A DNA stretch of 64,000 nt from Macrostomum lignano (Eukaryota): NCBI GenBank assembly GCA_002269645.1, contig NIVC01000024.1:682001-746000 (forward strand). The letters run 5' to 3'. This document shows, in pieces, positions 1-64,000 of this stretch; the stretch's first letter is position 1; each line of letters opens with the position of its first letter. The notes under the pieces were generated by a model. The model was not told the origin of the DNA and searched no databases. It saw only the letters and a list, made by a program, of their open reading frames with translations. Both the position numbers and the translations under genes were made by a program.

Positions 1-1400
1 TACATCAAGCCCTCTTTGACTACGCGGTTCAGGCGCCCCACACCAGAGTTGCCTTGAGGGTGGTAGAACGAAGTCTGACGATGATTGATGCCTTGAAAAC
101 GACAAAACAGCGCCTTGAGGCTCTTGATGATAGTAGCTAACGTCGCTGAAGAGAGACAGATCAGTTCAGGCCACTTTGAATGCAGGTCGTGCACACCGAG
201 GATGAAGTAGCAGGTAGTTCTGTGGTGCACCCTGGTGCAGCTCTCCAAGCAACTCGATCTGCAACTCTGTCCACGGTTCCTTCGGTCACTTAGTCGGGCT
301 CAGCACAGTCCAATGTGACTTAAAGCTCTTTGCGCTAATGATGCACGCAGAGCAGCCGCTGACGAACCTCTCGATGTCGCTGTCCATTTTGGACCACCAC
401 GCTGTGTCTCAGCAGTGGTGCTTGGTCCTGCTAATTCCCTTAATTGTGACCTTGATGCGGTAAGTCGAGCACTCGCTGACGCAGTTCTGGTATGACGGCG
501 CGAGTTCCGATGGCCAAGCACCTGCCGTTGCTCGAGACAGTCAGATCGTTTCTGACAATCCACTTGGGCATCCGGTGCTCATCGAGTTTTTCTTTGTCCG
601 GCCAACCGGCAACTTTGAACTCTGTGACTTTTGCCAGGAGCTCGTCCTTTGAGGTTGCCTCAGCCAGTTCGTCCTCGGTAACCACAATGAACGCCTTAAT
701 CAGTATCACTCTCTGGACTTCCAGATCGTCCATTGTATCGCCTTCCGTGACGATCCGCAGTCCCAGCTGATCCGTGAGGTCACATCCAAGAATTTCAGAT
801 CCGGTCTTGACCACACTGATGTTAAAGTAAGGCACTACCTTGTCCTTGAGCTGCACTAAGGTCAGGATGTCACCAAGCACGATGATCAGCTTCCGCAACG
901 ATGTCTGCAGAGTCACGTTGGGCAGAAGTTCGTACGTCTTGGTATGATGGAGACTTGCGAACCGGAGACAACAAGCAGCAGACTTTGCAGTGCTTGATTT
1001 CTGTCGCGGCTGTCAACACAGTGCAGATCGAGCACTCATTCGGAAGCTGTCGTACCCAGTTGTCGCTCCTGCAGACTCTGGCGAAGTGCTCGCGCTTGCC
1101 TCCGCTTTGCTGTTCTTGGCCTTGCTAATCTGCTGGACTCCAAATGAGCTGCTTGGGTCTGCTTGGCCACTCTAGCTCCGACTCTATAAGCAGCCACTCT
1201 CAGATGTGGTTGCTGCAAGAGCACTTTCTCGACAAGCAAAGTCGCGACAAGTCGCTGAGCTCTCTGTCGGAATCTGTGCCTCTCAACTCTTCGTTGATCT
1301 TGGGTCCGAAGTGCGTGTCGAGGAGTTTCAGCGTTTCCTTCCTTCTGATTGCAGCTGGGGAATCGAATGGAACCTTCCATGGGTTTCATTCAATCGGCGG
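1..1400 (-). mobile_element. Degenerate Ty3/gypsy-like LTR retrotransposon pol remnant (integrase zinc-binding region and start of integrase core)
   Basis: ORF 440-916 ends GTRAVIPELRQRVLDLPHQGHN, matching the gypsy 'VIP..LR..VL...H.GH.G' integrase Zn-binding motif. Frameshifted continuations read ..RARLT.. and PTKPWTELQI.. (integrase core start). Multiple frameshifts and stops. Confidence 0.75.
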
Positions 1401-1839
1401 TGCAACCATCGGCTGGCAGAAACGATGTTGACACTCATTCTGTTGGCTGCATCTCTGCTTGCCTGTTCAGTCCATGAAAAACAATCCAAACCTCAAATGA
1501 AGTTGGAGTTACTTCTATATTTAATCGTGAACGCATGTACATGTACATATCTAGAATCAGTGAGAGCATGTACATGTAGCATTTCTTTAACCCAATCACT
1601 AACTAGCAGCTAGTGAGTACGCTAATTTTACAACAGTTCTGTCAACATGTTCTGCTTGGTTCTGTTTGGGTGCTGTCAAGTTCCCATTTTTGATGAGGAC
1701 AAACTTTCAGCGCTGGTTTTTAGGTAGAAGTAACTCTTCTTCGAAGTGTGCCATATTTATTACTAAAAGCAGTAGTATACTGTATAGCATCGTATGATAT
1801 TATTTTTGGGAGGCAGAGCAGCGTACCGGTAAAACCACC

Positions 1840-2200
1840 CGCTGGGTGTTTACCCACTGGATGTTCACCCGCTGGATGTTTACCCACTGGATGTTCACCC
1901 GCCTGATGCTTCCCTGCCTGATGCTTCCCCACCTGATGATTCCCCACCTGATGCTTTCCTGCCTGATGCTTCCCCACCTGATGATTCCCCACCTGATGCT
2001 TCCCTGCCTGATGCTTCCCTGCCTGATGCTTCCTCGCCTGATGCTTCCCTGCCTGATGCTTCCCCGCCTGATGCTTCCCCGCCTGATTCTTCCCCGCCTG
2101 ATGCTTCCCCACCTGATGCTTCCCTACCTGATGCTTCCCCACCTGATGCTTCCCCACCTGATGCTTCCCCACCTGATGATTCCCCAGCTGGATGCTTCCC
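1840..2200. repeat. 15-bp minisatellite (CCCCACCTGATGCTT and variants)
   Basis: Tandem units read directly; they explain ORFs 1720-2229, 1846-2361 and 1895-2212. Confidence 0.95.
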
Positions 2201-2611
2201 CGCCGCAGACACTCAGGATGTGTTCCCACCGCTTGTTTACCCGTCGGCTGCTTGCCCCTAACAAAGCGGAAATGTATTTTTTATCTTTTAGTCTTTCTGC
2301 TGGCAACCGCGGACTTAGGAAGAGACAAACCTTCAATTTTTCTACAGCGTCTTATGGTTAAGATTTCCCAATGGAAAAGAGAAACATTCAATTTCACTAA
2401 AATTCGCGTTGATCCAACATATTTTACAAGAATCGATTTTGCTTTTGCAAGAATAAATACTCTAATAAAACTAATAATTTTATTAATTAAAAGCAATTAA
2501 TTTCTTGATTTTAGATTCATTCATTGATTCAAAATGCCATCGCCAATATTTAACCGTCTCTGTCTAATTTACAGTACCCTGTCACGTTTGCCCGAGTCGG
2601 CCGACCTCCCA

Positions 2612-2692
2612 TGCAGATCCTGATTTGTTGGGCCAGCCTCCCAGATCCTCATTTGTTGGGCCAGCCTCCCAGATCCTCAGTTGCTGGGCCTC
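2612..2692. repeat. About 3 copies of the 28-bp unit of the 7073-7790 array, in inverted orientation
   Basis: GATCCTCAGTTGCTGGGCCAGCCTCCCA is the reverse complement of the 7073-7790 unit. Confidence 0.85.
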
Positions 2693-3703
2693 AAAGTGCC
2701 TGGACTTGAATTTTAAGTCTTCTTTGATACCAGTATTTCAGTTGAGACTTGTATTTTCTTAGGCAATCATGAATTAAAACCAGTGCGTCCCGACTCCTTG
2801 GTGCCAGCTACGGAAGAGAACCTGTCTGCAGCAAATGTAGGTAGGAATACTCGGCAGAGTCGAAGAGGGTGTTGGTGATAGCGACAACCGCACTACATTG
2901 GTCCTTCGTCATTCGTTTGAACCGAATTACATATCGTCTCGGGAGAGGCGCCAGTAAATGCGCGCAGAGCGCCATGTCTATAAATTCGCGTCAGTTTGAG
3001 AAGCAAGATTGATCAGGTATTGTTTCTGAGAGCAGACCAACTCTTGTCCATCTTATGTCACCATCGCTTCAGCTAGTGCTGCTTCTTCCCTCGATGCTCT
3101 GCCTTCAGGCGTCGGGAAGCTTCGTGGAGCTGAGCGTCCTGATCAGCGTGCCGAGTCTCAATCTGAACAAGACTCTGCTGCGCATCCTGCCTGCTTGAGA
3201 ACTTCAGGAAGTTCGACTTCGTCACCATCTCCACCCGGTCGATAAATCGAACTCAGCACCGATTCCTTCTATAGCCATGCTGAGCAGATGGCGACCATTT
3301 CTCTGACGCCCGATAACAGTTGCAACACGAATGTTGTGAGGCGTCTGAACGGTGGCACCTCGGTGGCAACGGTGGCAATTCGTTATCAATTTCTTTCATT
3401 TTTCAGATGCCCAGAGCCATACGTGGGCTTTTTTGCGAGTTAGACTCTATTTTCATAGAGAAGTTATCAAAAAGTTTTTCAACAGTTTTTCAACAACCAA
3501 CAAAGTTTGAGCCCCAAAATAAAGAAAGATCTGCCAACTGTATGCGTGAGAACTTTCGATTTTTTCAGAATAAAAAACATTGAATTTACGAGCGTAAATA
3601 CCAATCAACCGCAAATATATCGTCTCAGCATTGCAGAGTCCTAAAACGTGTTTTCATTTATTATTAATTTTTCTCTAAGATCATTTTATCAGATAAAACA
3701 TTC

Positions 3704-4175
3704 ATTTTAGCGCCGCAGACACTCACTTTAGCGCCGCAGACACTCACTTTAGCGCCGCAGACACTCATTTTAGCGCCGCAGACACTCATTTTAGCGCCGC
3801 AGACACTCATTTTAGCGCCGCAGACACTCACTTTAGCGCCGCAGACACTCATTTTAGCGCCGCAGACACTCATTTTAGCGCCGCAGACACTCATTTTAGC
3901 GCCGCAGACACTCACTTTAGCGCCGCAGGCACTCATTTTAGCGCCGCAGACACTCATTTTAGCGCCGCAGACACTCACTTTAGCGCCGCAGACACTCATT
4001 TTAGCGCCGCAGACACTCACTTTAGCGCCGCAGACACTCATTTTAGCCCCACAGACACTCATTTTAGCGCCGCAGACACTCATTTTAGCGCCGCAGACAC
4101 TCACTTTAGCGCCGCAGACACTCATTTTAGCGCCGCAGACACTCATTTTAGCGCGGCAGACACTGATTTTAGCGC
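3704..4175. repeat. 21-bp minisatellite (TTTTAGCGCCGCAGACACTCA)
   Basis: About 22 tandem units; explains ORF 3664-4422. Confidence 0.97.
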
Positions 4176-5124
4176 AAAAAAACAAAATCATTGATTTCAA
4201 CAACGGGTCAGAAGGTGGAGTTGGGGGGCAAAGCTTTGGCATGTCCCCCTGTCCCTCGCCGGCGACGGATCCTGGAGACATGGGCGTCTCAAAGACACCA
4301 AATATTGGCTCTCCTAAGGGTGTTCCCCTAAGGGTACATGTACGAGTACATGTAACGATCTCCTTCTGCACCATACAGTTACTACTTTCCAGTAGCAATG
4401 GCAGTGCAGTATACTGTAGCATTTTACTTTAGCATTATACTGTAGTGTTTTACACTGTTTCTACAGTGTACTCTATTTATGTTTCTACATGTTGTTTTGA
4501 ACTCACACGCAATGAAGTCAATTAGAGAGCTTTCAAACGACAAATAACATTTTACTATTTCAAATCTACAAAAATTGCAATTTCGCAATTCACGATTTAG
4601 CATTTAGATGACGACTACACAGTTACAGCACATCAGTATATTCCTAATTAAATAAAAAATGGTGCCAATCGAAGGCAAATCAATATTGACACTGGACAAC
4701 TTGTACATGTTCTCATGTACAAACAGGTATATATATTTATTGAAAACTAGAAGCAGGCTCCTGCATCTTGCAAGACACCTCACAGTGACAGAAATTTGCA
4801 ACAGGTTGATATAGCATCAGAAGGTGATCGCACATGTGCTTGTAAATGTAATACATTGATAAGTTATTTAAAGGACAGGTTTCAGTGACAAAAGAATATT
4901 ATATGTACGACACTAAACAAACTATGAGTCTAAAGCTTAATATATAAAAAAACTGTGAAATGATGGCCGAATGCATATTTATCATTATTGCGTTAAAAAA
5001 AGACAGCGGCTCAAACACTGATATGGGGTAATCAGGAAAACAAAACAAGATCGTAATGCCATCTTAATATTGACTCAGAATACAAGTATTGTATAAATCA
5101 GGAGTCGGCATACTCCGGCCCACT

Positions 5125-6402
5125 AAAAGTTTGCCTCTTCTCTCTCCTTTTATCTCTCTACTCTCCCTCTTCTCTACTATCCCCTCCTCTCTTCTTTCTC
5201 CCCTCTTTTCTCCTCATTTTTCTATTCTCTCTCCCCTCTTCTCACTTCTCTCTACTCTCCCCTCTTTTCTCTTCTCTCTACTCTCCCCTCTTCTCTCTTC
5301 TCTCCCCTCTTCTCTCTTCTCTCCCCTCTTCTCTCTACTCTCCCCTCTTCTCTCTTCTCTCTACTCTCCCCTCTTTTCTCTTCTCTCTACTCTCCCCTCT
5401 CCCCTCTTCTCTCTACTCTCCCCTCTTCTCTCTACTCTCCCCTCTTCTCTCTACTCTCCTCTCTTCTCTCCCCTCTTCTCTCTACTCTCCTCTCTTCTCT
5501 CTTTTCTCCCCTCTTTTCTCTTCTCTCTACTCTCCCCTCTTCTCTCTACTCTCCTCTCTTCTCTCCCCTCTCCCCTCTTCTCTCTACTCTCCCCTCTTCT
5601 CTCTACTCTCCCCTCTTCTCTCTACTCTCCCCTTTTCTCTCTACTCTCCCCTCTTCTCTCTACTCTCCCCTCTTCTCTCTACTCTCCCCCCTTCTCTCTA
5701 CTCTCCCCTCTTCTCTCTACTCTCCCCTCTCCCCTCTACTCTCCCCTCTTCTCTCTACTCTCCCCCCTTCTCTCTACTCTCCCCCCTTCTCTCTACTCTC
5801 CCCTCTTCTCTCTACTCTCCCCCCTTCTCTCTACTCTCCCCTCTTCTCTCTACTCTCCCCTCTCCCCTCTTCTCTCTACTCTCCCCTCTTTTCTCTACTC
5901 TCCCCTCTTCTCTCTACTCTCCCCTCTTCTCTCTACTCTCCCCTCTCCCCTCTTCTCTCTACTCTCCCCTCTCCCCTCTTCTCTCTACTCTCCCCTCTTC
6001 TCTCTACTCTCCCCTCTTCCCTCTTCTCTCTACTCTCCCCTCTTCTCTCTACTCTCCCCTCTCCCCTCTTCTCTCTACTCTCCCCTCTTCTCTCTACTCT
6101 CCCCTCTCCCCTCTTCTCTCTACTCTCCCCTCTTCTCTCTACTCTCGCCTCTTCTCTCCCCTCTCCCCTCTTCTCTCTACTCTCGCCTCTTCTCTCCCCT
6201 CTCCCCTCTTCTCTCTACTCTCCCCTCTTCTCTCTACTCTCCCCTCTTCTCTCTACTCTCCCCTCTTCTCTCTACTCTCGCCTCTTCTCTCCCCTCTCCC
6301 CTCTTCTCTCTACTCTCCCCTCTTCTCTCTACTCTCCCCTCTTCTCTCTACTCTCCCCTCTTCTCTCTACTCTCGCCTCTTCTCTCCTCTTCTCTCTCCT
6401 CA
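5125..6402. repeat. CT-rich low-complexity minisatellite (~19-bp CTCTCTACTCTCCCCTCTT-like unit)
   Basis: Polypyrimidine tandem tract; ORF 5089-6441 (S/L/P only) is its artefact. Confidence 0.95.
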
Positions 6403-6966
6403 ATCGTCTCATCTATACAAAGAAGCAGAATTAAGATTTAGCTTGGTACTACATGAAGTTTTCTAAAGGCAAGTTAAAGCGTTAATTGCGGCTAATACAG
6501 TTTTACAAAAAGTTACTGCAGGACAAGCTAAAGAAGTTCAACCAATTCAAAATAGTGTTATAGCGCTGAGCAGTGGAAATAGGGGGGGGCATTAAGGCCG
6601 AATTAGGTTGACCTTAAACAAACGATAAATGTCTGTAGCAGACAGATACAAAAGTATAACAAGAAGTACAGCAATGTATTATTAGGCAAATAATGATGTT
6701 GTAGAAGTTATAAAAAAATCATTTTCTCCACTAATCTTTAATTAAACAACTATAAATAAAATTGGAGAGGATAAAATTAGACATTTAGTTTAGAACAAAT
6801 ACTATTATGAATATTATTAATATTATAAGAAACATTACTGCATACTAAAGGGGGTGTACAAATATTATTACACCATATAGACAAATTTTACATGTAAGAG
6901 AGCAACAAAAAAGGTAAATTGTCCAATTAACGATTAATCTCTCCCGTCTGTCTTTGCTGTCATCTT

Positions 6967-6989
6967 CTACTCCTGATTGGATGCCTCAT
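6967..6989 (-). CDS. Predicted last coding exon of the RIIa/IQ gene (..DEASNQE*)
   Basis: Strong acceptor ctctgtttgtttcag; phase 1 matches the weak donor at 8106. Confidence 0.5.
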
Positions 6990-9900
6990 CTGAAACAAAC
7001 AGAGCAGAGTTCCGGCTTTAATGCAACATGTCATTGTGATGTTTGATCTTCCAAAGCTACATTAGCAATAAAATGAGGATCTGGGAGACTGGCCCAGCAA
7101 CTGAGGATCTGGGAGGCTGGCCCAGCAACTGAGGATCTGGGAGGCTGGCCCAGCAACTGAGGATCTGGGAGGCTGGCCCAGCAACTGAGGATCTGGGAGG
7201 CTGGCCCAGCAACTGAGGATCTGGGAGGCTGGCCCAGCAACTGAGGATCTGGGAGGCTGGCCCAGCAACTGAGGATCTGGGAGGCTGGCCCAGCAGCTGA
7301 GGATCTGGGAGGCTGGCCCAGCAGCTGAGGATCTGGGAGGCTGGCCCAGCAACTGAGGATCTGGGAGGCTGGCCCAGCAACTGAGGATCTGGGAGGCTGG
7401 CCCAGCAACTGCGGATCTGGGAGGCTGGTGGCCCAGCAACTGAGGATCTGGGAGGCTGGCCCAGCAACTGAGGATCTGGGAGGCTGGCCCAGCAACTGCG
7501 GATCTGGGAGGCTGGCCCAGCAACTGCGGATCTGGGAGGCTGGCCCAGCAACTGCGGATCTGGGAGGCTGGCCCAGCAACTGAGGATCTGGGAGGCTGGC
7601 CCAGCAACTGAGGATCTGGGAGGCTGGCCCAGCAACTGAGGATCTGGGAGGCTGGCCCAGCAACTGAGGATCTGGGAGGCTGGTACAGCAACTGAGGATC
7701 TGGGAGGCTGGCCCAGCAACTGAGGATCTGGGAGGCTGGCCCAGCAGCTGAGGATCTGGGAGGCTGGCTCAGCAACTGAGGATCTGTAGGCTAGGCGGTT
7801 GATAAAAACGCTTATAAATTACGCTTGCGAATAAAACAGTAGGACACCTGAAAAGCAACATTGCCAAGCTAATAAATAGAGCCTGTGACAAGAAAGCTGT
7901 GCGATAATTTAAAAAGGCTCTACTAACTACAGGTAAAATCATCTAGGCTAAGTGTAGGAATGAATCCGTATACAATATTGACAATCGATTTTGAAATTGG
8001 AGTGAGCATTTTTCAATCGATCGTTTAATCAATCAAAGGTGTCACAATTCACAAGACCAAACAGCAAACTAGAATTGGGCAGTTCCGCACTGGCTCAGTA
8101 CAGACCGGTAGTCTGGGTCGTCAGTGCGGCCTCAGCGGTGTTGCGCTGCTGCTTGCGCAACTCAGCAGCCTCCTTGCGCGCCTGCATGCCTATTGGCGAC
8201 GAGAATTGGTCGGGTACAGCGTAGGAGGTACATTAGTAATGTCGTATTAATATCAGGGGGAATAGAAAAGAACGCCTAACAAAGCGTGTGCACTATCATA
8301 GGAGCGCATTTGTATACGCGCGCACCGGTTTAACCGGACATTTTGTAGGTGCGCGCTGTCATAAGCGAAGCGCGCACAGTTTCTAAGAATAGGCACAGGA
8401 GCGCACAGTTTCTAAGAATTGGCACAGGAGCGCACATTTTCTAAGAATAGGCACAGGAGCGCACATTTTCTAAGAATTGGCACAGGAGCGCACATTTTCT
8501 AAGAATTGGCACAGGAGCGCACATTTTCTAAGAATTGGCACAGGAGCGCACATTTTCTAAGAATTGGCACAGGAGCGCACAATTTCTAAGAATAGGCACA
8601 GGAGCGCACATTTTAAAGAAGTGACACGTGAGACCACTGGGGTGTCAGAGTACGTGTGAACTAAATGAACTTTAGTTGTACTACCTACTGGAATACAAAT
8701 AATGTTTTTGTAACTTTAAAAAATGTCATCTTTGTTAGTCCCTTGCGCTAAAACTCATGACCGTGTCCTTAAAAAAATCAAAGCGGGACGGTTAAGCTAC
8801 TTAGTTAGTAGTATACGGAGCTTAGTTAATCCACCGTTAGTTTCTGACATGTATAAATACAAAAAACCGCAATTCAGACTAACTGCCAAGATGCTTTACC
8901 TCGAAATCCGGCCTGAATTTTGACAGCTGCCTTCGCGTTCGACTTGTCCTTATCTGCCGCATCAGCTTGGTAATTCTAAAGAAATTTAAAGAAAAAAAAT
9001 GAAGATTAATATACTACTCTATTTATAATATTTCAGTACTATCTGCTATGATAATGATTGCATACAATTATTTACAGCGACACAAAAAACAACACTTAAG
9101 ACTAAAAAGCTGCTAGATTCAGAAACTTTTGCCGCAAGCATTTCAGTTTAGTGATCTGAGCATCAAACTTCATTATAGTTAGTGAAGTAAAAAAAATGAT
9201 GCAACCAAACAAGCAACAAGCACATTAATACGCTCGTAAGGTCTAGGTGAAGGCAAAGATGCTAGACTAACCAGATATGTCACTCGCAATTAAAGTTGTG
9301 AAAAAAACAGAGCCTGTACTCGTCTTTCAGTAGTTTGTCTGCGCAGTGTCACTTAAATTTACTGTGGCAGCTAAAATCTCTTTTACTTACTCGGGATTTG
9401 CGGCCTCAGAAGCATATGGGGTTAAGAATGAACAACAAGAATTTAAGAGTCACTTTGAAGATGTACAAAAGTGAACGCAAGAGGGAGACGAAACTGCGTC
9501 TAGGGGGGGGGGGCAGGCCCAATCTAGCCCAGCCAATGAGAGAGCAGTAAGGAGAGAGAAAGTAAGACGGACGAAACTCAGCCTAGGGGGAACGTACAAG
9601 GTCCAATCTAGCTCAGCCAATGAGAGAGCAGTAAAGAAAGAGGTAAAAGTCAGATACAGACATGGCCGGGGCTAGGCTAGGGCGCCACCCCTTTTCTCTT
9701 GCCCGCTATGCACATTGGGTTTTTTGTTTGCAATTGACGCATTTTAAGCGACATTGTCACACAACCGGCGGGAGACATTACTGCTCAGTCCGCCGACTCC
9801 TCTGAGCAGGCACACAAGCGCGCGGATACGTACGCAGTCATACGCACAGGCACACACTCACACAGCAGTGTACAGCGGCCCAAACTTTATTTATCGTTGG

Positions 9901-12900
9901 GCATGTACACTTCACTGTGTCTTGGGGGGTTCGCCCTCAAGGCCGTTAATTACACGAGCAGAGCTAAGCCGAGATTTCAATTAAGCCCCAAATTAATGTG
10001 ACTGCAATAAAGGAGCGCCGAGCTAGACCATAGACGAATAAAACAGAGGATGCTAATTTAATGGGCCTGCTAGTAGAAAGCCAGCAAAGATTAAATATTT
10101 TGTAAAAAATTAATATAATATTTCATTTCATTATTAAGGCATAAAAACAAAAAACGCTAATTTTGCTACTGAAAAAGAAGTAGATGAGCGCATTTCTTTG
10201 CGCGTGCATCATCAAATTATCCTGTTATTTCTAGTATCTGTAGATGAAGAGACTAAAATAAGGTTTGTTCAACTACCGACAACATTAAGTGTATTGCAGA
10301 ATAGAAGGCGCTTATTCTGATTAAACAAAAAATTAATTTAGACGAGGAATTTGACACAGGAACAATGATCAGGACCAGGGAATTTTGCTGATGAAAAGTG
10401 AGAACTCTCTAAGAGTCGGGTGTGAACCCAAGAGTCTCGATTCCACTGATCGTCTTCATAATATCTATAGTAACTATATTACCAAATCGTTTTAAACAGT
10501 CTGAAGTTTTTAATCTTGATACTTGATACTCGAGAGTTTATAATGTCTAGATCCTGTCAAGAGTTCACCGACCTTCATCACGAAACTTATTATACTAACT
10601 ATACTAGCAAAATATTAAATTTAAAGTTTAAAACTGCATGAACACGTTACCGATGCTGCGCAGTTGGAGCCGCTTGAGTAATAAGAATAATAAGCTATCA
10701 AATGCTTCACTAGCCCAGACTTGCACTCGTCCATTTTAGATACACATTCGGGTTTGAATAAGATCCAATGGTTGCGGGATCAGCTATCAGTAAAGAAAAT
10801 ACTCCCCTTTTATACTAATCAAGCTAAGAGAGCTCAGGATAGGAAAATGTTTCCCGATTTTATCCAACCATCAATAGCTCGGAAGCTCGGGATCTCACAG
10901 GTCCCTTATTTCTCTCAAATAGGCGCGGACATCCAATGCAAATTCAGAGCATAAGGAACAGGCATTGAAAGCGGCCGGTCAAGCGTTCACAGGGCGGTGT
11001 CCCGTTAGGCTTTAGGGGCTGGGCAGTTTCTCCAGGCAAAAGAGGCACAATTCTATACACTTTCGATAGAGCAGAATGAAAACCCACTAACTATTGAGCA
11101 GTGCTGCGCTTTGAGAAAAATTGTTGAGGAAAACATGTGGCAATTAACCTGGCGTCTTTGTGTATTAAAGCTGATTTAATTTCTTAGGTATGAACTTTTC
11201 CATTTCGGCTGGACATCCATTAATATATAAATAACCGAATCCGTGCGACTGTAGCTTAGAGATTAGAGCGTCGGACTCAAGACTTGGAAGGTCGGGGGTT
11301 CGATTCCCGATCCCATTGCAACCATTTTTGTCCTTGATCAAGACAACTAGCATTAGCTAGCAAAGCTGCGGCTGAGCTGTCGGTTGACATATGACCCAAG
11401 TTGGACTGGTGCAACCAAGTATTACTATTATTATTAAATATCCGAAAGAACATGCAAAAACATTGGTTAGCCCATGAAAAGTGCATAAATTTAAACATAT
11501 AACAGGAAATCCGACTGATGGAAAGGTAAACCAGAAAGAGGAAGCCAAGCGTCATAGGTTAGAGATATATAATATAACCCTGACAATCCACGACTACACC
11601 CCTCTTACGGAGGCAGAAGCCACACCCAGAAAATGTACTCTTACATAAAAAGCTAAATTTTTACGTCATAGAGGAGAGCTAATGGATAATAAGGGCGAAT
11701 ATGCTAAAAGTATCCTGGAGTGACCACCAACAAGGCGTAGGTGTTTAACTCAACAAAGCGCAATGTTAAGATTGTGCCCAAAAACAAAAAACCATAACAA
11801 CAAAGCAGAAACAAAAGGCAAGAAACTGAAAACAAGTTCGAATACTGAGTATAATGCCAAGATAACATACGCCAATCTAACTAAAAACGGCAAACGAAAA
11901 AAGCGTTGAAATTGCATGCAACGAAAAAATGATGCATGCATTTTCAACACAAGCATCCGGCTATTCTACAGACACTGAATCTGCACCTTGTCAGCATTGT
12001 CCTCGGGCGCTGCTTCCACAGATTCTCTCTGCTGCGATTCGTCGATTTGTTCCGCTTTCTTCTTCTTCTTCTTGTTTTTCTTTTTCTTTTTCTTGTCTTT
12101 CTGGGGCTCCTCGGCTGTGATTCCTTCTGCTACTGGATCACCCTCTACATTCTCGGTGGTCTCAGGAACTGCTGCTCCACCTTGATGTTGCCCGTCAGTA
12201 TGTTCCTCCTTCCACTCACCAACAACCTCAGGAGATTGAACAGGATCATCTAGATTCTGAGCTACAACAGCAGCAGGCTCCTCCTCACGCTTCTCATCAC
12301 CAACCGAAGGTGCAGGCTCCTCCTCACGCTTCTCATCACCAACCGAAGGTGCAGGCTCCTCCTCACGCTTCTCATCACCAACCGAAGGTGCAGGCTCCTC
12401 CTCACGCTTCTCATCACCAACCGAAGGTGCAGGCTCCTCCTCACGCTTCTCATCACCAACCAAAGGTGCAGGCTCCTCCTCACGCTTCTCATCACCAACC
12501 GAAGGTGCTGGCTCCTCCTCACGCTTCTCATCTACAACAGCGGGTGCAGGCTCCTTCTCACGCTTCTCATCAACAACCGAAGGTGCAGGCTCTTCCTTAG
12601 AAGGTGCAGGCTCCTCCTCACGCTTCTCGTCAACAACCGAAGGTGCAGGCTCCTCCTCACGCTTCTCATCACCAACCGAAGGTGCAAGCTCCTCCTCACG
12701 CTTCTCATCTACAACAGCGGGTGCAGGCTCCTTCTCACGCTTCTCATCAACAACCGAAGGTGCAGGCTCTTCCTTAGAAGGTGCAGGCTCCTCCTCACGC
12801 TTCTCGTCAACAACCGAAGGTGCAGGCTCCTCCTCACGCTTCTCGTCAACAACCGAAGGTGCAGGCTCCTCCTCACGCTTCTCATCACCAACCGAAGTTG

Positions 12901-15900
12901 CAGGCTCCTCCTCACGCTTCTCATCACCAACCGAAGGTGCAGGCTCCTCCTCACGCTTCTCATCACCAACCAAAGGTGCAGGCTCCTCCTCACGCTTCTC
13001 ATCACCAACCGAAGGTGCAGGCTCCTCCTCACGCTTCTCATCAACAACAGCGGGTGCAGGCTCCCCCTCACGCTTCTCATCAACAACCGAAGGCGCAGGC
13101 TCCTCCTCACGCTTCTCATCACCAACCGAAGGTGCTGGCTCCTCCTCACGGTTCTCATCAACAACAGCGGGTGCAGGCTCCTCCTCACGCTTCTCATCAA
13201 CAACCGAAGGCGCAGGCTCCTCCTCACGCTTCTCATCTACAACCGAAGGTGCAGGCTCCTCCTCACGGTTCTCATCAACAACCGAAGGTGCAGGCTCCTC
13301 CTCATGCTTCTCATTAACAACAGCGGGTGCAGGCTCCTCCTCACGCTTCTCATCAACAACCGAAGGTGCAGGCTCCCCCTCACGCTTCTCATCAACAACC
13401 GAAGGTGCAGGCTCCTCCTCACGCTTCTCATCAACAACAGCGGGTGCAGGCTCCCCCTCACGCTTCTCATCAACAACCGAAGGTGCAGGCTCCTCCTCAC
13501 GCTTCTCATCAACAACAGCGGGTGCAGGCTCCTCCTCACGCTTCTCATCAAAAAAAGCGGGTGCAGGCTCCTCCTCACGGTTCTCATCAACAACAGCGGG
13601 TGCAGGCTCCTCCTCACGCTTCTCATCAAAAGCATCCTTAATATTCGTATCTCTTTGATTACTAATCTCCCCACCCAAATCGCATGCTTTTGCTGAGTTC
13701 AAACAATCAAACTGTTCAGTCTGTTGTGAGAGACCGTCAGCTGACTCGGCTGAACTCGGATTGGCAGCAACAGGTGGCGGCTTCAAAGTGAATCAGGGCG
13801 GGAAAAGTTCAAACAATAGAGTATTATGTAGTTGCAAATTGTGATGGTAAAGTACAAGTGTACAAGTGTACAAGTGTACAAGAAAGTTGGGGACCCTTTT
13901 AAATGGGCTCGGAATACTAACAAGCAGTTAGCACTAAACATGAAAGTAAATTATGAAAGAGTATCTATTGAATTCTGACTAGACTTCAAATGCACAGGCT
14001 TCAATAACGAAAACTAAACTCACCTCATTAGAAATTTGCTCAGTATTGTTTGCGTCTTCATCATCCTGAAGTGGAGCAGAATCAACAGGCTCTTCTTGGA
14101 CAGAGTCGCCATTGACAGGTTCTGTTGTCTTTGACAATGCGGCAGTTTCAGCAGTGGTAGCAACAGTTTCGCCAGCAGTTTCATTGGCAGCTTCATTGCC
14201 GACAGCTTCAGTAGCGGTAGTTTCTACAGCAACGGAATCGGCAGCGGCAGCTTCGGCAGCGGCAGTTTCAGTGGCGGCAGCTTCGTTGGCGGCAGCTTCG
14301 GCAGCAGCAGCTTCAGCGGCGGCAGCTTCGGAAGCAGCAGCTTCAGCGGCGGCAGCTTCGGAAGCAGCAGCTTCAGCGGCGGCAGCTTCGGCAGCAGCGG
14401 CTTCGGCGGCGGCAGCTTCGGCAGCAGCAGCTTCAGCGGCGGCAGCTTCGGAAGCAGCGGCTTCGGCGGCGGCAGCTTCGGAAGCAGCGGCTTCGGCGGC
14501 GGCAGCTTCGGAAGCAGCGGCTTCGGCGGCGGCAGCTTCGGCAGCAGCAGCTTCCTTGGCGGCAGCTTCGGCAGCAGCAGCTTCAGCGGCGGCAGCTTCT
14601 TTTTTCTTGGCTTCTTCGATACGCTGAAGAAGTAAAAACACGATATAAACACGATTAAAATTCGTAATATGCTACTTCTAATATAAGTAATGAAAGTAGA
14701 GCGCTATAAATTGAAATTCTTGCCTTCTGCTCCTCTTGCTTCTTCTTGAATTCAACCCGAGCACGGTGGCCTTTGAAGCCGGCTTGGATTTTAGCGGCCG
14801 CATCCTCTTTCTGCTGCTGCGTCGGCCCTTCAATGATTAGCTGCACAATGGGAGTTTGAGAGAGAGCGATGAATAATCCGATTATTAATTTATTAATAAT
14901 AATTCATTAAAGATTGCAAAACTGCGTGGGAAAGAGAACTTTAAAGAAAAAAATCAGTCTATTGCGAAAAAAATTGCGCACATAACGCAACTTTACTAGC
15001 ATTTTATAAGTAATAAAATGACTAAATGCTGAAGCTCAATGCAAACTTTAACTTTTCCATTTTTTAAATGAGAAAAAAACACGATAAACGACTTGTGCGC
15101 GCAAGACAGTTAAAACAGTTCACGCGTCTGCAACTTGAATCAGAAGCCGGGTTGTCACTTGTCACAGAGGAACTGCGCGTCTTTTAAGAAGCCCTACTTC
15201 GAGGACTTCAAAAGAACGGAGGAACGAAGTGTCCTGTCTACCCATTGTAGAGGGTAGCAGTGGCGCCCTACGTTTATTAGTCATAGATAATGGGGGGGTA
15301 GCAGTGGCGCTCCACTTCAGTCATAGATAATTGGGGGTAGCAGTGGCGCTCCACTTCAGTCATAGATAATTGGGGGTAGCAGTGGCGCTCCACTTTAGTC
15401 ATAGATAATTGGGGGTAGCAGTGGCGCTCCACTTCAGTCATAGATAATTGGGGGGTAGCAATGGTGCCCTACATTCATTAGTCATAGATAATTGGGGGGT
15501 AGCAATGGTGCCCTACATTCATTAGTCATAGATAATTGGGGGGTAGCAATGGTGCCCTACATTCATTAGTCATAGATAATTGGGGGTAGTAGTGACGCTC
15601 CACTTTAGTCATAGATAATTGGGGGTAGCAGTAGTGCTCCACTTCAGTCATAGATAATTGGGGGGTAGCAATTGTGCCCTACATTCATTAGTCATAGATA
15701 ATTGGGGGTAGTAGTGACGCTCCACTTCAGTCATAGATAATTGGGGGTAGCAGTGGCGCTCCACTTCAGTCATAGATAATTGGGGGTAGCAGTGGCGCTC
15801 CACTTCAGTCATAGATAATTGGGGGTAGCAGTGGCGCTCCACTTCAGTCATAGATAATTGGGGGTAGCAGTGGCGCTCCACTTCAGTCATAGATAATTGA

Positions 15901-18900
15901 GGGTAGCAGTGATGCCCCACCTAGTCAGCCGCCCTGCTGCTAGCTAAATTGCCTGAATCCGAAGTAATTAATCGTTACATAAAACATTTCCCAAGCGAAC
16001 CTGCATTCGCTCCTCCCGATCGTGACACTCTTTGTGCGCCTCCTCCTCTCTTATTTTGCGCTCGTGAAACCAATTAGAAAATTTCACGGGCGACACAACG
16101 GTGGACGGCGGCGAGAACTGCCTGGGTAAGCTTCTGGCATTGGCCAAGAAGCCGGGACTAAGAGGCAGCTTGGCCGGCGGCAGGGCCTGAACGCGCAGCG
16201 GCGACGGGCGGGTCGGCTTCGGTGGAGCTGACAAAGGCGGCGAAGTCGGCGACGACGAATCGGTGGCGTCGCCGCGCTCCGAGTCCTGGACTTCGCCATT
16301 GGCAGCAGACGCTGGCCTCGGTGACAGATACTGCTGCTTCAGCGTGTTCCATCTGTCGTTGTAGCTGTCTCTGTCGTAGCGTTTGAGAAAGTCGTAGCGA
16401 CCAAGTGTGGCCGCTTTGCGCACGCCAATAGAACCCGGCTGTTGTTGTTGCTGCTGTTGCTGTTGTTTCGCCACTGGCGCTTCCTGGTGCAAACTCTGCG
16501 CTCTTGCTACTGTTATTGTTTCAGTTACAGGAGCCGGCTCAGCGTTGGAATCTGCTTTTGGAGCAGCAACGGCAACTTGTTGTTGCGGTTTGCTATTATT
16601 AGTCGAAGCTGCTGCAGATGCCGACTGCGGCTGAGGCTTTGCAGGTGTCTCCTGATCGTCGCCAGCTCCTTTTTGTGCCCGATCGATCGGCTGTTTGGAG
16701 TCGTGCTTTGTTTTCTTTTTTCGACGTCCAAAGCAGCCCAACATTTTAATTTTATTTTTTCACTAGGCTTGTAATGTAACTATTTAGTATTTGAACTGAC
16801 GCTGCAAGCAGTTGTTGCAATTGCAATAGATAGGCAAGCGCCGCCTTTGACAAATCTTTCTAGTGGAAAATGCGGTGCCAGAATGAATCGGTTATTCAGA
16901 GAAAGAGAGAGAGAGAGCTTGCCTTCTCTTCAGTTTTGTTAAGTGTACGCGCACACAGACAGGAGTCACCCCTCTCCAACTCTATTATTAGTGCTTTGTA
17001 TAAAGAGGAATAAGGGGGGTTGGAGCTTTTGGGGTTTGTGTTGGGACCCTCTCTACCCCGAGGTTTCTCTCTCTCTGTTCTCTGCAACTAAAGGGACCCC
17101 CACGGGAGACGAATGGTTTATTCAGGCCCGGTCTGCGTACATTGCTTAATAAACTTGTCTAAGAGTGGGGGTGGGTGCAATGGGGTGGGGGTCGGGTATG
17201 AACACTGGGGGCCTCTAGCGCCCTCCAGTCAGTCCCTCCAATTAAAATATGCAGAATTCCTCTCCTTTACGGTCAGTTTAACCAACCAAACCACTTAATG
17301 TTAAACAGGCATAAAATTAACTGAGTTCAACCGTTATGTTACAATTTTAATAAAACTCATTAGTTCGTATTATTCCAGAGTGATTGATACCCTATTGCTT
17401 TCTGCTGTTTTTTTGTGTTTCGCCCCTCAGACTTCATGTACATGTGGCTATTAAAGCTCAGCTACTGCTACTGTAATTGTAATACTGAGATCTGCAAAAT
17501 TGAGTAAACATTCAACAGTTCACAAAAACAAGAGTCTTGGAGACAAGGTCTGAAGTCTCAGCTAGAAAGAAATAAAGAAAAATATAGTGTCTAGTGGGCC
17601 TTAAGCTGCCCGCCCCATAGATAATTTGTAAGTCCAAATCCAGTCGTAAACGCCGCCAGAAAACCTCTTCACACGCGAAACAGTTTAGCAGCATTGTGGT
17701 ATCGGGGGCTAATCTGATTTATTAGATAAGAAATAAATAGCTAAGCACAAGCACCACCCTCACTCTCAAACCCTGATAAACACGACGCATCTGCTGTTCC
17801 AGAGACGCGAGAGTTAAGGGTGGGATAGAGGGGGTCTCAGCAACGCTCGACAGGCCGCACAAAACAATCGCAATCGCAAGAATTCGAACAGAAATCTAAG
17901 ACAGACAGGCGCGTTTCCGTCTTGCACTTGGGGCCGCAGAGTGTTCAGTGTTTCCTTAACTTGATTATTTCACCAAACCTCCAAGCCAGTCCACAATGCA
18001 CACTTGCCCTCAACCAGAAACGTTACACGACTCTCTGCCTTCCTGTTTCTGCACACGACGCAGTTCGATAGCAAAGCAAATGGAAAACCAAGAAGAGATC
18101 GGGGCAGTAAGAGAAAGGGGGGGGGGGGTGAAATCTAGAGTCAAAGGTTCGAGTGGCATTGGCGCAGTAAAGCCAACCGACCGCCAATGTTACCAAGCGT
18201 CAAAGTAGCATGAAGCATTAGGCTCCATTTGAGCTCCGAACAAATAGCCGAATGTGTGGATGACGCGTGTCACTTTATGAAAAGCATGAAACCGCAACAT
18301 AGCCGGTTCAGACTTCTGATTAGTCAGATATGTACTGCCTTCTGTACGAGCGCATGACACACAAAATATCTGCACACTTCCTTCTTCACGGCACTACATG
18401 TAAACTTGCAAAAACACCGTGCGTAGTGTACGACAACTCAATATAAACATTTGACAACAATATCTCGTAATCTCGTAATAAAAGCCAGAAATCCTATCCA
18501 TTGAAATTACAGATTTAATCCTGACTGATAGGTAGGAGCTTAGCCATGGATTTTCTATTTTCCATTTCCAGGGGCGCCAGCACCAGGGGCGCCAGCACCA
18601 GGGGCGCCAGCACCAGGGGCGCCAGCACCAGGGGCGCCAGCACCAGGGGCGCCAGCACCAGGGGCGCCAGCACCAGGGGCGCCAGCACCAGGGGCGCCAG
18701 CACCAGGGGCGCCAGCACCAGGGGCGCCAGCACCAGGGGCGCCAGCACCAGGGGCGCCAGCACCAGGGGCGCCAGCACCAGGGGCGCCAGCACCAGGGGC
18801 GCCAGCACCAGGGGCGCCAGCACCAGGGGCGCCAGCACCAGGGGCGCCAGCACCAGGGGCGCCAGCACCAGGGGCGCCAGCACCAGGGGCGCCAGCACCA

Positions 18901-21900
18901 GGGGCGCCAGCACCAGGGGCGCCAGCACCAGGGGCGCCAGCACCAGGGGCGCCAGCACCAGGGGCGCCAGCACCAGGGGCGCCAGCACCTGCTTGGCTAG
19001 CGCCAAGGGCCCCAAAGCTGCTGCAAGTGGTGCCACACTCGTATGCATTTTCAAAGTCATCCATAGTCCCTTTAATCCCCAACTTGGCTACGCCCCTGCC
19101 GATAGTAATCCTGGTATTTATCTTGCCAAAATGCCGGATTTAGAGGCCAAATCATGCGGATCCCGGGAATGAATGAATGCCTGGTATGATGCTATGCCAG
19201 CATGTCTTGACCAAAATGATCCAAAGCTACGCTAAACCCCATAGTTCTGTGGAGTTTTGTTTTCCAAGACTGCTGCAGCTACTTGCGACTAAGTCCAAGG
19301 CTGAAGCCAGCACGTCACTCAACATTAGCACCTCCATGGGTATAGGAAATTGCCAGTGCAATGAAAATGAAAATGGCAACAAAGACGAACTCTAAGGCAC
19401 TATGAAGGCTACCCATCGAGAAGAGAGAAAGGCGAATGGAGACAAATCACATCGTATTGTACAGTTACGACTGTGCATCGCTAATCATTGCAGTAGTCTG
19501 ATTCTCGCGCCACGACCCCTAAAATTCGCCAAGATTTGTCGCGCCAGCCCCCAAGGCACACAGAGTGTACATGCCTGCCTGACGATTAGGAAGTCAAAAG
19601 GCCGCTGTACGAGCTACATCCTGTGTGAGCGTGTGTATGAGTGCGTGCCTGCATACAGAATTGGCGTGCTTGCATGTGCCCAGGAGGTTGCTTCTTTTGC
19701 TAATCTGCTACTCCACTAATCGGAAAAAAACAAATTAAACCCACTAGTCACGAAGCATAGACAAATTATAAGGAAATAAATGCTGATTGAACATGCACAA
19801 AAAGTAGTATGATAGTAGTATGTTCAAGGACAACATCGAGTTTTGGCTATGAAATTTGAACTGACTGAATTTACTTCGTTATTTTTTATAACTGTTCTGT
19901 ATAACTAAAAGTACATTTGTTTAGGTTTTCTAGCATAAGACTTTACGTTAAGTCTCCATAATCAGAAAACCATGCTAGCGAATGCTGGAAACAGACAGCG
20001 GTTTATGCCTAATAGCTCGTACACAACCACAAACACATTGAAATCAGCGAGTAAAGCCAGGGTAATAAAAGTACATACTACAACGGCTGTACTACTAAAG
20101 AGTGTGTAGCTACAGACTAATCAAGCAAGCGCACTTCCTTATTATCGTTCGGTCTCCCCCAAACACTGTAGACGCGGAAATTTCACTTAGGCACTGATGG
20201 GCGCGTATCGGAGATTTTTGCAGCTAAAAAAAAGTTTGCCTTAAAACACGCGAAAACATCGGGACGAGGATTGCGGAAAATTTCCCACAGTGAAGATGCA
20301 GAGTGGATACTGATTAGGGAAACAACACTTACCGCTTCATCTGCGGCGAGACTGGAATCTTTAACGCTAGAATCAGTGTCGACTGGAGGTGGGTCAGAAG
20401 CAGACAGCGGTAGTTCAGAGGTGCACCCCATCGACAGAGGAATGTTGTTGCCTTCCAACTTGTCAGTCGAAGCTGTCTCCGCCACAAAATTGGCTCCATT
20501 AGACGGACTTGGTCCCTGGGCCTCTGGGAACACTTTCACTGCAGAATTATCAGACCCAGCGCATGCGCTGTCTGCACTTTCCTCCAAGTCAATTTGTCCA
20601 TAGGTTTCCTTGGGCGCGGCAATCTTCGATTTGTCTTTCTCTGCACAAAAGCTTTCGTCGCCAAGTGCAGACGAAACGTCAGCCAATCTGTCAGTTGGCT
20701 CGTGTCCTATTGCTGTATCGTCTTGTCCAAATGCTTCATCACTGCCTTGGCAACGGTTTAAGTCTGATTCAGATGACCGAGTTGTGTTGGAAACATCCGC
20801 TATCAAAAGTTCATTGCCTAGTTTTTCTTGGTCTTTTAATCCCGAATTTGGTGTATTCGAGTTAACTGTCGACGCATTATTCAACTCAGTACTATTGGAT
20901 ACAAGCTGCTGTAACCCCAGGTTGTCAGAAATTTGATGCAGCTCTGATCTCTCCTCAGTAGCTCTTGGTTCGGTTTTTCTCGCAATGGGGCTTCCCACAA
21001 TGTTTTGCGCGCTGGCAGTCTCTGTTTGCTCAGCAGCGGTGCTGTCAGCTACGGACTGCTGCTCTGCTTCGGTGCTATGCTGACCTGCAACTGTGCTGTC
21101 AGCTACGGACTGCTGCTCTGCTTCGGTGCTATGCTGACCTGCAACTGTGCTGTCAGCTACGGACTGCTGCTCTGCTTCGGTGCTATGCTGACCTGCAACT
21201 GTGCTGTCAGCTACGGACTGCTGCTCTGCTTCGGTGCTATGCTGACCTGCAACTGTGCTGTCAGCTACGGACTGCTGCTCTGCTTCGGTGCTATGCTGAC
21301 CTGCAACTGTGCTGTCAGCTACGGACTGCTGCTCTGCTTCGGTGCTATGCTGACCTGCAACTGTGCTGTCAGCTAATGGCTGATGACGTGTAGCTGTGCT
21401 GTCAGCTGATGGCTGCTGACGTGTAGCTGTGCTGTCAGCTGATGGCTGCTGATCTGCAACTGTGCTGTCAGCTGATGGCTGCTGATCTGTAGCTGTGCTG
21501 TCAGCTGATGGCTGCTGATCTTTAGCTGTGCTGTCAGCTACGGGTTGCTGCTCTGCTTCAGTGCTGTCAGCTACGGGTTGCTGCTCTGTTTCAGTGCTGT
21601 CAGCTACGGGTTGCTGCTCTGTTTCAGTGCTGTCAGCTACGTTTTGCTGCTCTTCGTCATAGCTTTTACTTGCGACCACATCACTGTTCGAAATTGTCAG
21701 ACTCTTATCTTTAGGAATTGCAACAACATCTGGAGTCAAAGCTCTAACCTGTAGCATTAAACCAGCCATATCTTGATCATACACTTCAGTATCTGCCTCA
21801 GGCTCCAAATTGCCTTCATCAGATTGCGGAAGCGCGGGAAAGTCGCTAATTTCAGCGTCCGATGCTTCTCCATCAGCAACAGTATCGACTTCAAGAGGAC

Positions 21901-24900
21901 TGACCATCTCGAATTCATCCTCAGATGAAATAGGAGATACAATTTCAGCGGTTTCGGGATCATGTTTTTTCGAAGTATCCTCCTTTTGGCTGGGCGGTTC
22001 AGAGGTTGTAGACTTTTCTTCTGTGGGGCAAGCAACGACTTTTGGGAAATCATCTTTTTCAGAGCAGGCTTTTCGCTGCAGGGCGTCTGCATCAACAGTA
22101 TCCATGGTAGTAGTATTGGGGTCAATTTTAGCTTTTTGACATTCAGAAGTATTATTATCAGCATCTCCAGTTGGAGTTGGTAGTTCATCGCATTCTAACA
22201 CGTCGTCACGATTCGAGTCTGAACGTTGAGAAAGTTTTAGTTTTTTCGAGGAACTTCTAGATGATATTTCCACGGGTGGCCTTGGATGTTCCACTTGATT
22301 ATCAGAGCTTTCAGAGGCTTCTGCTTGGGCTTCTGAAGTATTATCTGTTGTTGTTTCTGTCTCTATTGCAATTACATCTTTATTCGTTGCAAGTAGGGCC
22401 TCATCCAAGGGTCTTCCGAATTGTGACATAGGCGTCTCAGCAATCGTATGAGCAGAGGTAGCTGGCATCACAGCCTGAATAGCACTCTCAGTGGTGCTAT
22501 AATTAGATGGCGGATTGTCGGACTTACTGAAGGCACCAGGCGTAGCTTTGACAGCTGCTTTGGAGGGAGAAGATTTAGCCGAAGTAGCGTCGCCCCATTG
22601 CAAGTCGATTGCATATTTGGACTCGTCGTTAAGCAACTCCCGCCTTAGCTTCTTCTTTAAACTTGGGTCTTTTGTGATGAGCCCTTTTGTATTTGTACGG
22701 CTCTCTGACGCGACAACCGATGAACTGGTCGGATTTGTTAGTCCAAAATTTGAACTGCAGCTCACCTGCTGATGCTGTGCAACGTTGCCATAATATCTCC
22801 TGTCGGGGAATCTGCTTGGCACCTGAAGGCGGTTAGCGGGCCCAACAGCTGCCTTCTTTCTGGGCTTCCCAGGGGGCCGAAGGTCCATGACAACGTCGTC
22901 GAAGATGCGGTCAAGCGAACGGTATGACTGTTCCTCTCCGCCTGCCGGTGCAATAGCGCTGTCGATGTTGCGCAGGTCCAGCGAATCCGGCAACTGGTCT
23001 AGACCGCCAACCTCGAGACAGTCGCGGTCGAGCTCCGAGCCGATGCTTGATTCTTCAACGAACCTCAGCGTGTCAAATTGATCGCTCCGACCGACTAATA
23101 AATCGGCGGCATCGATCAGATTGCTCAACGAGCCGTCCGGTGGCGAAGCTGACGAATCGGACTCTTCGCTACGTCCGCCAAGTGTGCCTTCGTCATCTGA
23201 GTCATCATCGACTTCGACTTGCTCCGGAAGCTGGGCTGGCTGCTCTGCTGTTGATAAGCGCCGTGTGGCCGTCTCTGCTTGGTCCAACTCCTCTGCCGGT
23301 GCGTCTAGCAGCTCGGGCGCGGAGAAACTGGCCCGAATGCCGGAGCCCTCGCTGACACCGGGGCCATCACCGCTGGCTCTCCGCTTCCTACGCAACTGAA
23401 CTGGCGGATCCAAAGCTGAGCCGCCTGGCGCATCTGATGCCCGCTGCAACTGTGGTCGGTCTGGCGGTCCTGACGGCTGGCTTTGAGAAAGACGGTGTTG
23501 ACTCTGCTGCGAGGTTGATCGGCGAATGCCAAGCAGACTACCGATGCCTTTGAAGAAAGACTGCATGTCTGCCCTGCAGGCCGTATAGGGACAGATTCTA
23601 GCGGGAAAGACTTTCGACTGGACGGTGTTAAACTGTTATGTTCCAACCAAATTTAGGAGCCCGACTGACGTCAAGATCCAAATTTCAAACCTTGGGGTGC
23701 CACTCGGAATGCGTGTTTATTGGATGGGAGTGGGCGAAAAGCGTGTGGAGTCTAATCAGGGTAAGAGATCAGAGCGGCTCGTCTAGCCGGAGCACTGCAG
23801 GGAGCGGACGGCAAGGCTTAAACCGCGCAGACAGCTTTCTTTAATTCCGCTCTTATTACTATAGTCGTATAGTACTATACTACTACTAAGGCAGTTGCGT
23901 CTTAAAGACAGAGGCTTAGTGCGGCTTCAGATCTAGCCAAGCAGCCCCTCGTTCTCCTGCTTTTGCCAGCCAGGTTTTGGGGTGCAATCAGAAAGGAGAG
24001 AGTGGAAGGTACGCGACAGGAGAAGGAAGCTGAATAGCAGAGGATGAAGGAAATGCGGGTGGATGCGGGGAGGAATGAGGGGCCCTAGCCCTCTCAGCAG
24101 GGGATGTTGTGATTGGAAAGCGAATGAAGGATACTTGCAGCATCTCGCCCTCTCCATCTGGACCCGACCCTGGCCCAGTCTGTTGTCCGGTGAAACTCGC
24201 TCCCGGCCAGCTTTTTGGCTCCAGCAAAAGTCAGCTCTGTTGGGCGCGCAGCTCCGACATATGCTGCGCAGATCCTCCGGACCTGCCTCCATGCAGCGGT
24301 GGCGCCCCAGCAACTGCGGAGACCCTCCTGATCGGCAGCGCATAGCGACCACCATCTCCCTCCTTCATTTTGGGGCTGTCAAGGTCTTTGAAAAACACAG
24401 GATGAAAATTCGAAGTGTGAATATGAGGTCTTAATTCTGTGCATAACTTTTCAGCCACCTTGTCAGGCAGACATTCCATTTTTTTAGTCTAAGAATTCAA
24501 GTCCATTCGACTGACCGAGGTTTGAATTCCTCCTGGCACTGCAAAAGGATTAGCTATGAAGTAGAATACTAAATCAATGCCCTAAAACTCGAGCATATTC
24601 AGATTGCCGCTGCAGTTTGACACCAAGCTGTGTATACAATGCCAGGCAAAGCGATAAAGATTATCAGGGCGAATTTGGCTTACGTACCCTTTTGTTCGCT
24701 GCTGCTGGCGATGCTGCGGAATCCTCATCAGCAGCAGCAGCGGCTCTGGCCTCATCATTTACAGTCGGGCCATTTCTGAAGCGGTACGACGGGGAGAGAA
24801 ATTGTTTTTCAGCCTGACAGTTCCAACTTCACTGCTGCCTCGCAATAAAATCATAATAAAAGCAGACGAATTCATCGAACTTCGCGCATAATATAACATT

Positions 24901-27900
24901 ATTTCTTGCATTATAATGCATGCGGTAATTTTTGGCGGTAGAAGCGTCTGCAAGTACGTGCACTTGCAGTGCTACCACGGCATTGATATTAATTCAATAT
25001 TCCATCACGTAGTCTAATAATCATAGCCTAGCAGCAGTGGAGCAGTATAGAGAATACAGCATTTCTGAAGTGGAATGCAGTCAGATGCTTTTGCTTCTGC
25101 TGCTGCGGAGTTTTAAGCAGAAAAAACAACAGCAATTTTTTGGCGTTGAAAGACGGCGAAGACAGGCGGGCAAGGCTTCCTTCTCCCATCCTTCCGACTC
25201 GAGCCAAGAATCCCCCTGCGCAGATGTTTCATCCCAAAATACTTGAATTTACTCGCCACCCACTCTCACTCGCTCTCAGCCTCTGCTTGACCAACGCTTA
25301 AAGATTTTTATCCTCGCATTCGAACTCCTTAGGAAGTTGGTCGATCAATAAACAGTGCTTCATTCAAGACTGTCTGCTGGCTTATCGAATAATTTTATCT
25401 ATGATAGTTGTTGCGTTGTCAGTGGGTGGCGCAGTTAGCTGCTGCTTTTAGGCGGGGTTGCTATACCACGACATACAGGTAAAAGCCGGAGCGCCAGAAA
25501 AATATGACGGCTTTTAAGAATAAACAGCCTGACGGCTTGTGACCATCCAATTAGCATTAAATCAGCATCGAAAGTAACCCCAGCTATATAACAAAAAGTA
25601 ACGGTTGGTCGTAAATCTCTATTGTAAAATGCTGTGCAAAACAGGAGTACTGCAATAAATTATCCGATGTATATGAATGATAATTTTCCAATATTGTACG
25701 CTAATTACAGACCATTTTTATCCAATTGTAAATTAATTAAATCAGGCTATCTCGTGCTATTGATGGAGACTGCATGGGTTTTACAGAAACTTACTTGTTT
25801 ATTATCAATGAAATGAAAATGAATGACAGTTCTATTAACTTTTGCGCCTCTATATTTATAGTTAGCTCATTTAACTATTGGATGATTTATTAAGAAAGGT
25901 GCGATTCGTTAATATCATTTTTTTATTCGAGTGTAACTAGATACGTGTAAATTATAGAAAGGACTTGTCTGTATGAGTTAGCGCATAAGCTTAACAAATC
26001 CTGCACACTCCATGGAGATGTTGCCATAGAGATAACCAATGCTGCACACTCCATGGAGATGTTGCCATAGAGATAACCAATCCTGCACACTCCATGGAGA
26101 TGTTGCCATAGAGATAACAAATCCTGCACACTCCATGGAGATGTTGCCATAGAGATAACCAATCCTGCACACTCCATGGAGATGTTGCCATAGAGATAGC
26201 CAATCCTGTACACTCTGGGGAGATGTTGCCATAGAGATAACCAATCCTGTACACTCCATGGAGATGTTGCCATAGAGATAGCCAATCCTGTACACTCTGG
26301 GGAGATGTTGCCATAGAGATAACCAATCCTGCACACTCCATGGAGATGTTGCCATAGAGATAACCAATCCTGCACACTCTGGGGAGATGTTGCCATAGAG
26401 ATAGCCAATCCTGTACACTCTGGGGAGATGTTGCCATAGAGATAACCAATCCTGCACACTCTGGGGAGATGTTGCCATAGACATAACCAATCCTGTACAC
26501 TCTGGGGAAATGTTGCCATAGACATAACCAATCCTACAAACTCTGTGGAAATGTTGCCATAGACATAACCAATCATGCACACTCTATGGAGACGTTGCCA
26601 TAGACATAACCTGTATAACCAATCATGCACACTCTGGGGAGATGTTGCCATAGACATAACCAATTGTGCACACTCCATGGAGATGTTGCCATAGACAACC
26701 AATCCTGTACACTCCATGGAGATTTTGCCATAGACATAACCAATTGTGCACACTCCGTGGAGATGTTACCATAGACACAACCAATCCATAATGAATTTTG
26801 ACACTCAAAAGTTTCAAGTTAAAATTTTATTTTCAGGAGCTTCAGAGGAAATAAATATAGCAATAAAATATTCACGCACTAAAAGCACTATTTCAGTAGG
26901 AGATATTGCCCTAAAGCCAGTTCTAAGTTACGACAGTTAAAAGTACACTTTTAAGACACCTCCTTTTTCAAGAAGAACCAACGTTCGTGTCTGAATTGGT
27001 AGCCGCGTCATCAGAAAAAAATGCAGGTGCCAAGGATAGCCAATACTCTTCTCTCCCCATGGACCTCGCATTTTTCTTTTTCTAAAAGACGCTGCGGAAC
27101 ACAGACATAGGAAAAGATTTCCAGACTGTTGTGCAATCTTGGGACCACAATCCCATCTTAGGCTTGGGGGCAAGGACCATGTCTTTGAACTAATTTTCTA
27201 CCCTTGGAGCTTATAACACCCTACGGCGCGGGGATCAAGAGACAACAGATGGATTTTCGAATTCCATAGGCTCTTTAAGGCTGCAGTGTAACATTTCTAG
27301 AGCTTTGACGCAGTAAAAAGCCAGACAGTATGACCAGGGAATATTCTGAATGAAGCCAAGTACGTCTGGCATGTATTTAGAATGTGCAGGAGCTGCGCAC
27401 ACTGTTCACCTAGATACCAATACAGTCTGCAAATGCATGCGTAAATGCAGTAAAAAGAACAGTTAAACAAAATCTTTCGCCTACACCATACTACTCGTTC
27501 AAATTAAGGTAAGTAGAAAGAAAATGCACAGCTAGATGCTTTGACAGACATCGAAAATGTCCGGAAATGTTCAAATCTGGGACTCTAGAGGCGATGGGAA
27601 AGCTGAGCACTCAGTGCCAGAGCTGAGAGGTAAGCATGCATTATTCATCAGGATGCAGTCCGCAGCTTCCCTCACCCAGGAGCCTGAGTAGCCCTGTGGT
27701 AGATGCGACCGACTCTCGCGTGACGCGTGACACTGTACAACCCTAAGCTCAAAAGTCGGTGGAATGGGCAGAACTGCCTCAGCACTGGTTGTGGGATGAT
27801 TTCGCCGAAGGCGTTGCGCCAGGGTGCCCGCAGTCATCCTGAATATATTTGCTTTTACTTTTACTTTTATCCCTCACCCAGACTGGCGTCTTCGAAGCAG

Positions 27901-28083
27901 GTCTTCGAAGTGAGTCGCTCCGAACTTATAAATATCCGCTGGTCGCTGACGCATAACCTCCAGAGCGAAGCCTTCAAGCAACGCCTGGAAGCCATCTGGA
28001 GGCGGCGGTAGCTTTATTGGGCGCTTTGAATGTCGACGCTTGCGCGGTCGCTCGGTCGCCGTCTCGGTAGTGTTGAGGCTTGA
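6967..28083 (-). CDS. Multi-exon RIIa-domain / IQ-motif protein (Sp17/ropporin-type docking domain plus neuromodulin-like IQ motifs). Predicted exons: 28083-27878, 24775-24688, 14840-14724, 14623-14024, 13780-11987, 8975-8900, 8189-8106, 6989-6967. Alternative N-terminal exons: 23566-20333 and 16744-16001
   Basis: RIIa motif PDGFQALLEGFALEVMRQRPADIYKFGATHFEDLL. IQ1 AAAKIQAGFKGHRAR. IQ2 AAVKIQAGFRG|MQARKE is joined across a phase-1 intron. Listed junctions have AG acceptors and GT (one GC) donors with consistent phases. The start of the RIIa isoform lies upstream and was not located. Confidence 0.75.
7073..7790. repeat. 28-bp minisatellite (GAGGATCTGGGAGGCTGGCCCAGCAACT), intronic
   Basis: About 25 tandem units; explains three overlapping minus-strand ORFs. 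Confidence 0.97.
8106..8189 (-). CDS. Exon carrying the second half of IQ motif 2 (GMQARKEAAELRKQQRNTAEAALTTQTT)
   Basis: Acceptor ccaatag|GC ATG completes the Gly codon begun by G|gtaaag at 8900. Confidence 0.75.
8369..8620. repeat. 29-bp minisatellite (AGGAGCGCACATTTTCTAAGAATTGGCAC), intronic
   Basis: About 8 tandem units read directly. Confidence 0.92.
8900..8975 (-). CDS. Exon carrying the first half of IQ motif 2 (NYQADAADKDKSNAKAAVKIQAGFRG)
   Basis: tttctttag acceptor, G|gtaaag donor, IQxxFRG motif. Not in the ORF track. Confidence 0.8.
9740..10006 (-). mobile_element. Headless copy of the SINE at 43451-43780
   Basis: Collinear similarity with 43451-43716, e.g. the shared CTGAGCAGGCACACAAGCGCGCGGATACGTACGCAG. 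Confidence 0.75.
11248..11318 (+). pseudogene. tRNA-like sequence (SINE head or tRNA pseudogene)
   Basis: A-box-like TAGCTTAGAG and B-box GGTTCGATTCCC at tRNA spacing; the anticodon and acceptor stems do not pair well. Confidence 0.5.
11987..13780 (-). CDS. Large acidic exon of the RIIa/IQ gene built from a 39-bp coding minisatellite (EEPAPSVVDEKRE)n
   Basis: 1794-nt open phase-0/phase-0 exon (ttgaag|CCG ... AAG|gtgcag). Non-repetitive acidic flanks and a KKKKKKNKKKKKK basic tract. Confidence 0.7.
14024..14623 (-). CDS. Ala/Glu-rich exon ((AAAEA/AAASE)n) of the RIIa/IQ gene
   Basis: ttcttcag|CGT acceptor and GAG|gtgagt donor; 600 nt, phase 0/0. Confidence 0.8.
14724..14840 (-). CDS. IQ motif 1 exon (LIIEGPTQQQKEDAAAKIQAGFKGHRARVEFKKKQEEQK)
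   Basis: gtgcag| acceptor; canonical IQxxxxGxxxR; predicted GC donor AAG|gcaaga. Confidence 0.85.
15280..15915. repeat. 39-bp minisatellite with ~43-bp variant units (AGTCATAGATAATTGGGGGTAGCAGTGGCGCTCCACTTC), intronic
   Basis: Tandem units read directly. Confidence 0.95.
16001..16744 (-). CDS. Putative alternative first coding exon of the IQ gene (MLGCFGRRKKK...REERMQ)
   Basis: AAAATG start, 744-nt open frame, CAG|gttcgc phase-0 donor compatible with the IQ exon at 14840. Confidence 0.65.
18568..18989. repeat. Perfect 15-bp minisatellite (CCAGGGGCGCCAGCA)x28
   Basis: No variant units seen; the unit is stop-free, which explains the ORFs on both strands. Confidence 0.97.
20333..23566 (-). 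CDS. Very large (1078-codon) acidic, probably disordered exon; putative alternative first exon of the IQ gene (MQSFFKGIGSLL...DEA)
   Basis: 3.2-kb mostly non-repetitive open frame with ATG start and a strong phase-0 donor GCG|gtaagt. Contains 54-bp and 33-bp coding repeats at ~21035-21645. Confidence 0.7.
24688..24775 (-). CDS. Linker exon of the RIIa isoform (NGPTVNDEARAAAAADEDSAASPAAANKR)
   Basis: cttcag|A phase-2 acceptor matches GG|gtgagg of the RIIa exon; AGG|gtacgt donor. Confidence 0.65.
25995..26790. repeat. 41-bp minisatellite (CCAATCCTGCACACTCCATGGAGATGTTGCCATAGAGATAA), intronic
   Basis: About 19 tandem units; explains ORFs 25923-26817. Confidence 0.95.
27878..28083 (-). CDS. RIIa dimerisation/docking-domain exon
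   Basis: Resembles the Sp17/ropporin/PKA-RII N-terminal motif (P.GF..LLEG...EV.R..P..I..F.A.YFE.LL); tcttgcag acceptor and gtgagg donor. Confidence 0.85.
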
Positions 28084-28271
28084 CTGCAAGATTTATGAAT
28101 GGAATTGGTAATTTAGGAAAATAGTTATAGAATGGGTCAAGGTTATGGGCAATGACGTTAGTAAATTAGTTAGGATTACTTAGCCTTCAGCGGGCTTTGA
28201 GCACTGTCACATATCATGATTTCTAGTTGCCCCTAAAAATGCGTCAAAATGAGTATCAAAGGCGACGCTTA

Positions 28272-28920
28272 GGGTGTCAGGAGAGGAGGTACTCAGGGTG
28301 TCAGGAGGGGCGCTACTCAGGGTGTCAGGAGTGGAGATGCTCAGGGTGTCAGGAGTGGAGATACTCAGGGTGTCAGGAGGGGCGCTACTCAGGGTGTCAC
28401 GAGGGGCGATACTCAGGGTGTCAGGAGGGGGGATACTCAGGGTGTCAGGAGGGGCGCTACTCAGGGTGTCAGGAGGGGCGCTACTCAGGGTGTCAGGAGG
28501 GGCGCTACTCAGGGTGTCAGGAGGGGCGCTACTCAGGGTGTCAGGAGGGGCGCTACTCAGGGTGTCAGGAGGGGGGATACTCAGGGTGTCAGGAGAGGAG
28601 ATACTCAGGGTGTCAGGAGAGGAGATACTCAGGGTGTCAGGAGAGGAGATACTCAGGGTGTCAGGAGAGGAGATACTCAGGGTGTCAGGAGAGGAGATAT
28701 TCAGGGTGTCAGGAGGGGCGATACTCAGGGTGTCAGGAGTGGAGATACTCAGGGTGTCAGGAGTGGTGATGCTCAGAGTGTCAGAAGTGGAGATACTCAG
28801 GGTGTCAGGAGTGGAGATGCTCAGGGTGTCAGGAGGGGCGCTACTCAGGGTGTCAGGACGGGAGATACTCAGGGTGTCAGGAGTGGAGATACTCAGGGTG
28901 TCAGGAGTGGTGATACTCAG
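28272..28920. repeat. 24-bp minisatellite (ACTCAGGGTGTCAGGAGTGGAGAT and variants)
   Basis: About 27 tandem units; explains ORFs 28207-28992. Confidence 0.96.
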
Positions 28921-30399
28921 AAATATTGATTGCGCTTTATATTCCAGGTACACCTGAATTTTTTTCAAATCTGTATTTTTTAGTAAAAGCAAAATTACTT
29001 CTATAAAAGTACAAGACCTTGACTAATGCTTTCCTAGAAACAGAAAACATAAATAAATATCTTCTGTATCTTATCTTAGGTAAACTAGGCAGCAGTAGGC
29101 TGAAAATGTTATTTCCTTTTTTGATAATTTTTGGAATTTATGATTTTATTTTATACATAGCCACTGAAATTTAAGAGGCCTTTAGTGCATCTAGAATATT
29201 AAAATTTTAGGCGATCATATTTTAATAGAAAAATTAATTCATAGTTTTTGCTTCAAGAAACCCTAAACAAATAATTTTTGTTATAGCAGTATGTATAAAA
29301 AATAATGAAAATAGCGTAATGAAAATAATGAAAACTAAGAAATGAATGATTTTACTTGACTTTTATATAATAAAAAGTTTCATAATTTACAACAGAAATT
29401 TAAGTAAGGCAGAAATAGCAAATATTGTAATATTCTACCTAGTTCAAAGTTTTCCAGTCTTATTAACCTATTAAGTTAGTCAAGCATACACAGAGAAATA
29501 AGACTGTAACCATGCATCAATAAAAAAATTATTTTAAATACCAAGGTAAAAAGCTTAAATATAGCATACTTTATGTTAGGACTACTTAAGAAAAGAAATT
29601 AGTAAGCTAGGCCTAGAGTCTTGATTGCATTTTACTCTTGTAGTTTGCAATGGTCAATGGAATCGAGCTCGACTACATTGCCTTAAGTTTTGGTGGTAGC
29701 TATGCTAAATGCCCAGATCTATACCTATAAAAATCAAAACTCTTCAATATATATATTTCTAAGACTAATATATAATAAATAGTTTAAATAATATTTTAGG
29801 ACCCACAGGCCATAAGTTAAAGTTTAAAACGTATAAAGGAGACATTGCTTAGATTGCAAAGCAATTCATCGTCACAATGAATTCGTATTTTCGAAAATGG
29901 TCACTCTCACATTCTCATTCACAAGAATAAACGCCAAAACTAATATCGCGTTGAGTATGAGTCCCTAAATGAGCTCCTTAGTAGTGGTTTTCTAGCATGC
30001 TTTTAAGTAAATATATGTTGAATCATAAAGTTTTGCTATCTAGCAACCATTATCTATATCTTTTCGTAGACTGTATGACTCCTAGTCAACTTTGTTTATC
30101 TTTGACGAAAATTAAGCGTGAAGCCTCCGTTTTAAAAGGCAAAATGCGTATAAAGTTATTTTCATAAATGAACCAGTTTTCGTAAGTGTTACTTCTAACC
30201 TCTTGCATATACGTGATGCGAGTTAGATAACGAATTGTTTCAATAGCTAATCGGTACAGTACAAATATGGGGTCGTGATTATGACATCGATCAATTTTCA
30301 AGGAGAACCTAGAAAATTTGTTATTGCAGTTGTGTCCACTTTTGGCTTCGAAGTTTTTGACAGCTGGACAGAGTCGTTGCTGTCGAGGGCTGTCGTGAT

Positions 30400-30830
30400 G
30401 TGCTGTGGACGGCATCGAGGCTGTCGTCGAGGTGCTGAATGACAGGCGATGGAACTTCCACAATGCCAGCAGTTCGTCTACGTCGGCGGCCTCTGGTCTG
30501 GTTCCTGACGTCCGGGAAGAGCTGAAGAGTCACCGTGTACTTAAATGGGCTGCTTTTCATTCTGTTAGGGCTGTCCTGATGTCCGAGGCCCAACCTGACC
30601 GTCAGAGGGCAGCGTTGTTCCAGGGGTGGTCGAGGCAGTCCTGATGTACAACACAGAGACCTGGACTTCTTCAAGATCGGTGACGTCGAGTGAGTCACTA
30701 ATGCAGCACTCTATCGCCGCGACAACCTGACCTAATTTGCGCCATTGACGACCCCCATCTGGCAGGGGACACATCATCCGCGCCGAGTTGTGCTGCACAC
30801 AGCTTGTGTGTCGCTACAACGCTTGGGCGA
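30400..30830 (+). mobile_element. Degenerate RTE-clade non-LTR retrotransposon RT C-terminal remnant
   Basis: Frameshifted pieces QQFVYVGGL..VPDVREEL..KWAAF..RAALF / VVEAVLMYNTETWT match the RTE 'F.YLG..AW.AF..LF...VESVLLYG.ETWT' region. Confidence 0.65.
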
Positions 30831-31579
30831 TTATGCCTTTCAGTTCATTAGACACTGATCGAAATGGAAACGTATACATGTAGCTCGTACTTTGTCACAA
30901 ATATTGTCAGTGACATATTTGCATATCATTATAAGTAGAATTTAAATGGGAGATTCGACTTAAGTGGACTTTAGCGGAATTAGTAGGCCTAGGGCCTTAT
31001 AAAGGCTTTCCAAATGACCGGATATATACTAGCCTCTCCCGAAGAGGCCTACCCCACTGATGAGAGGGTTTCTCTTGTCCTTCTCGATCGAATTTTCCCT
31101 CCTGGGTGCCGAATTTCGCCTGCACTTACAGTGTTAATTGAGCTCCTTATTTCTAAGCCGTATTCGTGCCCTATGTAGAATCAATCAACAGTACTATTAG
31201 CACGCCTATTTCTTCAAGGCTGCTCTAATTGTACGAGTAATCTATTACATTACTATTTTCTAATTTTGATTTCTTCCCAGCAAAAAGGTTGCCAAAATCA
31301 AACTCGAAGTAAAGCTCTGGGTCTTATGATCGAATGCGATTGCGAGAGATTCTTATTAAGATAAATTCATTAACATAAATAGCGGAGTGTCGTCAAGGTG
31401 TTAATAGAATGGTTCTCGCACGAGCTTAAAGATATAACTTATAACATCAGTAATCAGTAAGTAACACGTAGAATCAGCAATGTTTTACCCGTAACTTGGC
31501 GTATATACTAATTATAATAAAAAAATATCTGAGTCTGATCTGAGTCTTGAATTTGAATCGATCTCTCCGCCTTGGTCTA

Positions 31580-32130
31580 CATGAATGCTGCCTCCTTCCT
31601 TCAGTTACTCGTACACTCCCTTTCCTAAGCATTTGAAACCGCAGAAATCCAGCTCGGAGACGCGGTGCATGCGGCAACTGCGGGAGGGCAACAACCGACA
31701 ACGCCAGGTACGCACCGTCAAGAAGGACGACGAGGAGCCATTCAAAGTATCTTCAGTACAATTTTAAACGTCGCCCCTTTAACTTCGTGGTTTGCAGCAT
31801 CGCGCCAACATCGATATCCGCCTCTTATTGAACACGGGCTCAAAGGTCAACATCATCAACGAGAAGACCGTGAAGCGCCTGCCAATGAGACCGGTCATCG
31901 TGCCGACTCCGAAGCAGCTGTTGTCGTACACAGGCTCTGCAATTGACGATTCTCAGGACGGCAGAGCTTTACGTTGTGCTGCCCGCCGCTTCTTCATCAC
32001 ACGGCCCGGGTACCAACATCCTCGGTTGGACAGCATGAGACAAGCTGGAGTTCTCAATCCGAGTCAACGCGATTAGCGACATGGTTGATATCGCCGGAGA
32101 GTTCCCGAAGATCTTCAACGTCATCGGTCA
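31580..32130 (+). mobile_element. Degenerate LTR-retrotransposon gag-knuckle/protease remnant
   Basis: CGNCG knuckle remnant followed by IRLLLNTGSKVNII..LLSYTG (retropepsin LLDTGS with the catalytic D changed to N); frameshifted. Confidence 0.65.
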
Positions 32131-32764
32131 TCGGGCCAAGTTTCTGGGGGGGGGGTTGTTGTGCATTCGGCTTGCACACCGCTTATAGTTCTCGCGATCT
32201 GATTGGCTGGGGGTGTCTGTCTGTTTAGACAGGCCTATGCTGGGCGGAGGTTAGGGTGTTTGCTAAATTATGCTAGTTACGTTCGAAATTTAAACATTTA
32301 AACATAGTGCGCACCGACCTTCCAATACTCATATGAGCTCTCTACCCAGCAATCGCTTCTTGCGTATCCATGTTATTTGGCTCACGCTGCCTCAAATTAC
32401 AACATTAAGGTTAAAATTTCCTTCAACATGTTTAAATTTTAGTCTGAGCAGGCCGTGTTATCTTTGACAAGCGAAGCAAAGCTACAGCCTAATTTACGTG
32501 ATGAAAACGGAGTTTGTACATGGAAAGTCCTGTCTGCAATTTTTAACACGGGACCGTTCCTTTGTTAAACAGCATCTACACTACGCGAAAAGGGCCCTTT
32601 TTGCCGATGAAGCTTGCGATAAACTAGTAAAATTATCTTTTTCGTCAAGAAATGTTTCAACTTGAACGATTGCAGACCTCGAGCCTCTGTCTATATATAC
32701 AGTATATGCGAGATTCTGGGACAAAGCTTAGTGGCAAAAAATTGAAAATTAAGACAGGATCAAA

Positions 32765-34442
32765 ATGTCAAATACAACTCCTGTCGATTCGGGTAAGTAA
32801 TTTGTAATAAAACTTCATGACAGTAAAGCTAAAAGCCACATTTTAAACTTTTCAGATCAGTTGGAAAGAATATTAAAGGTGCTGAATGAGGCACAGAGTA
32901 TTTTACGCTTGTACGCGGCCCCGGTAATCAGTGTCCTGGCCTTCCTAGGAGCCGGGTTCGTCTGTTATTGCGCAATTCGTTCCTGGCGAAATATAAAAGG
33001 CAAAGATCTGATGCTGCTTGTCATAACAATGGCCGACTTTACGACGGTTTTTTGTTCGTAAGTTTTTTGCTCGATACACTTCACTATGATATTGATTAGG
33101 TGTGGATTTTTCCGGGATGTATTTTTTACCATAGTCATAAAACACAGAGATTGAACTTTTATGCTTCTGGATTGTATTTTATGTATTCTCGCGACAACAA
33201 AACAACACAGTCTGTCTGTTCCATAATTTGCTGTTCTTCTACACCAGGTTGATAGAGATGGAGTTGCGCACGACGCTTAGATCCCAGAAGCTAAGGATCG
33301 AGAAGTAATGAATCGAGCAGTGACCTCATTGATAAAACTTGTCTATGGTGAATAAGACCTCAATATTTCAATTAATTTTTTTTCATGTCTGGGTACTAAA
33401 GTACTGCAGTACCTACACCCCGGAAATCTTCTATTTTTTACCTATAAATATGCGGGTTGTATATTTTTATCGCCACAAACGCAGGAGTTTAAGAGAGATG
33501 TAGCATCCACAGATGTATCAGATGTAAGACAGATGTAACCCCAAAATTCTATGCTATATCAGTGAAATCAGGCCATCAAAGACAGCTAATGTCAATTTAC
33601 TAAACTTGTATTTGCAAATCTGAAAACTCGATGATCTTATTTTCTATTTTGCATTTCTCTACCTGACACGCAGAACATTCTTTAACGTTTTCCTGACATA
33701 CGGCGTTCATCTGACTCTGCCTCACGTGAGCAACACTTGGGTCTGCCGGCTCTATGCCTACTTCTGGATACTCAGCAACAGTCTGTCGGCCAATATGCTG
33801 TGTCTTCTCGCGGCCGACAGAATATACGCTCTTCAGTACCCGCTGCAACACAAGGTTCACATGACAAAGAGTAAATATTGTCTGGTTCTCTCGCTCTTTG
33901 TCGCAGTGTTTGCCGTCATCTCGCTTCACGGCTTGGTTGTGTACGACGCGTTTGAGTACTACGGAAGCTGGTACTGCTACATGTCTCTGAGCACGGAAAA
34001 GTCGGTGCAAACTGCGGTCCAGGCGTACACGAATTTGGTTATGAACGGCTTCTTATCGAGCATTGCGCTGGTATTGGCCAACTGCTTTCTCTGCTACCAA
34101 ATCCACAAGATTCGCAGAAACAGCAGCCGCCTGGCCGGGGCGTCGGATTCCTCATCGACTCCCTCCAAGTCGGAGATCAGAGCATCCATGACGCTGGTGG
34201 CTCTCGCCATCGCCTTTCTGGTGTGCTGTCTGCCTCGCGCTACGACTTACTTCGTTCAGTTCCTGTTTTACAGCGGCGCCCTGCCACCGAGCAAAGTTGA
34301 GTCGCTGCTCTTTGCTCTGGCTACGAATTTGAGCTTTCTGTTCTATGTGAACTGCTCTGTCAATTGGATAATCTATTGTGCCAGGGTGCCCCTGTTCCGG
34401 AACCGTCTGCCAGCGTGTTGTCATGGGAGGAGAAAATCCTGA
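32765..34442 (+). CDS. Class A (rhodopsin-like) GPCR, peptide-receptor-like, 332 aa; exons 32765-32792, 32856-33057, 33674-34442
   Basis: Phases are consistent (G|gtaagt..ttcag|AT; TC|gtaagt..cgcag|A) and total 999 nt. N-terminal NTT sequon, TM2 MADF, TM3 ADRIYAL..P, TM6 FLVCCLPR, TM7 NCSVNWIIY. Confidence 0.88.
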
Positions 34443-36506
34443 GCTGCTTCATCTATCGGAGTCACCGGGACCAAAGGGTTAACGAAGCGGAGATTTTTTG
34501 CGAGAGTTTTCAAGGCAACAGTAGCCTAAACTCTTGATAATTGAATCGAATTAGTTTTAGAAATTCATAGGATATTAGCTGGGCACAAGTTTGAAACTCT
34601 CGGCACCCAAAACGCACGATGCTATATTTCTTAGTAAAAAATTTTAACGGCCAATTGGCCTCTATTAGAATTTAAGCACGCACAGAATTCACCCTATAAA
34701 GTTTAAATAGCCTTGTACTATGTTTCCGAATATAAGGATTTAGCACTTAGGGATAGTATAACACATATCGCACCACAGAAATTAATTTTGCTATTAGTAC
34801 GAGCTATAGTTATTGAAAGTCTTGTTTATTCTTGCGTGTTAATATCGATTTTTCAGAGAAAAAAATACGGTTACGGAGGCGTACCCTTTTTGCATAGCAG
34901 TTAGGCTCAGCACTGCACAGTCTGCATAGTTTACTTATGAGTATAGATATCAAGAAGGAAATAAGATCGAATAAATACACATGCAATAATCATTCGGACA
35001 CACACGACTTCAAAATGCATATTTTCGTTTTCTTAACTGAGGCTTATAAATTAACGAAAAAGTTTTAAATATTAATCAGTAAGGAGTCTGTGCAGTTAGC
35101 CTACTTTAGTTGAGGGATGTTTAGATCCATTGAAAGATTCAAAAAAATCAAATTTACATCTCTGAACTGTGCTCATGAGCAGGAATAAACTGGCTAATAG
35201 GCATGACGGAGATGGGTATCGCACTGACAAAAGCTTGCAACTCTCGTTCGTTCGAACTTCGTTCAAAACCATGAACTTGATGAGGCACGTTTTCATTTTC
35301 AAATTGCACCTGATCGAGTTCTAATCTCCGTTTCCATTACTCTTAGTAGGCTTGTAGGGTTTTCTCTTTCATTAATTCTGGAACTTGTTTGTGTTTTCTT
35401 TTGCTGGTAATATTGCGCTTCATTGTAGGAATATGTTTTTGATGAGTAGTTTACGCCCTATGGACAATCTGTTTGGGCCTGCATTTGATTTATGATCACT
35501 TACCTGTCACTTTTAAGGAAATGAATCCTATATAATAAAATTCTCACTAAAGAAAATTTAGCTCTATGGCAGGAAGGGAGACAACAACGAAAACCGCTTG
35601 GTGAGACTACAGGTGGCGCAAACGATGCCCGAGCCGTCAATGTACATTTTATTGTGATACGCTCGTACGACAAAAAAATTCAACACCGCGAGAACAGCGA
35701 TCTCAGTTTAAGGCGAAGCCTAAAAAGGCACAGCGCCACCCACCCCAAAGCCACACACCCACCCCCCAGGGGTGGAGTCAAGCAACCCCCTCCCAGCCAA
35801 TCGCAAACACAGGTTAGCCCACGCTATGCAAGCCGGCTAATCAAACCGGTCATTATTGTCTCTCAATTTTGAATAATTTTGACGATTAAATATCGTTTAG
35901 ATTGTCATCTTCGACTCGACGAACGGCGAGTTCTACGTGTATACGAGTACTCATATGTGCATCAGCGCTATTATAACTAGTCATTAATCTATGGTGCCAC
36001 AGTGCCAGATACTGCATGCGGTGTTAACCTTGAAAATTTAGAGTTGCTTATATGCCGGCCTGTTTGCTTTTCTGTACTAACGATACTACTGGTGAGGACT
36101 GCATGAGGAACCTGAAGGTTCAATAGCGTCTGAGTGTGCCATATTTCATGCAATATGAGCTCCTAGAATCTGGCACTTGAAATATGTGACATTTCGTCAG
36201 TTTTTTATCAGCTTTAAGTTTTTCGTCTAGTTCTCCTGATCGCACCTCCATCGAATAACAGCCCTAGCCCGTAGATCTTATTTCACATGCAAGGAGCGTA
36301 ATACACAGTAGTAAATCAGAACTATTTGACCCCATATCTCTAATTCTACGCCGTAAATGTCTGAATACATTTCAACAATTCGGCAAAAAATTCTCTTGAA
36401 GCAGGTTTTTTTGGCATGTTAAACAGGACTCTTTAAGTGGGTTTCTTTTGGCCGGAGAGCTATCTGGCAATTCATTTTTATCTTTAGCTTGATAGCAGCT
36501 CAGAAG

Positions 36507-37265
36507 TCAGTGCACGCGGAACTTGACCCAGTCGGCGCTCGTCTCGATCTCCTCCTCCACCTGAGCGTCGGTGAACAGCAGCAGGCGGCAGGCTCTCAGC
36601 TTGCTGTTGTACAGCACGTGTCTGCAGCTGGCCGCACGCATGCCAGCTGCCACGCAGTGCATTGCATTCTTCACCTGCAGCAGGTCAGCGTGGCAGTACT
36701 CGGAGCTCGGGTTGTAGCTGGTGCGCTTGAACGGAGTCCGCAGCCACAGTTGGCCAGAGGCAGAGCGAGGCTGAGCTGCCCCAACGAACTCGCAGGCGAA
36801 GCCGCGCAGTCCCGAGCAGGTGTTGTCGGACAGCTTCCCGACCGCGTCATTGTACTGCCCGATGCAGTCCTGGTTGCCTCCGCTGTTGTTTGGATCGCCT
36901 GTTCGCCACAGGGAGTCATTCAGAGGCAGAATGCCCTTGCCTTTCACCAGCTGCCAGCCCGACCTGCTCGTGCCTCTCTCCTCAGCCAGGTCGGACACTC
37001 CGAGCCAGATGTTGCAGCTGCAGTTGAGACTGGGCATGCTGCCCAGCAACTGCAGCGAGCTGTGCGAGTTGAGCAGCTCGCCTCCGATTGATGCGCAGTG
37101 CCGATTCGCTGAGCACCAGGTGAAGCTCTGAGCTGTGCTCACGAACACGCATTTGCCGGCCTCGAGGCTGAACGGAGCGGGGCACGCGGTCAGCTGGGCC
37201 TGCACTGGCGTCAGCTGCCTGCTGTGCAGCAGGGTTAGCATGATTATAATGATTTTATTTTGCAT
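36507..37265 (-). CDS. Secreted C-type lectin + PAN/apple-like domain protein, paralogue 1 (intronless)
   Basis: Signal peptide; CTLD motifs CP..F...GKC, TWCSANRHC, IWLG, WRTGDPNN..QDC, LSDNTC..GFACE; C-terminal C..C..CRHVLYNSKLRACRL. Confidence 0.88.
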   Translation of the reverse strand: MQNKIIIIMLTLLHSRQLTPVQAQLTACPAPFSLEAGKCVFVSTAQSFTWCSANRHCASIGGELLNSHSSLQLLGSMPSLNCSCNIWLGVSDLAEERGTSRSGWQLVKGKGILPLNDSLWRTGDPNNSGGNQDCIGQYNDAVGKLSDNTCSGLRGFACEFVGAAQPRSASGQLWLRTPFKRTSYNPSSEYCHADLLQVKNAMHCVAAGMRAASCRHVLYNSKLRACRLLLFTDAQVEEEIETSADWVKFRVH

Positions 37266-40200
37266 ACTGCAAATTTGCTTCTTTAACTTAGAAAAATATT
37301 AAAATTTTTGCGACCACGATATTTGGCACTGCAATTTTGTTTCGCGTTCGGGCTCCACCCAGTATAAGCACTATTTATTGAAAAACCCAGCCAAGGATAA
37401 GGTTCACTGAGTCGATTGATCCATACCTCACCTCAAGTCGTTGTCATCGCTTAAGAGTTTCCCCACAAATGCTATAATTTATTTCCATCAGTACTCCATT
37501 CAATAGAAGTTTTTCTACAGCCAAGCAGGAAGATCGGTATCAAGCGCGCTGAAGCGGAAATACGGAAAGTCGTCAGAATTTCCACAGGGTTTTTTCCGTT
37601 GCTACGGGTGCAATGCAATACAATAGATGTAGGAATTACGACCGCGCTAATGCAGCAAATGGTTTACACTGTTTCTTCAGAATAGAAAGCACTGTAGTGT
37701 TTCAAAACAGCAAATGCAAGCACTGAGGCGGTACACAGGTACACATAATTTTTTTCTGGTACGAATTCGCTGTGGCTAACTACCCGATTGCTTTGATGAA
37801 TAGCTGCAGCAGTAGCAGAGAATGCATGCCTAACCCGAGGAACCGGCATTTATTATCTGTGTGTGGCTTCGTCTGCCACAAAACAATGTGAGACATTTGC
37901 ATTGACACCAAATGCGTATAGAATATATTCTTCCTCATCTTAAAGCTTGTGAGACACGAGGGATTTTCTGCAAGAGCGACTGGGGGTACCAGTGAGTTAG
38001 CTTTAATCAAGGGGTCAGCTGTTTAATGTATTTCTGTGGATGAATTTTTTAGCATATAATCAATTTTGAGATGACAATGGACTTAATTTGCAAGCAAAAT
38101 ATGTGGAACTCATTGGTATATATACATTTTAATTGTACTAGTCCTGCGGCTTTTAATTTTGTAGCTATGTGACGATTAAGACGACGACACAGTCCCAGGA
38201 TCAAATGACTAAGACGAACAACAACGGAGGCAATTTGTGTAGCGGTAGCACTCAGACTTAGACACAGTTGATACGTTGTTATGTTATGGCCGATGGCGAT
38301 TTATTATGGCTCGTTATAGATTCTCGTCGGAAATATATATAAGAGTGGGGCTAGGCCTGATTTGGTGCTGAATCTGTACTATGGTACTTTGGGCACTGCG
38401 GCAGGCAACAATAATGGTGACGGATAGCTAATAGGCTACGGCGATGAAGGTGTGGCGTGATCCCCACTCGGGGCAGTGGCTTGATCGAATGGAGCCGGCC
38501 AGCACTCTCTGTGGCGAGGAATTTAGCAGTGGCGTGGTTCGAACTTGCAGAGTGAACTTGGCCGAGTAAACTTGGCAGTGGCGGGGAGGGAGAGAGAGAG
38601 AGCGGGCCGGAAAACCTCAACCCGGGCGCCCCAGCCAGACGTACAGGACTGATAACGAGCGGGCTGGGATGGGCGCACAACAAAAGCTTAATTTCGGGCT
38701 AGCATAAAATATGCACGGCCTTCCTATTGGCCGGCGTGAAAACCAACTTGAAAACAGAAATTATCGATCGCATTGTACATACTAGCAGGCTTTACGAACG
38801 TCGCGCAATGTTGTTAATGTTTCAGAACGTCACAGCTGCTTTTCGTTAGTTATCGAAACAACTAAAACAGCTAGAGCTTTTGCCTTTTGTCTGCTTAAGC
38901 ATCATCAACTTTCTCTTGCACCTCAGTCTGTGCTGAAATTTAAAGTGAAGATTATTCACACGCTTTTATCGACGGCTAGCTAGCTTTTGTTTAAGCTTTA
39001 GTTTTTCCAGTTTAAAAAAACACATTTTAATTTCGCGCGTGGGGTACCGCGTTTTTGCAGTTAATTAATTGGCCTGCCTGCGCCGTCGGAGCTGCGCCTT
39101 GAAAACATGCATGCAACGTCAATTTTATGGAAACAGAAAATGCCAAATACTAATGTATTTATTGAACTGTCTTCTCTTCTTCAACTTCTTTCATGTCTTT
39201 TAAAGTTTGCAAAATATGTGAGCGAGTTATCCAGAACAAATTTATCGAATTCAGATATTTACACGTAGTCATAATATATGATGCATATGGTCTTTGATTT
39301 CTATGCCTCTGGCTAGGGCTTATTTATTATAACTATTATTGGCTCTAGCGGCGGGCTAACCTCAAGGACGACTTAAGCCTATGCTATAGTTTAGCTTATT
39401 ATTGCTTAGCTTAGGCCTAGCCTTCATCTTAGCCTAGGGCCTAGTTAGGCCTAATAAGATTAATAATAGGGGCCTAATATACAATGCAATGTGAAATATG
39501 TGCTAGGGCTAGGCCTATTTATTTTAAGTTTCAACATTTATTAGCCTTAACTAGCAAGCACTAGTGCAGTTTATAGGCCTAGTGCCTTAACTTAGTGGCT
39601 TAACCTCGGCCCTAGCCTTATAAGTTATATAAGGCTTGCAAGTAACATGTCTAGACCCTAAGATAGGCTAGCTATAGCCTAATAGGCCCATTAGTATAGA
39701 TTAGATTTTTAAAAACAACAAATTATATTAATAATATAGGCCTAGGCCTAGGCCAATGGCAATTTATCCAATTAAACTCTTGGGCTTTAGCAAGTTTAGG
39801 CCTAGTTTAAATTTTAGGCCCTATACTAATAAGCATTTAAAAGTAGTCCAATATATTAAAATGAGTTGTCTCACTTGTCTGTACATGTATGTGGGTATGC
39901 AATTGATTTAAGAAAAAATAGCTTAACCATTTTTTCCAAACTTGCACCCTTTGATCAGAATTTTTTCTGTGATAATACATGCATCTTGGCTAAGAAATTG
40001 CTCAATGTTAAAGGGATTAAATATTTGAAAAACATTTTTAGCAAAGGTCAAACAGATTTTTTACTTAAAATGCATTATAAAAATGCTAAAGAAAAAACTG
40101 GCTGATTGAATTCCTATTCTGATTAAGATTATATCACAACAAGTTGAAAATAGTATTGAAGAAAAGCACACAAGACTTGATTGAGATTTCTTAATCATTG

Positions 40201-40439
40201 TAACATTAATTAGCTAGTAGCAAGCCCCATTTTGACCATAGAATATGGAATTAGAATTAAATAAAAAATGAGAATATAGAATTCTCAAGCTATTTCTTGT
40301 TTATTATCTCTAAAATCAAATAAAGCTGAGACAAGCCAAGCCAAGCCCAGAGTTTACAACCTTTCTTTTTCACTTATGCCAAAGTTAATTTCACTGCATT
40401 TTGATTCACTCATATGCTTGGCATCTGGAGGATTCTTGC

Positions 40440-40700
40440 TCTCTTTGGGGATGCTTGCTATCAAGGGGGATGTTTGCTATCTAGGGGATGCTTGCTATTG
40501 GGGGATGCTTGCTATCAGGGGATGCTTGCTATTGGGGGATGCTTGCTATCAGGGGATGCTTGCTATTGGGGGATGCTTGTCATTGAGGGATGCTTGCCAT
40601 TAGGGGATGCTTGTCATTGAGGGATGCTTGCTATTGGGAGATGCTTGCTATTGGAAAATGCTTGCTATCTTGGGGTGCTTTCTTTTTGGGGGATGCTTGC
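40440..40700. repeat. Degenerate ~19-bp minisatellite (GGGGATGCTTGCTATTG-like)
   Basis: Tandem units read directly. Confidence 0.85.
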
Positions 40701-43234
40701 CATCTAGGTAGTGCTTTTGACTGAGGAGAAATGCCTATTATCTTTGTAAAGGCATGATTTTGTTGTGTATTTCTGTTACTTTTAGAAAAAAGAGATTAAT
40801 AGCAAACATCTTTGTCCATTACAATTTTACCTAAAGAAGGTGACTTATGAAACTAAAAAAAGAATTGGTTCTTAAAAAAATGTGCCTTATATGGATTTGC
40901 ATGAATAATTTTTTCTCTTTACTTTTTGGGCACCCTAAAGGGGGGGCATTAGATTGCTATCCTAACTAAAAATAGAGTTGGTAGTAATTTTGTCTACTAG
41001 AAAATATTAAATTCAATGTCAGTGTTATAATGTTATAATGAGATAATGAGTGATAAGATAATGAATTCATTTTTAATAATAGGCATTATGATATTTGATA
41101 ATTAATGCTATTAGAAATATGCAGGGCCCCTAGTTCTTTTTACAAATTTAATAGCTGTACATTGCATTTTAAATTCGTGCCAAAACTAAGAAGCACTTTT
41201 TGTTAAAATGCACATATTTTTCTTAATATTTTGACAAATTAAATTTTGTTTAAACTCACTCATAGAATTAGTATAAATAGACGCAATCCAAGCCAAGAAG
41301 AGAACAACTTGCTTGAGCATAGCTCCTAAGAAAGAATTAATAAGTGATCATACTAAGAAAGAAGTGTTACAAGCAAATATATTTGCAGTTGTCTTCTGAG
41401 TAATTCATTTGTAGAAGTGAAGTGAAATAGACTGAAGCATATACAGTATATACTACTGAAAGGCAGATGTGTTAAGTAGTAAGAGAATACAAAGTAGATC
41501 CTAAATTGATACATGCAAGAATAACTAGAGGCTGTGACCCTCTGATCTCGGTAATGTTTAGGACTAGAAATACATAAAGTATATACACTAGTAGACCAAT
41601 ATATTACTCAGGCCAAATTACTAGTAGAATGCTACCAGAATAACAGAAGAACAAGACATGTAAGGGCTAAATAATATTCTAGGAATAATTCATAGACCAA
41701 ATACTCAGACTAATGCTTAGATAAATACTCAGACAAATACTCAGATATATATTCAGAGTAATTCTAAGAAACATTTCTCAGACTTAATCTAAAATTAATA
41801 AACTTATAATTTTTTAATAGAATAGTCTTGGTGGCAGCTACCAACATTAGGAAATTTAATATAGTAAGAAGTATAGCCCTAGTACAACTCAGTAACAGCT
41901 TTAGGACAATTCATAAAGACAGGAATAACCCCTAGTACAACTTGGTGGCAGCAAATAAGATATTCAATAGTAGGAATAAGAAAAGTAGCCCTACAACAGA
42001 AGTACCAGTATAAGTATATTTAAAATAATTTAATTTTTATAAATCTTCCTTCCTTAAGACTATTTTTTGTATATTTTAATAATCTATTTGCCAATTATCC
42101 ATTGATTAAACAATTAATAGATAAATAATAAACAATAAATTATTTAGATATTTCAATGTATAGATCAATTATCTAATTAATTAAAAAATATAATTATAAA
42201 TTAAAATATACTGATTAAAAATGGTTAAAATTAAAATAGTATTTCTATTAGATATTTAAATATTATAAAATAGAGTGGTTTACCCTTATGGTTTTGTTAG
42301 TATTCGATACCAATGATATGGAGCAGTCTTGAAAATTTAAACTGCCACTTGCATATAAGTTTATGCTTTTCAAGCCAAAAATGTGCTATGAACTTATTGA
42401 ATCTGCTAAGTCATGCTTAGGTGCAACCTAAGGATTCACCTGGCCATTTCTATTGGCAACACACACACACATGTAAGTCGCTATTGGATGGAATAGTAGT
42501 CACGTGACTGCTCTCAGCCAATAGCAACTTATATGTATATTTTGCCAATAGAAACGGCTGAGTGATTTGCAAGGTTGCACATGTATGTACTAGGTTACTC
42601 TATTTGCAAAGGTCTGCAATTCCAAAGAGAAGGTATATGAAGTCATAGGGCCCATTTTATAAAGCCATTGTAAGATAAGATATAATTGAAGTCATGCTAT
42701 GACAACTTTATAGTATAATCCCATGGGCCTAGTCAAGTAGTTGCTTACTTGTTAGCATGGTAGTTCATTCATTGCCTTAGAAAGCAATTTAAAGTATAGT
42801 GATTTTCTCACATGCTTACTATGAGTAGCATAACACTGCCACTACTATAATTTACATATTATGGACTGTTAGTTCTTGGAGCATAAATTATTAGTACTTT
42901 TATTATGAAATGATTTATTTCTTATAATAGCTATTTAGTATTATGAAACTATTTATTTAATGCTACCTGATCAGTAAACAAAAAAGCATTTCAAATTAAA
43001 CTAATCCTTAAACCAGGTTTAAACCCTAAAGTCTGGGTCATTATGCAGGAGGTTTATTTTTATTTTTAGTCTCTATGCACCTTGATTTTTGAAAATTGCA
43101 TGCAAAAAATTTCCAAGAATGCAAATTTTCATCTGACTGTTAAATAAAGTTTAAGTTTAAAACCTAGATCTTACCTAAATATAAGTTTAGCATGCAATCA
43201 ATCTTTTTGCATAATTTCAGTCAGTCTCAAAAAG

Positions 43235-46200
43235 ATGGTTCTAAAAGCTATCCTGGAAGATACTTACAACTTGATGAAAGTAATTAAGCGAGGTCGCGAA
43301 GTAGTTTCTGGTGTAAGTTTCTATTCCTAGAGAATTTATGTTGGTTTCTACCTGCTCAATGAGGAGTGATCTGCTCACTGACACCTGTAGTGACACATAT
43401 TCTACCCATTATTTGTGCTGTGTGGTTGTGTGCCCCCTACATATGTGGCGCACTTTAAGCGACATTGTCATACAACAGGCGAGAGGCATTTCTGCCCATT
43501 TCTCTGACTCTGAGCAGGCACACAAGCGCGCGGATACGTACGCAGGTCATACGCACAGGCACTCATTCACACAGGAGTGTACAGCAGCCCTATAACTTAT
43601 TTATCGTTAGGCATGTACACCTCACTGTGCCTTGGGGGTTGGCCCTCAAGGGTGTTAATTGCACGAGCAGAGCCAAGTCGAGATTCCAATTTAACCACAG
43701 ATTAATGTGACTGCACTTGGGAATCGAGCCTGGGCCGCTGGCACATCAGAGCGCGGCGCGAGACCACTGGGCTACGGCCCCCCCCCCCCCCCAACAGGGA
43801 GCCCCCTGTACGTGTGCATGGTCTATGCTGGTTTCCTTTGTTCCTCACTCCGCAGAGCATAGCCGAAAGAATTTGCGACTCGTACAAGCAGCTCAGTCTA
43901 GCTGAGAAGGAGACATTCTTCAACATGCTGGTGTCAGATCATGGCGTTGCGGAGACAACCAAAATCGGCATTACATTGGACAGGGTAAGATGCTTATTTA
44001 TTGGGTTTATAACGCGTGTCATATGTGTTATTTTTGGGTAGTGAGATGAGAGATTTTTGGGGAGTGAGATGAGAGATTTTAGGGGAGTGAGATGAGAGAT
44101 TTTAGGGGAGTGAGATGAGAGATTTTTGGGAGTGGGATGTGGGACATTTTGGGGAGTGAGATGTGGGACATTTCTGAGGAGTGAGATGAGAGATTTCGGG
44201 GGTGAGATAGATCTTTTAGGGAGTGAGATTAGAGATTTTTGGGTAGTGAGATGAGAGATTTGGGGGTGAGATGAGATATTTTTTGAGGAGCGAGATGAGA
44301 CATTTTTGGGTAGTGGGCTGAGAGATTTGAGGGTGAGATGAGATATTTTTGGGGAGTGAGATCAGAGATTTCTGTGGAGCGGACAGAGTAAGGGTTATTT
44401 ACTGAGTTTATAGCGTGTGTGATGACGCATCGACTTAAATTTCAGCCAATTATACTCTTATTTTCATCTTGCCCGCAGTCAAATCCTGTGGAGAGCATTC
44501 AACGCCTGCAGAATCTGCGCCACATCACCCAGCCGCAGTTTGCCGGGCTGTTTCGCGTGCTCGGCAAAGCCCAAGGCGGAGTGAAGTTCATGGTTAATAT
44601 GCGCACTGATCTGAGCAAACTCACTGGCAAATCTACTGTAGAAGCTACTCCAGCTATTGTCCCAGTGATCGACCACGAGCTCAAACAGCTGCTGTCTGTG
44701 TGGTTCAGCTCGGGTCTGTTTCACCTGCAACGGGCTACCTGGGAGTCGCCGAGTAGGCTGTTGGAGAAGGTGAATTTTGCTATGTTCTAGAATTTTCTTC
44801 TCTGCACTACATATCGCTAGGCTATTTTAGTAGGCATCGCAAAATGTACAGTAGGTTTTTTATAATTTAAACTTTGGCGCTAAAATTAATGTTTGAGATG
44901 GGAGATTTTTGGAGAGTGCGATGGGAGATTCTTAGGGAGTGAGATAGGAGATTTTTGGCGAGTGAGATAGGAAATTTTTGGCGAGTGAGATGGGTCTTTT
45001 TTGGAGAGTGAGATGGAAGATTTTTGAGGAGTGAGATTGGAGATTTTTGGGAAGTGAGATGAGAGACATTGAGGAGTGAGATGCGAAAATAAATGATTTT
45101 TGAAGGATTCGCTTCAGATTACTTCCTTGCTACTTATTAGTAGTTAATCACTTACTAAGCACGATTGCATTCCCTACCCTAACCTCGCTGTCAGGTGGCC
45201 GCTAGCGAGGCTGTCCACCCGATCCTTGGCTGGCAGGATCTCAAACGTCGTGTTGGCGCCTACAAACGCTGCTTCGTGTTCACGCATCCCTGCCTGCCCG
45301 GTGAACCGCTGGTGATTCTTCACGCCGCACTTCTGGAGAATGTGGCCGACACCATGGAGAAAATTGTGCCAGCACTGTTTGAGCACATGCCTGATAGTGT
45401 GGAGGATCCCGCCAGGGTTAAGGTTTGCACCTTCTGGATAGTGATTTTGAGGCTACAAGATGAATGATTTTGAGGGAATAAGATGAATGATTTTGAGGGA
45501 ACAAGATGGATGATTTTGAGGGAACAGATGGATGATTTTGAGGCAACAAGATGAATGATTTTGAGGGAATAAGATGAATGATTTTGAGGGAACAAGATGG
45601 ATGATTTTGAGGGAACAGATGGATGATTTTGAGGCAACAAGATGAATGATTTTGAGGGAACAGATGGATGATTTTGAGGCAACAAGATGAATGATTTTGA
45701 GGGAACGAGATGGATGATTTTGAGGCAACAAGATGAATGATTTTGAGGGAACAGATGGATGATTTTGAGGCAACAAGATGAATGATTTTGAGGGAACGAG
45801 ATGAATGATTTTGAGGGAACGAGATGGATGATTTTGAGGGAACGAGATGAATGATTTTGAGGCAACAGATGGATGATTTTGAGGCAACAGATGGATGATT
45901 TTGAGGCAACAAGATGGATGATTTTGAGGGAACAAGATGGATGATTTTGAGGGAACGAGATGGATGATTTTGAGGGAACGAGATGGATGATTTTGAGGGA
46001 ACGAGATGAATGATTTTGAGGGAACGAGATGGATGATTTTGAGGGAACAGATGGATGATTTTGAGGGAACAAGATGGATGATTTTGAGGGAACGAGATGG
46101 ATGATTTTGAGGGAACAAGATGGATGATTTTGAGAGAACGAGATGAATGCTTTTGAGGCAACAAGATGAATGATTTTGAGGGAACAAGATGGATGATTTA

Positions 46201-49200
46201 GAGGGAACGAGATGGATGATTTTGAGGCAACAAGATGGATGATTTTGAGGGAACAAGATGAATGATTTTGAGGGAACAAGATGGATGATTTTGAGGCAAC
46301 AAGATGGATGATTTTGAGGGAACAAGATGGATGATTTTGAGAGAACGAGATGGATGATTTTGAGGCAACAGATGGATGATTTCGAGGCAACAGATGGATG
46401 ATTTCGAGGCAACAGATGGATGATTTCGAGGCAACAGATGGATGATTCTAAGGGAACAAGATGGATGATTTAGAGGGAACGAGATGGATGATTTTGAGGG
46501 AACAGATGGATGATTTTGAAGGAACGAGATGGATGATTTTGAGGGAACAAGATGGATGATTTCGAGGCAACAGATGGATGATTTTGAGGCAACAGATGGA
46601 TGATTTTGAAGGAACGAGATGGATGATTTTGAGGGAACGAGATGGATGATTTTGAGGGAACAGATGGATGATTTTGAGGGAACAAGATGGATGATTTTGA
46701 GAGAACGAGATGAATGATTTTGAGGCAACAAGATGAATGATTTTGAGGGAACAAGATGGATGATTTAGAGGGAACGAGATGGATGATTTTGAGGCAACAA
46801 GATGGATGATTTTGAGGGAACAAGATGAATGATTTTGAGGGAACAAGATGGATGATTTTGAGGGAACAAGATGAATGATTTTGAGGGAACAAGATGGATG
46901 ATTTTGAGGCAACAAGATGGATGATTTTGAGGGAACAAGATGGATGATTTTGAGAGAACGAGATGGATGATTTTGAGGCAACAGATGGATGATTTCGAGG
47001 CAACAGATGGATGATTTCGAGGCAACAGATGGATGATTTCGAGGCAACAGATGGATGATTCTAAGGGAACAAGATGGATGATTTAGAGGGAACGAGATGG
47101 ATGATTTTGAGGGAACAGATGGATGATTTTGAAGGAACGAGATGGATGATTTTGAGGGAACAAGATGGATGATTTTGAGGCAACAGATGGATGATTTTGA
47201 GGCAACAGATGGATGATTTTGAAGGAACGAGATGGATGATTTTGAGGGAACGAGATGGATGATTTTGAGGGAACAGATGGATGATTTTGAGGGAACAAGA
47301 TGGATGATTTTGAGAGAACGAGATGAATGATTTTGAGGCAACAAGATGAATGATTTTGAGGGAACAAGATGGATGATTTAGAGGGAACGAGATGGATGAT
47401 TTTGAGGCAACAAGATGGATGATTTTGAGGGAACAAGATGAATGATTTTGAGGGAACAAGATGGATGATTTTGAGGGAACAAGATGAATGATTTTGAGGG
47501 AACAAGATGGATGATTTTGAGGCAACAAGATGGATGATTTTGAGGGAACAAGATGGATGATTTTGAGAGAACGAGATGGATGATTTTGAGGCAACAGATG
47601 GATGATTTCGAGGCAACAGATGGATGATTTCGAGGCAACAGATGGATGATTTCGAGGCAACAGATGGATGATTCTAAGGGAACAAGATGGATGATTTAGA
47701 GGGAACGAGATGGATGATTTTGAGGGAACAGATGGATGATTTTGAAGGAACGAGATGGATGATTTAGAGGGAACGAGATGGATGATTTTGAGGGAACAGA
47801 TGGATGATTTTGAAGGAACGAGATGGATGATTTTGAGGGAACGAGATGGATGATTTTGAGGGAACAGATGGATGATTTTGAGGCAACAGATGGATGATTT
47901 TGAGGGAACAGATCAGTGACAATACTCTGCCTATCCATGCCCTACTCTCGCAGGTGGCAAACTTCTACTCAATCAGCCGGCCCATTGACGGCTTGAGCGG
48001 CATCGACCTCGGCAGCAACATTGTCCGCCGGGTCATGCACCGTCTGCAGGCCGAGTACCCCAAGCTGCAGCACTTCTCCTCTCTGTCCCCCATCCCCGGC
48101 TTCAACAACTGGCTGTTTGGCCAGATTAATCGCCACCTGCAGCACGAGGTGTTCGCCAGAATTCTCGACGATGTTCGACCTGAGAGCTCCGACCTGCTGC
48201 CGTTGTTCTCTGACGAGACTCACGTCAAGATGATGCAGGTTGGCGGCTTTCCGTTCTCGTTATCTTTGGATTATCTACTTCTGCTCCCCTGGATAATCCA
48301 CATCTATCTACCTGGATAATCCACGTCTATCCGCTCCGATTAGCCACATCTATTTATCTAGATGATCCACGTCTATCTACCTGGATAATCCATGTCTATC
48401 CGCTCCGATTAGCCACATCTATTTATCTAGATGATCCACGTGTATCTACCTGGATAATCCATGTCTATCCCCTCCGATTAGCCACATCTATTTATCTAGA
48501 TGATCCACGTCTATCTACCTGGATAATCCATGTCTATCCGCTCCGATTAGCCACATCTATTTATCTAGATGATCCACGTGTATCTACCTGGATAATCCAC
48601 GTCTATCCGCTCCGATTAGCCACATCTTTTTATCTAGATGATCCACGTGTATCTACCTGGATAATCCACGTCTATTCACATGGATAATCTACGTCTATCT
48701 ACCTGGATAATCCACGTCTATTCACCTGGATAATCACATCTATCTGCTTCGATTAGCCACATCTATTTATCTAGATAATCCACATCTATCTACCATTCTA
48801 CCTGAATAATCCACGTCTATCTACCTGGATAATCCATGTCTATCTACCTAGATAATCCATGTCTACCCACCCCTGTAAACCTCAGCTATTCGACGTAGAC
48901 AACAACAAAGACCTGTACACCAAGCTATCAATGACGCTGGAGTCGCAAGAGTGGATCACCTCCCCAGTGCTAGTCTCGGAGCTGAAGCAGCCCCTGATGA
49001 AGCTGTGCGCTCGCTACCTATTCGCGCTGAAGCACCGCGGCCACGCATTGGATCCTATCGCTAATTTTCACCTCCGCAACGGTGCGGTGATGTACCGCCT
49101 GTGCTGGCAGGCCGATCAGAGTCCGAACGGGCTGAGCCAGTCCTGCGGCATGATGGTCAACTATCGCTATTATCCCGAGCTCACTGAGGGCTTCTCTGAG

Positions 49201-49290
49201 AAATATTATTTTACTAAACGGATTCCGGTTGGCGAGCCGTTTGCTAGCGTTATCAGCATCGAACCGGACAGTCTGCCGCTTGACCCGTGA
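43235..49290 (+). CDS. MLYCD: Malonyl-CoA decarboxylase; exons 43235-43312 (may extend upstream), 43856-43984, 44479-44769, 45195-45422, 47954-48238, 48886-49290 (~471 aa)
   Basis: Family motifs GGVKFMVNMRTDL, WFSSGLFHLQRATWESP..LLEK, EAVHPI..WQDLKRRVG..KRCFVFTHP..PGEPLVILH.AL, NFYSIS..GLSGIDLG, FSSLSPIPGF, DPIANFHLRNGA..RLCWQAD.SPNGLSQSCGMMVNYRY. All introns are GT-AG, phase 0. Confidence 0.93.
43451..43780 (-). mobile_element. tRNA-derived SINE (intronic in MLYCD)
   Basis: Minus-strand head with A box TAGCCCAGTGG and B box GGCTCGATTCCC; the body is repeated at 9740-10006. Confidence 0.75.
44040..44375. repeat. ~22-bp minisatellite (GGGAGTGAGATGAGAGATTTTT-like) in an MLYCD intron
   Basis: Tandem units read directly. 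Confidence 0.88.
44895..45085. repeat. Second, more degenerate array of the ~22-bp GAGTGAGATGGGAGATTTTT family in the next MLYCD intron
   Basis: Same motif as 44040-44375. Confidence 0.8.
45445..47912. repeat. 22/23-bp minisatellite (ATGGATGATTTTGAGGGAACAAG) with a 613-bp higher-order period
   Basis: Fills the intron. ORF starts recur at 46390/47003/47616 and 46731/47344, all 613 bp apart. Confidence 0.95.
48272..48868. repeat. 23-bp minisatellite organised partly as a 69-bp trimer (CTATCTACCTGGATAATCCACGT...)
   Basis: CCTGG recurs at 48311, 48380 and 48449. Confidence 0.9.
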
Positions 49291-49504
49291 ACTGCCGCTT
49301 GGCGTGCTTTTCTATGAATTTCTAAGAGTTACTAGTAAGAACTTGTTTTTTTTACTTTTGTTTCGTTTGCTTTTTGTTGCTGCGCCCGATTTAAATAACT
49401 GTCCGGAAATATTCCACATTTTGGAGAAATTTTCGAAAAATTTAGTTGCTGTGCCTGCTTCCGGCCAGTTACCCCCCCCCCCCCCACAGGCAAGTGAGTG
49501 AGCT

Positions 49505-49597
49505 GTGTCTATCTGTCTGTCTGTCTGTCTGTCTGTGTGTATGTCTGTCTGTCTGTCTGTCGGTGTGTCTGTCTGTCTGTCTGTCTGTCTGTGTGTA

Positions 49598-49656
<59 letters not shown>

Positions 49657-49661
49657 GTGTA

Positions 49662-49696
<35 letters not shown>

Positions 49697-49701
49697 GTGT
49701 A

Positions 49702-49780
<79 letters not shown>

Positions 49781-49785
49781 GTGTA

Positions 49786-49816
<31 letters not shown>

Positions 49817-49821
49817 GTGTA

Positions 49822-49852
<31 letters not shown>

Positions 49853-49857
49853 GTGTA

Positions 49858-49888
<31 letters not shown>

Positions 49889-49897
49889 GTGTATGTC

Positions 49898-49938
<41 letters not shown>

Positions 49939-50035
49939 ATGTCTGTCTGTCTTAGTGTCTTCTGCCTGTCTGCCTTAGTGTCTGTCTGTCTGTCTGTCTG
50001 TGTGTATGTCTGTCCGTCTGTCTGTCTGTCTGTCC

Positions 50036-50103
<68 letters not shown>

Positions 50104-50174
50104 TTCTGTCTGTCTGGTTGTCTGTCCGTCTGTCTGCCTGTCTGTCTGTCTGTCCGACTGTCTGTCCGTCTGCC

Positions 50175-50209
<35 letters not shown>

Positions 50210-50210
50210 G
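49505..50210. repeat. (GTCT)n microsatellite with GTGTGTAT interruptions
   Basis: Read directly; explains the CLSV/TDRQ ORFs. Confidence 0.98.
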
Positions 50211-51294
50211 TTTGTGCTCTCGCATGTATTCAATTTAAACTAAACTAGTATAACTTTTGTCTTTCATTTCGTCTTCCGTTCATGAATCAGTAGTTTTTCA
50301 TTTGCTGGCCTGATTGGCAGGGCGTTTGCCAGTCCTGGGTGTAGGCAGGCAGGGGGCCAAAGGGTCCCCCTAGAAATCAGAGCCAGATGTGCTGTCCAGA
50401 CTGTGTGTTCTGGTTTTGATGTGTTCAGCATTAGCCACAGAAACAAGAATAACTAGATGGGCCACTCAGCACATTTGCGTGTAAGCTACTTTCAGTTCAG
50501 TAGTAAGTTTAACTGAAGCATTTTAATGTATTTTTAAAGTCAATGCTCATTTATTGGCTCTCCTCCCAGCTTAAACCCTCAAACTCCTCACAGAACCTCT
50601 ACCCCTGCCCCACTACCCAATTTTATTACCTTCCTCGGTACTTTATTACCTGCCTTTATTTTTATAAAATTGCTTCTGTATTCTTCTTTGCTACTGAACT
50701 GAAAGCAGAGAGCTGTTTTGCTAAGTCTTATATGCCAGAGTGGCCCATCTAGTTATCTGTATTCTAGTAAATGTTGTTTTAACTTCGCAGGTTACTGTAA
50801 TTAATATTTGGCCTTATTGTTTTATAACTTGCAAAAGCACTGAGTGTGTATGAATTAATCTGATAATTGCACCAGTGTTTTTTGCTAGTAGTTACTCGTA
50901 TTACTGTAAGTAGCGCGCCGAGTGTATGATTTTTGTGACTGTGTATCAGAGACTGCAGTAGAATATTAATGTCCGCAAGTGCTTTAATTTTTAAATAAAT
51001 AATTCAGCAACATTTCTGTTACCTGATTGCCATCTTGTGTGTAAATTATACATTCTATCTATCATATCCGATGCCATCATAAAATGTACTTCTCTCTGTC
51101 TCAACATTACAAACAGGATGTAATAGTAGCTTTGCTAAAATATAATTATAAATGTCTGCTAGTAAAGTATGTATAGCTCTTTAGCCCTTGAAGTTCTGAG
51201 GTTTGTCTGTCTTATGCAAGTTGTTATTTTTATAAATATAAACTATCGAAATTGTTTTTTTAAAGATTATTTGAATTAGATGGTGCGAATGAGA

Positions 51295-51745
51295 GTTCAG
51301 GAACTTCAGATTGTCCTAATGAGACTTCAGTGGCTTCAGATTGTCCTAATGAGACTTCAGTGGCTTCAGATTGTCCTAATGAGACTTCAGTGGCTTCAGT
51401 TTGTCCTAATGAGACTTCAGTGGCTTCAGTTTGTCCTAATGAGACTTCAGTGGCTTCAGATTGTCCTAATGAGACTTCAGTGGCTTCAGTTTGTCCTAAT
51501 GAGACTTCAGTGGCTTCAGATTGTCCTAATGAGACTTCAGTGGCTTCAGATTGTCCTAATGAGACTTCAGTGGCTTCAGATTGTCCTAATGAGACTTCAG
51601 TGGCTTCAGTTTGTCCTAATGAGACTTCAGTGGCTTCAGATTGTCCTAATGAGACTTCAGTGGCTTCAGATTGTCCTAATGAGAGTCCCAGAACTTCAAG
51701 ATTGTCTTAATGAGAGTTCAGGGGTTTCAGCCTGTCCTGATGAGA
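51295..51745. repeat. 30-bp minisatellite (GAGACTTCAGTGGCTTCAGATTGTCCTAAT)
   Basis: About 13 near-perfect units plus degenerate flanking units. Confidence 0.95.
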
Positions 51746-52344
51746 GTTCAGTCGCTTTCCCAACTGCCGATGCAGCAAGCGATGCACCAAATTGTAATGC
51801 CTCATCAGGAAACCTTATCAGACTCTGATTATCAACAGCATCGCATCAGCAACTTCGGCAGCATCGGCAAGATCGAGGCTTAGAGAAGACATGGACTTCA
51901 GGATTATGGATTCCTATCCGATTTGCCGGGCAGGAATGTAAAAGAAACAGTGAGTTTTTGCCATAGACAACATGTGAATACATTTTAGCACAACGCACAA
52001 ACATTGAATAGTGTAGGCAATTAAAGAGCATGAAATACTTATTGTACCATGACCTTTGTGCTCTATAACAGTTTTTATTCCTGTTACCTTCTGCTCACAA
52101 GTCAGAAAGACTTTCGAACACACATTATTTTAAGAAGCCAGTAAATTCAATCGGTTTTTTCATTTTTTAAATGATGCATACGCATAATTTTATGTATAAA
52201 AGTATGTGTAATAGGAATATAAATATACAGCAACATGAGTTCAAGCTTAACCATAGCAATGTCCGTGCTTAAAAAAATTGAGAGCTTCAGAAATGTTAAG
52301 AGCATGATGAAAAATCACGCTCAGGTGTTCTTACTCCCCTGGTG

Positions 52345-52950
52345 CCACCTGTTGAAGGTGCCGACGACGTCGGGGTGATGACTGAATGCTTGACTGACTA
52401 GCTGAGAATGTCCAGCAGTTGAGGTTTGCCCATTATTGAAGCTTGATAAGAAAAACCTGACATATTTGCAACAGGATGTCCATAGTCACCTGGTGTAATC
52501 TGTTGAAGGTGCCGACGGCGTCGGGGTGATGACTGAATGCTCGAAAGACTAGCTGAGGATGTCCAGCAGTTGAGGTTTGCCCATTATTGAAGCTTGATTA
52601 GAAAAACCTGACATTTGCAACAGGATGTCCATAGTCACCTGGTGTAATCTGTTGAAGGTGCCGACGGCGTCCGGGTGATGGCTGAATGCTTTACTGACTA
52701 GCTGAGGATGTCCAGCAGTTGATTTTTGCCCATTATTGAAGCTTGATTAGAAAAACCTGACATTTGCAACAGGATGTCCATAGTCACCTGGTGTAATCTG
52801 TTGAAGGAGCCGACGGCGTCGGGATGATGACGGAATGCTTGAGAGACTAGCTGAGAATGTCTGGCGGTTGATTCTTGCCCACTGTCGAGGCTTGATCGGC
52901 GAAACTAGAGAAATCCGCATCAGGGTGTCCATAGTCACCTGGTGCCACAG
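52345..52950. repeat. ~149-bp tandem repeat, about 4 copies
   Basis: TGTTGAAGG recurs at 52350, 52501, 52650 and 52799. Confidence 0.9.
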
Positions 52951-54229
52951 CTGTTGAGGGTCCAGAAGCTCCACCTGGGTGAAGGCTAGTGACCAACGAA
53001 GTCAGAGCTGATGCAGACACATGTGGTCGACGCGCTGATGAAATTTGGAGGCTTGGCAAGGCTGCACTGAGGCGCAGTGCTGATTGGCGCACAGGGGTGT
53101 ACTGAATACACTAGCACTTATGGGAAAAATCCGACCTTCTGGCAGAATCATCGAATTTCTCGACGGTCCGGAGGGCTGGTGACTTGATTCATGTTTGAGA
53201 AGGTGCGCAACAAAAATTTGGCCCGTGTTCTCGAATTTCGTGTGCCTGCGTTGCTCCGTTCCGGCGCAGCAAAAAAATTGTCAGGGGGGGGGGGGAATTC
53301 CCCCCCCCCTCTTGGTAGTTCGACGGGCGGAAAAATGGCTTTTCGGTTGTAAAGTTTCCTGTAATTTTCCTATCGCTTGGCATTTTATCTTTTTTAAATT
53401 GACACAACCGCTTGCTTGTACGAACGTATAACTAAGATATGGACTCGTCTACAAAATCTGTGAGACTTGAGCAAACTCATAGCAGGCGCCTCATCAAGCA
53501 AAAAAAGATGCAGTGGCTGAGAGTTCGCATTGATGGAAAAGTATAGAGGTGGCAATGGCTCGCCTTGGATGCGGTGTTCCATTTGAAGGACGTCTATTCG
53601 AGAGGACAGGGGAGGACAGGGGGGAGAGGTTTCGTTCCTTATTTTTACCCTGAAAAAAGTTACAGGAATTTTCATATCCATTCTCTGTCTGCCTCGGTTG
53701 CTTGAGAGCTTGCTCGAAGTTTGAGATAAATATTTATTCATACAAAAGGTTGCTTAGCTCTGGGCATAATTACTCCAACTCAGAGCAGGAGCATTTACTT
53801 GTCCTGGGCATACGGCTTACAATGGGTATCACTTGCTTAGTCTGCGAGCGTAGCGCTGCGGCTCCTCTCCTCTGCATCGAGCTTAACTGTTTGGGTCTGA
53901 CGTCCGGCCCACTCCTGCCTACAAGAATAAGTTGCGAATTGCAGAAACCCAAAAGGCACAAGCAGCTCAATTTTAACTCAGTTTGAGCTGACGCTTGTGC
54001 AGCAGTCAGTGGACAGATTGGTGAGGCGGCAAACCTGCTAATTATTCTTCTTAAGAGTTTTTCTGTCCGCTAATAAATTATTTTCTAAGAAGCTTTATCA
54101 TGGCAACCAACCCACAACATAAAAACTGGCCCCATCCATGCAGTCCATAGCTCAAATAGCAAATGTTAACAAGCCACAAAGCGAACTCCTCTGTTGAGAA
54201 GAAAAATACAAACCCCTACTAGAGCAACC

Positions 54230-54687
54230 ATGCGCTTCGCCTTGCTTCTTCTAGTGCTCGGAGGTGAGTAGTGAAGTGACTTGTTGATCTAGCGTCTTAG
54301 TTTCTATGGAAATTTTACTGTAACAAACCAAATCGTCCTTGCAGCTGTGACGCTCAGCGCCAATGCTTTTAACCTGGACTGCTACAACTGCACATCCTGC
54401 AGCGAGACATTCGATCGCAACAAAAGCAGGGTTTTTAGCGGCTGCAACGCCTGTGCCGTGAGTTAAACCTGTCAGACAGTCAGACATTGCAGAAGTACAA
54501 ATACACTGGCACCGGGACTGTGGACCGCTTCTGCGCCAGCTACTGCAACCCGGGAATCGACCGGTATGGAAACGAAGTCTATTGCTGCAGCACTGACCTC
54601 TGTAACTTCGGTGAGCGACTCGGCAGTCTCTTCTGGCTGCTGCTGTTGCCAGCTGCCGCTGTGGCTGCCATCAGCTCCCGGCTGTGA
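54230..54687 (+). CDS. Ly6/uPAR (three-finger, quiver/sleepless-like) GPI-anchored protein, 113 aa; exons 54230-54263, 54345-54457, 54493-54687
   Basis: Signal peptide MRFALLLLVLG, LDCYNC start, CCSTDLCN end motif and hydrophobic GPI tail; canonical splice sites with matching phases. Missed as a unit by the ORF track. Confidence 0.9.
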
Positions 54688-55144
54688 GCCACCTGCTAGC
54701 AACAGCTGACGATCCTGATGCGATAGCAACTCTATATACGCTAATTTTCAACAGAACTTCAATAAACTATTTTGCCAGCTCCTACAGTATCAACTTCTGT
54801 TTTTTAGTTTGAAATACGAGTAGTTTAGTTTTTAGTTTAGTTTAATTTTAGTTTAAAAAATCCCGATATCATAAAAACTTTCAATTATGATATGATATAT
54901 ATTTTCAAATTCTCTATTATCGTTTTTAAATAATATTTTAAGATTTTTTGATAAATGTAGCCAGCCGATCTGATCTGCCTTATACCTAAATTCCAACTAA
55001 ATCACGATATTCTAATTTCTTTTAAAATTTTGCAGAAATTGTTTGTTGCTAAATTGCTGATACAAGGAGCAAGTCTTCACCAAGTTGAGTAGCATAACCA
55101 TCGCCAAAATTCTGTATGGATTACCCATACAAAAACACACCTGC

Positions 55145-55445
55145 ATGCAGACCTAAAACACACCTATACATCCTGCAGATGTAAAACACACCTATACATC
55201 CTGCAGATGTAAAACACACCTATACATCCTGCAGATGTAAAACACACCTATACATCCTGCAGATCTAAAACACACCTATACATCCTGCAGATCTAAAACA
55301 CACCTATACATCCTGCAGATCTAAAACACACCTACATTTAGATCCTGCAGACCTAAAACACACCTACATTTAGATCCTGCAGACCTAAAACACACCTACA
55401 CGTAGATCCTGAGGACCTAAAACACACCTATCCTGCAGACCTAAA
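55145..55445. repeat. 28-bp minisatellite (AAAACACACCTATACATCCTGCAGATGT)
   Basis: Tandem units read directly. Confidence 0.9.
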
Positions 55446-55811
55446 ACACATCTTTTTAGGTTTTTGAGATCTAAAAAACCACTACTAGGGACTTATTAAG
55501 GGCCCTTTTTGGAGGTGAGGTTGGTTTCAACCCCTCTCGCCTCTGGTTGGCACTCGACGCCAAGCACCGGCAGGCGCGCGGCGCCAAGCGCCGATTTCGT
55601 ACCCCACAGTCGTCCCGATATGTATGCCGCAGGCACCCCGCCGGCGCATGGCGCTAAGCGCCGAAATGTAGGCACCCTGATATGTCCATCCCGCAGGCGC
55701 CCCGATATGTACGCTCCTTGATATGTAGGTATCGATATTTAGCGCCCGGATATTTATTTACCGATATGTAGGCGCCCCGAGCGCGCGATATGGATGCCGC
55801 AAGCCCCTAAA

Positions 55812-56060
55812 AGGATTCCCGCCCCTCCTGGGATTCCCACCCCTCCTGGGATTCCCACCCCTCCTGGGATTCCCACCCCTCCTGGGATTCCCACCCCTCC
55901 TAGGATTCCCGCCCCTCCTGGGATTCCCGCCCCTCCTGGGATTCCCACCCCTCCTAGGGATTCCCGCCCCTCCTGGGATTCCCACCCCTCCTAGGATTCC
56001 CGCCCCTCCTGGGATTCCCACCCCTCCTGGGATTCCCGCCCCTCCTGGGATTCCCACCCC
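55812..56060. repeat. 18-bp minisatellite (CTCCTGGGATTCCCACCC), resuming at 56504-56555 after a LINE insertion
   Basis: The same unit occurs on both sides of 56061-56503. Confidence 0.92.
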
Positions 56061-56503
56061 TTGACTTGACTTGACTTAGCTGCAGGGCTGTCCCGGAGGG
56101 GACACAGCGGGAAGGCGCGGGCGCCCATTCCGCTAATCCCTGAACGGCCGACGCGTCGCTATGGACGGAGGGTTGGCGCCGCCCAGGGAGGTCCCCCAGT
56201 GTCGCCAGCAGCTTATAGTGCTCTCTGGAAAGGAGAGTTCAGCCCTGCGGGTGGCCCGAAGGTAGCGCATGAGCTGATTTTTCGGGTTTGCACGCTTCAG
56301 TAATAGATGTGTGTGGCCCGAGGTAAGTGAGTCTGGCCCGCGTGAAGGCGGGACAGATGCTGACGAAATGCTCAGCAGTTTCGTCACCTGAGTTGCAGAA
56401 ACTACAGGTGGCGTTGGTGGCGTTGCCCTGCAGGTACTGGTGCCTGGAGAAGCAGCCATGACCTGAGAGGGTCATGGTGGCAGCCCGGATGTCTCTGCGC
56501 GAG
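56061..56503 (-). mobile_element. 5'-truncated non-LTR retrotransposon 3' end with an (AAGTC)n tail
   Basis: RRDIRAATMTLSGHGCFSRH...TCSFCNSGDETAEHFVSICPAF (C-x2-C-x8-H-x4-C, typical of the ORF2 C-terminus in I/R1-group LINEs); TTGAC repeats at 56061-56077. Confidence 0.82.
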
Positions 56504-56852
56504 CCCTCCTGGGATTCCCGCCCCTCCTGGGATTCCCAGCCCTCCCAGGATTCGACCAATGTCGTGCGCATAAAAAACGAATATGGTAGTATCTATGGTA
56601 CCAGTAGTATTTGATGTAGCTAGTATCTGTGCCTATAATCTGATGTGCGTAAAAAATGAAATACTGGAAGACTGAAATAGAACCTGCTTTTTGGAATGCC
56701 ATTGTTTTTTTAACTTGTTAGTACTTTTTGCTCATTAAGACAACAGTTCGTGATAAATTTGATATGTCATCTTAGTTATTTAAATAATAAGGGACAAACA
56801 GGTGCAATTGAACCTGTACGATCTGCTCTGTAGTGTGTTTGTTCCCTTCGAA

Positions 56853-57569
56853 TCAGACCAGGCGGAACTTGACCCAGTCGGCGTTCGTCTCGATCTCCGC
56901 CTCCACCTGAGCGTCGGTGAACAGCAGCAGGCGGCAGGCTCTCAGCTTGCTATTGTACAGCACGTGTCTGCAGCTGGCGTCACTCATGCCAGCAGCTGTA
57001 CACTCGATGACGCTATCAATGTTTTTTGCATCTTCGAAGCAATAGTAGGAGTTGTTGTAATTCGCTGGGTCAAAGCGGGTGGCCGTCCAGGTTCGATCAG
57101 CTTGGGGTCCAGTTTTGTTCACGAACTCGCAGATGAATCCATAATTTTTCCGGCATTCTCTTGTAGCGATCTTTCCATCAGGTTTTATTCTTAGACAGAA
57201 TTCTTCATAGTTGTCACTCAGCCCTCTGAGCAGAGTGCTGTCATCCGGAAAGATGCCGTTGCCATTGACCCTCTGCCATCCAGCCGTACTCTTGCCTCTG
57301 TAGTCTGCCAGCTGGCTGAGTCCGATCCACAGGTGGCAACTGCAGGATGAGCTGATGCCGCTGCTACTCAGTGCCAGGATGGAGCTGTGCGAGTTAACGA
57401 GCTCGCCTCCGATCAATGCGCACTGCCGATTGGCTGAGCACCAGCTGTGGCTGTGAGCTGTGCTCACGAACAGGCACAGACCGGCCTGCATGGTGAACGG
57501 TGCGGGACACAGCAGGGCCTGCGACTGCAGCAGCTGGCAGCTCAGCAGCAGCAGCAGCAGCGCAAGCAT
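56853..57569 (-). CDS. Secreted C-type lectin + PAN/apple-like protein, paralogue 2 (238 aa from MLALLLL)
   Basis: Homologous to 36507-37265; start placed at the ATG preceding the signal peptide. Confidence 0.88.
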   Translation of the reverse strand: MLALLLLLLSCQLLQSQALLCPAPFTMQAGLCLFVSTAHSHSWCSANRQCALIGGELVNSHSSILALSSSGISSSCSCHLWIGLSQLADYRGKSTAGWQRVNGNGIFPDDSTLLRGLSDNYEEFCLRIKPDGKIATRECRKNYGFICEFVNKTGPQADRTWTATRFDPANYNNSYYCFEDAKNIDSVIECTAAGMSDASCRHVLYNSKLRACRLLLFTDAQVEAEIETNADWVKFRLV

Positions 57570-59113
57570 CGGGCGATGCTCTCTGAACCTAAAAAGCATA
57601 AATTTCGGGCCACGAAGATTCGCAGGGATGCTCATTATTTCTACATGATTTAACGGCGATAATGAGGAAGCCAAAACGCATTCAAACAGATGCCGATTGC
57701 ATTCTTGCCTTTTGGCTGTTCGGTTCTCCGTCAAGAGTTTGATTCCGCCTGTCGTGGTAGCCTTCTGCTGTTGGGTGCCTCTGATTGTGTCTCTCTCTTC
57801 TCTCTCCCAGTTTCTTCATTTTGCAAACGTCGATTTTGAGGAATATATTTTATTTCCACATTTGGGTAGAAACACGCCACATCCACGGTTTATTGACAGT
57901 CGTGAGCTGGCAGGAGTTGCATTTGCTGTGTCAATAATCCGCTGTGGAAGGGTTTGCCTTTGTTTGGCCACCTAATGCATCTGAGCCTCAACTGGGTTGG
58001 TTTGAAGACATCAATTAGGAATATCCCTTTCTTGACTTTCTTGTCCAGCTGTTCTTTCGCTATTGTGCCGGGCACTCTTGCAGTGCGAGCGCACCCCGTC
58101 CTCTGGTGCGGCTGAGTCATCCTTATGCCCCGGCCGTTCCACCTTCCTTTGATAATTATGTGAATCGCCAATACATGTGTTGCGAGGTGTGCCTCAGCCA
58201 GTTAGCTTAAGCTCCCTTTTTCTGCCATGTCGTTCAACGCCACCTTAATTAGTACCTTGCTTGCTGTGCGATGATTGGCCAGGCAATTCCTTGCAATGAT
58301 TTTTTTACTCTGCGCTGTGCTGTGATTGGCTGGTGGGTGCCTGAGCCACCCAAGTTGGGGTTGGGGCTGGTTTAATCCGGTTGGTTGGGGTGGGGCTCTG
58401 AGCCTGCCCTTCCCCTTGCGTTCCGTGGCAAGGGGGAATCTTTAAGCCCAGTGTCGCTTGTCCCACCCTCCGCGGGCCCCGCCGTGTTTGAGAGATTGTT
58501 CCATTCGTAGTGCGCGTCTGAGGGTGCGTCCCAGACTCCCGAGATATTGTTAGCACTTTACTGTACTGTACTCTGCAATGACCCACTCCACTGCCTATAG
58601 GCCGGGAATTCTGGGATATGACAATCGCAACTGAGCGTCTCTTAAATCTGTGGATGGATTGCGGAACCTTCCTTTCTAATCTCTCTCAATCTCGATGCAG
58701 TAAATCAAGCATTATTGGCGATTCCGACTTACGAGTATAGTCGTGCATGCAACCCCGTCTCCACCTCTTCAATGTCAATACTGCCGCTTGAACAAATATT
58801 TGCGATGCTTTTAAAATGCGTTTAAACTTGGGAGTTTGCTGGTTTGCCTTGGACGCGCTTTCTCTCTGAGTTGTCTTCCTTACCTGCTAAACTGCAACAC
58901 CAATTACCGCAGCATTATGCGTTCGAGCCAAATCTATAAACTAGCTCCTGACTACGAAGAAAGCAAGTCTGAGCGACTTACAAATTTTATTTCTAGGCTA
59001 AGAATTTTGTCCCTAACAAAATAAAATTGGAGTTAGAAACTTTAGCGTAACTTTTCTTTCAATTGAAATCAGACTTTAAGAAATAGTCTTTTAGAAAAAT
59101 CTTTTCGTTCGAA

Positions 59114-59789
59114 TCAGACCAGGCGGAACTTGACCCAGTCGGCGTTCGTCTCGATCTCCGCCTCCACCTGAGCGTCGGTGAACAGCAGCAGGCGGCAGAC
59201 TCTCAGCTTGCTGTTGTACAGCACGTGTCTGCAGCTGGCGTCACTTATGCCAGCAGCTGTACACTCGATGGCACTTCTCACATTCGGCCGCCTTCCGGTC
59301 GCCGGTACTGGGTTTCGAGTTTGTCAGAATCCCGAACTCGCAGATGAAGCCGAGCTGACAGCCGCAGTCCCTGTCGGATAGCTTTCTGTCGGGTTTCTAC
59401 CGAAGGCAGTATTCAATTGGCTCGCCAAGCTGACTGAAGAGAGTGCTGTCCTCGGGAAATACCCTGCTGCTGACTGAAGAGAGTGCTGTCCTCGGGAAAT
59501 ACTCTGCTGCCGTTGACCCTCTGCCAGCCGGCCCTGCTGCAGCCTCTCATCAGCCAGGTCGCTCACTCCGATCCACAGGTCGCAGCCGCAGTCCGCAGTT
59601 GAAATTTCTCCGTCAACAATCAAATTCGCTTGATCGAGTCGCACGATTGCTGCTTAAATGAGTACCAGTCGCTTGTCTGAGCAGTGCTCAGAAACAGGTG
59701 CACTTTCCGGCCTAGAGTCGGATGGGACCTGGGCACATCAGAGGTAGCAGAAGCAACAGCAGAATCGTGTACAATGATTTAGCGGCCAT
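59114..59789 (-). pseudogene. C-type lectin + PAN paralogue 3, disrupted
   Basis: 3' end nearly identical to paralogue 2; the 5' part has a stop, frameshifts and an internal duplication at ~59433-59502. Confidence 0.8.
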
Positions 59790-59994
59790 CGGGTGCACAC
59801 AAAACCTAAGCATAAAGACCGCGAATTAGTCTCATTAATATGCGATCCTGTTTTTGCATGTCTTTGGCCCGTTCGTGTGCAACTTAAACTGTACAATGTG
59901 TGCCCCTCTTATGACTCTACCGATTCATCCCAACCGACCCCCTGCTTCCCTTCTCGTATCTCTCCTTTTCCCCCTCATTATTTATTATTCTTAT

Positions 59995-60408
59995 TGCTGC
60001 GATGTCAAGGCTTACTGGGGGGGGGAATCGCTGCGATGTCAAGGCTTACTGGGGGGGGGAATCGCTGCGATGTCAAGGCTTACTGGGGGGGGGGGAATCG
60101 CTGCGATGTCAAGGCTTACTGGGGGGAATCGCTGCGATGTCAAGGCTTACTGGGGGGGGGGGAATCGCTGCGATGTCAAGGCTTACTGGGGGGGAATCGC
60201 TGCGATGTCAAGGCTTACTGGGGGGGGGAATCGCTGCGATGTCAAGGCTTACTGGGGGGGGGGGGGAATCGCTGCGATGTCAAGGCTTACTGGGGGGGGA
60301 ATCGCTGCGATGTCAAGGCTTACTGGGGGGGGGGAATCGCTGCGATGTCAAGGCTTACTGGGGGGGGGGGGGAATCGCTGCGATGTCAAGGCTTACTGGG
60401 GGGGGGGA
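59995..60408. repeat. Minisatellite AATCGCTGCGATGTCAAGGCTTACT plus a variable G run (~12 units)
   Basis: Read directly. Confidence 0.93.
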
Positions 60409-60899
60409 GAATTGTTAAGCTATCAAGGCTGAAATGTCAGAAGCTACATGTATAGTTTATTCAGAAAAATTTATTTTATTCTTTGAACTATTTTACTCGA
60501 ATAGGGTGATTTACTAAACGGAAAAAGAAATGATTTTAAGAAAATATGTTTTCTTTTTACAGGATTTTCATAAATAATTTCCGTCACTTGTTATTGGCCT
60601 CTCCGAAGGGGGCACTAAGATTTCTAGATCTCCTTATCTCTACTATCGTCTCTCTCCATTCTTCTCTCTCACTGTCTCCCTCTTACCCCCATCATCTCTA
60701 ATCTTTGACTCTTGGCTGACTTACTGAATGATAACAACCAGGATCTCGAAAAAATCTAGAAAATCTGTTTCCACGGCTTGGGAGGCTGTAAAAATCGCTT
60801 TGCTTTAAATTAGGAATCTGCAAACTCCGACCTGCACGTGCGGCTCGCGAAACCTCTCAATCCGGCCATCGCGGGTCCTTTGAAACTTGAAACAGCAAC

Positions 60900-61150
60900 C
60901 CGGCCCGCTCAAGGCTTGCGTCTCTTCTCAGCACTCTTCTCTCTCGTCTCTCCCCTCTTTTCTCCTTCTCTCTTCTCTCCCTTCTCGTCTCTTCATCTCT
61001 TCTCCCCTCTTTTTCCCCCCTTCTCCTCTCTCCTTCTCCTCTCTCCCCTTCTCTCCCGCTTCTCCTCTCTTGCCTTCTCTTCTCTTCCCTTTTCTCCACT
61101 CCCCTCTCCCCTTCTCTTATCTTCTCTCTTCTCTACTTTCTTCTCTCGTG
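60900..61150. repeat. CT-rich low-complexity tract
   Basis: Polypyrimidine composition. Confidence 0.85.
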
Positions 61151-61654
61151 TTTTATCTTCTCTCATCTGGCCAGCAGCAATGAGCTGGATTTTTTATTTG
61201 GCCGTAGAGGTAAAAAAAGTTTGTCAACTCCTGCTTTTAAACAATAATTTTTAATTTAAAATAACCGCGCGCTGTATTTACGAAGTTCGCACGCCTGCCG
61301 CCAATCTGACGTGTTAGCGCGTATCTTCGCTTTCTTCGATTCCAAAACTGCGTGAACTCGACTTTGGGTGCCGGTTAACGAAGCTCTCACATGAAGCTGC
61401 TCTCGTAGCATTAAACCTGCTATATCGCGCTTTTATTTGCAACTTCATGCATTGGCGACAAACGTGTCACATTTCCTATCAGTGGTGTCTCAGCTTCTCA
61501 GCACCTGGCTCAGCAGAAGCGTCAGGGGTCTGTTGATGCTGACGGAGAAGTCAAACTGTCTGAGGTCGATTTTGATTTACGATCGCCCTACCTGTCACTT
61601 TGTCTTGTCGCTTGCCCCAGTCTGTTTTTTCTTCCATTTTCTTAATTTTCGGCA

Positions 61655-61742
61655 ACCGCCCTGATGTCCCAGCTCAACCGCAGGGACATCAGGGCTGTGA
61701 CCATGGCCCTCTCGGGTCATGGCTGTTTTGCCAGGCATCGTA
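61655..61742 (+). mobile_element. Short diverged fragment of the same LINE family as 56061-56503
   Basis: Encodes RRDIRAVTMALSGHGCFARH, versus RRDIRAATMTLSGHGCFSRH in the other copy. Confidence 0.7.
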
Positions 61743-62135
61743 CAGGAATGTACATAGGCATGTGTACATGGCGTGTAACTAGACATGTACATATACACTT
61801 TTTGTGCCTTGGGAGTTGGCCCTCTTGAATAAAAATCTCGCGACACAATCACGGTCGATTGAGCCATCAATACATCTACATGCATTGCGCAAGAGTCTAC
61901 TGAGCAAAAATGATTCATTTAAATGATATTGACTAAAGACTTTCAAATTCTGCTTTTTGAGATGCCATTGTTTATTAAACTTGTGGGTGGGGTATTTTGC
62001 TCATTTAAAAAGCAGCTCTTAGTTCTTGGTTTTTGATAAATTTGATATTTTATCTTAGTTATTCAAACGAACAGGGACATAGGGAGTACAATTGAGCCAC
62101 GATCTGCTCTTTAGTGCGTTTTTATTCCTTTCGAA

Positions 62136-62852
62136 TCAGACCAGGCGGAACTTCACCCAGTCGGCGCTCGTCTCGATCTCCGCCTCCACCTGAGCGTCGG
62201 TGAACAGCAGCAGGCGGCAGGCTCTCAGCTTGCTGTTGTACAGCACGTGTCTGCAGCTGCCGTCACTCATAGCGGCTGCAACGCACTCAACAGCGCTGCT
62301 CACATTCGGCACATCGGTGAAGCAGTACTCAGTGTTGTAGGTGGCTCTCTTGAACGACACCTTCTTCCAATTGGCGAGCTTCCGGTAAGCAGAGGGGTCC
62401 TTGTACTCGCAAGCGTATCCAAAGTTACGCTTGCAGTTGGCGTCTCTGAGTTTTCCGAGTTCGTTCATCCGAATGCAGTTTTCATCAGCACCTCCTGATG
62501 GTTCACTTGTGTAAAACAGACCCTCAGGACTGGCGATGCCGTTCCCGTTGACCCTCTGCCAGCCGTCTCTCTTGTTGCCTCTTTCATCGACCAGGTCGCT
62601 CAATCCGAGCCACAGCTGGCAGCCGCAGGATGAGCTGATGCCGCTGCGATTCAGTGCCAGGATGGAGCTGTGCGAGTTGAGCAGCTCGCCTCCGATCGAT
62701 GCGCACTGCCGATTGGCTGAGCACCAGCTGTGGCTGTGAGCTGTGCTCACGAACAGGCACAGACCGGCCTGCATGGTGAACGGTGCGGGACACAGCAGGG
62801 CCTGCGACTGCAGCAGCTGGCAGCTCAGCAGCAGCAGCAGCAGCGCATGCAT
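62136..62852 (-). CDS. Secreted C-type lectin + PAN/apple-like protein, paralogue 4 (238 aa from MHALLLL)
   Basis: Homologous to paralogues 1 and 2; EPS motif in the CTLD. Confidence 0.88.
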   Translation of the reverse strand: MHALLLLLLSCQLLQSQALLCPAPFTMQAGLCLFVSTAHSHSWCSANRQCASIGGELLNSHSSILALNRSGISSSCGCQLWLGLSDLVDERGNKRDGWQRVNGNGIASPEGLFYTSEPSGGADENCIRMNELGKLRDANCKRNFGYACEYKDPSAYRKLANWKKVSFKRATYNTEYCFTDVPNVSSAVECVAAAMSDGSCRHVLYNSKLRACRLLLFTDAQVEAEIETSADWVKFRLV

Positions 62853-64000
62853 TTGGCGATGCTCTCTGAACCTAAAAAGCGTAAATTTCAGGCCACGAGA
62901 ATTCGTAGGAATGCTCATTATTTCTATATGATTTAATGGCATTTTGATTCTTGCCTTTTTGTTGTTGTTCGATTCTTTGCTGCAAAAATTTGATTCCGCC
63001 TGCAGTCACTTGTCGCTTTCTTCTACTGTTGGGTGTCTCGATCTGACTGTCTCAATGTCTGTGAAAATCCCTTGACGATGCAGATACAATCCTATCTCCT
63101 CTCTTATTCCATTTTCTTCTTCATTTTGCAATGTCGATTTTGGGGAACAGTTTTATTTCCAAATTTGTGTAGGAAGACGCCACATCCGGGGTTTATTGAC
63201 AGTCGTGAGCTGGCAAGAGTTGCATTTGCTGTGTCCATTATCCGCTGTGGAAGGGTAAACTTTACCAAAACTTTTGGCCACGTGATGCATCCAAGACTGA
63301 ACTTGGTATGGTTGGCTTTGAGACTTCAATTAGCAGCAATATCCCTTTTTTGACTTTCTTGTCCAGCAGTTCTTTTGCTATTGTGCCGGGCACTCTTGCA
63401 GTGCGAGCGCACCGCGTCCTCTGATGCGTTTGAGTCATACCCATGTGGATTGCGGAACCTTCCTTTCTAATTTCTCTCAAGCTCGCAGTAAATCGAACAT
63501 TATTGGCGTTTTTACCTCTTATATTGCATCGGTTTTTGCGAGCCTGTGAGAGTGCAAGGAGGGGGGCTGTTTGGGTGTTGGCTGTGTGGTGGAGTGGTGG
63601 GTCCGTTGTTCACGCCGTGTGCCTATTTAGGCCGCCACCGTTGTGGCTACTGGGGGTTGGCTCGGCCTACTAATGGCAATAAGCAAGAGCTGACAAATTG
63701 CCTGAACCGTTGCATTGCCAAGTAGCTCGAGCGGCAGGCTTTGGAGCAGGACAGAAGCTCATCCCGTCATACTCAAGATGACAAGAAGGGCACCACCAAC
63801 GAATGCTTGCAGAAGGGGAGACAAGGAAGTCTGTCGTTGGACTGACAAGGCCTGTGCGGTTAGGGCACGTCAGTCCAGAGTCGCTGTCGTTTGACTTTAA
63901 CGATAAACGTTTGGTTCAACTTTATCGACGTACTTGGGGGCACAGGACTCGAAGTCCTCCGCCGGGTCACCATGTGCCCCCACGGAGGAACTTCCCTAAA

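Follow-up and report, generated by a model that had tools for sequence, protein, structure and literature searches.

Can one IQ-containing body be served by three interchangeable N-termini within a single locus? The first-pass annotation of a 64,000-nucleotide stretch of Macrostomum lignano DNA (hereafter the window) had proposed such an arrangement, in which a RIIa docking domain, a 3.2-kb acidic exon and a GAP-43-like basic Cys end are swapped on a shared IQ/acidic-repeat body. We examined the proposal on the basis of the window itself and of a second copy of the locus, about 93% identical (L001, hereafter the duplicate locus), which is the source of the transcript-derived GenBank protein BOX15_Mlig019204g1 (P0004).

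Layout of the locus and its 3′ body

All features of the locus lie on the minus strand, and every exon boundary and reading phase given previously agrees with the sequence (Table 1; in the text, a slash within a motif marks the splice boundary). The earlier RIIa and IQ assignments and the supposed flatworm origin are likewise correct. The RIIa exon begins directly after cTTGCAG, without an ATG, and its donor (gg/gtgagg) is in phase 2. The first base of the linker exon completes the codon split at this donor, and the linker ends in phase 0 at AGG/GTACGT. The 3.2-kb exon and the Cys/basic exon both have the ATG of their own that had been claimed for them: the ORF from ATG 23566 runs for exactly 1078 codons to GCG/GTAAGT at 20333 (phase 0) and on past it to a stop at 20183, and ATG 16744 opens 248 codons that end at CAG/GT at 16001 (phase 0). 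The IQ1 exon starts at 14840, after tgtgcag, also in phase 0. The three upstream donors are compatible with it, as had been stated, and all seven spliced combinations that we built (the body preceded by each 5′ module in turn, and the linear form) are uninterrupted ORFs to the stop at 6967. Phase compatibility alone is weak evidence, at roughly 1 in 3 per donor.

Table 1. Features of the locus, in window coordinates
Feature	Position	Strand	Basis
Sp17-type RIIa (docking/dimerisation) exon	27878..28083	-	sequence, Pfam, start of UniProt model
Linker exon, 88 nt (G-NGPTVNDEARAAAAADEDSAASPAAANKR)	24688..24775	-	sequence and 100% identical UniProt model P0003
Orphan acidic Ser/Thr-rich coding exon, 1078 codons	20333..23566	-	ORF, open in duplicate locus, dN/dS
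Cys/basic first coding exon of annotated gene	16001..16744	-	BOX15_Mlig019204g1 (P0004) and paralogues
IQ1 exon (LIIEGPTQQQKEDAAAKIQAGFKGHRARVEFKKKQEEQK), acceptor proposed common to three upstream modules	14724..14840	-	Pfam IQ, P0004 junctions
GC-AG intron after IQ1 exon	14723-14624	-	P0004; GC donor kept in both copies
Ala/Glu-rich exon	14024..14623	-	P0004 alignment, tandem repeats, composition
Acidic 13-residue-repeat ORF (VVDEKREEEPAPS, about 35 copies)	11987..13780	-	ORF, open in duplicate locus
IQ2 exon (NYQADAADKDKSNAKAAVKIQAGFR), phase-1 donor	8900..8975	-	tblastn of P0004, sequence, IQ scan
Last coding exon (..DEASNQE, then stop), 3′ limit of the locus as first annotated	6967..6989	-	

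The junction from 16001 to 14840 is present in P0004, which is 98% identical, as are the junctions on both sides of IQ1; those from 14724 to 14623, from 14024 to 8975 and from 8900 to 6989 also follow from this protein. The gene runs from ATG 16744 to IQ1 (14840) and, across the GC-AG intron, through the Ala/Glu-rich exon and IQ2 (8975) to a short tail that ends at 6967. The IQ motif scores 21.8 bits in Pfam (cut-off 20.3), and a six-frame motif scan of all 64 kb found only two such motifs, both in this gene. The Ala/Glu-rich exon, with 50% Ala and a net charge of -38, contains 30-nt repeats.

The GenBank model, which includes both IQ exons, skips the acidic-repeat exon of the body as first described. 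The 13-residue-repeat ORF is open in the duplicate locus, and its non-repeat flanks show dN/dS of 0.15-0.39, on few changes. Two readings fit it: a phase 0/0 cassette that is optional (acceptor ttgaag/CCG, possible donor GACAAG/GTGCAG), or an alternative last exon that ends at a stop (11966). Two further candidates were rejected. Intron retention after IQ1 (tail ARISIY...) is disrupted in the duplicate copy, and this segment was assigned to an intron; the ORFs at 7031-7775, open in three frames, are a 28-nt minisatellite inside the last intron. A scan for poly(A) signals found hexamers scattered everywhere and was not decisive.

The Cys/basic first exon and its family

The 16744 exon begins with MLGCFGRRKKK, a Cys with a polybasic stretch (of the first 20 residues, 7 are K/R). 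With an in-frame TGA 18 nt upstream of the ATG and no AG between the two, this exon must be a first coding exon. Its dN/dS is 0.17, and the motifs ATLxRYDFL, DRWxxLKxxYL, SLPRQFSPP and FSxWF are conserved across its family.

The likeness to GAP-43 holds for the general design. As in GAP-43/neuromodulin and neurogranin (the calpacitins) and in Drosophila igloo, a short N-terminal Cys and polybasic putative membrane motif in the first exon is followed in the next exon by an AAxKIQAxF+GH-type IQ (AAAKIQAGFKGHRAR), in an otherwise disordered acidic protein. It does not extend to the Neuromodulin and Neuromodulin_N families of Pfam, neither of which matched P0004-P0011 at E ≤ 10, where only IQ was found. 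Unlike the calpacitins and igloo, the locus has a single Cys and no Gly2 at the N-terminus, and its 248-residue first exon carries ATLxRYDFL, SLPRQFSPP and FSxWF, which the calpacitins are not known to have. Drosophila igloo also has isoforms that differ in the N-terminus.

Within Macrostomum, the exon resembles the M(P)FGCFGKRKKK-IQ family (BOX15_Mlig000068g2, Mlig005895g1, Mlig003552g1), whose first-exon module ends at the same position (EREEx[RQ]) and is likewise followed by IQ motifs, in the family one to three of the form KIQAGFKG. These paralogues, however, are only 33-38% identical to the window exon, and they have neither the large ORF upstream nor the Ala/Glu and 13-residue repeat exons. 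Upstream of the family members no RIIa exon was found, over 10 kb for L003 and L006 and over 4 kb for L002. Since the paralogues have IQ exons of their own and no RIIa upstream, the IQ exon may belong natively to this putatively acylated family alone. That the annotated gene bears the name g1 within its transcription unit hints weakly at a start of the unit at the 16744 exon.

The RIIa exons and the 1078-codon exon

The RIIa domain scores 39.7 bits against Pfam PF02197 (cut-off 22.4). Its best solved matches are the Sp17 chains 9fqr_Ic, 8j07_K and 7my4_A (E 1.5e-11 to 2e-06), and the best PKA RII match is weaker (E 6.9e-06); by these matches we classify the domain as Sp17-type. As in Sp17, this docking/dimerisation domain is N-terminal and bears the signature PxGFxxLLEGxxxEVxRxxP. 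Residues 13-134 of solved Sp17 are matched in one collinear piece by the hypothetical RIIa-linker-IQ1 product (E 1.5e-11), with a comparably spaced IQ motif (AAxKIQAxF+GHxAR). The IQ part of this alignment is not independent evidence, because calpacitin-type IQ motifs resemble that of Sp17 anyway; the neurogranin IQ also matches the hypothetical product weakly (E 0.95). Sp17 differs from the locus in several respects. Within the locus, 13 kb and two further coding exons separate the RIIa and IQ motifs, which form one product only hypothetically; the RIIa exon has no genomic ATG; and the predicted product is of 370-968 aa, against about 150 aa for mammalian Sp17, and has a second IQ motif and a tail that is long, acidic and rich in Ala and Glu. 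Conservation of SPA17 extends across metazoan phyla, and the SPA17 product is axonemal or ciliary, binds AKAPs and forms a heterodimer with ROPN1L (PMC8339350).

The junction from 27878 to 24775 follows from UniProt model P0003, which is 100% identical to the window across both exons, begins exactly at the RIIa exon start (5′-partial) and ends at the linker donor. The linker exon has no stop before this conserved donor, and read-through past it is not conserved in the duplicate locus, where a 4-nt indel lies at the donor. The RIIa exons therefore need a downstream partner. Intron retention after the linker (tail VRKPNSP) was rejected in favour of an intron, being disrupted in the duplicate copy. 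A second GT in the window copy, 4 nt downstream of the linker donor (TAC/GTAAGC), would be out of frame with IQ1 if used. The duplicate locus keeps the whole arrangement from the linker exon downward, the RIIa exon lying beyond the stretch compared.

A start codon for the RIIa exon could be supplied in trans. The M. lignano spliced leader ends in ATG and joins at the acceptor motif [T/C]TNCAG (PMC8629364). Leader AUGs of flatworms can initiate translation (PMC9851317), and flatworm mRNAs that take the initiator AUG from the leader are attributed there to Cheng et al. 2006. Like these mRNAs, the RIIa exon lacks an ATG of its own and begins at such an acceptor (TTGCAG at 28089-28084), with its first codon in frame with, and its reading frame running on directly from, the terminal ATG of the leader; unlike in them, trans-splicing at 28083 is deduced from the sequence and a 5′-partial protein model. 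Near each of the three upstream modules, no more than 120 nt from the start, is a single [T/C]TNCAG motif that the duplicate locus retains; IQ1 has none. Because the leader has a terminal ATG and each module an acceptor-like motif, separate promoters would not be required.

The Sp17 homology, the distribution of IQ motifs and the leader acceptor indirectly favour the joining of the RIIa exons to the IQ exon. We put the existence of at least two alternative N-termini on the shared body at about an even chance. In the model that we prefer, which we hold with as much doubt as confidence, the locus is the Sp17 (SPA17)-type locus of M. lignano, functionally fused with a family of acylated IQ proteins specific to the lineage. 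The RIIa exon pair (28083-27878 and 24775-24688) would be a second, mutually exclusive 5′ end of the gene that starts at 16744. The 35-nt spliced leader would join the RIIa exon at TTGCAG/TCA, its terminal ATG serving as the in-frame start codon, and the linker exon would then skip 9.8 kb to IQ1. The product would be laid out like Sp17: RIIa would occupy residues 31-66 and IQ residues 112-131, ahead of a long acidic tail. It would form dimers and bind AKAP-type helices of scaffolds in axonemes or cilia, and the putatively palmitoylated Cys/basic form would localise to membranes; the apo-calmodulin-binding IQ module would be common to the two.

The exon of 1078 codons is genuine coding sequence under selection. 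An ORF of 1127 codons in DNA of about 50% GC is, by arithmetic, vanishingly unlikely by chance, and this one is open and collinear in the duplicate locus (1406 aa there). Between the two copies, dN/dS is 0.31 in the N-terminal and 0.79 in the C-terminal part of the exon, and all its indels are multiples of 3; the indels are in frame before the donor at 20333 and of 1 nt after it. The exon is acidic, as described previously (net charge -109), and contains 33- and 54-nt coding tandem repeats (21039-21638). Word-indexed and full HMMER searches found no homologue: low-complexity matches only were obtained, at residues ~570-895 (the repeat region), with no match at all to the N-terminal ~570 and C-terminal ~180 residues, and no annotated copy. 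A candidate AKAP-type amphipathic helix (LIDAADLLVGRS) was attributed to chance, one motif match being found against 1.0 expected from shuffles. The exon may serve as a third alternative 5′ exon or as an internal exon that is entered at catgcag/TCT (23560), or it may form an independent nested gene that ends at its own stop.

It is worth noting that the three modules may instead be separate tandem genes on the same strand, possibly in one trans-spliced unit, a reading that we regard as possible though below even chances. They would encode a small RIIa-only protein, an orphan acidic protein with its stop at 20183 and the acylated IQ protein, and the phase-0 match would be a coincidence. About 15% of M. 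lignano genes are in operons (PMC8629364), and the leader-acceptor-like motifs near the three module starts, lacking at IQ1, fit this reading; such a motif is nevertheless expected about 27% of the time per 126 nt (2.45 per kb), and the distances between the modules (1.1 kb and 3.6 kb) are above the 1 kb taken as the operon threshold in this species (PMC8629364). The large ORF has its own ATG and stop, and three internal occurrences of GT[AG]AG make a donor-like site near its end unremarkable. A separate partial gene of 104 aa is also annotated inside this ORF, in the same frame, in the duplicate locus. On the other hand, composition shifts sharply exactly at the GTAAGT at 20333, and the tail of the ORF past the donor differs in length between the copies after a T-run indel. 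The paralogues of the IQ gene stand alone, and the linker could splice to an acceptor at 16802, giving a 104-residue RIIa-only protein that stops 5 codons later, after RQFKY. A separate RIIa gene of about 100 residues, little more than the domain, would recall RIIAD1, whereas the domain is closest to Sp17 among the solved structures compared. An Sp17-type RIIa without IQ would miss a defining feature of Sp17, and the sole IQ exons follow directly downstream and are in phase.

The full original proposal, with every one of the three upstream modules splicing to IQ1 as a mutually exclusive 5′ end, is unlikely in our judgement. The three phase-0 donors, the three open products and selection on the large exon, with frame-preserving constraint ending at its donor, agree with it. 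One junction, that of the Cys/basic exon, is in a transcript-derived model, but no transcript, EST or protein model searched joins 24688 or 20333 to 14840. The RIIa models found are fragments of 98-100 residues only, the large ORF is absent from every protein set searched, and the link of the 3.2-kb exon to the IQ exon has almost no support. Transcripts that were alternative or overlapped repeats were dropped in the GenBank filtering for M. lignano (PMC5730564), so that a form missing from the annotation tells nothing either way. Exact look-ups returned none of the following: the 104-aa gene in eight reconstructions, the two full ORFs, and six products derived from the window (the acylated form, the RIIa form in versions with and without the initial Met, and three genomic read-through ORFs). 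These negatives say nothing, because the control, the annotated isoform in the version of the window allele, was missing as well. No mention of Mlig019204, SPA17 or Sp17 was found in the full text and supplements of Macrostomum papers.

A single linear isoform, in which RIIa and linker enter the large exon at 23560 in phase 0 and 20333 joins IQ1, with the acylated exon as the only alternative start, would account for the phase-0 donor and is an open frame of 1446 aa entered at an AG (23562-23561) directly after the ATG, but we consider it improbable: that acceptor has a purine-rich, poor polypyrimidine tract, use of another AG 13 nt upstream (ctgcag/, 23574) leads to a stop after 11 codons, the RIIa-IQ spacing of about 1100 residues is unlike that of Sp17, and no model in the protein sets searched supports the chain.

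Implications for Sp17- and calpacitin-type proteins

The IQ motifs of Sp17 and neurogranin are nearly identical, and the human genes SPA17 and NRGN lie on the same strand at 11q24.2. In the mouse, the order Esam/Vsig2/Nrgn/Siae/Spa17 shows that Spa17 and Nrgn are still neighbours (PMC4098794). Given this neighbourhood and the likeness of the motifs, the flatworm locus could preserve, or have re-created, a shared-IQ state. That the Sp17-type RIIa start and the GAP-43/neurogranin-type acylated start on one IQ exon reflect common ancestry of the two protein classes seems to us a long shot. If it were true, one calmodulin-holding module would be sent to the axoneme or the membrane by the choice of 5′ exon, and in vertebrates a duplication of the IQ exon would have given each of two genes its own copy and so ended the shared state.

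If the modules are separate genes, the locus is an ordinary tandem made up of a fragment like Sp17, an orphan acidic protein that evolves fast and one member of a Macrostomum-specific IQ family. If the RIIa and acylated exons do alternate, one calmodulin-buffering module would reach ciliary or flagellar AKAP scaffolds in one form and the membrane in the other, and in a trans-splicing animal the choice could be one of leader acceptor rather than of promoter. The locus would then be a compact natural example of the retargeting of a signalling module, and would offer a testable idea for the likeness of the Sp17 and calpacitin IQ motifs and for the neighbourhood of their genes in mammals.

A duplicated locus and its exons

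The RIIa-plus-linker translation matched one database entry significantly, a UniRef cluster from Macrostomum lignano, and a member of it (A0A1I8GNM2, a 98-aa RIIa fragment model, hereafter P0003) is 100 % identical to the window. The acylated-exon query (Cys/basic exon at 16744) matched BOX15_Mlig019204g1 (481 aa, Mlig_3_7 assembly, hereafter P0004) with 98 % identity. This transcript-derived GenBank protein belongs to locus L001 on NIVC01000260.1, which is collinear with the window between ~25800 and ~240 (identity about 93 %). These matches place the window in M. lignano and make L001 a duplicated copy of its locus. The M. lignano genome is highly redundant (PMC5730564).

Every feature of the locus lies on the minus strand. 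The exon boundaries and phases proposed by the first-pass annotation were all borne out on re-reading the window sequence, and its RIIa and IQ domain calls both exceeded the Pfam cut-offs (39.7 vs 22.4 bits and 21.8 vs 20.3 bits, respectively). A six-frame motif scan of the 64-kb window found only two IQ motifs, both in this gene. All seven spliced combinations built (each 5' module plus the body, and the linear form) stay open to the stop at 6967.

Features of the locus (slash, exon boundary)
Feature	Position	Strand	Remarks
RIIa exon	28083-27878	minus	after cTTGCAG; without ATG; phase-2 donor splitting Gly codon
Linker exon, 88 nt	24775-24688	minus	first base completes Gly codon; phase-0 end AGG/GTACGT
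Large ORF	ATG 23566 to GCG/GTAAGT 20333	minus	exactly 1078 codons, plus 49 codons to stop 20183; net charge of exon -109
Acylated exon	ATG 16744 to CAG/GT 16001	minus	248 codons; begins MLGCFGRRKKK
IQ1 exon	14840-14724	minus	starts in phase 0; in P0004
GC-AG intron, 100 nt	14723-14624	minus	AAG/GCAAGA ... CTTCAG/; directly after IQ1 exon
Ala/Glu-rich exon	14623-14024	minus	in P0004
Acidic ORF, 606 codons	13786-11966	minus	13-residue repeats; skipped by P0004
IQ2 exon	8975-8900	minus	in P0004; reached by 5-kb jump from Ala/Glu-rich exon
Last coding exon, 23 nt	6989-6967	minus	in P0004

The GC donor after the IQ1 exon is kept in both copies (L001 ~12628-12728) and is used by the annotated protein. 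Phase 0 is shared by the acceptor of the acidic-repeat ORF (ttgaag/CCG, 13780) and its possible donor (GACAAG/GTGCAG, 11987). The ORF stays open in L001, and the changes in its non-repeat flanks are mostly synonymous, on few substitutions. It probably serves either as a cassette that can be skipped or as an alternative last exon. A poly-Lys A-rich run (window 12045-12095, minus; L001 15027-15070) differs by 1 nt in length between the copies, so that the final ~40 codons of the acidic-repeat ORF are read in different frames. Since the DNA beyond the run is almost identical in both copies, the difference may reflect an assembly error in the homopolymer and not a biological change.

Dense minisatellites occupy the introns and flanks: 5153-6386 (19/38 nt), 7074-7786 (28 nt), 15279-15911 (39 nt), 18568-18989 (15 nt, 28 perfect copies), 25992-26787 (41 nt) and 28271-28920 (24 nt). 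Several are open in at least three frames and mimic ORFs; the ORFs at 7031-7775, open in three frames, were rejected as the 28-nt minisatellite within the last intron. Elsewhere in the window are three paralogous single-ORF C-type lectin genes (36507-37265, 56853-57734 and 62136-62942, all minus; Pfam Lectin_C, 28-29 bits) with a common conserved C-terminal tail, RHVLYNSKLRACRLLLFTDAQVE; a rhodopsin-family GPCR ORF (33726-34442, plus; 7tm_1, 61 bits); and malonyl-CoA decarboxylase exons (44419-49290, plus; MCD_N and MCD), between which repeats have given rise to ORFs in several frames over ~2.3 kb (45320-47660).

The putatively acylated first exon

The first-pass annotation had proposed three swappable N-termini on one IQ/acidic-repeat body. 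This interpretation is partly supported: the junction from 16001 to 14840 is contained in P0004, that from 24688 to 14840 is plausible, and that from 20333 to 14840 is less likely than not.

The 16744 exon must be the first coding exon, because an in-frame TGA lies 18 nt 5' of its ATG with no AG between them. The exon is constrained (dN/dS 0.17) and falls within a Macrostomum family characterized by M(P)FGCFG[KR]RKK, then ATLxRYDFL, DRWxxLKxxYL, SLPRQFSPP and FSxWF. The first-exon module of this family ends in EREEx[RQ], and IQ motifs of the KIQAGFKG type come next. No Pfam neuromodulin match was obtained for the family; it appears to work like GAP-43 or neurogranin without being a demonstrable member. 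No RIIa exon was found upstream in the paralogue loci, nor in a transcript contig from another species.

At the paralogue locus L003, two further acylated first-exon modules lie at 105-2048, upstream of BOX15_Mlig003552g1. With no intron in between, one copy runs straight into three IQ motifs and may represent a family member that is intronless or arose by retro-copying.

The RIIa exons and the large ORF

The RIIa domain is, by its matches, of Sp17 type. The best solved matches were the Sp17 chains of PDB 9fqr and 8j07, both axoneme cryo-EM structures, together with the SPA17 crystal structure 7my4, and the Sp17 chains outscored PKA RII. The RIIa protein models are fragments: P0003 runs from precisely the RIIa acceptor, with no initial Met, to precisely the linker donor, with no stop codon. 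As read, the linker exon needs a downstream exon. A hypothetical RIIa-linker-IQ1 product gave a one-piece alignment to Sp17 residues 13-134, covering RIIa and IQ (E 1.5e-11), and we consider the junction from 24688 to 14840 slightly better than an even chance. The IQ similarity to Sp17 is, in its motif, generic to calpacitin-type motifs, and the IQ exon may be native to the acylated family alone. Another possible target of the linker, an acceptor at 16802, leads to a stop after five codons.

Reading through the linker donor gives a different tail in each copy, owing to a 4-nt indel exactly there (AGG/GTACGTAAGC at window 24682-24690 vs AGG/GTAAGC at L001 ~1416). The indel gives the window copy two alternative GT sites. 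Of these, the first alone stays in frame with the IQ exon; use of the second, 4 nt downstream, would break the IQ1 frame.

The large ORF is, on its substitution and indel pattern, certainly coding. Its counterpart in L001 is open (1406 aa, with expanded repeats), and the 615 N-terminal codons compared give a dN/dS of 0.31, the 222 C-terminal codons one of 0.79. Every indel within the ORF is a multiple of three (3, 3, 15, 3, 3, and a further one in the C part), in contrast to flanking non-coding alignment gaps of 7, 1, 8, 2, 3, 7, 1, 1, 1, 7 and 3. Among 1.8 billion representatives no homologue beyond its repeats was found, nor was an annotated protein; the L001 annotation holds only a 104-aa partial gene call within the repeat, in the same frame. 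The absent annotation can be explained by GenBank filtering of repeat-overlapping transcripts (PMC5730564).

The GTAAGT donor of the large ORF is in phase 0, the composition changes sharply at 20333, and the tail beyond the donor is shifted by an indel in a T run, all of which argue for its use. However, the large ORF contains GT[AG]AG three times and has its own stop. We regard the junction from 20333 to 14840 as doubtful. The linker exon could also splice in frame into the large ORF at catgcag/TCT, but this acceptor is weak, with another AG 13 nt upstream of it.

Leader acceptors and possible roles

In M. lignano, ATG forms the 3' end of the spliced leader, and [T/C]TNCAG is found at the leader acceptors (PMC8629364); in flatworms, AUGs brought by the leader are known to serve as start codons (PMC9851317). 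TTGCAG stands at the RIIa exon boundary, with the first codon of the exon in frame with the leader ATG. Exactly one such motif lies within 120 nt of each of the three upstream module starts, conserved in L001, and the same 120-nt scan found none at the IQ1 exon. The pattern would fit alternative 5' ends chosen by trans-splicing inside one transcription unit, and three independently processed genes would fit it likewise; it is suggestive only, because the background density is 2.45 motifs per kb.

The large-ORF ATG (window 23560-23575, minus) is embedded in CTGCAG GGCAGAC ATGCAG/TCT. Were the leader joined at the second AG, its ATG would take the place of the genomic Met-Gln with the frame kept; joining at the first AG would give an upstream ORF that overlaps out of frame.

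From established knowledge, the RIIa form, if real, is expected to dimerise and to dock onto AKAP helices of cilia or flagella, perhaps paired with ROPN1L as a heterodimer (PMC8339350). Membranes would be the site of the acylated form, and the IQ motifs of both forms would hold apo-calmodulin. All these roles are inferred. In its RIIa exon and inferred layout, the locus comes closest to Sp17 among known entities; the annotated isoform, a member of the Macrostomum acylated-IQ family, would work like the calpacitins and igloo. We know of no IQ exon elsewhere that is common to Sp17-type and calpacitin-type starts. Mouse Spa17 and Nrgn are neighbours (PMC4098794), and this adjacency offers a speculative evolutionary reading of the flatworm locus. 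If real, the shared IQ exon would be a new variant of the alternative-first-exon design.
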